This document shows positions 1-64,000 of a DNA stretch of 64,000 nt, in pieces. The position numbers and the translations under genes were made by a program. The first letter of the stretch is position 1. Each line of letters opens with the position of its first letter. Where the stretch lies: positions 17,298,001-17,362,000 of the forward strand of contig OZ059899.1 in assembly GCA_964057225.1 (NCBI GenBank), read 5' to 3'. This stretch comes from Auanema rhodensis. Lineage: Eukaryota > Animalia > Nematoda. The notes beneath the pieces are model-generated. The model saw only the letters and a list, made by a program, of their open reading frames with translations. It had not been told where the DNA came from and did no database searches.

Positions 1-120
1 GCAAATCTGATAACACAGATCGACGCAGCTTAAAAATCCGCATCGAATGCACTATACTACATTGAGAAACGCTTAATACAAAAATTAGTTATGATCGTTT
101 GAAAAATGATGCATTAGTGT

Positions 121-148
121 ATGTTGAGTTTCCATGTACACTCAACAT
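121..148. repeat. Monomer dyad H2: 9-bp perfect stem, 10-nt loop (first copy shown; present in essentially all monomers)
   Basis: ATGTTGAGT (121-129) / TTCCATGTAC / ACTCAACAT (140-148). Confidence 0.93.
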
Positions 149-152
149 TGCT

Positions 153-224
153 TCCAAAAACATTTTGACAAAAATTTTTTCGAAAAATTTCAAAATAATT
201 TCGCAAAAAGTAAATGTTTTTAGA
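153..224. repeat. Monomer dyad H3: inverted repeat flanking an A/T-tract block (first copy shown)
   Basis: TCCAAAAACATTT (153-165) pairs with AAATGTTTTTAGA (212-224) at 12 of 13 positions. The enclosed block contains the palindromes AAAAATTTTT (170-179) and TTTTTCGAAAAA (176-187). Confidence 0.8.
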
Positions 225-298
225 TTCCTTTTTTTAAGGCAAAGACGATGGACAATGTTATTCAACGAAAAAATTAATTCTGCAGGGTGAAAATCGAG

Positions 299-320
299 GA
301 TATAAGTGTGAACTTATATC
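299..320. repeat. Monomer dyad H4: 9-bp perfect stem with GTGA tetraloop (first copy shown)
   Basis: GATATAAGT (299-307) / GTGA / ACTTATATC (312-320). It overlaps a second small dyad ATATCA-GT-TGATAT (316-329). Confidence 0.93.
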
Positions 321-330
321 AGTTGATATC

Positions 331-397
331 TCGGTGCATTTTTAAGCTAGCGCAAATCTGATAACACAGATCGACGCAGTTTAAAAATCCGCATCGA
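331..397. repeat. Monomer dyad H1: ~67-nt imperfect hairpin with ~26 paired positions (first full copy shown)
   Basis: TCGGTGC ATTTTTAAGCT A GCG CAA ATCTG [ATAACA] CAGAT CGA CGC AG(C/T)TTAAAAAT CC GCATCGA: stems of 7+11+3+5 bp. The 11-bp core is perfect with the AGCTT allele and has one G.T pair with the AGTTT allele seen in this copy. Confidence 0.88.
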
Positions 398-3300
398 ATG
401 CACTATACTACATTGAGAAACACTTAATACAAAACTTAGTTATGATCGTTTGAAAAAAGATGCATTAGTGTATGTTGAGTTTCCATGTACACTCAACATT
501 GCTTCCAAAAACATTTTGACAAAAATTTTTCCAAAAAATTTCAAAATAATTTCGCAAAAAGTGAATGTTTTTAGATTCCGTTTTTCAAGGCAAAGACGAT
601 GGACAATGTTATTCAACGAAAAAATTAATTCTCCAGGGTGAAAATTGAGGATGTAAGTGTGAGCGTATATCAGTTGATATCTCGGTGCATTTTTAAGCTA
701 GCGCAAATCTGATAACACAGATCGACGCAGCTTACAAATCCGCATCGAATGCACTATACAACATTGAGAAACGCTTAATACAAAAATTAGTTATGATCGT
801 TTGAAAAATGATGCATTAGTGTATGTTGAGTTTCCATGTACACTCAACATTGCTTCCAAAAACATTTTGACAAAAATTTTTTCGAAAAATTTCAAAATAA
901 TTTCGCAAAAAGTAAATGTTTTTAGATTCCTTTTTTTAAGGCAAAGACGATGGACAATGTTATTCAACGAAAAAATTAATTCTGCAGGGTGAAAATCGAG
1001 GATATATGTGTGAACTTATATCAGTTGATATCTCGGTGCATTTTTAAGCTAGCGCAAATCTGATAACACAGATCGACGCAGTTTAAAAATCCGCATCGAA
1101 TGCACTATACTACATTGAGAAACGCTTAATACAAAACTTAGTTATGATCGTTTGAAAAACGATGCATTAGTGTATGTTGAGTTTCCATGTACACTCAACA
1201 TTGCTTCCAAAAACATTTTTACAAAAATTTTTCCGAAAAATTTCGAAATAATTTCGCAGAAAGTAGATGTTTTTAGATTCCTTTTTTCAAGGCAAAGACG
1301 ATGGACATTGTTATTCAACGAAAAAATTAATTCTGCAGGGTGAAAATCGAGGATATAAGTGTGAACCTATATCAGTTGATATCTCGGTGCATTTTTAAGC
1401 TAGCGCAAATCTGATAACACAGATCGACGCAGCTTAAAAATCCGCATCGAATGCACTATACTACATTGAGAAACGCTTAATACAAAAATTAGTTATGATC
1501 GTTTGAAAAAAGATGCATTAGTGTATGTTGAGTTTCCATGTACACTCAACATTGCTTCCAAAAACATTTTGACAAAAAGTTTTTCGAAAAATTTCAAAAT
1601 AATTTCGCAAAAAGTAAATGTTTTTAGATTCCTTTTTTTAAGGCAAAGACGATGGACAATGTTATTCAACGAAAAAATTAATTCTGCAGGGTGAAAATCG
1701 AGGATATAAGTGTGAACTTATATCAGTTGATATCTCGGTGCATTTTTAAGCTAGCGCAAATCTGATAACACAGATCGACGCAGTTTAAAAATCCGCATCG
1801 AATGCACTATACTACATTGAGAAACGCTTAATACAAAAATTAGTTATGATCGTTTGAAAAATGATGCATTAGTGTATGTTGAGTTTCCATGTACACTCAA
1901 CATTGCTTCCAAAAACATTTTGACAAAAATTTTTTCGAAAAATTTCAAAATAATTTCGCAAAAAGTAAATGTTTTTAGATTCCTTTTTTTAAGGCAAAGA
2001 CGATGGACAATGTTATTCAACGAAAAAATTAATTCTGCAGGGTGAAAATCGAGGATATAAGTGTGAACTTATATCAGTTGATATCTCGGTGCATTTTTAA
2101 GCTAGCGCAAATCTGATAACACAGATCGACGCAGTTTAAAAATCCGCATCGAATGCACTATACTACATTGAGAAACACTTAATACAAAACTTAGTTATGA
2201 TCGTTTGAAAAAAGATGCATTAGTGTATGTTGAGTTTCCATGTACACTCAACATTGCTTCCAAAAACATTTTGACAAAAATTTTTCCAAAAAATTTCAAA
2301 ATAATTTCGCAAAAAGTGAATGTTTTTAGATTCCGTTTTTCAAGGCAAAGACGATGGACAATGTTATTCAACGAAAAAATTAATTCTCCAGGGTGAAAAT
2401 TGAGGATGTAAGTGTGAGCGTATATCAGTTGATATCTCGGTGCATTTTTAAGCTAGCGCAAATCTGATAACACAGATCGACGCAGCTTACAAATCCGCAT
2501 CGAATGCACTATACAACATTGAGAAACGCTTAATACAAAAATTAGTTATGATCGTTTGAAAAATGATGCATTAGTGTATGTTGAGTTTCCATGTACACTC
2601 AACATTGCTTCCAAAAACATTTTGACAAAAATTTTTTCGAAAAATTTCAAAATAATTTCGCAAAAAGTAAATGTTTTTAGATTCCTTTTTTTAAGGCAAA
2701 GACGATGGACAATGTTATTCAACGAAAAAATTAATTCTGCAGGGTGAAAATCGAGGATATATGTGTGAACTTATATCAGTTGATATCTCGGTGCATTTTT
2801 AAGCTAGCGCAAATCTGATAACACAGATCGACGCAGTTTAAAAATCCGCATCGAATGCACTATACTACATTGAGAAACGCTTAATACAAAACTTAGTTAT
2901 GATCGTTTGAAAAACGATGCATTAGTGTATGTTGAGTTTCCATGTACACTCAACATTGCTTCCAAAAACATTTTTACAAAAATTTTTCCGAAAAATTTCG
3001 AAATAATTTCGCAGAAAGTAGATGTTTTTAGATTCCTTTTTTCAAGGCAAAGACGATGGACATTGTTATTCAACGAAAAAATTAATTCTGCAGGGTGAAA
3101 ATCGAGGATATAAGTGTGAACCTATATCAGTTGATATCTCGGTGCATTTTTAAGCTAGCGCAAATCTGATAACACAGATCGACGCAGCTTAAAAATCCGC
3201 ATCGAATGCACTATACTACATTGAGAAACGCTTAATACAAAAATTAGTTATGATCGTTTGAAAAAAGATGCATTAGTGTATGTTGAGTTTCCATGTACAC

Positions 3301-5265
3301 TCAACATTGCTTCCAAAAACATTTTGACAAAAAGTTTTTCGAAAAATTTCAAAATAATTTCGCAAAAAGTAAATGTTTTTAGATTCCTTTTTTTAAGGCA
3401 AAGACGATGGACAATGTTATTCAACGAAAAAATTAATTCTGCAGGGTGAAAATCGAGGATATAAGTGTGAACTTATATCAGTTGATATCTCGGTGCATTT
3501 TTAAGCTAGCGCAAATCTGATAACACAGATCGACGCAGTTTAAAAATCCGCATCGAATGCACTATACTACATTGAGAAACGCTTAATACAAAACTTAGTT
3601 ATGATCGTTTGAAAAAAGATGCATTAGTGTATGTTGAGTTTCCATGTACACTCAACATTGCTTCCAAAAACATTTTTACAAAAATTTTTCCGAAAAATTT
3701 CGAAATAATTTCGCAGAAAGTAGATGTTTTTAGATTCCTTTTTTCAAGGCAAAGACGATGGACAATGTTATTCAACGAAAAAATTAATTCTGCAGGGTGA
3801 AAATCGAGGATATAAGTGTGAACCTATATCAGTTGATATCTCGGTGCATTTTTAAGCTAGCGCAAATCTGATAACACAGATCGACGCAGCTTAAAAATCC
3901 GCATCGAATGCACTATACTACATTGAGAAACGCTTAATACAAAAATTAGTTATGATCGTTTGAAAAAAGATGCATTAGTGTATGTTGAGTTTCCATGTAC
4001 ACTCAACATTGCTTCCAAAAACATTTTTACAAAAATTTTTCCGAAAAATTTCGAAATAATTTCGCAAAAAGTAAATGTTTTTAGATTCCTTTTTTTAAGG
4101 CAAAGACGATGGACAATGTTATTCAACGAAAAAATTAATTCTGCAGGGTGAAAATCGAGGATATAAGTGTGAACCTATATCAGTTGATATCTCGGTGCAT
4201 TTTTAAGCTAGCGCAAATCTGATAACACAGATCGACGCAGCTTAAAAATCCGCATCGAATGCACTATACTACATTGAGAAACGCTTAATACAAAAATTAG
4301 TTATGATCGTTTGAAAAAAGATGCATTAGTGTATGTTGAGTTTCCATGTACACTCAACATTGCTTCCAAAAACATTTTTACAAAAATTTTTCCGAAAAAT
4401 TTCGAAATAATTTCGCAAAAAGTAAATGTTTTTAGATTCCTTTTTTTAAGGCAAAGACGATGGACAATGTTATTCAACGAAAAAATTAATTCTGCAGGGT
4501 GAAAATCGAGGATATAAGTGTGAACTTATATCAGTTGATATCTCGGTGCATTTTTAAGCTAGCGCAAATCTGATAACACAGATCGACGCAGTTTAAAAAT
4601 CCGCATCGAATGCACTATACTACATTGAGAAACGCTTAATACAAAACTTAGTTATGATCGTTTGAAAAAAGATGCATTAGTGTATGTTGAGTTTCCATGT
4701 ACACTCAACATTGCTTCCAAAAACATTTTTACAAAAATTTTTCCGAAAAATTTCGAAATAATTTCGCAGAAAGTAGATGTTTTTAGATTCCTTTTTTCAA
4801 GGCAAAGACGATGGACAATGTTATTCAACGAAAAAATTAATTCTCCAGGGTGAAAATCGAGGATGTAAGTGTGAGCTTATATCAGTTGATATCTCGGTGC
4901 ATTTTTAAGCTAGCGCAAATCTGATAACACAGATCGACGCAGTTTAAAAATCCGCATCGAATGCACTATACAACATTGAGAAACGCTTAATACAAAAATT
5001 AGTTATGATCGTTTGAAAAATGATGCATTAGTGTATGTTGAGTTTCCATGTACACTCAACATTGCTTCCAAAAACATTTTGACAAAAAGTTTTTCGAAAA
5101 ATTTCAAAATAATTTCGCAAAAAGTAAATGTTTTTAGATTCCTTTTTTTAAGGCAAAGACGATGGACAATGTTATTCAACGAAAAAATTAATTCTGCAGG
5201 GTGAAAATCGAGGATATAAGTGTGAACTTATATCAGTTGATATCTCGGTGCATTTTTAAGCTAGC

Positions 5266-8200
5266 GCAAATCTGATAACACAGATCGACGCAGTTTAAAA
5301 ATCCGCATCGAATGCACTATACTACATTGAGAAACGCTTAATACAAAACTTAGTTATGATCGTTTGAAAAAAGATGCATTAGTGTATGTTGAGTTTCCAT
5401 GTACACTCAACATTGCTTCCAAAAACATTTTTACAAAAATTTTTCCGAAAAATTTCGAAATAATTTCGCAGAAAGTAGATGTTTTTAGATTCCTTTTTTC
5501 AAGGCAAAGACGATGGACAATGTTATTCAACGAAAAAATTAATTCTCCAGGGTGAAAATCGAGGATGTAAGTGTGAGCTTATATCAGTTGATATCTCGGT
5601 GCATTTTTAAGCTAGCGCAAATCTGATAACACAGATCGACGCAGTTTAAAAAACCGCATCGAATGCACTATACTACATTGAGAAACGCTTAATACAAAAC
5701 TTAGTTATGATCGTTTGAAAAATGATGCATTAGTGTATGTTGAGTTTCCATGTACACTCAACATTGCTTCCAAAAACATTTTGACAAAAATTTTTTCGAA
5801 AAATTTCAGAATATTTTAGCAAAAAATAGTTGTTTTTAGATTCCTTTTTTCAAGGCAAAGACGATGGACAATGTTATTCAACGAAAAAATTAATTCTGCA
5901 GGGTGAAAATCGAGGATATAAGTGTGAACTTATATCAGTTGATATCTCGGTGCATTTTTAAGCTAGCGCAAATCTGATAACACAGATCGACGCAGCTTAA
6001 AAATCCGCATCGAATACACTATACTACATTGAGAAACGCTTAATACAAAAATTAGTTATGATCGTTTGAAAAATGATGCATTAGTGTATGTTGAGTTTCC
6101 ATGTACACTCAACATTGCTTCCAAAAACATTTTGACAAAAATTTTTTCGAAAAATTTCAAAATAATTTCGCAAAAAGTAAATGTTTTTAGATTCCTTTTT
6201 TTAAGGCAAAGACGATGGACAATGTTATTCAACGAAAAAATTAATTCTGCAGGGTGAAAATCGAGGATATAAGTGTGAACTTATATCAGTTGATATCTCG
6301 GTGCATTTTTAAGCTAGCGCAAATCTGATAACACAGATCGACGCAGTTTAAAAATCCGCATCGAATGCACTATACTACATTGAGAAACGCTTAATACAAA
6401 ACTTAGTTATGATCGTTTGAAAAAAGATGCATTAGTGTATGTTGAGTTTCCATGTACACTCAACATTGCTTCCAAAAACATTTTGACAAAAATTTTTCCA
6501 AAAAATTTCAAAATTATTTCGCAAAAAGTGAATGTTTTTAGATTCCGTTTTTCAAGGCAAAGACGATGGACAATGTTATTCAACGAAAAAATTAATTCTC
6601 CAGGGTGAAAATTGAGGATGTAAGTGTGAGCGTATATCAGTTGATATCTCGGTGCATTTTTAAGCTAGCGCAAATCTGATAACACAGATCGACGCAGCTT
6701 ACAAATCCGCATCGAATGCACTATACAACATTGAGAAACGCTTAATACAAAAATTAGTTATGATCGTTTGAAAAATGATGCATTAGTGTATGTTGCGTTT
6801 CCATGTACACTCAACATTGCTTCCAAAAACATTTTGACAAAAATTTTCCCGAAAAATTTCAAGATAATTTTACAAAAAGTAGATGTTTTTAGATTCCTTT
6901 TTTTAAGGCAAAGACGATGGACAATGTTATTCAACGAAAAAAATAATTCTGCAGGGTGAAAATCGAGGATATAAGTGTGAACTTATATCAGTTGATATCT
7001 CGGTGCATTTTTAAGCTAGCGCAAATCTGATAACACAGATCGACGCAGTTTAAAAATCCGCATCGAATGCACTATACTACATTGAGAAACGCTTAATACA
7101 AAACTTAGTTATGATCGTTTGAAAAAAGATGCAGTAGTGTATGTTGAGTTTCCATGTACACTCAACATTGCTTCCAAAAACATTTTTACAAAAATTTTTC
7201 CGAAAAATTTCGAAATAATTTCGCAGAAAGTAAATGTTTTTAGATTCCTTTTTTCAAGGCAAAGACGATGGACATTGTTATTCAACGAAAAAATTAATTC
7301 TGCAGGGTGAAAATCGAGGATATAAGTGTGAACCTATATCAGTTGATATCTCGGTGCATTTTTAAGCTAGCGCAAATCTGATAACACAGATCGACGCAGC
7401 TTAAAAATCCGCATCGAATGCACTATACTACATTGAGAAACGCTTAATACAAAAATTAGTTATGATCGTTTGAAAAATGATGCATTAGTGTATGTTGAGT
7501 TTCCATGTACACTCAACATTGCTTCCAAAAACATTTTGACAAAAATTCTTTCGAAAAATTTCAGAATATTTTAGCAAAAAATAGTTGTTTTTAGATTCCT
7601 TTTTTCAAGGCAAAGACGATGGACAATGTTATTCAACGAAAAAATTAATTCTGCAGGGTGAAAATCGAGGATATAAGTGTGAACTTATATCAGTTGATAT
7701 CTCGGTGCATTTTTAAGCTAGCGCAAATCTGATAACACAGATCGACGCAGCTTAAAAATCCGCATCGAATGCACTATACTACATTGAGAAACGCTTAATA
7801 CAAAACTTAGTTATGATCGTTTGAAAAAAGATGCATTAGTGTATGTTGAGTTTCCATGTACACTCAACATTGCTTCCAAAAACATTTTTACAAAAATTTT
7901 TCCGAAAAATTTCGAAATAATTTCGCAGAAAGTAGATGTTTTTAGATTCCTTTTTTCAAGGCAAAGACGATGGACATTGTTATTCAACGAAAAAATCAAT
8001 TCTGCAGGGTGAAAATCGAGGATATAAGTGTGAACTTATATCAGTTGATATCTCGGTGCATTTTTAAGCTAGCGCAAATCTGATAACACAGATCGACGCA
8101 GTTTAAAAAACCGCATCGAATGCACTATACTACATTGAGAAACGCTTAATACAAAACTTAGTTATGATCGTTTGAAAAATGATGCATTAGTGTATGTTGA

Positions 8201-11200
8201 GTTTCCATGTACACTCAACATTGCTTCCAAAAACATTTTGACAAAACTTTTTTCGAAAAATTTCAGAATATTTTAGCAAAAAATAGTTGTTTTTAGATTC
8301 CTTTTTTCAAGGCAAAGACGATGGACAATGTTATTCAACGAAAAAATTAATTCTCCAGGGTGAAAATCGAGGATATAAGTGTGAACTTATATCAGTTGAT
8401 ATCTCGGTGCATTTTTAAGCTAGCGCAAATCTGATAACACAGATCGACGCAGCTTAAAAATCCGCATCGAATACACTATACTACATTGAGAAACGCTTAA
8501 TACAAAAATTAGTTATGATCGTTTGAAAAATGATGCATTAGTGTATGTTGAGTTTCCATGTACACTCAACATTGCTTCCAAAAACATTTTGACAAAAATT
8601 TTTTCGAAAAATTTCAAAATAATTTCGCAAAAAGTAAATGTTTTTAGATTCCTTTTTTTAAGGCAAAGACGATGGACAATGTTATTCAACGAAAAAATTA
8701 ATTCTGCAGGGTGAAAATCGAGGATATAAGTGTGAACTTATATCAGTTGATATCTCGGTGCATTTTTAAGCTAGCGCAAATCTGATAACACAGATCGACG
8801 CAGCTTAAAAATCCGCATCGAATACACTATACTACATTGAGAAACGCTTAATACAAAAATTAGTTATGATCGTTTGAAAAATGATGCATTAGTGTATGTT
8901 GAGTTTCCATGTACACTCAACATTGCTTCCAAAAACATTTTTACAAAAATTTTTCCGAAAAATTTCGAAATAATTTCGCAGAAAGTAGATGTTTTTAGAT
9001 TCCTTTTTTCAAGGCAAAGACGATGGACAATGTTATTCAACGAAAAAATTAATTCTCCAGGGTGAAAATCGAGGATGTAAGTGTGAGCTTATATCAGTTG
9101 ATATCTCGGTGCATTTTTAAGCTAGCGCAAATCTGATAACACAGATCGACGCAGTTTAAAAAACCGCATCGAATGCACTATACTACATTGAGAAACGCTT
9201 AATACAAAACTTAGTTATGATCGTTTGAAAAATGATGCATTAGTGTATGTTGAGTTTCCATGTACACTCAACATTGCTTCCAAAAACATTTTGACAAAAA
9301 TTTTTTCGAAAAATTTCAGAATATTTTAGCAAAAAATAGTTGTTTTTAGATTCCTTTTTTCAAGGCAAAGACGATGGACAATGTTATTCAACGAAAAAAT
9401 TAATTCTGCAGGGTGAAAATCGAGGATATAAGTGTGAACTTATATCAGTTGATATCTCGGTGCATTTTTAAGCTAGCGCAAATCTGATAACACAGATCGA
9501 CGCAGCTTAAAAATCCGCATCGAATACACTATACTACATTGAGAAACGCTTAATACAAAAATTAGTTATGATCGTTTGAAAAATGATGCATTAGTGTATG
9601 TTGAGTTTCCATGTACACTCAACATTGCTTCCAAAAACATTTTGACAAAAATTTTTTCGAAAAATTTCAAAATAATTTCGCAAAAAGTAAATGTTTTTAG
9701 ATTCCTTTTTTTAAGGCAAAGACGATGGACAATGTTATTCAACGAAAAAATTAATTCTGCAGGGTGAAAATCGAGGATATAAGTGTGAACTTATATCAGT
9801 TGATATCTCGGTGCATTTTTAAGCTAGCGCAAATCTGATAACACAGATCGACGCAGTTTAAAAATCCGCATCGAATGCACTATACTACATTGAGAAACGC
9901 TTAATACAAAACTTAGTTATGATCGTTTGAAAAAAGATGCATTAGTGTATGTTGAGTTTCCATGTACACTCAACATTGCTTCCAAAAACATTTTGACAAA
10001 AATTTTTCCAAAAAATTTCAAAATTATTTCGCAAAAAGTGAATGTTTTTAGATTCCGTTTTTCAAGGCAAAGACGATGGACAATGTTATTCAACGAAAAA
10101 ATTAATTCTCCAGGGTGAAAATTGAGGATGTAAGTGTGAGCGTATATCAGTTGATATCTCGGTGCATTTTTAAGCTAGCGCAAATCTGATAACACAGATC
10201 GACGCAGCTTACAAATCCGCATCGAATGCACTATACAACATTGAGAAACGCTTAATACAAAAATTAGTTATGATCGTTTGAAAAATGATGCATTAGTGTA
10301 TGTTGCGTTTCCATGTACACTCAACATTGCTTCCAAAAACATTTTGACAAAAATTTTCCCGAAAAATTTCAAGATAATTTTACAAAAAGTAGATGTTTTT
10401 AGATTCCTTTTTTTAAGGCAAAGACGATGGACAATGTTATTCAACGAAAAAAATAATTCTGCAGGGTGAAAATCGAGGATATAAGTGTGAACTTATATCA
10501 GTTGATATCTCGGTGCATTTTTAAGCTAGCGCAAATCTGATAACACAGATCGACGCAGTTTAAAAAACCGCATCGAATGCACTATACTACATTGAGAAAC
10601 GCTTAATACAAAACTTAGTTATGATCGTTTGAAAAATGATGCATTAGTGTATGTTGAGTTTCCATGTACACTCAACATTGCTTCCAAAAACATTTTGACA
10701 AAAATTTTTTCGAAAAATTTCAGAATATTTTAGCAAAAAATAGTTGTTTTTAGATTCCTTTTTTCAAGGCAAAGACGATGGACAATGTTATTCAACGAAA
10801 AAATTAATTCTGCAGGGTGAAAATCGAGGATATAAGTGTGAACTTATATCAGTTGATATCTCGGTGCATTTTTAAGCTAGCGCAAATCTGATAACACAGA
10901 TCGACGCAGCTTAAAAATCCGCATCGAATGCACTATACTACATTGAGAAACGCTTAATACAAAACTTAGTTATGATCGTTTGAAAAAAGATGCATTAGTG
11001 TATGTTGAGTTTCCATGTACACTCAACATTGCTTCCAAAAACATTTTTACAAAAATTTTTCCGAAAAATTTCGAAATAATTTCGCAGAAAGTAGATGTTT
11101 TTAGATTCCTTTTTTCAAGGCAAAGACGATGGACATTGTTATTCAACGAAAAAATCAATTCTGCAGGGTGAAAATCGAGGATATAAGTGTGAACTTATAT

Positions 11201-14200
11201 CAGTTGATATCTCGGTGCATTTTTAAGCTAGCGCAAATCTGATAACACAGATCGACGCAGTTTAAAAAACCGCATCGAATGCACTATACTACATTGAGAA
11301 ACGCTTAATACAAAACTTAGTTATGATCGTTTGAAAAATGATGCATTAGTGTATGTTGAGTTTCCATGTACACTCAACATTGCTTCCAAAAACATTTTGA
11401 CAAAACTTTTTTCGAAAAATTTCAGAATATTTTAGCAAAAAATAGTTGTTTTTAGATTCCTTTTTTCAAGGCAAAGACGATGGACAATGTTATTCAACGA
11501 AAAAATTAATTCTCCAGGGTGAAAATCGAGGATATAAGTGTGAACTTATATCAGTTGATATCTCGGTGCATTTTTAAGCTAGCGCAAATCTGATAACACA
11601 GATCGACGCAGCTTAAAAATCCGCATCGAATACACTATACTACATTGAGAAACGCTTAATACAAAAATTAGTTATGATCGTTTGAAAAATGATGCATTAG
11701 TGTATGTTGAGTTTCCATGTACACTCAACATTGCTTCCAAAAACATTTTGACAAAAATTTTTTCGAAAAATTTCAAAATAATTTCGCAAAAAGTAAATGT
11801 TTTTAGATTCCTTTTTTTAAGGCAAAGACGATGGACAATGTTATTCAACGAAAAAATTAATTCTGCAGGGTGAAAATCGAGGATATAAGTGTGAACTTAT
11901 ATCAGTTGATATCTCGGTGCATTTTTAAGCTAGCGCAAATCTGATAACACAGATCGACGCAGCTTAAAAATCCGCATCGAATACACTATACTACATTGAG
12001 AAACGCTTAATACAAAAATTAGTTATGATCGTTTGAAAAATGATGCATTAGTGTATGTTGAGTTTCCATGTACACTCAACATTGCTTCCAAAAACATTTT
12101 TACAAAAATTTTTCCGAAAAATTTCGAAATAATTTCGCAGAAAGTAGATGTTTTTAGATTCCTTTTTTCAAGGCAAAGACGATGGACAATGTTATTCAAC
12201 GAAAAAATTAATTCTCCAGGGTGAAAATCGAGGATGTAAGTGTGAGCTTATATCAGTTGATATCTCGGTGCATTTTTAAGCTAGCGCAAATCTGATAACA
12301 CAGATCGACGCAGTTTAAAAAACCGCATCGAATGCACTATACTACATTGAGAAACGCTTAATACAAAACTTAGTTATGATCGTTTGAAAAATGATGCATT
12401 AGTGTATGTTGAGTTTCCATGTACACTCAACATTGCTTCCAAAAACATTTTGACAAAAATTTTTTCGAAAAATTTCAGAATATTTTAGCAAAAAATAGTT
12501 GTTTTTAGATTCCTTTTTTCAAGGCAAAGACGATGGACAATGTTATTCAACGAAAAAATTAATTCTGCAGGGTGAAAATCGAGGATATAAGTGTGAACTT
12601 ATATCAGTTGATATCTCGGTGCATTTTTAAGCTAGCGCAAATCTGATAACACAGATCGACGCAGCTTAAAAATCCGCATCGAATACACTATACTACATTG
12701 AGAAACGCTTAATACAAAAATTAGTTATGATCGTTTGAAAAATGATGCATTAGTGTATGTTGAGTTTCCATGTACACTCAACATTGCTTCCAAAAACATT
12801 TTGACAAAAATTTTTTCGAAAAATTTCAAAATAATTTCGCAAAAAGTAAATGTTTTTAGATTCCTTTTTTTAAGGCAAAGACGATGGACAATGTTATTCA
12901 ACGAAAAAATTAATTCTGCAGGGTGAAAATCGAGGATATAAGTGTGAACTTATATCAGTTGATATCTCGGTGCATTTTTAAGCTAGCGCAAATCTGATAA
13001 CACAGATCGACGCAGTTTAAAAATCCGCATCGAATGCACTATACTACATTGAGAAACGCTTAATACAAAACTTAGTTATGATCGTTTGAAAAAAGATGCA
13101 TTAGTGTATGTTGAGTTTCCATGTACACTCAACATTGCTTCCAAAAACATTTTGACAAAAATTTTTCCAAAAAATTTCAAAATTATTTCGCAAAAAGTGA
13201 ATGTTTTTAGATTCCGTTTTTCAAGGCAAAGACGATGGACAATGTTATTCAACGAAAAAATTAATTCTCCAGGGTGAAAATTGAGGATGTAAGTGTGAGC
13301 GTATATCAGTTGATATCTCGGTGCATTTTTAAGCTAGCGCAAATCTGATAACACAGATCGACGCAGCTTACAAATCCGCATCGAATGCACTATACAACAT
13401 TGAGAAACGCTTAATACAAAAATTAGTTATGATCGTTTGAAAAATGATGCATTAGTGTATGTTGCGTTTCCATGTACACTCAACATTGCTTCCAAAAACA
13501 TTTTGACAAAAATTTTCCCGAAAAATTTCAAGATAATTTTACAAAAAGTAGATGTTTTTAGATTCCTTTTTTTAAGGCAAAGACGATGGACAATGTTATT
13601 CAACGAAAAAAATAATTCTGCAGGGTGAAAATCGAGGATATAAGTGTGAACTTATATCAGTTGATATCTCGGTGCATTTTTAAGCTAGCGCAAATCTGAT
13701 AACACAGATCGACGCAGTTTAAAAATCCGCATCGAATGCACTATACTACATTGAGAAACGCTTAATACAAAACTTAGTTATGATCGTTTGAAAAAAGATG
13801 CAGTAGTGTATGTTGAGTTTCCATGTACACTCAACATTGCTTCCAAAAACATTTTTACAAAAATTTTTCCGAAAAATTTCGAAATAATTTCGCAGAAAGT
13901 AAATGTTTTTAGATTCCTTTTTTCAAGGCAAAGACGATGGACATTGTTATTCAACGAAAAAATTAATTCTGCAGGGTGAAAATCGAGGATATAAGTGTGA
14001 ACCTATATCAGTTGATATCTCGGTGCATTTTTAAGCTAGCGCAAATCTGATAACACAGATCGACGCAGCTTAAAAATCCGCATCGAATGCACTATACTAC
14101 ATTGAGAAACGCTTAATACAAAAATTAGTTATGATCGTTTGAAAAATGATGCATTAGTGTATGTTGAGTTTCCATGTACACTCAACATTGCTTCCAAAAA

Positions 14201-15440
14201 CATTTTGACAAAAATTCTTTCGAAAAATTTCAGAATATTTTAGCAAAAAATAGTTGTTTTTAGATTCCTTTTTTCAAGGCAAAGACGATGGACAATGTTA
14301 TTCAACGAAAAAATTAATTCTGCAGGGTGAAAATCGAGGATATAAGTGTGAACTTATATCAGTTGATATCTCGGTGCATTTTTAAGCTAGCGCAAATCTG
14401 ATAACACAGATCGACGCAGCTTAAAAATCCGCATCGAATGCACTATACTACATTGAGAAACACTTAATACAAAACTTAGTTATGATCGTTTGAAAAAAGA
14501 TGCATTAGTGTATGTTGAGTTTCCATGTACACTCAACATTGCTTCCAAAAACATTTTTACAAAAATTTTTCCGAAAAATTTCGAAATAATTTCGCAGAAA
14601 GTAGATGTTTTTAGATTCCTTTTTTCAAGGCAAAGACGATGGACATTGTTATTCAACGAAAAAATCAATTCTGCAGGGTGAAAATCGAGGATATAAGTGT
14701 GAACTTATATCAGTTGATATCTCGGTGCATTTTTAAGCTAGCGCAAATCTGATAACACAGATCGACGCAGTTTAAAAAACCGCATCGAATGCACTATACT
14801 ACATTGAGAAACGCTTAATACAAAACTTAGTTATGATCGTTTGAAAAATGATGCATTAGTGTATGTTGAGTTTCCATGTACACTCAACATTGCTTCCAAA
14901 AACATTTTGACAAAACTTTTTTCGAAAAATTTCAGAATATTTTAGCAAAAAATAGTTGTTTTTAGATTCCTTTTTTCAAGGCAAAGACGATGGACAATGT
15001 TATTCAACGAAAAAATTAATTCTGCAGGGTGAAAATCGAGGATATAAGTGTGAACTTATATCAGTTGATATCTCGGTGCATTTTTAAGCTAGCGCAAATC
15101 TGATAACACAGATCGACGCAGCTTAAAAATCCGCATCGAATACACTATACTACATTGAGAAACGCTTAATACAAAACTTAGTTATGATCGTTTGAAAAAT
15201 GATGCATTAGTGTATGTTGAGTTTCCATGTACACTCAACATTGCTTCCAAAAACATTTTGACAAAAATTTTTTCGAAAAATTTCAAAATAATTTCACAAA
15301 AAGTAAATGTTTTTAGATTCCTTTTTTTAAGGCAAAGACGATGGACAATGTTATTCAACGAAAAAATTAATTCTCCAGGGTGAAAATTGAGGATGTAAGT
15401 GTGAGCGTATATCAGTTGATATCTCGGTGCATTTTTAAGC
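5266..15440 (+). repeat. Higher-order repeat: 10-mer, 9-mer, 10-mer
   Basis: The marker GTTGCGTTT sits at 6796, 10306 and 13465 (spacings 3510 and 3159). Monomer order is conserved, but the middle copy lacks the GCAGTAG-marked monomer (ORF starts 7119 and 13788). Ends are approximate. Confidence 0.9.
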
Positions 15441-18400
15441 TAGCGCAAATCTGATAACACAGATCGACGCAGTTTAAAAATCCGCATCGAATGCACTATA
15501 CTACATTGAGAAACGCTTAATACAAAACTTAGTTATGATCGTTTGAAAAAAGATGCATTAGTGTATGTTGAGTTTCCATGTACACTCAACATTGCTTCCA
15601 AAAACATTTTGACAAAAATTTTTCCAAAAAATTTCAAAATTATTTCGCAAAAAGTGAATGTTTTTAGATTCCGTTTTTCAAGGCAAAGACGATGGACAAT
15701 GTTATTCAACGAAAAAATTAATTCTCCAGGGTGAAAATTGAGGATGTAAGTGTGAGCGTATATCAGTTGATATCTCGGTGCATTTTTAAGCTAGCGCAAA
15801 TCTGATAACACAGATCGACGCAGCTTACAAATCCGCATCGAATGCACTATACAACATTGAGAAACGCTTAATACAAAAATTAGTTATGATCGTTTGAAAA
15901 ATGATGCATTAGTGTATGTTGAGTTTCCATGTACACTCAACATTGCTTCCAAAAACATTTTGACAAAAATTTTTTCGAAAAATTTCAAAATAATTTCGCA
16001 AAAAGTAAATGTTTTTAGATTCCTTTTTTTAAGGCAAAGACGATGGACAATGTTATTCAACGAAAAAAATAATTCTGCAGGGTGAAAATCGAGGATATAA
16101 GTGTGAACTTATATCAGTTGATATCTCGGTGCATTTTTAAGCTAGCGCAAATCTGATAACACAGATCGACGCAGTTTAAAAATCCGCATCGAATGCACTA
16201 TACTACATTGAGAAACGCTTAATACAAAACTTAGTTATGATCGTTTGAAAAAAGATGCATTAGTGTATGTTGAGTTTCCATGTACACTCAACATTGCTTC
16301 CAAAAACATTTTGATAAAAATTTTTCCGAAAAATTTCGAAATAATTTCGCAGAAAGTAGATGTTTTTAGATTCCTTTTTTCAAGGCAAAGACGATGGACA
16401 TTGTTATTCAACGAAAAAATTAATTCTGCAGGGTGAAAATCGAGGATATAAGTGTGAACCTATATCAGTTGATATCTCGGTGCATTTTTAAGCTAGCGCA
16501 AATCTGATAACACAGATCGACGCAGCTTAAAAATCCGCATCGAATGCACTATACTACATTGAGAAACGCTTAATACAAAACTTAGTTATGATCGTTTGAA
16601 AAAAGATGCATTAGTGTATGTTGAGTTTCCATGTACACTCAACATTGCTTCCAAAAACATTTTTACAAAAATTTTTCCGAAAAATTTCAAAATAATTTCG
16701 CAAAAAGTAAATGTTTTTAGATTCCTTTTTTTAAGGCAAAGACGATGGACAATGTTATTCAACGAAAAAATTAATTCTCCAGGGTGAAAATTGAGGATGT
16801 AAGTGTGAGCGTATATCAGTTGATATCTCGGTGCATTTTTAAGCTAGCGCAAATCTGATAACACAGATCGACGCAGTTTAAAAATCCGCATCGAATGCAC
16901 TATACTACATTGAGAAACGCTTAATACAAAACTTAGTTATGATCGTTTGAAAAAAGATGCATTAGTGTATGTTGAGTTTCCATGTACACTCAACATTGCT
17001 TCCAAAAACATTTTGACAAAAATTTTTCCAAAAAATTTCAAAATTATTTCGCAAAAAGTGAATGTTTTTAGATTCCGTTTTTCAAGGCAAAGACGATGGA
17101 CAATGTTATTCAACGAAAAAATTAATTCTCCAGGGTGAAAATTGAGGATGTAAGTGTGAGCGTATATCAGTTGATATCTCGGTGCATTTTTAAGCTAGCG
17201 CAAATCTGATAACACAGATCGACGCAGCTTACAAATCCGCATCGAATGCACTATACAACATTGAGAAACGCTTAATACAAAAATTAGTTATGATCGTTTG
17301 AAAAATGATGCATTAGTGTATGTTGAGTTTCCATGTACACTCAACATTGCTTCCAAAAACATTTTGACAAAAATTTTTTCGAAAAATTTCAAAATAATTT
17401 CGCAAAAAGTAAATGTTTTTAGATTCCTTTTTTTAAGGCAAAGACGATGGACAATGTTATTCAACGAAAAAAATAATTCTGCAGGGTGAAAATCGAGGAT
17501 ATAAGTGTGAACTTATATCAGTTGATATCTCGGTGCATTTTTAAGCTAGCGCAAATCTGATAACACAGATCGACGCAGTTTAAAAATCCGCATCGAATGC
17601 ACTATACTACATTGAGAAACGCTTAATACAAAACTTAGTTATGATCGTTTGAAAAAAGATGCATTAGTGTATGTTGAGTTTCCATGTACACTCAACATTG
17701 CTTCCAAAAACATTTTGATAAAAATTTTTCCGAAAAATTTCGAAATAATTTCGCAGAAAGTAGATGTTTTTAGATTCCTTTTTTCAAGGCAAAGACGATG
17801 GACATTGTTATTCAACGAAAAAATTAATTCTGCAGGGTGAAAATCGAGGATATAAGTGTGAACCTATATCAGTTGATATCTCGGTGCATTTTTAAGCTAG
17901 CGCAAATCTGATAACACAGATCGACGCAGCTTAAAAATCCGCATCGAATGCACTATACTACATTGAGAAACGCTTAATACAAAACTTAGTTATGATCGTT
18001 TGAAAAAAGATGCATTAGTGTATGTTGAGTTTCCATGTACACTCAACATTGCTTCCAAAAACATTTTTACAAAAATTTTTCCGAAAAATTTCGAAATAAT
18101 TTCGCAGAAAGTAGATGTTTTTAGATTCCTTTTTTCAAGGCAAAGACGATGGACATTGTTATTCAACGAAAAAATCAATTCTGCAGGGTGAAAATCGAGG
18201 ATATAAGTGTGAACTTATATCAGTTGATATCTCGGTGCATTTTTAAGCTAGCGCAAATCTGATAACACAGATCGACGCAGCTTAAAAATCCGCATCGAAT
18301 GCACTATACTACATTGAGAAACGCTCAATACAAAAATTAGTTATGATCGTTTGAAAAATGATGCATTAGTGTATGTTGAGTTTCCATGTACACTCAACAT

Positions 18401-21400
18401 TGCTTCCAAAAACATTTTGACAAAAATTTTTTCGAAAAATTTCAAAATAATTTCGCAAAAAGTAAATGTTTTTAGATTCCTTTTTTTAAGGCAAAGACGA
18501 TGGACAATGTTATTCAACGAAAAAATTAATTCTGCAGGGTGAAAATCGAGGATATAAGTGTGAACTTATATCAGTTGATATCTCGGTGCATTTTTAAGCT
18601 AGCGCAAATCTGATAACACAGATCGACGCAGTTTAAAAATCCGCATCGAATGCACTATACTACATTGAGAAACGCTTAATACAAAACTTAGTTATGATCG
18701 TTTGAAAAAAGATGCATTAGTGTATGTTGAGTTTCCATGTACACTCAACATTGCTTCCAAAAACATTTTGACAAAAATTTTTCCAAAAAATTTCAAAATA
18801 ATTTCGCAAAAAGTGAATGTTTTTAGATTCCGTTTTTCAAGGCAAAGACGATGGACAATGTTATTCAACGAAAAAATTAATTCTGCAGGGTGAAAATCGA
18901 GGATATAAGTGTGAACTTATATCAGTTGATATCTCGGTGCATTTTTAAGCTAGCGCAAATCTGATAACACAGATCGACGCAGCTTACAAATCCGCATCGA
19001 ATGCACTATACAACATTGAGAAACGCTTAATACAAAAATTAGTTATGATCGTTTGAAAAATGATGCATTAGTGTATGTTGAGTTCCCATGTACACTCAAC
19101 ATTGCTTCCAAAAACATTTTGACAAAAATTCTTTCGAAAAATTTCAGAATATTTTAGCAAAAAATAGTTGTTTTTAGATTCCTTTTTTCAAGGCAAAGAC
19201 GATGGACAATGTTATTCAACGAAAAAATTAATTCTGCAGGGTGAAAATCGAGGATATAAGTGTGAACTTATATCAGTTGATATCTCGGTGCATTTTTAAG
19301 CTAGCGCAAATCTGATAACACAGATCGACGCAGTTTAAAAATCCGCATCGAATGCACTATACTACATTGAGAAACGCTTAATACAAAACTTAGTTATGAT
19401 CGTTTGAAAAAAGATGCATTAGTGTATGTTGAGTTTCCATGTACACTCAACATTGCTTCCAAAAACATTTTTACAAAAATTTTTCCGAAAAATTTCGAAA
19501 TAATTTCGCAGAAAGTAGATGTTTTTAGATTCCTTTTTTCAAGGCAAAGACGATGGACATTGTTATTCAACGAAAAAATCAATTCTGCAGGGTGAAAATC
19601 GAGGATATAAGTGTGAACTTATATCAGTTGATATCTCGGTGCATTTTTAAGCTAGCGCAAATCTGATAACACAGATCGACGCAGCTTAAAAATCCGCATC
19701 GAATGCACTATACTACATTGAGAAACGCTTAATACAAAACTTAGTTATGATCGTTTGAAAAAAGATGCAGTAGTGTATGTTGAGTTTCCATGTACACTCA
19801 ACATTGCTTCCAAAAACATTTTTACAAAAATTTTTCCGAAAAATTTCGAAATAATTTCGCAGAAAGTAAATGTTTTTAGATTCCTTTTTTCAAGGCAAAG
19901 ACGATGGACATTGTTATTCAACGAAAAAATTAATTCTGCAGGGTGAAAATCGAGGATATAAGTGTGAACCTATATCAGTTGATATCTCGGTGCATTTTTA
20001 AGCTAGCGCAAATCTGATAACACAGATCGACGCAGCTTAAAAATCCGCATCGAATGCACTATACTACATTGAGAAACGCTTAATACAAAAATTAGTTATG
20101 ATCGTTTGAAAAATGATGCATTAGTGTATGTTGAGTTTCCATGTACACTCAACATTGCTTCCAAAAACATTTTGACAAAAATTCTTTCGAAAAATTTCAG
20201 AATATTTTAGCAAAAAATAGTTGTTTTTAGATTCCTTTTTTCAAGGCAAAGACGATGGACAATGTTATTCAACGAAAAAATTAATTCTGCAGGGTGAAAA
20301 TCGAGGATATAAGTGTGAACTTATATCAGTTGATATCTCGGTGCATTTTTAAGCTAGCGCAAATCTGATAACACAGATCGACGCAGCTTAAAAATCCGCA
20401 TCGAATGCACTATACTACATTGAGAAACGCTTAATACAAAACTTAGTTATGATCGTTTGAAAAAAGATGCATTAGTGTATGTTGAGTTTCCATGTACACT
20501 CAACATTGCTTCCAAAAACATTTTTACAAAAATTTTTCCGAAAAATTTCGAAATAATTTCGCAGAAAGTAGATGTTTTTAGATTCCTTTTTTCAAGGCAA
20601 AGACGATGGACATTGTTATTCAACGAAAAAATCAATTCTGCAGGGTGAAAATCGAGGATATAAGTGTGAACTTATATCAGTTGATATCTCGGTGCATTTT
20701 TAAGCTAGCGCAAATCTGATAACACAGATCGACGCAGTTTAAAAAACCGCATCGAATGCACTATACTACATTGAGAAACGCTTAATACAAAACTTAGTTA
20801 TGATCGTTTGAAAAATGATGCATTAGTGTATGTTGAGTTTCCATGTACACTCAACATTGCTTCCAAAAACATTTTGACAAAACTTTTTTCGAAAAATTTC
20901 AGAATATTTTAGCAAAAAATAGTTGTTTTTAGATTCCTTTTTTCAAGGCAAAGACGATGGACAATGTTATTCAACGAAAAAATTAATTCTGCAGGGTGAA
21001 AATCGAGGATATAAGTGTGAACTTATATCAGTTGATATCTCGGTGCATTTTTAAGCTAGCGCAAATCTGATAACACAGATCGACGCAGCTTAAAAATCCG
21101 CATCGAATACACTATACTACATTGAGAAACGCTTAATACAAAACTTAGTTATGATCGTTTGAAAAATGATGCATTAGTGTATGTTGAGTTTCCATGTACA
21201 CTCAACATTGCTTCCAAAAACATTTTGACAAAAATTTTTTCGAAAAATTTCAAAATAATTTCACAAAAAGTAAATGTTTTTAGATTCCTTTTTTTAAGGC
21301 AAAGACGATGGACAATGTTATTCAACGAAAAAATTAATTCTCCAGGGTGAAAATTGAGGATGTAAGTGTGAGCGTATATCAGTTGATATCTCGGTGCATT

Positions 21401-24400
21401 TTTAAGCTAGCGCAAATCTGATAACACAGATCGACGCAGTTTAAAAATCCGCATCGAATGCACTATACTACATTGAGAAACGCTTAATACAAAACTTAGT
21501 TATGATCGTTTGAAAAAAGATGCATTAGTGTATGTTGAGTTTCCATGTACACTCAACATTGCTTCCAAAAACATTTTGACAAAAATTTTTCCAAAAAATT
21601 TCAAAATTATTTCGCAAAAAGTGAATGTTTTTAGATTCCGTTTTTCAAGGCAAAGACGATGGACAATGTTATTCAACGAAAAAATTAATTCTCCAGGGTG
21701 AAAATTGAGGATGTAAGTGTGAGCGTATATCAGTTGATATCTCGGTGCATTTTTAAGCTAGCGCAAATCTGATAACACAGATCGACGCAGCTTACAAATC
21801 CGCATCGAATGCACTATACAACATTGAGAAACGCTTAATACAAAAATTAGTTATGATCGTTTGAAAAATGATGCATTAGTGTATGTTGAGTTTCCATGTA
21901 CACTCAACATTGCTTCCAAAAACATTTTGACAAAAATTTTTTCGAAAAATTTCAAAATAATTTCGCAAAAAGTAAATGTTTTTAGATTCCTTTTTTTAAG
22001 GCAAAGACGATGGACAATGTTATTCAACGAAAAAAATAATTCTGCAGGGTGAAAATTGAGGATGTAAGTGTGAGCGTATATCAGTTGATATCTCGGTGCA
22101 TTTTTAAGCTAGCGCAAATCTGATAACACAGATCGACGCAGCTTAAAAATCCGCATCGAATACACTATACTACATTGAGAAACGCTTAATACAAAAATTA
22201 GTTATGATCGTTTGAAAAATGATGCATTAGTGTATGTTGAGTTTCCATGTACACTCAACATTGCTTCCAAAAACATTTTGACAAAAATTTTTTCGAAAAA
22301 TTTCAAAATAATTTCGCAAAAAGTAAATGTTTTTAGATTCCTTTTTTTAAGGCAAAGACGATGGACAATGTTATTCAACGAAAAAAATAATTCTGCAGGG
22401 TGAAAATCGAGGATATAAGTGTGAACTTATATCAGTTGATATCTCGGTGCATTTTTAAGCTAGCGCAAATCTGATAACACAGATCGACGCAGTTTAAAAA
22501 TCCGCATCGAATGCACTATACTACATTGAGAAACGCTTAATACAAAACTTAGTTATGATCGTTTGAAAAAAGATGCATTAGTGTATGTTGAGTTTCCATG
22601 TACACTCAACATTGCTTCCAAAAACATTTTGATAAAAATTTTTCCGAAAAATTTCGAAATAATTTCGCAGAAAGTAGATGTTTTTAGATTCCTTTTTTCA
22701 AGGCAAAGACGATGGACATTGTTATTCAACGAAAAAATTAATTCTGCAGGGTGAAAATCGAGGATATAAGTGTGAACCTATATCAGTTGATATCTCGGTG
22801 CATTTTTAAGCTAGCGCAAATCTGATAACACAGATCGACGCAGCTTAAAAATCCGCATCGAATGCACTATACTACATTGAGAAACGCTTAATACAAAACT
22901 TAGTTATGATCGTTTGAAAAAAGATGCATTAGTGTATGTTGAGTTTCCATGTACACTCAACATTGCTTCCAAAAACATTTTTACAAAAATTTTTCCGAAA
23001 AATTTCGAAATAATTTCGCAGAAAGTAGATGTTTTTAGATTCCTTTTTTCAAGGCAAAGACGATGGACATTGTTATTCAACGAAAAAATCAATTCTGCAG
23101 GGTGAAAATCGAGGATATAAGTGTGAACTTATATCAGTTGATATCTCGGTGCATTTTTAAGCTAGCGCAAATCTGATAACACAGATCGACGCAGCTTAAA
23201 AATCCGCATCGAATGCACTATACTACATTGAGAAACGCTCAATACAAAAATTAGTTATGATCGTTTGAAAAATGATGCATTAGTGTATGTTGAGTTTCCA
23301 TGAACACTCAACATTGCTTCCAAAAACATTTTGACAAAAATTTTTTCGAAAAATTTCAAAATAATTTCGCAAAAAGTAAATGTTTTTAGATTCCTTTTTT
23401 TAAGGCAAAGACGATGGACAATGTTATTCAACGAAAAAATTAATTCTGCAGGGTGAAAATCGAGGATATAAGTGTGAACTTATATCAGTTGATATCTCGG
23501 TGCATTTTTAAGCTAGCGCAAATCTGATAACACAGATCGACGCAGTTTAAAAATCCGCATCGAATGCACTATACTACATTGAGAAACGCTTAATACAAAA
23601 CTTAGTTATGATCGTTTGAAAAAAGATGCATTAGTGTATGTTGAGTTTCCATGTACACTCAACATTGCTTCCAAAAACATTTTGACAAAAATTTTTCCAA
23701 AAAATTTCAAAATAATTTCGCAAAAAGTGAATGTTTTTAGATTCCGTTTTTCAAGGCAAAGACGATGGACAATGTTATTCAACGAAAAAATTAATTCTGC
23801 AGGGTGAAAATCGAGGATATAAGTGTGAACTTATATCAGTTGATATCTCGGTGCATTTTTAAGCTAGCGCAAATCTGATAACACAGATCGACGCAGCTTA
23901 CAAATCCGCATCGAATGCACTATACAACATTGAGAAACGCTTAATACAAAAATTAGTTATGATCGTTTGAAAAATGATGCATTAGTGTATGTTGAGTTTC
24001 CATGTACACTCAACATTGCTTCCAAAAACATTTTGACAAAAATTCTTTCGAAAAATTTCAGAATATTTTAGCAAAAAATAGTTGTTTTTAGATTCCTTTT
24101 TTCAAGGCAAAGACGATGGACAATGTTATTCAACGAAAAAATTAATTCTGCAGGGTGAAAATCGAGGATATAAGTGTGAACTTATATCAGTTGATATCTC
24201 GGTGCATTTTTAAGCTAGCGCAAATCTGATAACACAGATCGACGCAGTTTAAAAATCCGCATCGAATGCACTATACTACATTGAGAAACGCTTAATACAA
24301 AACTTAGTTATGATCGTTTGAAAAAAGATGCATTAGTGTATGTTGAGTTTCCATGTACACTCAACATTGCTTCCAAAAACATTTTTACAAAAATTTTTCC

Positions 24401-24570
24401 GAAAAATTTCGAAATAATTTCGCAGAAAGTAGATGTTTTTAGATTCCTTTTTTCAAGGCAAAGACGATGGACATTGTTATTCAACGAAAAAATCAATTCT
24501 GCAGGGTGAAAATCGAGGATATAAGTGTGAACTTATATCAGTTGATATCTCGGTGCATTTTTAAGCTAGC
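13690..24570 (+). repeat. Higher-order repeat: 17-mer followed by a related 14-mer
   Basis: The GCAGTAG monomer is at 13788 and 19755 (offset 5967 = 17x351). The TTGATAAAA monomer is at 17649 and 22563 (offset 4914 = 14x351). The first unit has an internal 4-mer duplication (16245/17649, offset 1404). Confidence 0.85.
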
Positions 24571-27500
24571 GCAAATCTGATAACACAGATCGACGCAGCT
24601 TAAAAATCCGCATCGAATGCACTATACTACATTGAGAAACGCTCAATACAAAAATTAGTTATGATCGTTTGAAAAATGATGCATTAGTGTATGTTGAGTT
24701 TCCATGTACACTCAACATTGCTTCCAAAAACATTTTGACAAAAATTTTTTCGAAAAATTTCAAAATAATTTCGCAAAAAGTAAATGTTTTTAGATTCCTT
24801 TTTTTAAGGCAAAGACGATGGACAATGTTATTCAACGAAAAAATTAATTCTGCAGGGTGAAAATCGAGGATATAAGTGTGAACTTATATCAGTTGATATC
24901 TCGGTGCATTTTTAAGCTAGCGCAAATCTGATAACACAGATCGACGCAGTTTAAAAATCCGCATCGAATGCACTATACTACATTGAGAAACGCTTAATAC
25001 AAAACTTAGTTATGATCGTTTGAAAAAAGATGCATTAGTGTATGTTGAGTTTCCATGTACACTCAACATTGCTTCCAAAAACATTTTGACAAAAATTTTT
25101 CCAAAAAATTTCAAAATAATTTCGCAGAAAGTAGATGTTTTTAGATTCCTTTTTTCAAGGCAAAGACGATGGACAATGTTATTCAAAGAAAAAATTAATT
25201 CTCCAGGGTGAAAATCGAGGATGTAAGTGTGAGCTTATATCAGTTGATATCTCGGTGCATTTTTAAGCTAGCGCAAATCTGATAACACAGATCGACGCAG
25301 TTTAAAAATCCGCATCGAATGCACTATACTACATTGAGAAACGCTTAATACAAAACTTAGTTATGATCGTTTGAAAAAAGATGCATTAGTGTATGTTGAG
25401 TTTCCATGTACACTCAACATTGCTTCCAAAAACATTTTGACAAAAAGTTTTTCGAAAAATTTCAAAATAATTTCGCAAAAAGTAAATGTTTTTAGATTCC
25501 TTTTTTAAGGCAAAGACGATGGACAATGTTATTCAACGAAAAAATTAATTCTGCAGGGTGAAAATCGAGGATATAAGTGTGAACTTATATCAGTTGATAT
25601 CTCGGTGCATTTTTAAGCTAGCGCAAATCTGATAACACAGATCGACGCAGTTTAAAAATCCGCATCGAATGCACTATACTACATTGAGAAACGCTTAATA
25701 CAAAACTTAGTTATGATCGTTTGAAAAAAGATGCATTAGTGTATGTTGAGTTTCCATGTACACTCAACATTGCTTCCAAAAACATTTTTACAAAAATTTT
25801 TCCGAAAAATTTCGAAATAATTTCGCAGAAAGTAGATGTTTTTAGATTCCTTTTTTCAAGGCAAAGACGATGGACAATGTTATTCAACGAAAAAATTAAT
25901 TCTCCAGGGTGAAAATCGAGGATGTAAGTGTGAGCTTATATCAGTTGATATCTCGGTGCATTTTTAAGCTAGCGCAAATCTGATAACACAGATCGACGCA
26001 GTTTAAAAATCCGCATCGAATGCACTATACTACATTGAGAAAAGCTTAATATAAAAATTAGTTATGATCGTTTGAAAAATGATGCATTAGTGTATGTTGA
26101 GTTTCCATGTACACTCAACATAGCTTCCAAAAACATTTTGACAAAAATTTTTCCGAAAAATTTCGAAATAATTTCGCAGAAAGTAGATGTTTTTAGATTC
26201 CTTTTTTCAAGGCAAAGACGATGGACATTGTTATTCAACGAAAAAATTAATTCTGCAGGGTGAAAATCGAGGATATAAGTGTGAACTTATATCAGTTGAT
26301 ATCTCGGTGCATTTTTAAGCTAGCGCAAATCTGATAACACAGATCGACGCAGCTTAAAAATCCGCATCGAATGCACTATACTACATTGAGAAAAGCTTAA
26401 TATAAAAATTAGTTATGATCGTTTGAAAAATGATGCATTAGTGTATGTTGAGTTTCCATGTACACTCAACATAGCTTCCAAAAACATTTTGACAAAAATT
26501 TTTCCGAAAAATTTCGAAATAATTTCGCAGAAAGTAGATGTTTTTAGATTCCTTTTTTCAAGGCAAAGACGATGGACATTGTTATTCAACGAAAAAATTA
26601 ATTCTGCAGGGTGAAAATCGAGGATATAAGTGTGAACTTATATCAGTTGATATCTCGGTGCATTTTTAAGCTAGCGCAAATCTGATAACACAGATCGACG
26701 CAGCTTAAAAATCCGCATCGAATGCACTATACTACATTGAGAAACGCTTAATACAAAAATTAGTTATGATCGTTTGAAAAATGATGCATTAGTGTATGTT
26801 GAGTTTCCATGTACACTCAACATTGCTTCCAAAAACATTTTGACAAAAATTTTTTCGAAAAATTTCAGAATATTTTAGCAAAAAATAGTTGTTTTTAGAT
26901 TCCTTTTTTCAAGGCAAAGACGATGGACAATGTTATTCAACGAAAAAATTAATTCTGCAGGGTGAAAATCGAGGATATAAGTGTGAACTTATATCAGTTG
27001 ATATCTCGGTGCATTTTTAAGCTAGCGCAAATCTGATAACACAGATCGACGCAGCTTAAAAATCCGCATCGAATACACTATACTACATTGAGAAACGCTT
27101 ATTACAAAAATTAGTTATGATCGTTTGAAAAATGATGCATTAGTGTATGTTGAGTTTCCATGTACACTCAACATTGCTTCCAAAAACATTTTGACAAAAA
27201 TTTTTTCGAAAAATTTCAAAATAATTTCGCAAAAAGTAAATGTTTTTAGATTCCTTTTTTTAAGGCAAAGACGATGGACAATGTTATTCAACGAAAAAAT
27301 TAATTCTGCAGGGTGAAAATCGAGGATATAAGTGTGAACTTATATCAGTTGATATCTCGGTGCATTTTTAAGCTAGCGCAAATCTGATAACACAGATCGA
27401 CGCAGTTTAAAAATCCGCATCGAATGCACTATACTACATTGAGAAACGCTTAATACAAAACTTAGTTATGATCGTTTGAAAAAAGATGCATTAGTGTATG

Positions 27501-28079
27501 TTGAGTTTCCATGTACACTCAACATTGCTTCCAAAAACATTTTGACAAAAATTTTTCCAAAAAATTTCAAAATAATTTCGCAAAAAGTGAATGTTTTTAG
27601 ATTCCGTTTTTCAAGGCAAAGACGATGGACAATGTTATTCAACGAAAAAATTAATTCTCCAGGGTGAAAATTGAGGATGTAAGTGTGAGCGTATATCAGT
27701 TGATATCTCGGTGCATTTTTAAGCTAGCGCAAATCTGATAACACAGATCGACGCAGCTTACAAATCCGCATCGAATGCACTATACAACATTGAGAAACGC
27801 TTAATACAAAAATTAGTTATGATCGTTTGAAAAATGATGCATTAGTGTATGTTGAGTTTCCATGTACACTCAACATTGCTTCCAAAAACATTTTGACAAA
27901 AATTTTTTCGAAAAATTTCAAAATAATTTCGCAAAAAGTAAATGTTTTTAGATTCCTTTTTTTAAGGCAAAGACGATGGACAATGTTATTCAACGAAAAA
28001 ATTAATTCTGCAGGGTGAAAATCGAGGATATAAGTGTGAACTTATATCAGTTGATATCTCGGTGCATTTTTAAGCTAGC

Positions 28080-31000
28080 GCAAATCTGATAACACAGATC
28101 GACGCAGTTTAAAAATCCGCATCGAATGCACTATACTACATTGAGAAACGCTTAATACAAAACTTAGTTATGATCGTTTGAAAAAAGATGCATTAGTGTA
28201 TGTTGAGTTTCCATGTACACTCAACATTGCTTCCAAAAACATTTTTACAAAAATTTTTCCGAAAAATTTCGAAATAATTTCGCAGAAAGTAGATGTTTTT
28301 AGATTCCTTTTTTTAAGGCAAAGACGATGGACAATGTTATTCAACGAAAAAATTAATTCTGCAGGGTGAAAATCGAGGATATAAGTGTGAACATATATCA
28401 GTTGATATCTCGGTGCATTTTTAAGCTAGCGCAAATCTGATAACACAGATCGACGCAGCTTAAAAATCCGCATCGAATGCACTATACTACATTGAGAAAC
28501 GCTTAATACAAAACTTAGTTATGATCGTTTGAAAAAAGATGCATTAGTGTATGTTGAGTTTCCATGTATACTCAACATTGCTTCCAAAAACATTTTTACA
28601 AAAATTTTTTCGAAAAATTTCAGAATATTTTAGCAAAAAATAGTTGTTTTTAGATTCCTTTTTTCAAGGCAAAGACGATGGACAATGTTATTCAACGAAA
28701 AAATTAATTCTGCAGGGTGAAAATCGAGGATATAAGTGTGAACTTATATCAGTTGATATCTCGGTGCATTTTTAAGCTAGCGCAAATCTGATAACACAGA
28801 TCGACGCAGCTTAAAAATCCGCATCGAATGCACTATACTACATTGAGAAACGCTTAATACAAAACTTAGTTATGATCGTTTGAAAAAAGATGCATTAGTG
28901 TATGTTGAGTTTCCATGTACACTCAACATTGCTTCCAAAAACATTTTTACAAAAATTTTTCCGAAAAATTTCGAAATAATTTCGCAGAAAGTAGATGTTT
29001 TTAGATTCCTTTTTTCAAGGCAAAGACGATGGACATTGTTATTCAACGAAAAAATCAATTCTGCAGGGTGAAAATCGAGGATATAAGTGTGAACTTATAT
29101 CAGTTGATATCTCGGTGCATTTTTAAGCTAGCGCAAATCTGATAACACAGATCGACGCAGCTTAAAAATCCGCATCGAATGCACTATACTACATTGAGAA
29201 ACGCTCAATACAAAAATTAGTTATGATCGTTTGAAAAATGATGCATTAGTGTATGTTGAGTTTCCATGTACACTCAACATTGCTTCCAAAAACATTTTGA
29301 CAAAAATTTTTTCGAAAAATTTCAAAATAATTTCGCAAAAAGTAAATGTTTTTAGATTCCTTTTTTTAAGGCAAAGACGATGGACAATGTTATTCAACGA
29401 AAAAATTAATTCTCCAGGGTGAAAATCGAGGATATAAGTGTGAACTTATATCAGTTGATATCTCGGTGCATTTTTAAGCTAGCGCAAATCTGATAACACA
29501 GATCGACGCAGCTTACAAATCCGCATCGAATGCACTATACAACATTGAGAAACGCTTAATACAAAAATTAGTTATGATCGTTTGAAAAATGATGCATTAG
29601 TGTATGTTGAGTTTCCATGTACACTCAACATTGCTTCCAAAAACATTTTGACAAAACTTTTTTCGAAAAATTTCAAAATAATTTCGCAAAAAGTAAATGT
29701 TTTTAGATTCCTTTTTTTAAGGCAAAGACGATGGACAATGTTATTCAACGAAAAAATTAATTCTGCAGGTTGAAAATCGAGGATATAAGTGTGAACTTAT
29801 ATCAGTTGATATCTCGGTGCATTTTTAAGCTAGCGCAAATCTGATAACACAGATCGACGCAGTTTAAAAATCCGCATCGAATGCACTATACTACATTGAG
29901 AAACGCTTAATACAAAACTTAGTTATGATCGTTTGAAAAAAGATGCATTAGTGTATGTTGAGTTTCCATGTACACTCAACATTGCTTCCAAAAACATTTT
30001 TACAAAAATTTTTCCGAAAAATTTCGAAATAATTTCGCAGAAAGTAGATGTTTTTAGATTCCTTTTTTTAAGGCAAAGACGATGGACAATGTTATTCAAC
30101 GAAAAAATTAATTCTGCAGGGTGAAAATCGAGGATATAAGTGTGAACTTATATCAGTTGATATCTCGGTGCATTTTTAAGCTAGCGCAAATCTGATAACA
30201 CAGATCGACGCAGTTTAAAAATCCGCATCGAATGCACTATACTACATTGAGAAACGCTTAATACAAAACTTAGTTATGATCGTTTGAAAAAAGATGCATT
30301 AGTGTATGTTGAGTTTCCATGTACACTCAACATTGCTTCCAAAAACATTTTGACAAAAATTTTTTCGAAAAATTTCAAAATAATTTCGCAAAAAGTAAAT
30401 GTTTTTAGATTCCTTTTTTTAAGGCAAAGACGATGGACAATGTTATTCAACGAAAAAATTAATTCTGCAGGTTGAAAATCGAGGATATAAGTGTGAACTT
30501 ATATCAGTTGATATCTCGGTGCATTTTTAAGCTAGCGCAAATCTGATAACACAGATCGACGCAGCTTACAAATCCGCATCGAATGCACTATACAACATTG
30601 AGAAACGCTTAATACAAAAATTAGTTATGATCGTTTGAAAAATGATGCATTAGTGTATGTTGAGTTTCCATGTACACTCAACATTGCTTCCAAAAACATT
30701 TTTACAAAAATTTTTCCGAAAAATTTCGAAATAATTTCGCAGAAAGTAGATGTTTTTAGATTCCTTTTTTTAAGGCAAAGACGATGGACAATGTTATTCA
30801 ACGAAAAAATTAATTCTGCAGGGTGAAAATCGAGGATATAAGTGTGAACATATATCAGTTGATATCTCGGTGCATTTTTAAGCTAGCGCAAATCTGATAA
30901 CACAGATCGACGCAGCTTAAAAATCCGCATCGAATGCACTATACTACATTGAGAAACGCTTAATACAAAACTTAGTTATGATCGTTTGAAAAAAGATGCA

Positions 31001-31940
31001 TTAGTGTATGTTGAGTTTCCATGTACACTCAACATTGCTTCCAAAAACATTTTTACAAAAATTTTTTCGAAAAATTTCAGAATATTTTAGCAAAAAATAG
31101 TTGTTTTTAGATTCCTTTTTTCAAGGCAAAGACGATGGACAATGTTATTCAACGAAAAAATTAATTCTGCAGGGTGAAAATCGAGGATATAAGTGTGAAC
31201 TTATATCAGTTGATATCTCGGTGCATTTTTAAGCTAGCGCAAATCTGATAACACAGATCGACGCAGCTTAAAAATCCGCATCGAATGCACTATACTACAT
31301 TAAGAAACGCTTAATACAAAACTTAGTTATGATCGTTTGAAAAAAGATGCATTAGTGTATGTTGAGTTTCCATGTACACTCAACATTGCTTCCAAAAACA
31401 TTTTTACAAAAATTTTTCCGAAAAATTTCGAAATAATTTCGCAGAAAGTAGATGTTTTTAGATTCCTTTTTTCAAGGCAAAGACGATGGACATTGTTATT
31501 CAACGAAAAAATCAATTCTGCAGGGTGAAAATCGAGGATATAAGTGTGAACTTATATCAGTTGATATCTCGGTGCATTTTTAAGCTAGCGCAAATCTGAT
31601 AACACAGATCGACGCAGCTTAAAAATCCGCATCGAATGCACTATACTACATTGAGAAACGCTCAATACAAAAATTAGTTATGATCGTTTGAAAAATGATG
31701 CATTAGTGTATGTTGAGTTTCCATGTACACTCAACATTGCTTCCAAAAACATTTTGACAAAAATTTTTTCGAAAAATTTCAAAATAATTTCGCAAAAAGT
31801 AAATGTTTTTAGATTCCTTTTTTTAAGGCAAAGACGATGGACAATGTTATTCAACGAAAAAATTAATTCTGCAGGTTGAAAATCGAGGATATAAGTGTGA
31901 ACTTATATCAGTTGATATCTCGGTGCATTTTTAAGCTAGC
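28080..31940 (+). repeat. Partial higher-order repeat with 7-mer (2457 bp) offset
   Basis: The GAACATATATC allele is at ~28393 and ~30850. Matching monomer types follow at 28529/30986, 28880/31337 and 29231/31688. Confidence 0.8.
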
Positions 31941-34536
31941 GCAAATCTGATAACACAGATCGACGCAGTTTAAAAATCCGCATCGAATGCACTATACTAC
32001 ATTGAGAAACGCTTAATACAAAACTTAGTTATGATCGTTTGAAAAAAGATGCATTAGTGTATGTTGAGTTTCCATGTACACTCAACATTGCTTCCAAAAA
32101 CATTTTGACAAAAATTTTTCCAAAAAATTTCAAAATAATTTCGCAAAAAGTGAATGTTTTTAGATTCCGTTTTTCAAGGCAAAGACGATGGACAATGTTA
32201 TTCAACGAAAAAATTAATTCTCCAGGGTGAAAATCGAGGATATAAGTGTGAACTTATATCAGTTGATATCTCGGTGCATTTTTAAGCTAGCGCAAATCTG
32301 ATAACACAGATCGACGCAGCTTACAAATCCGCATCGAATGCACTATACAACATTGAGAAACGCTTAATACAAAAATTAGTTATGATCGTTTGAAAAATGA
32401 TGCATTAGTGTATGTTGAGTTTCCATGTACACTCAACATTGCTTCCAAAAACATTTTGACAAAACTTTTTTCGAAAAATTTCAAAATAATTTCGCAAAAA
32501 GTAAATGTTTTTAGATTCCTTTTTTTAAGGCAAAGACGATGGACAATGTTATTCAACGAAAAAATTAATTCTGCAGGTTGAAAATCGAGGATATAAGTGT
32601 GAACTTATATCAGTTGATATCTCGGTGCATTTTTAAGCTAGCGCAAATCTGATAACACAGATCGACGCAGTTTAAAAATCCGCATCGAATGCACTATACT
32701 ACATTGAGAAACGCTTAATACAAAACTTAGTTATGATCGTTTGAAAAAAGATGCATTAGTGTATGTTGAGTTTCCATGTACACTCAACATTGCTTCCAAA
32801 AACATTTTTACAAAAATTTTTCCGAAAAATTTCGAAATAATTTCGCAGAAAGTAGATGTTTTTAGATTCCTTTTTTTAAGGCAAAGACGATGGACAATGT
32901 TATTCAACGAAAAAATTAATTCTGCAGGGTGAAAATCGAGGATATAAGTGTGAACTTATATCAGTTGATATCTCGGTGCATTTTTAAGCTAGCGCAAATC
33001 TGATAACACAGATCGACGCAGTTTAAAAATCCGCATCGAATGCACTATACTACATTGAGAAACGCTTAATACAAAACTTAGTTATGATCGTTTGAAAAAT
33101 GATGCATTAGTGTATGTTGAGTTTCCATGTACACTCAACATTGCTTCCAAAAACATTTTGACAAAAATTTTTCCAAAAAATTTCAAAATAATTTCGCAAA
33201 AAGTGAATGTTTTTAGATTCCGTTTTTCAAGGCAAAGACGATGGACAATGTTATTCAACGAAAAAATTAATTCTCCAGGGTGAAAATCGAGGATATAAGT
33301 GTGAACTTATATCAGTTGATATCTCGGTGCATTTTTAAGCTAGCGCAAATCTGATAACACAGATCGACGCAGCTTACAAATCCGCATCGAATGCACTATA
33401 CAACATTGAGAAACGCTTAATACAAAAATTAGTTATGATCGTTTGAAAAATGATGCATTAGTGTATGTTGAGTTTCCATGTACACTCAACATTGCTTCCA
33501 AAAACATTTTGACAAAACTTTTTTCGAAAAATTTCAAAATAATTTCGCAAAAAGTAAATGTTTTTAGATTCCTTTTTTTAAGGCAAAGACGATGGACAAT
33601 GTTATTCAACGAAAAAATTAATTCTGCAGGTTGAAAATCGAGGATATAAGTGTGAACTTATATCAGTTGATATCTCGGTGCATTTTTAAGCTAGCGCAAA
33701 TCTGATAACACAGATCGACGCAGTTTAAAAATCCGCATCGAATGCACTATACTACATTGAGAAACGCTTAATACAAAACTTAGTTATGATCGTTTGAAAA
33801 AAGATGCATTAGTGTATGTTGAGTTTCCATGTACACTCAACATTGCTTCCAAAAACATTTTGACAAAAATTTTTCCAAAAAATTTCAAAATAATTTCGCA
33901 AAAAGTGAATGTTTTTAGATTCCGTTTTTCAAGGCAAAGACGATGGACAATGTTATTCAACGAAAAAATTAATTCTCCAGGGTGAAAATCGAGGATATAA
34001 GTGTGAACTTATATCAGTTGATATCTCGGTGCATTTTTAAGCTAGCGCAAATCTGATAACACAGATCGACGCAGCTTACAAATCCGCATCGAATGCACTA
34101 TACAACATTGAGAAACGCTTAATACAAAAATTAGTTATGATCGTTTGAAAAATGATGCATTAGTGTATGTTGAGTTTCCATGTACACTCAACATTGCTTC
34201 CAAAAACATTTTGACAAAAATTTTTTCGAAAAATTTCAAAATAATTTCGCAAAAAGTAAATGTTTTTAGATTCCTTTTTTTAAGGCAAAGACGATGGACA
34301 ATGTTATTCAATGAAAAAATTAATTCTGCAGGGTGAAAATCGAGAATATAAGTGTGAACTTATATCAGTTGATATCTCGGTGCATTTTTAAGCTAGCGCA
34401 AATCTGATAACACAGATCGACGCAGTTTAAAAATCCGCATCGAATGCACTATACTACATTGAGAAACGCTTAATACAAAAATTAGTTATGATCGTTTGAA
34501 AAATGATGCATTAGTGTATGTTGAGTTTCCATGTAC

Positions 34537-34556
34537 ACTCACTACAAGATTTGCGC
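34537..34556. other. Inversion (strand-switch) junction between the two arms, with 4-nt filler CTAC at 34542-34545
   Basis: The sequence reads ...CATGTACACTCA|CTAC|AAGATTTGCGCTATC. The forward match ends at 34541 (expected continuation ACATTG). The reverse match starts at 34546 against the local allele GTTATAAGATTTGCGC, or at 34547 against the GTTATCAGAT allele. Confidence 0.97.
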
Positions 34557-37500
34557 TATCTTTAAAATGCACCGATATATCAACTGATATAAGTTCACAC
34601 TTATATCCTCGATTTTCACCCTGAAGAATTAATTTTTTTGTTGAATAACATTGTCCATCGTTTTCGCCTTGAAAAAAGGAATCTAAAAACATCTACTTTT
34701 TGTAAAATTATTTTGAAATTTTTAGGGAAAATTTTTGTCAAAATGTTTTTGGAAGCAATGTTGAGTGTACATGGAAACTCAACATACACTAATGCATCAT
34801 TTTTCAAACGATCATAACTAATTTTTGTATTGAGCGTTTCTCAATGTAGTATAGTGCATTCGATGCGGATTTTTAAGCTGCGTCGATCTATGTTATCAGA
34901 TTTGCGCTATCTTTAAAATGCACCGATATATCAACTGATATAAGTTCACACTTATATCCTCGATTTTCACCCTGAAGAATTAATTTTTTTGTTGAATAAC
35001 ATTGTCCATCGTCTTCACCTTGAAAAAAGGAATCTAAAAACATCTACTTTTTGTGAAATTATTTTGAAATTTTTAGGGAAAATTTTTGTCAAAAAGTTTT
35101 TGGAAGCAATGTTGAGTGTACATGGAAACTCAACATACACTAATGCATCATTTTTCAAACGATCATAACTAATTTTTGTATTGAGCGTTTCTCAATGTAG
35201 TATAGTGCATTCGATGCGGATTTTTAAGCTGCGTCGATCTATGTTATAAGATTTGCGCTATCTTTAAAATGCACCGATATATCAACTGATATAAGTTCAC
35301 ACTTATATCCTCGATTTTCACCCTGAAGAATTAATTTTTTTGTTGAATAACATTGTCCATCGTTTTCGCCTTGAAAAAAGAAATCTAAAAACATCTACTT
35401 TTTGTAAAATTATTTTGAAATTTTTAGGGAAAATTTTTGTCAAAATGTTTTTGGAAGCAATGTTGAGTGTACATGGAAACTCAACATACACTAATGCATC
35501 ATTTTTCAAACGATCATAACTAATTTTTGTATTGAGCGTTTCTCAATGTAGTATAGTGCATTCGATGCGGATTTTTAAGCTGCGTCGATCTATGTTATAA
35601 GATTTGCGCTATCTTTAAAATGCACCGATATATCAACTGATATAAGTTCACACTTATATCCTCGATTTTCACCCTGAAGAATTAATTTTTTTGTTGAATA
35701 ACATTGTCCATCGTTTTCGCCTTGAAAAAAGGAATCTAAAAACATCTACTTTTTGTAAAATTATTTTGAAATTTTTAGGGAAAATTTTTGTCAAAATGTT
35801 TTTGGAAGCAATGTTGAGTGTACATGGAAACTCAACATACACTAATGCATCATTTTTCAAACGATCATAACTAATTTTTGTATTGAGCGTTTCTCAATGT
35901 AGTATAGTGCATTCGATGCGGATTTTTAAGCTGCGTCGATCTATGTTATAAGATTTGCGCTATCTTTAAAATGCACCGATATATCAACTGATATAAGTTC
36001 ACACTTATATCCTCGATTTTCACCCTGAAGAATTAATTTTTTTGTTGAATAACATTGTCCATCGTCTTTGCCTTGAAAAACGAAATCTAAAAACATCTAC
36101 TTTTTGTAAAATTATTTTGAAATTTTTAGGGAAAATTTTTGTCAAAATGTTTTTGGAAGCAATGTTGAGTGTACATGGAAACTCAACATACACTAATGCA
36201 TCATTTTTCAAACGATCATAACTAATTTTTGTATTGAGCGTTTCTCAATGTAGTATAGTGCATTCGATGCGGATTTTTAAGCTGCGTCGATCTATGTTAT
36301 AAGATTTGCGCTATCTTTAAAATGCACCGATATATCAACTGATATAAGTTCACACTTATATCCTCGATTTTCACCCTGAAGAATTAATTTTTTTGTTGAA
36401 TAACATTGTCCATCGTTTTCGCCTTGAAAAAAGAAATCTAAAAACATCTACTTTTTGTAAAATTATTTTGAAATTTTTAGGGAAAATTTTTGTCAAAATG
36501 TTTTTGGAAGCAATGTTGAGTGTACATGGAAACTCAACATACACTAATGCATCATTTTTCAAACGATCATGACTAATTTTTGTATTGAGCGTTTCTCAAT
36601 GTAGTATAATGCACTCGATGCGGATTTTTAAGCTGCGTCGATCTGTGTTATCAGATTTGCGCTAGCTTAAAAATGCACCGAGATATCAACTGATATAAGT
36701 TCACACTTATATCCTCGATTTTCACCCTGAAGAATTAATTTTTTTGTTGAATAACATTGTCCATCGTTTTCGCCTTGAAAAAAGGAATCTAAAAACATCT
36801 ACTTTTTGTAAAATTATTTTGAAATTTTTAGGGAAAATTTTTGTCAAAATGTTTTTGGAAGCAATGTTGAGTGTACATGGAAACTCAACATACACTAATG
36901 CATCATTTTTCAAACGATCATAACTAATTTTTGTATTGAGCGTTTCTCAATGTAGTATAGTGCATTCGATGCGGATTTTTAAGCTGCGTCGATCTATGTT
37001 ATAAGATTTGCGCTATCTTTAAAATGCACCGATATATCAACTGATATAAGTTCACACTTATATCCTCGATTTTCACCCTGAAGAATTAATTTTTTTGTTG
37101 AATAACATTGTCCATCGTTTTCGCCTTGAAAAAAGGAATCTAAAAACATCTACTTTTTGTAAAATTATTTTGAAATTTTTAGGGAAAATTTTTGTCAAAA
37201 TGTTTTTGGAAGCAATGTTGAGTGTACATGGAAACTCAACATACACTAATGCATCATTTTTCAAACGATCATAACTAATTTTTGTATTGAGCGTTTCTCA
37301 ATGTAGTATAGTGCATTCGATGCGGATTTTTAAGCTGCGTCGATCTATGTTATAAGATTTGCGCTATCTTTAAAATGCACCGATATATCAACTGATATAA
37401 GTTCACACTTATATCCTCGATTTTCACCCTGAAGAATTAATTTTTTTGTTGAATAACATTGTCCATCGTCTTTGCCTTGAAAAACGAAATCTAAAAACAT

Positions 37501-40500
37501 CTACTTTTTGTAAAATTATTTTGAAATTTTTAGGGAAAATTTTTGTCAAAATGTTTTTGGAAGCAATGTTGAGTGTACATGGAAACTCAACATACACTAA
37601 TGCATCATTTTTCAAACGATCATAACTAATTTTTGTATTGAGCGTTTCTCAATGTAGTATAGTGCATTCGATGCGGATTTTTAAGCTGCGTCGATCTATG
37701 TTATAAGATTTGCGCTATCTTTAAAATGCACCGATATATCAACTGATATAAGTTCACACTTATATCCTCGATTTTCACCCTGAAGAATTAATTTTTTTGT
37801 TGAATAACATTGTCCATCGTTTTCGCCTTGAAAAAAGAAATCTAAAAACATCTACTTTTTGTAAAATTATTTTGAAATTTTTAGGGAAATTTTTGTCAAA
37901 ATGTTTTTGGAAGCAATGTTGAGTGTACATGGAAACTCAACATACACTAATGCATCATTTTTCAAACGATCATAACTAATTTTTGTATTGAGCGTTTCTC
38001 AATGTAGTATAGTGCATTCGATGCGGATTTTTAAGCTGCGTCGATCTATGTTATAAGATTTGCGCTATCTTTAAAATGCACCGATATATCAACTGATATA
38101 AGTTCACACTTATATCCTCGATTTTCACCCTGAAGAATTAATTTTTTTGTTGAATAACATTGTCCATCGTCTTTGCCTTGAAAAACGAAATCTAAAAACA
38201 TCTACTTTTTGTAAAATTATTTTGAAATTTTTAGGGAAAATTTTTGTCAAAATGTTTTTGGAAGCAATGTTGAGTGTACATGGAAACTCAACATACACTA
38301 ATGCATCATTTTTCAAACGATCATAACTAATTTTTGTATTGAGCGTTTCTCAATGTAGTATAGTGCATTCGATGCGGATTTTTAAGCTGCGTCGATCTAT
38401 GTTATAAGATTTGCGCTATCTTTAAAATGCACCGATATATCAACTGATATAAGTTCACACTTATATCCTCGATTTTCACCCTGAAGAATTAATTTTTTTG
38501 TTGAATAACATTGTCCATCGTTTTCGCCTTGAAAAAAGAAATCTAAAAACATCTACTTTTTGTAAAATTATTTTGAAATTTTTAGGGAAAATTTTTGTCA
38601 AAATGTTTTTGGAAGCAATGTTGAGTGTACATGGAAACTCAACATACACTAATGCATCATTTTTCAAACGATCATAACTAATTTTTGTATTGAGCGTTTC
38701 TCAATGTAGTATAGTGCATTCGATGCGGATTTTTAAGCTGCGTCGATCTATGTTATAAGATTTGCGCTATCTTTAAAATGCACCGATATATCAACTGATA
38801 TAAGTTCACACTTATATCCTCGATTTTCACCCTGAAGAATTAATTTTTTTGTTGAATAACATTGTCCATCGTTTTCGCCTTGAAAAAAGGAATCTAAAAA
38901 CATCTACTTTTTGTAAAATTATTTTGAAATTTTTAGGGAAAATTTTTGTCAAAATGTTTTTGGAAGCAATGTTGAGTGTACATGGAAACTCAACATACAC
39001 TAATGCATCATTTTTCAAACGATCATAACTAATTTTTGTATTGAGCGTTTCTCAATGTAGTATAGTGCATTCGATGCGGATTTTTAAGCTGCGTCGATCT
39101 ATGTTATAAGATTTGCGCTATCTTTAAAATGCACCGATATATCAACTGATATAAGTTCACACTTATATCCTCGATTTTCACCCTGAAGAATTAATTTTTT
39201 TGTTGAATAACATTGTCCATCGTTTTCGCCTTGAAAAAAGGAATCTAAAAACATCTACTTTTTGTAAAATTATTTTGAAATTTTTAGGGAAAATTTTTGT
39301 CAAAATGTTTTTGGAAGCAATGTTGAGTGTACATGGAAACTCAACATACACTAATGCATCATTTTTCAAACGATCATAACTAATTTTTGTATTGAGCGTT
39401 TCTCAATGTAGTATAGTGCATTCGATGCGGATTTTTAAGCTGCGTCGATCTATGTTATAAGATTTGCGCTATCTTTAAAATGCACCGATATATCAACTGA
39501 TATAAGTTCACACTTATATCCTCGATTTTCACCCTGAAGAATTAATTTTTTTGTTGAATAACATTGTCCATCGTCTTTGCCTTGAAAAACGAAATCTAAA
39601 AACATCTACTTTTTGTAAAATTATTTTGAAATTTTTAGGGAAAATTTTTGTCAAAATGTTTTTGGAAGCAATGTTGAGTGTACATGGAAACTCAACATAC
39701 ACTAATGCATCATTTTTCAAACGATCATAACTAATTTTTGTATTGAGCGTTTCTCAATGTAGTATAGTGCATTCGATGCGGATTTTTAAGCTGCGTCGAT
39801 CTATGTTATAAGATTTGCGCTATCTTTAAAATGCACCGATATATCAACTGATATAAGTTCACACTTATATCCTCGATTTTCACCCTGAAGAATTAATTTT
39901 TTTGTTGAATAACATTGTCCATCGTTTTCGCCTTGAAAAAAGAAATCTAAAAACATCTACTTTTTGTAAAATTATTTTGAAATTTTTAGGGAAAATTTTT
40001 GTCAAAATGTTTTTGGAAGCAATGTTGAGTGTACATGGAAACTCAACATACACTAATGCATCATTTTTCAAACGATCATAACTAATTTTTGTATTGAGCG
40101 TTTTTCAATGTAGTATAGTGCATTCGATGCGGATTTTTAAGCTGCGTCGATCTATGTTATCAGATTTGCGCTAGCTTAAAAATGCACCGAGATATCAACT
40201 GATATAAGTTCACACTTATATCCTCGATTTTCACCCTGAAGAATTAATTTTTTTGTTGAATAACATTGTCCATCGTTTTCGCCTTGAAAAAAGGAATCTA
40301 AAAACATCTACTTTTTGTAAAATTATTTTGAAATTTTTAGGGAAAATTTTTGTCAAAATGTTTTTGGAAGCAATGTTGAGTGTACATGGAAACTCAACAT
40401 ACACTAATGCATCATTTTTCAAACGATCATAACTAATTTTTGTATTGAGCGTTTCTCAATGTAGTATAGTGCATTCGATGCGGATTTTTAAGCTGCGTCG

Positions 40501-43500
40501 ATCTATGTTATCAGATTTGCGCTATCTTTAAAATGCACCGATATATCAACTGATATAAGTTCACACTTATATCCTCGATTTTCACCCTGAAGAATTAATT
40601 TTTTTGTTGAATAACATTGTCCATCGTCTTCACCTTGAAAAAAGGAATCTAAAAACATCTACTTTTTGTGAAATTATTTTGAAATTTTTAGGGAAAATTT
40701 TTGTCAAAAAGTTTTTGGAAGCAATGTTGAGTGTACATGGAAACTCAACATACACTAATGCATCATTTTTCAAACGATCATAACTAATTTTTGTATTGAG
40801 CGTTTCTCAATGTAGTATAGTGCATTCGATGCGGATTTTTAAGCTGCGTCGATCTATGTTATAAGATTTGCGCTATCTTTAAAATGCACCGATATATCAA
40901 CTGATATAAGTTCACACTTATATCCTCGATTTTCACCCTGAAGAATTAATTTTTTTGTTGAATAACATTGTCCATCGTTTTCGCCTTGAAAAAAGGAATC
41001 TAAAAACATCTACTTTTTGTAAAATTATTTTGAAATTTTTAGGGAAAATTTTTGTCAAAATGTTTTTGGAAGCAATGTTGAGTGTACATGGAAACTCAAC
41101 ATACACTAATGCATCATTTTTCAAACGATCATAACTAATTTTTGTATTGAGCGTTTCTCAATGTAGTATAGTGCATTCGATGCGGATTTTTAAGCTGCGT
41201 CGATCTATGTTATAAGATTTGCGCTATCTTTAAAATGCACCGATATATCAACTGATATAAGTTCACACTTATATCCTCGATTTTCACCCTGAAGAATTAA
41301 TTTTTTTGTTGAATAACATTGTCCATCGTCTTTGCCTTGAAAAACGAAATCTAAAAACATCTACTTTTTGTAAAATTATTTTGAAATTTTTAGGGAAAAT
41401 TTTTGTCAAAATGTTTTTGGAAGCAATGTTGAGTGTACATGGAAACTCAACATACACTAATGCATCATTTTTCAAACGATCATAACTAATTTTTGTATTG
41501 AGCGTTTCTCAATGTAGTATAGTGCATTCGATGCGGATTTTTAAGCTGCGTCGATCTATGTTATAAGATTTGCGCTATCTTTAAAATGCACCGATATATC
41601 AACTGATATAAGTTCACACTTATATCCTCGATTTTCACCCTGAAGAATTAATTTTTTTGTTGAATAACATTGTCCATCGTTTTCGCCTTGAAAAAAGAAA
41701 TCTAAAAACATCTACTTTTTGTAAAATTATTTTGAAATTTTTAGGGAAAATTTTTGTCAAAATGTTTTTGGAAGCAATGTTGAGTGTACATGGAAACTCA
41801 ACATACACTAATGCATCATTTTTCAAACGATCATAACTAATTTTTGTATTGAGCGTTTCTCAATGTAGTATAGTGCATTCGATGCGGATTTTTAAGCTGC
41901 GTCGATCTATGTTATAAGATTTGCGCTATCTTTAAAATGCACCGATATATCAACTGATATAAGTTCACACTTATATCCTCGATTTTCACCCTGAAGAATT
42001 AATTTTTTTGTTGAATAACATTGTCCATCGTTTTCGCCTTGAAAAAAGAAATCTAAAAACATCTACTTTTTGTAAAATTATTTTGAAATTTTTAGGGAAA
42101 ATTTTTGTCAAAATGTTTTTGGAAGCAATGTTGAGTGTACATGGAAACTCAACATACACTAATGCATCATTTTTCAAACGATCATAACTAATTTTTGTAT
42201 TGAGCGTTTCTCAATGTAGTATAGTGCATTCGATGCGGATTTTTAAGCTGCGTCGATCTATGTTATAAGATTTGCGCTATCTTTAAAATGCACCGATATA
42301 TCAACTGATATAAGTTCACACTTATATCCTCGATTTTCACCCTGAAGAATTAATTTTTTTGTTGAATAACATTGTCCATCGTTTTTGCCTTGAAAAAAGG
42401 AATCTAAAAACATCTACTTTTTGTAAAATTATTTTGAAATTTTTAGGGAAAATTTTTGTCAAAATGTTTTTGGAAGCAATGTTGAGTGTACATGGAAACT
42501 CAACATACACTAATGCATCATTTTTCAAACGATCATAACTAATTTTTGTATTGAGCGTTTCTCAATGTAGTATAGTGCATTCGATGCGGATTTTTAAGCT
42601 GCGTCGATCTATGTTATCAGATTTGCGCTGTCTTAAAAATGCACCGATATATCAACTGATATAAGTTCACACTTATATCCTCGATTTTCACCCTGAAGAA
42701 TTAATTTTTTTGTTGAATAACATTGTCCATCGTCTTCACCTTGAAAAAAGGAATCTAAAAACATCTACTTTTTGTGAAATTATTTTGAAATTTTTAGGGA
42801 AAATTTTTGTCAAAATGTTTTTGGAAGCAATGTTGAGTGTACATGGAAACTCAACATACACTAATGCATCATTTTTCAAACGATCATAACTAATTTTTGT
42901 ATTGAGCGTTTCTCAATGTAGTATAGTGCAATCGATGCGGATTTTTAAGCTGCGTCGATCTATGTTATCAGATTTGCGCTATCTTAAAAATGCACCGATA
43001 TATCAACTGATATAAGTTCACACTTATATCCTCGATTTTCACCCTGAAGAATTAATTTTTTTGTTGAATAACATTGTCCATCGTCTTCACCTTGAAAAAA
43101 GGAATCTAAAAACATCTACTTTTTGTGAAATTATTTTGAAATTTTTAGGGAAAATTTTTGTCAAAAAGTTTTTGGAAGCAATGTTGAGTGTACATGGAAA
43201 CTCAACATACACTAATGCATCATTTTTCAAACGATCATAACTAATTTTTGTATTGAGCGTTTCTCAATGTAGTATAGTGCATTCGATGCGGATTTTTAAG
43301 CTGCGTCGATCTATGTTATAAGATTTGCGCTATCTTTAAAATGCACCGATATATCAACTGATATAAGTTCACACTTATATCCTCGATTTTCACCCTGAAG
43401 AATTAATTTTTTTGTTGAATAACATTGTCCATCGTCTTCACCTTGAAAAAAGGAATCTAAAAACATCTACTTTTTGTGAAATTATTTTGAAATTTTTAGG

Positions 43501-46500
43501 GAAAATTTTTGTCAAAAAGTTTTTGGAAGCAATGTTGAGTGTACATGGAAACTCAACATACACTAATGCATCATTTTTCAAACGATCATAACTAATTTTT
43601 GTATTGAGCGTTTCTCAATGTAGTATAGTGCATTCGATGCGGATTATTAAGCTGCGTCGATCTGTGTTATCAGATTTGCGCTATCTTAAAAATGCACCGA
43701 GATATCAACTGATATAAGTTCACACTTATATCCTCGATTTTCACCCTGAAGAATTAATTTTTTTGTTGAATAACATTGTCCATCGTCTTCACCTTGAAAA
43801 AAGGAATCTAAAAACATCTACTTTTTGTAAAATTATTTTGAAATTTTTAGGGAAAATTTTTGTCAAAATGTTTTTGGAAGCAATGTTGAGTGTACATGGA
43901 AACTCAACATACACTAATGCATCATTTTTCAAACGATCATAACTAATTTTTGTATTGAGCGTTTCTCAATGTAGTATAGTGCATTCGATGCGGATTTTTA
44001 AGCTGCGTCGATCTGTGTTATCAGATTTGCGCTAGCTTAAAAATGCACCGAGATATCAACTGAAATAAGTTAACACATATATCCTCGATTTTCACCCTGA
44101 AGAATTAATTTTTTTGTTGAATAACATTGTCCATCGTTTTCGCCTTGAAAAAAGGAATCTAAAAACATCTACTTTTTGTAAAATTATTTTGAAATTTTTA
44201 GGGAAAATTTTTGTCAAAATGTTTTTGGAAGCAATGTTGAGTGTACATGGAAACTCAACATACACTAATGCATCATTTTTCAAACGATCATAACTAATTT
44301 TTGTATTGAGCGTTTCTCAATGTAGTATAGTGCATTCGATGCGGATTTTTAAGCTGCGTCGATCTGTGTTATCAGATTTGCGCTATCTTTAAAATGCACC
44401 GAGATATCAACTGATATAAGTTCACACTTATATCCTCGATTTTCACCCTGAAAAATTGATTTTTTCGTTGAATAACATTGTCCATCGTCTTTGCCTTGAA
44501 AAAAGGAATCTAAAAACATCTACTTTTTGTGAAATTATTTTGAAATTTTTAGGGAAAATTTTTGTCAAAAAGTTTTTGGAAGCAATGTTGAGTGTACATG
44601 GAAACTCAACATACACTAATGCATCATTTTTCAAACGATCATAACTAATTTTTGTATTGAGCGTTTCTCAATGTAGTATAGTGCATTCGATGCGGATTTT
44701 TAAGCTGCGTCGATCTATGTTATAAGATTTGCGCTATCTTTAAAATGCACCGATATATCAACTGATATAAGTTCACACTTATATCCTCGATTTTCACCCT
44801 GAAGAATTAATTTTTTTGTTGAATAACATTGTCCATCGTCTTCACCTTGAAAAAAGGAATCTAAAAACATCTACTTTTTGTGAAATTATTTTGAAATTTT
44901 TAGGGAAAATTTTTGTCAAAAAGTTTTTGGAAGCAATGTTGAGTGTACATGGAAACTCAACATACACTAATGCATCATTTTTCAAACGATCATAACTAAT
45001 TTTTGTATTGAGCGTTTCTCAATGTAGTATAGTGCATTCGATGCGGATTTTTAAGCTGCGTCGATCTATGTTATCAGATTTGCGCTATCTTAAAAATGCA
45101 CCGATATATCAACTGATATAAGTTCACACTTATATCCTCGATTTTCACCCTGAAGAATTAATTTTTTCGTTGAATAACACTGTCCATCGTCTTTGCCTTG
45201 AAAAACGAAATCTAAAAACATCTACTTTTTCTAAAATTATTTTGAAATTTTTAGGGAAAATTTTTGTCAAAATGTTTTTGGAAGCAATGTTGAGTGTACA
45301 TGGAAACTCAACATACACTAATGCATCATTTTTCAAACGATCATAACTAATTTTTGTATTGAGCGTTTCTCAATGTAGTATAGTGCATTCGATGCGGATT
45401 TTTAAGCTGCGTCGATCTATGTTATCAGATTTGCGCTATCTTTAAAATGCTCCGAGATATCAACTGATATAAGTTCACACTTATATCCTCGATTTTCACC
45501 CTGAAAAATTGATTTTTTCGTTGAATAACATTGTCCATCGTCTTTGCCTTGAAAAAAGGAATCTAAAAACATCTACTTTTTGTGAAATTATTTTGAAATT
45601 TTTAGGGAAAATTTTTGTCAAAAAGTTTTTGGAAGCAATGTTGAGTGTACATGGAAACTCAACATACACTAATGCATCATTTTTCAAACGATCATAACTA
45701 ATTTTTGTATTGAGCGTTTCTCAATGTAGTATAGTGCATTCGATGCGGATTTTTAAGCTGCGTCGATCTATGTTATCAGATTTGCGCTATCTTAAAAATG
45801 CACCGATATATCAACTGATATAAGTTCACACTTATATCCTCGATTTTCACCCTGAAGAATTAATTTTTTCGTTGAATAACACTGTCCATCGTCTTTGCCT
45901 TGAAAAACGAAATCTAAAAACATCTACTTTTTGTAAAATTATTTTGAAATTTTTAGGGAAAATTTTTGTCAAAATGTTTTTGGAAGCAATGTTGAGTGTA
46001 CATGGAAACTCAACATACACTAATGCATCATTTTTCAAACGATCATAACTAATTTTTGTATTGAGCGTTTCTCAATGTAGTATAGTGCATTCGATGCGGA
46101 TTTTTAAGCTGCGTCGATCTATGTTATCAGATTTGCGCTATCTTTAAAATGCACCGAGATATCAACTGATATAAGTTCACACTTATATCCTCGATTTTCA
46201 CCCTGAAAAATTGATTTTTTCGTTGAATAACATTGTCCATCGTCTTTGCCTTGAAAAAAGGAATCTAAAAACATCTACTTTTTGTGAAATTATTTTGAAA
46301 TTTTTAGGGAAAATTTTTGTCAAAAAGTTTTTGGAAGCAATGTTGAGTGTACATGGAAACTCAACATACACTAATGCATCATTTTTCAAACGATCATAAC
46401 TAATTTTTGTATTGAGCGTTTCTCAATGTAGTATAGTGCATTCGATGCGGATTTTTAAGCTGCGTCGATCTATGTTATAAGATTTGCGCTATCTTTAAAA

Positions 46501-47800
46501 TGCACCGATATATCAACTGATATAAGTTCACACTTATATCCTCGATTTTCACCCTGAAGAATTAATTTTTTTGTTGAATAACATTGTCCATCGTCTTCAC
46601 CTTGAAAAAAGGAATCTAAAAACATCTACTTTTTGTGAAATTATTTTGAAATTTTTAGGGAAAATTTTTGTCAAAAAGTTTTTGGAAGCAATGTTGAGTG
46701 TACATGGAAACTCAACATACACTAATGCATCATTTTTCAAACGATCATAACTAATTTTTGTATTGAGCGTTTCTCAATGTAGTATAGTTCATTCGATGCG
46801 GATTTTCAAGCTGCGTCGATCTATGTTATAAGATTTGCGCTATCTTTAAAATGCACCGATATATCAACTGATATAAGTTCACACTTATATCCTCGATTTT
46901 CACCCTGAAGAATTAATTTTTTTGTTGAATAACATTGTCCATCGTTTTCGCCTTGAAAAAAGGAATCTAAAAACATCTACTTTTTGTAAAATTATTTTGA
47001 AATTTTTAGGGAAAATTTTTGTCAAAATGTTTTTGGAAGCAATGTTGAGTGTACATGGAAACTCAACATACACTAATGCATCATTTTTCAAACGATCATA
47101 ACTAATTTTTGTATTGAGCGTTTCTCAATGTAGTATAGTGCATTCGATGCGGATTTTTAAGCTGCGTCGATCTATGTTATCAGATTTGCGCTATCTTTAA
47201 AATGCACCGATATATCAACTGATATAAGTTCACACTTATATCCTCGATTTTCACCCTGAAGAATTAATTTTTTTGTTGAATAACATTGTCCATCGTCTTC
47301 ACCTTGAAAAAAGGAATCTAAAAACATCTACTTTTTGTAAAATTATTTTGAAATTTTTAGGGAAAATTTTTGTCAAAATGTTTTTGGAAGCAATGTTGAG
47401 TGTACATGGAAACTCAACATACACTAATGCATCATTTTTCAAACGATCATAACTAATTTTTGTATTGAGCGTTTCTCAATGTAGTATAGTGCATTCGATG
47501 CGGATTTTTAAGCTGCGTCGATCTATGTTATAAGATTTGCGCTATCTTAAAAATGCACCGATATATCAACTGATATAAGTTCACACTTATATCCTCGATT
47601 TTCACCCTGAAGAATTAATTTTTTTGTTGAATAACATTGTCCATCGTCTTCACCTTGAAAAAAGGAATCTAAAAACATCTACTTTTTGTGAAATTATTTT
47701 GAAATTTTTAGGGAAAATTTTTGTCAAAAAGTTTTTGGAAGCAATGTTGAGTGTACATGGAAACTCAACATACACTAATGCATCATTTTTCAAACGATCA
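34546..47800 (-). repeat. Junction-proximal, highly homogeneous sub-domain of the right arm
   Basis: Dominated by the haplotype CTATGTTATAAGATTTGCGCTATCTTTAAAATGCACCGATATATC. The AAAACGAAAT marker monomer sits at ORFs 36020, 37424, 38125, 39529 and 41284 (spacings of 4, 2, 4 and 5 monomers). The distal boundary is approximate. Confidence 0.85.
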
Positions 47801-50800
47801 TAACTAATTTTTGTATTAAGCGTTTCTCAATGTAGTATAGTGCATTCGATGCGGATTTTTAAGCTGCGTCGATCTGTGTTATCAGATTTGCGCTAGCTTA
47901 AAAATGCACCGAGATATCAACTGAAATAAGTTAACACATATATCCTCGATTTTCACCCTGAAGAATTAATTTTTTTGTTGAATAACATTGTCCATCGTCT
48001 TCGCCTTGAAAAAAGGAATCTAAAAACATCTACTTTTTGTGAAATTATTTTGAAATTTTTAGGGAAAATTTTTGTCAAAATGTTTTTGGAAGCAATGTTG
48101 AGTGTACATGGAAACTCAACATACACTAATGCATCATTTTTCAAACGATCATAACTAATTTTCGTATAAAGCGTTTCTCAATGTAGTATAGTGCATTCGA
48201 TGGGGATTTTTAAGCTGCGTCGATCTATGTTATCAGATTTGCGCTATCTTTAAAATGCACCGAGATATCAACTGTTATAAGTTCACACTTATTTCCTCGA
48301 TTTTCACCCTGAAGAATTAATTTTTTTGTTGAATAACATTGTCCATCGTCTTCGCCTTGAAAAAAGAAATCTAAAAACATCTACTTTTTGTGAAATTATT
48401 TTGAAATTTTTAGGGAAAATTTTTGTCAAAATGTTTTTGGAAGCAATGTTGAGTGTACATGGAAACTCAACATACACTAATACATCATTTTTTAAACGAT
48501 CATAACTAATTTTTGTATTGAGGGTTTCTCAATGTAGTATAGTGCATTCGATGCGGATTTTTAAGCTGCGTCGATCTGTGTTATCAGATTTGCGCTATCT
48601 TTAAAATGCACCGAGATATCAACTGATATAAGTTCACACTTATATCCTCGATTTTCACCCTGAAAAATTGATTTTTTCGTTGAATAACATTGTCCATCGT
48701 CTTTGCCTTAAAAAAAGGAATCTAAAAACATCTACTTTTTGTAAAATTATTTTGAAATTTTTAGGGAAAATTTTTGTCAAAATGTTTTTGGAAGCAATGT
48801 TGAGTGTACATGGAAACTCAACATACACTAATACATCATTTTTTAAACGATCATAACTAATTTTTGTATTAAGCGTTTCTCAATGTAGTATAGTGCATTC
48901 GATGCGGATTTTTAAGCTGCGTCGATCTGTGTTATCAGATTTGCGCTAGCTTAAAAATGCACCGAGATATCAACTGATATAAGTTCACACTTATATCCTC
49001 GATTTTCACCCTGAAAAATTGATTTTTTCGTTGAATAACATTGTCCATCGTCTTTGCCTTGAAAAAAGGAATCTAAAAACATCTACTTTTTGTGAAATTA
49101 TTTTGAAATTTTCAGAGAAAATTTTTGTCAAAATGTTTTTGGAAGCAATGTTGAGTGTACATGGAAACTCAACATACACTAATGCATCATTTTTCAAACG
49201 ATCATAACTAATTTTTGTATTAAGCGTTTCTCAATGTAGTATAGTGCATTCGATGCGGATTTTTAAGCTGCGTCGATCTGTGTTATCAGATTTGCGCTAG
49301 CTTAAAAATGCACCGAGATATCAACTGATATAAGTTTACACTTATATCCTCGATTTTCACCCTGGAGAATTAATTTTTTCGTTGAATAACAATGTCCATC
49401 GTCTTCGCCTTAAAAAAAAAATCTGAAAACATCTACTTTTTGTGAAATTATTTTGAAATTTTTAGGGAAAATTTTTGTCAAAATGTTTTTGGAAGCAATG
49501 TTGAGTGTACATGGAAACTCAACATACACTAATGCATCATTTTTCAAACGATCATAACTAATTTTGTATTGAGCGTTTCTCAATGTAGTATAGTGCATTC
49601 GATGGGGATTTTTAAGCTGCGTCGATCTATGTTATCAGATTTGCGCTATCTTTAAAATGCACCGAGATATCAACTGTTATAAGTTCACACTTATATCCTC
49701 GATTTTCACCCTGAAGAATTAATTTTTTTGTTGAATAACATTGTCCATCGTCTTCGCCTTGAAAAAAGAAATCTAAAAACATCTACTTTTTGTGAAATTA
49801 TTTTGAAATTTTTCGGGAAAATTTTTGTCAAAATGTTTTTGGAAGCAATGTTGAGTGTACATGGAAACTCAACATACACTAATGCATCATTTTTCAAACG
49901 ATCATAACTAATTTTTGTATTGAGCGTTTCTCAATGTAGTATAGTGCATTCGATGCGGATTTTTAAGCTGCGTCGATCTATGTTATCAGATTTGCGCTAT
50001 CTTTAAAATGCACCGAGATATCAACTGTTATAAGTTCACACTTATATCCTCGATTTTCACCCTGAAGAATTAATTTTTTTGTTGAATAACATTGTCCATC
50101 GTCTTTGCCTTGAAAAAAGAAATCTAAAAACATCTACTTTTTGTAAAATTATTTTGAAATTTTTAGGGAAAATTTTTGTCAAAATGTTTTTGGAAGCAAT
50201 GTTGAGTGTACATGGAAACTCAACATACACTAATACATCATTTTCTAAACGATCATAACTAATTTTTGTATTGAGCGTTTCTCAATGTAGTATAGTGCAT
50301 TCGATGCGGATTTTTAAGCTGCGTCGATCTGTGTTATCAGATTTGCGCTATCTTAAAAATGCACCGAGATATCAACTGATATAAGTTCACACTTATATCC
50401 TCGATTTTCACCCTGAAAAATTGATTTTTTCGTTGAATAACATTGTCCATCGTCTTTGCCTTGAAAAAAGGAATCTAAAAACATCTACTTTTTGTGAAAT
50501 TATTTTGAAATTTTCAGAGAAAATTTTTGTCAAAATGTTTTTGGAAGCAATGTTGAGTGTACATGGAAACTCAACATACACTAATGCATCATTTTTCAAA
50601 CGATCATAACTAATTTTTGTATTGAGCGTTTCTCAATGTAGTATAGTGCATTCGATGCGGATTTTTAAGCTGCGTCGATCTATGTTATCAGATTTGCGCT
50701 ATCTTTAAAATGCACCGAGATATCAACTGTTATAAGTTCACACTTATATCCTCGATTTTCACCCTGAAGAATTAATTTTTTTGTTGAATAACATTGTCCA

Positions 50801-53800
50801 TCGTCTTCGCCTTGAAAAAAGGAATCTAAAAACATCTACTTTTTGTGAAATTATTTTGAAATTTTTAGGGAAAATTTTTGTCAAAATGTTTTTGGAAGCA
50901 ATGTTGAGTGTACATGGAAACTCAACATACACTAATACATCATTTTTTAAACGATCATAACTAATTTTTGTATTGAGGGTTTCTCAATGTAGTATAGTGC
51001 ATTCGATGCGGATTTTTAAGCTGCGTCGATCTGTGTTATCAGATTTGCGCTATCTTTAAAATGCACCGAGATATCAACTGATATAAGTTCACACTTATAT
51101 CCTCGATTTTCACCCTGAAAAATTGATTTTTTCGTTGAATAACATTGTCCATCGTCTTTGCCTTGAAAAAAGGAATCTAAAAACATCTACTTTTTGTAAA
51201 ATTATTTTGAAATTTTTAGGGAAAATTTTTGTCAAAATGTTTTTGGAAGCAATGTTGAGTGTACATGGAAACTCAACATACACTAATACATCATTTTTTA
51301 AACGATCATAACTAATTTTTGTATTAAGCGTTTCTCAATGTAGTATAGTGCATTCGATGCGGATTTTTAAGCTGCGTCGATCTGTGTTATCAGATTTGCG
51401 CTAGCTTAAAAATGCACCGAGATATCAACTGATATAAGTTCACACTTATATCCTCGATTTTCACCCTGAAAAATTGATTTTTTCGTTGAATAACATTGTC
51501 CATCGTCTTTGCCTTGAAAAAAGGAATCTAAAAACATCTACTTTTTGTGAAATTATTTTGAAATTTTCAGAGAAAATTTTTGTCAAAATGTTTTTGGAAG
51601 CAATGTTGAGTGTACATGGAAACTCAACATACACTAATGCATCATTTTTCAAACGATCATAACTAATTTTTGTATTGAGCGTTTCTCAATGTAGTATAGT
51701 GCATTCGATGCGGATTTTTAAGCTGCGTCGATCTATGTTATCAGATTTGCGCTATCTTTAAAATGCACCGAGATATCAACTGTTATAAGTTCACACTTAT
51801 ATCCTCGATTTTCACCCTGAAGAATTAATTTTTTTGTTGAATAACATTGTCCATCGTCTTCGCCTTGAAAAAAGGAATCTAAAAACATCTACTTTTTGTG
51901 AAATTATTTTGAAATTTTTAGGGAAAATTTTTGTCAAAATGTTTTTGGAAGCAATGTTGAGTGTACATGGAAACTCAACATACACTAATACATCATTTTT
52001 TAAACGATCATAACTAATTTTTGTATTGAGGGTTTCTCAATGTAGTATAGTGCATTCGATGCGGATTTTTAAGCTGCGTCGATCTGTGTTATCAGATTTG
52101 CGCTATCTTTAAAATGCACCGAGATATCAACTGATATAAGTTCACACTTATATCCTCGATTTTCACCCTGAAAAATTGATTTTTTCGTTGAATAACATTG
52201 TCCATCGTCTTTGCCTTGAAAAAAGGAATCTAAAAACATCTACTTTTTGTAAAATTATTTTGAAATTTTTAGGGAAAATTTTTGTCAAAATGTTTTTGGA
52301 AGCAATGTTGAGTGTACATGGAAACTCAACATACACTAATACATCATTTTTTAAACGATCATAACTAATTTTTGTATTAAGCGTTTCTCAATGTAGTATA
52401 GTGCATTCGATGCGGATTTTTAAGCTGCGTCGATCTGTGTTATCAGATTTGCGCTAGCTTAAAAATGCACCGAGATATCAACTGATATAAGTTCACACTT
52501 ATATCCTCGATTTTCACCCTGAAAAATTGATTTTTTCGTTGAATAACATTGTCCATCGTCTTTGCCTTGAAAAAAGGAATCTAAAAACATCTACTTTTTG
52601 TGAAATTATTTTGAAATTTTCAGAGAAAATTTTTGTCAAAATGTTTTTGGAAGCAATGTTGAGTGTACATGGAAACTCAACATACACTAATGCATCATTT
52701 TTCAAACGATCATAACTAATTTTTGTATTAAGCGTTTCTCAATGTAGTATAGTGCATTCGATGCGGATTTTTAAGCTGCGTCGATCTGTGTTATCAGATT
52801 TGCGCTAGCTTAAAAATGCACCGAGATATCAACTGATATAAGTTTACACTTATATCCTCGATTTTCACCCTGGAGAATTAATTTTTTCGTTGAATAACAA
52901 TGTCCATCGTCTTCGCCTTAAAAAAAAAATCTGAAAACATCTACTTTTTGTGAAATTATTTTGAAATTTTTAGGGAAAATTTTTGTCAAAATGTTTTTGG
53001 AAGCAATGTTGAGTGTACATGGAAACTCAACATACACTAATGCATCATTTTTCAAACGATCATAACTAATTTTGTATTGAGCGTTTCTCAATGTAGTATA
53101 GTGCATTCGATGGGGATTTTTAAGCTGCGTCGATCTATGTTATCAGATTTGCGCTATCTTTAAAATGCACCGAGATATCAACTGTTATAAGTTCACACTT
53201 ATATCCTCGATTTTCACCCTGAAGAATTAATTTTTTTGTTGAATAAGATTGTCCATCGTCTTTGCCTTGAAAAAAGAAATCTAAAAACATCTACTTTTTG
53301 TAAAATTATTTTGAAATTTTTAGGGAAAATTTTTGTCAAAATGTTTTTGGAAGCAATGTTGAGTGTACATGGAAACTCAACATACACTAATGCATCATTT
53401 TTCAAACGATCATAACTAATTTTCGTATAAAGCGTTTCTCAATGTAGTATAGTGCATTCGATGCGGATTTTTAAGCTGCGTCGATCTGTGTTATCAGATT
53501 TGCGCTAGCTTAAAAATGCACCGAGATATCAACTGAAATAAGTTAACACATATATCCTCGATTTTCACCCTGAAGAATTAATTTTTTTGTTGAATAACAT
53601 TGTCCATCGTCTTCGCCTTGAAAAAAGAAATCTAAAAACATCTACTTTTTGTGAAATTATTTTGAAATTTTTAGGGAAAATTTTTGTCAAAATGTTTTTG
53701 GAAGCAATGTTGAGTGTACAGGGAAACTCAACATACACTAATACATCATTTTTTAAACGATCATAACTAATTTTTGTATTGAGGGTTTCTCAATGTAGTA

Positions 53801-56800
53801 TAGTGCATTCGATGCGGATTTTTAAGCTGCGTCGATCTGTGTTATCAGATTTGCGCTATCTTTAAAATGCACCGAGATATCAACTGATATAAGTTCACAC
53901 TTATATCCTCGATTTTCACCCTGAAAAATTGATTTTTTCGTTGAATAACATTGTCCATCGTCTTTGCCTTAAAAAAAGGAATCTAAAAACATCTACTTTT
54001 TGTAAAATTATTTTGAAATTTTTAGGGAAAATTTTTGTCAAAATGTTTTTGGAAGCAATGTTGAGTGTACATGGAAACTCAACATACACTAATACATCAT
54101 TTTTTAAACGATCATAACTAATTTTTGTATTAAGCGTTTCTCAATGTAGTATAGTGCATTCGATGCGGATTTTTAAGCTGCGTCGATCTGTGTTATCAGA
54201 TTTGCGCTAGCTTAAAAATGCACCGAGATATCAACTGATATAAGTTCACACTTATATCCTCGATTTTCACCCTGAAAAATTGATTTTTTCGTTGAATAAC
54301 ATTGTCCATCGTCTTTGCCTTGAAAAAAGGAATCTAAAAACATCTACTTTTTGTGAAATTATTTTGAAATTTTCAGAGAAAATTTTTGTCAAAATGTTTT
54401 TGGAAGCAATGTTGAGTGTACATGCAAACTCAACATACACTAATGCATCATTTTTCAAACGATCATAACTAATTTTTGTATTAAGCGTTTCTCAATGTAG
54501 TATAGTGCATTCGATGCGGATTTTTAAGCTGCGTCGATCTATGTTATCAGATTTGCGCTAGCTTAAAAATGCACCGAGATATCAACTGATATAAGTTCAC
54601 ACTTATATCCTCGATTTTCACCCTGAAAAATTGATTTTTTCGTTGAATAACATTGTCCATCGTCTTTGCCTTGAAAAAAGGAATCTAAAAACATCTACTT
54701 TTTGTGAAATTATTTTGAAATTTTTCGGGAAAATTTTTGTCAAAATGTTTTTGGAAGCAATGTTGAGTGTACATGGAAACTCAACATACACTAATGCATC
54801 ATTTTTCAAACGATCATAACTAATTTTTGTATTGAGCGTTTCTCAATGTAGTATAGTGCATTCGATGCGGATTTTTAAGCTGCGTCGATCTATGTTATCA
54901 GATTTGCGCTATCTTTAAAATGCACCGAGATATCAACTGTTATAAGTTCACACTTATATCCTCGATTTTCACCCTGAAGAATTAATTTTTTTGTTGAATA
55001 ACATTGTCCATCGTCTTTGCCTTGAAAAAAGAAATCTAAAAACATCTACTTTTTGTAAAATTATTTTGAAATTTTTAGGGAAAATTTTTGTCAAAATGTT
55101 TTTGGAAGCAATGTTGAGTGTACATGGAAACTCAACATACACTAATGCATCATTTTTCAAACGATCATAACTAATTTTCGTATAAAGCGTTTCTCAATGT
55201 AGTATAGTGCATTCGATGCGGATTTTTAAGCTGCGTCGATCTGTGTTATCAGATTTGCGCTAGCTTAAAAATGCACCGAGATATCAACTGAAATAAGTTA
55301 ACACATATATCCTCGATTTTCACCCTGAAGAATTAATTTTTTTGTTGAATAACATTGTCCATCGTCTTCGCCTTGAAAAAAGAAATCTAAAAACATCTAC
55401 TTTTTGTGAAATTATTTTGAAATTTTTAGGGAAAATTTTTGTCAAAATGTTTTTGGAAGCAATGTTGAGTGTACATGGAAACTCAACATACACTAATACA
55501 TCATTTTTTAAACGATCATAACTAATTTTTGTATTGAGGGTTTCTCAATGTAGTATAGTGCATTCGATGCGGATTTTTAAGCTGCGTCGATCTGTGTTAT
55601 CAGATTTGCGCTATCTTTAAAATGCACCGAGATATCAACTGATATAAGTTCACACTTATATCCTCGATTTTCACCCTGAAAAATTGATTTTTTCGTTGAA
55701 TAACATTGTCCATCGTCTTTGCCTTAAAAAAAGGAATCTAAAAACATCTACTTTTTGTAAAATTATTTTGAAATTTTTAGGGAAAATTTTTGTCAAAATG
55801 TTTTTGGAAGCAATGTTGAGTGTACATGGAAACTCAACATACACTAATACATCATTTTTTAAACGATCATAACTAATTTTTGTATTAAGCGTTTCTCAAT
55901 GTAGTATAGTGCATTCGATGCGGATTTTTAAGCTGCGTCGATCTGTGTTATCAGATTTGCGCTAGCTTAAAAATGCACCGAGATATCAACTGATATAAGT
56001 TCACACTTATATCCTCGATTTTCACCCTGAAAAATTGATTTTTTCGTTGAATAACATTGTCCATCGTCTTTGCCTTGAAAAAAGGAATCTAAAAACATCT
56101 ACTTTTTGTGAAATTATTTTGAAATTTTCAGAGAAAATTTTTGTCAAAATGTTTTTGGAAGCAATGTTGAGTGTACATGGAAACTCAACATACACTAATG
56201 CATCATTTTTCAAACGATCATAACTAATTTTTGTATTAAGCGTTTCTCAATGTAGTATAGTGCATTCGATGCGGATTTTTAAGCTGCGTCGATCTGTGTT
56301 ATCAGATTTGTGCTATCTTAAAAATGCACCGAGATATCAACTGATATAAGTTTACACTTATATCCTCGATTTTCACCCTGGAGAATTAATTTTTTCGTTG
56401 AATAACAATGTCCATCGTCTTTGCCTTGAAAAAAGAAATCTGAAAACATCTACTTTTTGTGAAATTATTTTGAAATTTTTAGGGAAAATTTTTGTCAAAA
56501 TGTTTTTGGAAGCAATGTTGAGTGTACATGGAAACTCAACATACACTAATGCATCATTTTTCAAACGATCATAACTAATTTTGTATTGAGCGTTTCTCAA
56601 TGTAGTATAGTGCATTCGATGGGGATTTTTAAGCTGCGTCGATCTATGTTATCAGATTTGCGCTATCTTTAAAATGCACCGAGATATCAACTGTTATAAG
56701 TTCACACTTATATCCTCGATTTTCACCCTGAAGAATTAATTTTTTTGTTGAATAACATTGTCCATCGTCTTCGCCTTGAAAAAAGAAATCTAAAAACATC

Positions 56801-57300
56801 TACTTTTTGTGAAATTATTTTGAAATTTTTCGGGAAAATTTTTGTCAAAATGTTTTTGGAAGCAATGTTGAGTGTACATGGAAACTCAACATACACTAAT
56901 GCATCATTTTTCAAACGATCATAACTAATTTTTGTATTGAGCGTTTCTCAATGTAGTATAGTGCATTCGATGCGGATTTTTAAGCTGCGTCGATCTATGT
57001 TATCAGATTTGCGCTATTTTTAAAATGCACCGAGATATCAACTGTTATAAGTTCACACTTATATCCTCGATTTTCACCCTGAAGAATTAATTTTTTTGTT
57101 GAATAACATTGTCCATCGTCTTTGCCTTGAAAAAAGAAATCTAAAAACATCTACTTTTTGTAAAATTATTTTGAAATTTTTAGGGAAAATTTTTGTCAAA
57201 ATGTTTTTGGAAGCAATGTTGAGTGTACATGGAAACTCAACATACACTAATACATCATTTTCTAAACGATCATAACTAATTTTTGTATTGAGGGTTTCTC
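47800..57300 (-). repeat. Right-arm domain with ~10-mer periodicity and nested 3-mer and 5-mer repeats
   Basis: A 1-bp deletion (CTAATTTTGTATTG) linked to GATGGGGAT occurs at ~49560, ~53070 and ~56580 (spacings 3508 and 3509). The TTCAGAGAAA monomer occurs at 50408/51461/52514 (spacing 1053) and 54267/56022 (spacing 1755). Confidence 0.85.
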
Positions 57301-60300
57301 AATGTAATATAGTGCATTCGATGCGGATTTTTAAGCTGCGTCGATCTGTGTTATCAGATTTGTGCTATCTTAAAAATGCACCGAGATATCAACTGATATA
57401 AGTTCACACTTATATCCTCGATTTTCACCCTGAAGAATTAATTTTTTTGTTGAATAACATTGTCCATCGTCTTTGCCTTGAAAAAAGAAATCTAAAAACA
57501 TCTACTTTTTGTAAAATTATTTTGAAATTTTTAGGGAAAATTTTTGTCAAAATGTTTTTGGAAGCAATGTTGAGTGTACATGGAAACTCAACATACACTA
57601 ATACATCATTTTCTAAACGATCATAACTAATTTTTGTATTGAGCGTTTCTCAATGTAGTATAGTGCATTCGATGCGGATTTTTAAGCTGCGTCGATCTAT
57701 GTTATCAGATTTGCGCTATCTTTAAAATGCACCGAGATATCAACTGTTATAAGTTCACACTTATATCCTCGATTTTCACCCTGAAGAATTAATTTTTTTG
57801 TTGAATAACATTGTCCATCGTCTTCGCCTTGAAAAAAGGAATCTAAAAACATCTACTTTTTGTGAAATTATTTTGAAATTTTTAGGGAAAATTTTTGTCA
57901 AAATGTTTTTGGAAGCAATGTTGAGTGTACATGGAAACTCAACATACACTAATACATCATTTTTTAAACGATCATAACTAATTTTTGTATTGAGGGTTTC
58001 TCAATGTAGTATAGTGCATTCGATGCGGATTTTTAAGCTGCGTCGATCTGTGTTATCAGATTTGCGCTAGCTTAAAAAAGCACGGAGATATCAACTGATA
58101 TAAGTTCACACTTATATCCTCGATTTTCACCCTGAAGAATTAATTTTTTTGTTGAATAACATTGTCCATCGTCTTCGCCTTGAAAAAAGGAATCTAAAAA
58201 CATCTACTTTTTGTGAAATTATTTCGAAATTTTTAGGGAAAATTTCTGTCAAAATGTTTTTGGAAGCAATGTTGAGTGTACATGGAAACTCAACATACAC
58301 TAATACATCATTTTTTAAACGATCATAACTAATTTTTGTATTGAGGGTTTCTCAATGTAGTATAGTGCATTCGATGCGGATTTTTAAGCTGCGTCGATCT
58401 GTGTTATCAGATTTGCGCTAGCTTAAAAATGCACCGAGATATCAACTGATATAAGTTCACACTTATATCCTCGATTTTCACCCTGAAGAATTAATTTTTT
58501 TGTTGAATAACATTGTCCATCGTCTTCGCCTTGAAAAAAGGAATCTAAAAACATCTACTTTTTGTGAAATTATTTCGAAATTTTTAGGGAAAATTTCTGT
58601 CAAAATGTTTTTGGAAGCAATGTTGAGTGTACATGGAAACTCAACATACACTAATACATCATTTTTTAAACGATCATAACTAATTTTTGTATTGAGGGTT
58701 TCTCAATGTAGTATAGTGCATTCGATGCGGATTTTTAAGCTGCGTCGATCTGTGTTATCAGATTTGCGCTAGCTTAAAAAAGCACCGAGATATCAACTGA
58801 TATAAGTTCACACTTATATCCTCGATTTTCACCCTGAAGAATTAATTTTTTTGTTGAATAACATTGTCCATCGTCTTCGCCTTGAAAAAAGGAATCTAAA
58901 AACATCTACTTTTCGTGAAATTATTTCGAAATTTTTAGGTAAAATTTTTGTCAAAATGTTTTTGAAAGCAATGTTGAGTGTACATGGAAACTCAACATAC
59001 ACTAATGCATCATTTTTCAAACGATCATAACTAATTTTTGTATTGAGGGTTTCTCAATGTAGTATAGTGCATTCGATGCGGATTTTTAAGCTGCGTCGAT
59101 CTATGTTATCAGATTTGCGCTATCTTTAAAATGCACCGAGATATCAACTGTTATAAGTTCACACTTATATCCTCGATTTTCACCCTGAAGAATTAATTTT
59201 TTTGTTGAATAACATTGTCCATCGTCTTTGCCTTGAAAAAAGAAATCTAAAAACATCTACTTTTTGTAAAATTATTTTGAAATTTTTAGGGAAAATTTTT
59301 GTCAAAATGTTTTTGGAAGCAATGTTGAGTGTACATGGAAACTCAACATACACTAATGCATCATTTTTCAAACGATCATAACTAATTTTTGTATTGAGGG
59401 TTTCTCAATGTAGTATAGTGCATTCGATGCGGATTTTTAAGCTGCGTCGATCTGTGTTATCAGATTTGCGCTATCTTTAAAAATGCACCGAGATATCAAC
59501 TGAAATAAGTTAACACATATATCCTCGATTTTCACCCTGAAGAATTAATTTTTTTGTTGAATAACATTGTCCATCGTCTTCGCCTTGAAAAAAGAAATCT
59601 AAAAACATCTACTTTTTGTGAAATTATTTTGAAATTTTTAGGGAAAATTTTTGTCAAAATGTTTTTGGAAGCAATGTTGAGTGTACATGGAAACTCAACA
59701 TACACTAATGCATCATTTTCCAAACGATCATAACTAATTTTCGTATTAAGCGTTTCTCAATGTAGTATAGTGCATTCGATGCGGATTTTTAAGCTGCGTC
59801 GATCTGTGTTATCAGATTTGCGCTAGCTTAAAAATGCACCGAGATATCAACTGAAATAAGTTAACACATATATCCTCGATTTTCACCCTGAAGAATTAAT
59901 TTTTTTGTTGAATAACATTGTCCATCGTCTTCGCCTTAAAAAAAGGAATCTAAAAACATCTACTTTTTGTGAAATTATTTTGAAATTTTTAGGGAAAATT
60001 TTTGTCAAAATGTTTTTGAAAGCAATGTTGAGTGTACATGGAAACTCAACATACACTAATACATCATTTTTTAAACGATCATAACTAATTTTTGTATTGA
60101 GGGTTTCTCAATGTAGTATAGTGCATTCGATGCGGATTTTTAAGCTGCGTCGATCTGTGTTATCAGATTTGCGCTATCTTTAAAATGCACCGAGATATCA
60201 ACTGATATAAGTTCACACTTATATCCTCGATTTTCACCCTGAAGAATTAATTTTTTTGTTGAATAACCTTGTCCATCGTCTTCACCTTGAAAAAAGGAAT

Positions 60301-63300
60301 CTAAAAACATCTACTTTTTGTGAAATTATTTTGAAATTTTCAGAGAAAATTTTTGTCAAAATGTTTTTGGAAGCAATGTTGAGTGTACATGGAAACTCAA
60401 CATACACTAATGCATCATTTTTCAAACGATCATAACTAATTTTTGTATTAAGCGTTTCTCAATGTAGTATAGTGCATTCGATGCGGATTTTTAAGCTGCG
60501 TCGATCTGTGTTATCAGATTTGCGCTAGCTTAAAAATGCACCGAGATATCAACTGATATAAGTTTACACTTATATCCTCGATTTTCACCCTGGAGAATTA
60601 ATTTTTTTGTTGAATAACATTGTCCATCGTCTTCGCCTTGAAAAAAGGAATCTAAAAACATCTACTTTTTGTGAAATTATTTTGAAATTTTTAGGGAAAA
60701 TTTTTGTCAAAATGTTTTTGGAAGCAATGTTGAGTGTACATGGAAACTCAACATACACTAATACATCATTTTTCAAACGATCATAACTAATTTTCGTATT
60801 AAGCGTTTCTCAATGTAGTATAGTGCATTCGATGCGGATTTTTAAGCTGCGTCGATCTGTGTTATCAGATTTGCGCTAGCTTAAAAATGCACCGAGATAT
60901 CAACTGATATAAGTTCACACTTATATCCTCGATTTTCACCCTGAAGAATTAATTTTTTTGTTGAATAACATTGTCCATCGTCTTCACCTTGAAAAAAGGA
61001 ATCTAAAAACATCTACTTTTTGTGAAATTATTTCGAAATTTTTAGGGAAAATTTTTGTCAAAATGTTTTTGGAAGCAATGTTGAGTGTACATGGAAACTC
61101 AACATACACTAATACATCATTTTTTAAACGATCATAACTAATTTTTGTATTGAGGGTTTCTCAATGTAGTATAGTGCATTCGATGCGGATTTTTAAGCTG
61201 CGTCGATCTGTGTTATCAGATTTGCGCTAGCTTAAAAAAGCACCGAGATATCAACTGATATAAGTTCACACTTATATCCTCGATTTTCACCCTGAAGAAT
61301 TAATTTTTTTGTTGAATAACATTGTCCATCGTCTTCGCCTTGAAAAAAGGAATCTAAAAACATCTACTTTTCGTGAAATTATTTCGAAATTTTTAGGTAA
61401 AATTTTTGTCAAAATGTTTTTGAAAGCAATGTTGAGTGTACATGGAAACTCAACATACACTAATGCATCATTTTTCAAACGATCATGACTAATTTTTGTA
61501 TTGAGGGTTTCTCAATGTAGTATAGTGCATTCGATGCGGATTTTTAAGCTGCGTCGATCTGTGTTATCAGATTTGCGCTAGCTTAAAAATGCACCGAGAT
61601 ATCAACTGATATAAGTTCACACTTATATCCTCGATTTTCACCCTGAAGAATTAATGTTTTTGTTGAATAACATTGTCCATCGTCTTCACCTTGAAAAAAG
61701 GAATCTAAAAACATCTACTTTTTGTGAAATTATTTTGAAATTTTTAGGGAAAATTTTTGTCAAAAAGTTTTTGGAAGCAATGTTGAGTGTACATGGAAAC
61801 TCAACATACACTAATGCATCATTTTTCAAACGATCATAACTAATTTTCGTATTAAGCGTTTCTCAATGTAGTATAGTGCATTCGATGCGGATTTTTAAGC
61901 TGCGTCGATCTGTGTTATCAGATTTGCGCTAGCTTAAAAATGCACCGAGATATCAACTGAAATAAGTTAACACATATATCCTCGATTTTCACCCTGAAGA
62001 ATTAATTTTTTTGTTGAATAACATTGTCCATCGTCTTCGCCTTAAAAAAAGGAATCTAAAAACATCTACTTTTTGTGAAATTATTTTGAAATTTTTAGGG
62101 AAAATTTTTGTCAAAATGTTTTTGGAAGCAATGTTGAGTGTACATGGAAACTCAACATACACTAATACATCATTTTTTAAACGATCATAACTAATTTTTG
62201 TATTGAGGGTTTCTCAATGTAGTATAGTGCATTCGATGCGGATTTTTAAGCTGCGTCGATCTGTGTTATCAGATTTGCGCTATCTTTAAAAATGCACCGA
62301 GATATCAACTGATATAAGTTCACACTTATATCCTCGATTTTCACCCTGAAGAATTACTTTTTTTGTTGAATAACATTGTCCATCGTCTTCGCCTTGAAAA
62401 AAGGAATCTAAAAACATCTACTTTTTGTGAAATTATTTTGAAATTTTTAGGGAAAATTTTTGTCAAAAAGTTTTTGGAAGCAATGTTGAGTGTACATGGA
62501 AACTCAACATACACTAATGCATCATTTTTCAAACGATCATAACTAATTTTCGTATTAAGCGTTTCTCAATGTAGTATAGTGCATTCGATGCGGATTTTTA
62601 AGCTGCGTCGATCTGTGTTATCAGATTTGCGCTAGCTTAAAAATGCACCGAGATATCAACTGAAATAAGTTAACACATATATCCTCGATTTTCACCCTGA
62701 AGAATTAATTTTTTTGTTGAATAACATTGTCCATCGTCTTCGCCTTAAAAAAAGGAATCTAAAAACATCTACTTTTTGTGAAATTATTTTGAAATTTTCA
62801 GAGAAAATTTTTGTCAAAATGTTTTTGGAAGCAATGTTGAGTGTACATGGAAACTCAACATACACTAATGCATCATTTTTCAAACGATCATAACTAATTT
62901 TTGTATTAAGCGTTTCTCAATGTAGTATAGTGCATTCGATGCGGATTTTTAAGCTGCGTCGATCTGTGTTATCAGATTTGCGCTAGCTTAAAAATGCACC
63001 GAGATATCAACTGATATAAGTTTACACTTATATCCTCGATTTTCACCCTGGAGAATTAATTTTTTTGTTGAATAACATTGTCCATCGTCTTCGCCTTGAA
63101 AAAAGGAATCTAAAAACATCTACTTTTTGTGAAATTATTTTGAAATTTTTAGGGAAAATTTTTGTCAAAATGTTTTTGGAAGCAATGTTGAGTGTACATG
63201 GAAACTCAACATACACTAATACATCATTTTTTAAACGATCATAACTAATTTTTGTATTGAGGGTTTCTCAATGTAGTATAGTGCATTCGATGCGGATTTT

Positions 63301-64000
63301 TAAGCTGCGTCGATCTGTGTTATCAGATTTGCGCTATCTTTAAAATGCACCGAGATATCAACTGATATAAGTTCACACTTATATCCTCGATTTTCACCCT
63401 GAAAAATTGATTTTTTCGTTGAATAACATTGTCCATCGTCTTTGCCTTGAAAAAAGGAATCTAAAAACATCTACTTTTTGTAAAATTATTTTGAAATTTT
63501 TAGGTAAAATTTTTGTCAAAATGTTTTTGAAAGCAATGTTGAGTGTACATGGAAACTCAACATACACTAATGCATCATTTTTCAAACGATCATGACTAAT
63601 TTTTGTATTGAGCGTTTCTCAATGTAGTATAGTGCCTTCGATGCGGATTTTTAAGCTGCGTCGATTTGTGTTATCAGATTTGCGCTATCTTTAAAATGCA
63701 CCGAGATATCAACTGATATAAGTTCACACTTATATCCTCGATTTTCACCCTGAAGAATTAATTTTTTTGTTGAATAACCTTGTCCATCGTCTTCACCTTC
63801 AAAAAGGAATCTAAAAACATCTACTTTTTGTAAAATTATTCTGAAATTTTTAGGGAAAATTTTTGTCAAAATGTTTTTGGAAGCAATGTTGAGTGTACAT
63901 GGAAACTCAACATACACTAATGCATCATTTTTCAAACGATCATAACTAATTTTTGTATCAAGCGTTTCTCAATGTAGTATAGTGCATTCGAATCGGATTT

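Follow-up and report, generated by a model that had tools for sequence, protein, structure and literature searches.

An orientation switch joining two subfamilies of a 351-bp satellite in a terminal repeat block of Auanema rhodense

Organization of the array and anatomy of the junction

The window, a 64-kb stretch of DNA, consists entirely of a 351-bp satellite that changes orientation once, being on the plus strand up to position 34541 and on the minus strand from position 34547. The contig ends 4.1 Mb away from the window, which is part of a terminal repeat block. The coordinates of the features are summarized in Table 1. We added 200 kb of flanking sequence to the window (264 kb examined), and the 180.9-Mb germline assembly of A. 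rhodense was used for genome-wide searches.

Table 1. Features of the satellite array and its junction (window coordinates).
Feature	Position	Strand	Description
Left arm	1..34541	+	L-type subfamily of the 351-bp satellite, 98 full monomers in the window
Last left-arm monomer	34405..34541	+	Cut at position 137 of 351 (numbered with TGATAAC as position 1)
Left breakpoint	34518..34541	+	Within the 9-bp-stem hairpin of the monomer (ATGTTGAGT / ACTCAACAT)
Filler CTACA	34542..34546	.	5 nt, part of neither arm
Right arm	34547..64000	-	R-type subfamily of the 351-bp satellite, 83 full monomers in the window
Recently homogenized zone	34547..42300	-	About 22 monomers, 0–5 sites from their own consensus

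The single switch, which had been placed at 34541/34546 in the preliminary description, was borne out. Tandem Repeats Finder returned period-351 arrays at 1–34541 (98.4 copies) and 34547–64000 (83.9 copies), an anchor scan of the window gave 99 copies on the plus strand followed by 83 on the minus strand, and the AT skew went from +0.08 to −0.09 at 34–36 kb of the window. The same description had begun the structure at position 4950 and given it two arms of 29 kb, values that were set solely by the end of the window. With the flanks included, the plus arm measures at least 134 kb (at least 100 kb of array precedes the window start), and the minus arm is a 66.1-kb block that reaches window coordinate 100684. 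The far end of this block lies at monomer position about 161 and abuts an 11.5-kb island of a 182-bp satellite, unrelated to the 351-bp satellite, beyond which left-arm-type arrays on the plus strand resume. The minus block is consequently an island between plus arrays, and the symmetric macro-dyad that had been proposed does not hold.

The 351-bp satellite is present in at least 121,000 copies, which correspond to about a quarter of the 181-Mb germline genome. Other chromosomes carry strand switches as well. The AT-1 probe taken from a preprint gave 138,553 matches in the genome and none in the window, which indicates that the 351-bp satellite is not AT-1. The possibilities that the 351-bp monomer consists of two 176-bp units and that it is related to the neighboring 182-bp satellite were both rejected for lack of similarity. 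A literature search on the 351-bp satellite returned no relevant report.

At the junction, the left arm ends in a cut-off monomer with 2 mismatches to the L consensus over 137 sites, and the 3′ stem of its hairpin is severed after ACTCA. The right arm starts at monomer position 351/1, within a small ATCTG/CAGAT hairpin. No microhomology was found at 34541/34547. The filler together with the preceding A reads ACTACA, a motif also present about 90 nt upstream in the cut-off monomer; as a template for the filler, this 6-nt match is well within chance. The closest symmetric pairing is that of 34000–34405 with 34547–34952 (94% complementary, 141 nt in between), in agreement with the earlier proposal that 34405 pairs with 34547 and leaves about 140 nt unpaired. 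The unpaired center corresponds to the cut-off left monomer plus the filler, and an alternative pairing register gives a 220-nt loop. A search of Rfam across the junction gave a match to a long microRNA hairpin model that was far below threshold (48.6 bits, with the gathering score set at 211) and is due to the inverted repeat itself.

Two subfamilies on the two sides of the junction

The monomers differ by a mean of 11.2 and 10.7 sites within the two arms and by 19.5 sites between them, which confirms the two subfamilies claimed previously. When the 181 monomers of the window were placed on a tree, the orientation switched once along it, against about 55 switches with the labels shuffled, so that the monomers of the two arms do not intermix. 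The tree of 669 monomers shows two switches, with a support of 94 for the minus clade. At seven diagnostic sites, the plus monomers carry 0–2 R-type states (with one exception) and the minus monomers carry 3–7. Compared with the left arm, plus arrays located 78 kb or more to the right gave only 12–13 differences, whereas the adjacent inverted block gave 19–21. Distance by itself is therefore not enough to account for the division into subfamilies.

The junction is a sharp boundary, as had been stated. The monomers flanking it do differ markedly, at 20 of 351 sites and not at the 17–18 first counted, and the pairs nearest the junction (20–22 differences) are the most diverged of all. The near-identity of neighbors in the proximal right arm was also seen, with 2–4 mutual differences among the 21 right-arm monomers closest to the junction. 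Copies identical to monomers of the recently homogenized zone lie further down the chromosome, at distances of about 0.2 and 1 Mb.

The R-type variant is nearly confined to this chromosome and is nearly always on the minus strand, whereas the L-type variant is found on several chromosomes. An R-type 38-mer matched the genome 14 times in forward and 541 times in reverse orientation, and its first match on the chromosome lies 504 bp right of the junction. R-type monomers with 99–100% identity were found at 17.51–17.54, 18.27–18.31, 19.48, and 20.40 Mb of the chromosome (C7), all on the minus strand, and the variant thus extends over about 3 Mb on the distal side of the junction.

Origin of the junction

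The mirror pairs of the two arms differ by a mean of 19.58 sites, compared with 19.61 ± 0.07 in permutations, and no mirror register between the arms emerged when all offsets between −5 and +5 were tried. This result indicates that the junction is not a preserved fold-back duplication. An old fold-back in situ, in which breakage or template switching during replication generated mirror arms that later diverged by independent homogenization, would agree with the hairpins at both breakpoints and with the spacer of about 141 nt, which has the size found at fold-back junctions. We regard this origin as unlikely, because the mirror register is missing, the pairs beside the junction are the most diverged ones, the joint lacks microhomology, and R-type monomers are dispersed over the distal 3 Mb. 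The monomers at the junction also argue against it. The first left-arm monomer departs from its consensus at 7 sites, against a mean of 7.6 for the arm, and the first 22 right-arm monomers depart from theirs at 0–5 sites; thus, no edge decay was found in the junction-adjacent monomers. Private variants are nearly absent as well, with one singleton in total among the ten monomers on each side.

A 40-mer spanning the junction occurred once in 181 Mb with up to 3 mismatches allowed. This uniqueness would also be expected if the switch were absent from the animal and had arisen from an assembly misjoin or from chimeric reads in a huge satellite family, and the read coverage of only about 29-fold in repeat-rich regions reported in the preprint points in the same direction. 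The 264 kb examined contain no N characters, which indicates that the joint does not come from scaffolding. Chimeric fold-back reads would give identical mirror arms, whereas the arms differ here, and overlap-based assembly needs reads that carry the switch in order to join opposite orientations. Furthermore, the filler and the cut-off monomer resemble real repair products, and most reads map uniquely in repeats according to the preprint. An artifact therefore appears slightly less probable still than the fold-back.

A transposon whose target is the hairpin around position 137 might have cut the left side, for example by aberrant transposition or excision. A 15.7-kb Maverick/Polinton-type element is inserted 84 kb rightward at monomer positions of about 135–141, within the hairpin where the left breakpoint lies. 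This is a single positional coincidence; the junction contains no recognizable element sequence, the filler CTACA agrees with the element end CTACT in only 4 of 5 letters, and the right breakpoint lies at another monomer position. We consider a role of such an element very improbable.

A simple two-break inversion within one array was rejected. A near end at position 137 calls for the complementary position 138 at the far end of the minus block, and the observed position of about 161 does not fit; moreover, the far end adjoins a different satellite and does not rejoin the same array.

We conclude that the switch is probably a single, unique, non-homologous joint, blunt and with a 5-nt filler, between two already diverged domains of opposite orientation. 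This origin is the most likely one because the mirror register is missing, the junction is unique, R-type monomers occur elsewhere on the chromosome at 99–100% identity, and edge decay is absent. The preliminary description had offered two possibilities, an old junction or a joint of diverged domains; the second fits best and the first is disfavored.

A long plus domain made up of the variant that several chromosomes carry would have come to lie beside the 66-kb minus block of the R-type variant, presumably through end-joining repair of a double-strand break. The position of both breakpoints within monomer hairpins may be taken together with such an origin, and the filler resembles the small templated inserts of polymerase-theta-mediated end joining. 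In the germline of C. elegans, this type of end joining has been reported as the route by which replication-associated breaks are repaired. After the joining, the opposite orientation would prevent unequal crossing-over between the sides, and each side would therefore homogenize separately. Cruciform extrusion is expected to be unlikely given the 141-nt spacer and the mismatch of about 5.7%; by analogy with published work on inverted repeats, stabilization by a spacer and 5–6% mismatch is plausible. Gene conversion could refresh the edge monomers, in which case the joint would seem younger than its true age.

Relation to known systems and implications

Complete assemblies have shown strand switches within long arrays of human alpha-satellite, Arabidopsis CEN180, and other satellites. 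The A. rhodense junction resembles them in that a single monomer family occupies both sides, in opposite orientations, with one discrete breakpoint and different local variants on each side. It differs from them in its setting. Rhabditid nematodes are holocentric, and we take A. rhodense to be holocentric too. The array belongs to a terminal repeat block, and the terminal repeat blocks of A. rhodense have been described in the preprint as germline-restricted and eliminated from somatic cells. In this setting the centromeric framing of the preliminary description would not apply.

In Tribolium, macro-dyads are characterized by intermingled major and minor satellites with conserved transition zones, by inversion-site sequences that recur thousands of times with about 98% identity, and by sub-array lengths that tend to equality (PMC13081366). 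The A. rhodense locus is similar to these in its inverted sub-arrays of tens of kb, in a minor satellite beside the major one (a single 11.5-kb island of the 182-bp satellite at the right arm, in the window and flanks), and in the predicted giant hairpins. Unlike in Tribolium, the junction 40-mer is unique, the arms are unequal (at least 134 kb and 66.1 kb), and they belong to different subfamilies. A macro-dyad maintained by selection, as proposed for Tribolium, in which giant hairpins serve chromatin organization, pairing, or elimination, would be consistent with the multi-kb inverted sub-arrays, the adjoining minor satellite, the strand switches on other chromosomes, and the predicted single-strand fold of the center (−189 kcal/mol, z = −31.6). 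This explanation is the least probable of those considered: the junction is not a conserved inversion site, the lengths of the arms are very unequal, the arms diverge by 5.6%, and no sign of selection was seen. With fold-back inverted duplications the locus has in common a head-to-head junction and a short, asymmetric spacer, and it differs from them in that its arms are not mirror copies in register.

The switch is probably a rearrangement scar of a known kind, rather than a centromere landmark or a true mirror copy, and the junction brings to light neither a novel type of element nor a novel mechanism. It provides a clean, datable case of an orientation change that separates two homogenization domains within a very large satellite family. 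In studies of A. rhodense, the junction indicates where a chromosome-specific repeat variant has its proximal limit, and the correctness of the assembly at this site deserves a check. More speculatively, and with a low probability in our estimation, opposite-orientation sub-arrays may be separate units of concerted evolution throughout the megabase terminal blocks, as the variant tracks orientation on this chromosome (541 versus 14 matches), which would make the blocks mosaics of inverted domains. If this is true, a macro-dyad-like organization would exist outside Tribolium, in DNA reported to be destined for elimination; a structural role in meiotic pairing would be possible, and the blocks would offer a natural test of orientation as a limit on homogenization.

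Junction and surrounding region

The 351-bp satellite is AT-rich (30–32% G+C) and fills the entire 64-kb window. Tandem Repeats Finder detected 98.4 copies at 1–34541 (96% matches) and 83.9 copies at 34547–64000 (97% matches) of the window. A 20-nt anchor occurred in 99 copies on the + strand, the last at 34405, and then in 83 copies on the − strand from 34898, and the AT skew changed from +0.08 to −0.09 at 34–36 kb. The left arm (+ strand) ends with ACACTCA at 34541, corresponding to monomer position 137 (TGATAAC being position 1), and is followed by a 5-nt filler, CTACA (34542–34546), that is unlike both arms. The right arm (− strand) starts at 34547 on a monomer boundary, position 351/1 in right-arm orientation. 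The closest symmetric pairing, of 34000–34405 with 34547–34952, is 94% complementary and leaves 141 nt between the arms; an alternative register gives a loop of 220 nt. The repeat finder, AT skew, anchor and sequence confirm the single flip of the preliminary description, its coordinates and its spacer of ~140 nt. The junction 40-mer occurred once genome-wide with up to three mismatches allowed. The Rfam hairpin model MIR8562 aligned across the junction at 34358–34594 with 48.6 bits, far below the gathering score of 211; a microRNA gene was rejected at this position, the alignment being an artefact of the inverted repeat.

The monomers excised from the window (98 left and 83 right) were aligned. 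Left-arm monomers averaged 11.2 pairwise differences and right-arm monomers 10.7, compared with 19.5 for left–right pairs. Between the two monomers that flank the junction, 20 of 351 sites differ, and the 21 right-arm monomers closest to the junction differ from one another at just 2–4 sites. The maximum-likelihood tree of the 181 monomers required 1 change of orientation label, versus ~55 with shuffled labels. The arms do not intermix, in agreement with the two subfamilies described earlier.

We added 100 kb of flanking DNA on either side of the window, giving 264 kb in all. The − arm is an island flanked by + arrays of the same satellite. The ~29-kb arms starting at 4950 were artefacts of the window, and the arms really extend over at least 134 kb and 66.1 kb.

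Features of the 264-kb region in window coordinates (values below 1 or above 64,000 lie in the flanks)
Feature	Coordinates	Strand	Size	Remark
351-bp satellite array	before −99,670 up to 34,541	+	at least 134 kb	
351-bp satellite block	34,547 to 100,684	−	66.1 kb	
182-bp satellite island	100,685 to 112,203		11.5 kb	unrelated to 351-bp satellite; 27% G+C
351-bp satellite array	112,204 to 118,376	+		
Insertion	118,377 to 134,052		15.7 kb	putative Maverick/Polinton gene set
351-bp satellite array	134,053 to beyond 164,000	+		

On its far side, the inverted block is bounded by the 182-bp island, which has a small internal strand switch ~0.8 kb short of its right end. Midway along the right arm (46000–64000 and on to 76000), a segment of 24 monomers (8.4 kb) is present as a two-copy duplication: the differences fall to 7 at lag 24, versus 12 at other lags, without a further dip at lag 48. 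The 15.7-kb element (17,416,377–17,432,052 of the same contig, C7) is bounded by terminal inverted repeats of ~760 bp, and its apparent target duplication is 6 bp long (AACATA). Among its open frames there are matches to an integrase core with a chromodomain and to a protein-primed DNA polymerase B, and weak ones to an adenovirus-type protease and an ATPase; judged by these matches, the set is that of Maverick/Polinton elements. It is inserted at monomer positions ~135–141, the hairpin of the left breakpoint of the flip.

Formation and age of the joint

If the arms had arisen by fold-back duplication, the k-th left monomer would best resemble the k-th right monomer. Mirror-paired monomers differed at 19.58 sites on average, versus 19.61±0.07 for random pairings, and a mirror register sought at offsets −5 to +5 was not found, the values being the same. 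The smallest distance between − and + monomers was 9 differences. A fold-back mirror copy was rejected, because mirror pairs equal random pairs and the junction-adjacent − monomers are among those most distant from + monomers. We also rejected a simple inversion via the two ends of the − block, whose phases are 137 and ~161 and whose far end abuts another satellite.

The joint has no microhomology and contains the 5-nt filler. Its sequence appears to bear the signature of end joining, which, rather than homologous exchange, would have made the joint. The left break lies inside the 3′ stem of a 9-bp hairpin of the monomer and the right break inside a 5-bp hairpin where two monomers meet; the predicted fold contains both hairpins. 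The filler and the preceding A give ACTACA, and the same 6 nt occur ~90 nt upstream. Polymerase-theta-mediated end joining leaves short templated inserts, known from C. elegans; the filler may resemble these, the 6-nt match being within chance. For a single strand, the predicted structure of the 543 nt around the centre is one extended hairpin (−189 kcal/mol, z = −31.6). In duplex DNA, the 141-nt spacer and 5–6% mismatch should strongly disfavour cruciform extrusion, in line with the preliminary description and with published studies of yeast and bacterial inverted repeats.

An assembly misjoin would be favored by the enormous size of the 351-bp family and by the coverage, ~29-fold in repeat-rich regions (10.64898/2026.08.27.747507), but is improbable: no N base occurs at the flip or elsewhere in the 264 kb, the arms differ, unlike the identical mirrors yielded by chimeric fold-back reads, an overlap assembly needs flip-carrying reads to join opposite orientations, and the joint resembles a repair product. 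The flip is a real-looking, ordinary rearrangement scar of a known kind.

Private changes are expected in the edge monomers of an old junction, since pinned monomers cannot be replaced by unequal crossing-over. Such changes had not accumulated, as judged by consensus distances and by singletons among the 669 monomers of the window and flanks. The first left monomer has 7 differences from its arm consensus (mean 7.6), the first 22 right monomers have 0–5, and ten monomers per side of the junction carry 1 singleton variant in total. Heterogeneity within the − block is greatest at its far end, where neighbors differ by 14–16 and the edge monomers are intermediate. These values suggest a joint that is young compared with the divergence of the two variants, and hence the joining of two already diverged domains; gene conversion could blur this age estimate. 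The preliminary description had proposed either an old junction or the joining of diverged domains; the latter part is retained and the former is not.

Genome setting and comparison with Tribolium

The germline assembly of Auanema rhodense (180.9 Mb, PacBio HiFi and Hi-C) comprises seven chromosomes; terminal tandem-repeat blocks of several megabases are common to the autosomes and are lost from somatic cells (10.64898/2026.08.27.747507). The assembly searched here contains 180,911,798 bases in 112 pieces; C7 is 21.47 Mb, and the window occupies its positions 17,298,001–17,362,000. The AT-1 FISH probe of the preprint (10.64898/2026.08.27.747507) gave 138,553 matches genome-wide with a 176-bp period (~24 Mb). 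The probe was absent from the window, which indicates that AT-1 and the 351-bp family are separate major repeats; the repeat of the 182-bp island is also not AT-1. The 351-bp family was counted with a conserved 26-mer, which occurred at least 121,485 times (57,635 forward and 63,850 reverse), corresponding to ~42.6 Mb, roughly one quarter of the assembly. Rhabditid nematodes are holocentric and the window lies within a terminal repeat block, 4.1 Mb from the contig end, so the earlier centromeric framing should not apply.

Satellite arrays are well known to switch strand. Matches to the 351-bp family change strand inside C1:3,253,943–3,255,839, C4:1.296–1.798 Mb and C3:0.575–1.837 Mb, indicating that other chromosomes, too, have switches in their terminal blocks. 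On C4, monomer site 196 has G-state and A-state variants, which are mostly on opposite strands. Neither inversions nor the orientation of repeats are mentioned in the preprint on A. rhodense (10.64898/2026.08.27.747507). The term macro-dyad comes from Tribolium, where sequences at inversion sites recur thousands of times with ~98% identity and sub-arrays tend to symmetry; according to its authors, such symmetries are known solely from this genus (PMC13081366). In contrast, the junction in A. rhodense is unique and so lacks the recurrence of the Tribolium sites, and its arms are unequal (at least 134 kb and 66.1 kb), so that the locus is not the symmetric macro-dyad previously proposed.

Subfamily and orientation

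In the comparison of all 669 monomers, the + arrays beyond the 182-bp island differ from the left arm at 12–13 sites, whereas the inverted block differs from all + arrays at 18–21 sites. Distance does not explain the split, because the inverted block is nearer than these + arrays by at least 78 kb. The 669-monomer tree contained just two orientation changes, with a support of 94 for the − clade. At seven diagnostic sites, + monomers carry 0–2 right-arm states and − monomers 3–7, with one exception: the + edge monomer adjoining the 182-bp island at 112269 has 4 of 7. This monomer is hybrid or ancestral; the edges of the main junction are, by contrast, clean.

A 38-mer uniting three right-arm states was used as an R-type (right-arm subfamily) probe and gave 541 reverse versus 14 forward matches genome-wide, 6 of the matches listed being on C4. 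The first match on C7 is at 17,333,045, 504 bp past the junction, and thus none is proximal to it on C7. Copies 99–100% identical to the junction-side R-type monomers occur on C7 at 17.51–17.54, 18.27–18.31, 19.48 and 20.40 Mb, all on the − strand, and C1, C3, C4 and C6 carry left-arm-type monomers at 98% identity. The modest gain from this locus is a clean subfamily boundary that is locked to orientation.
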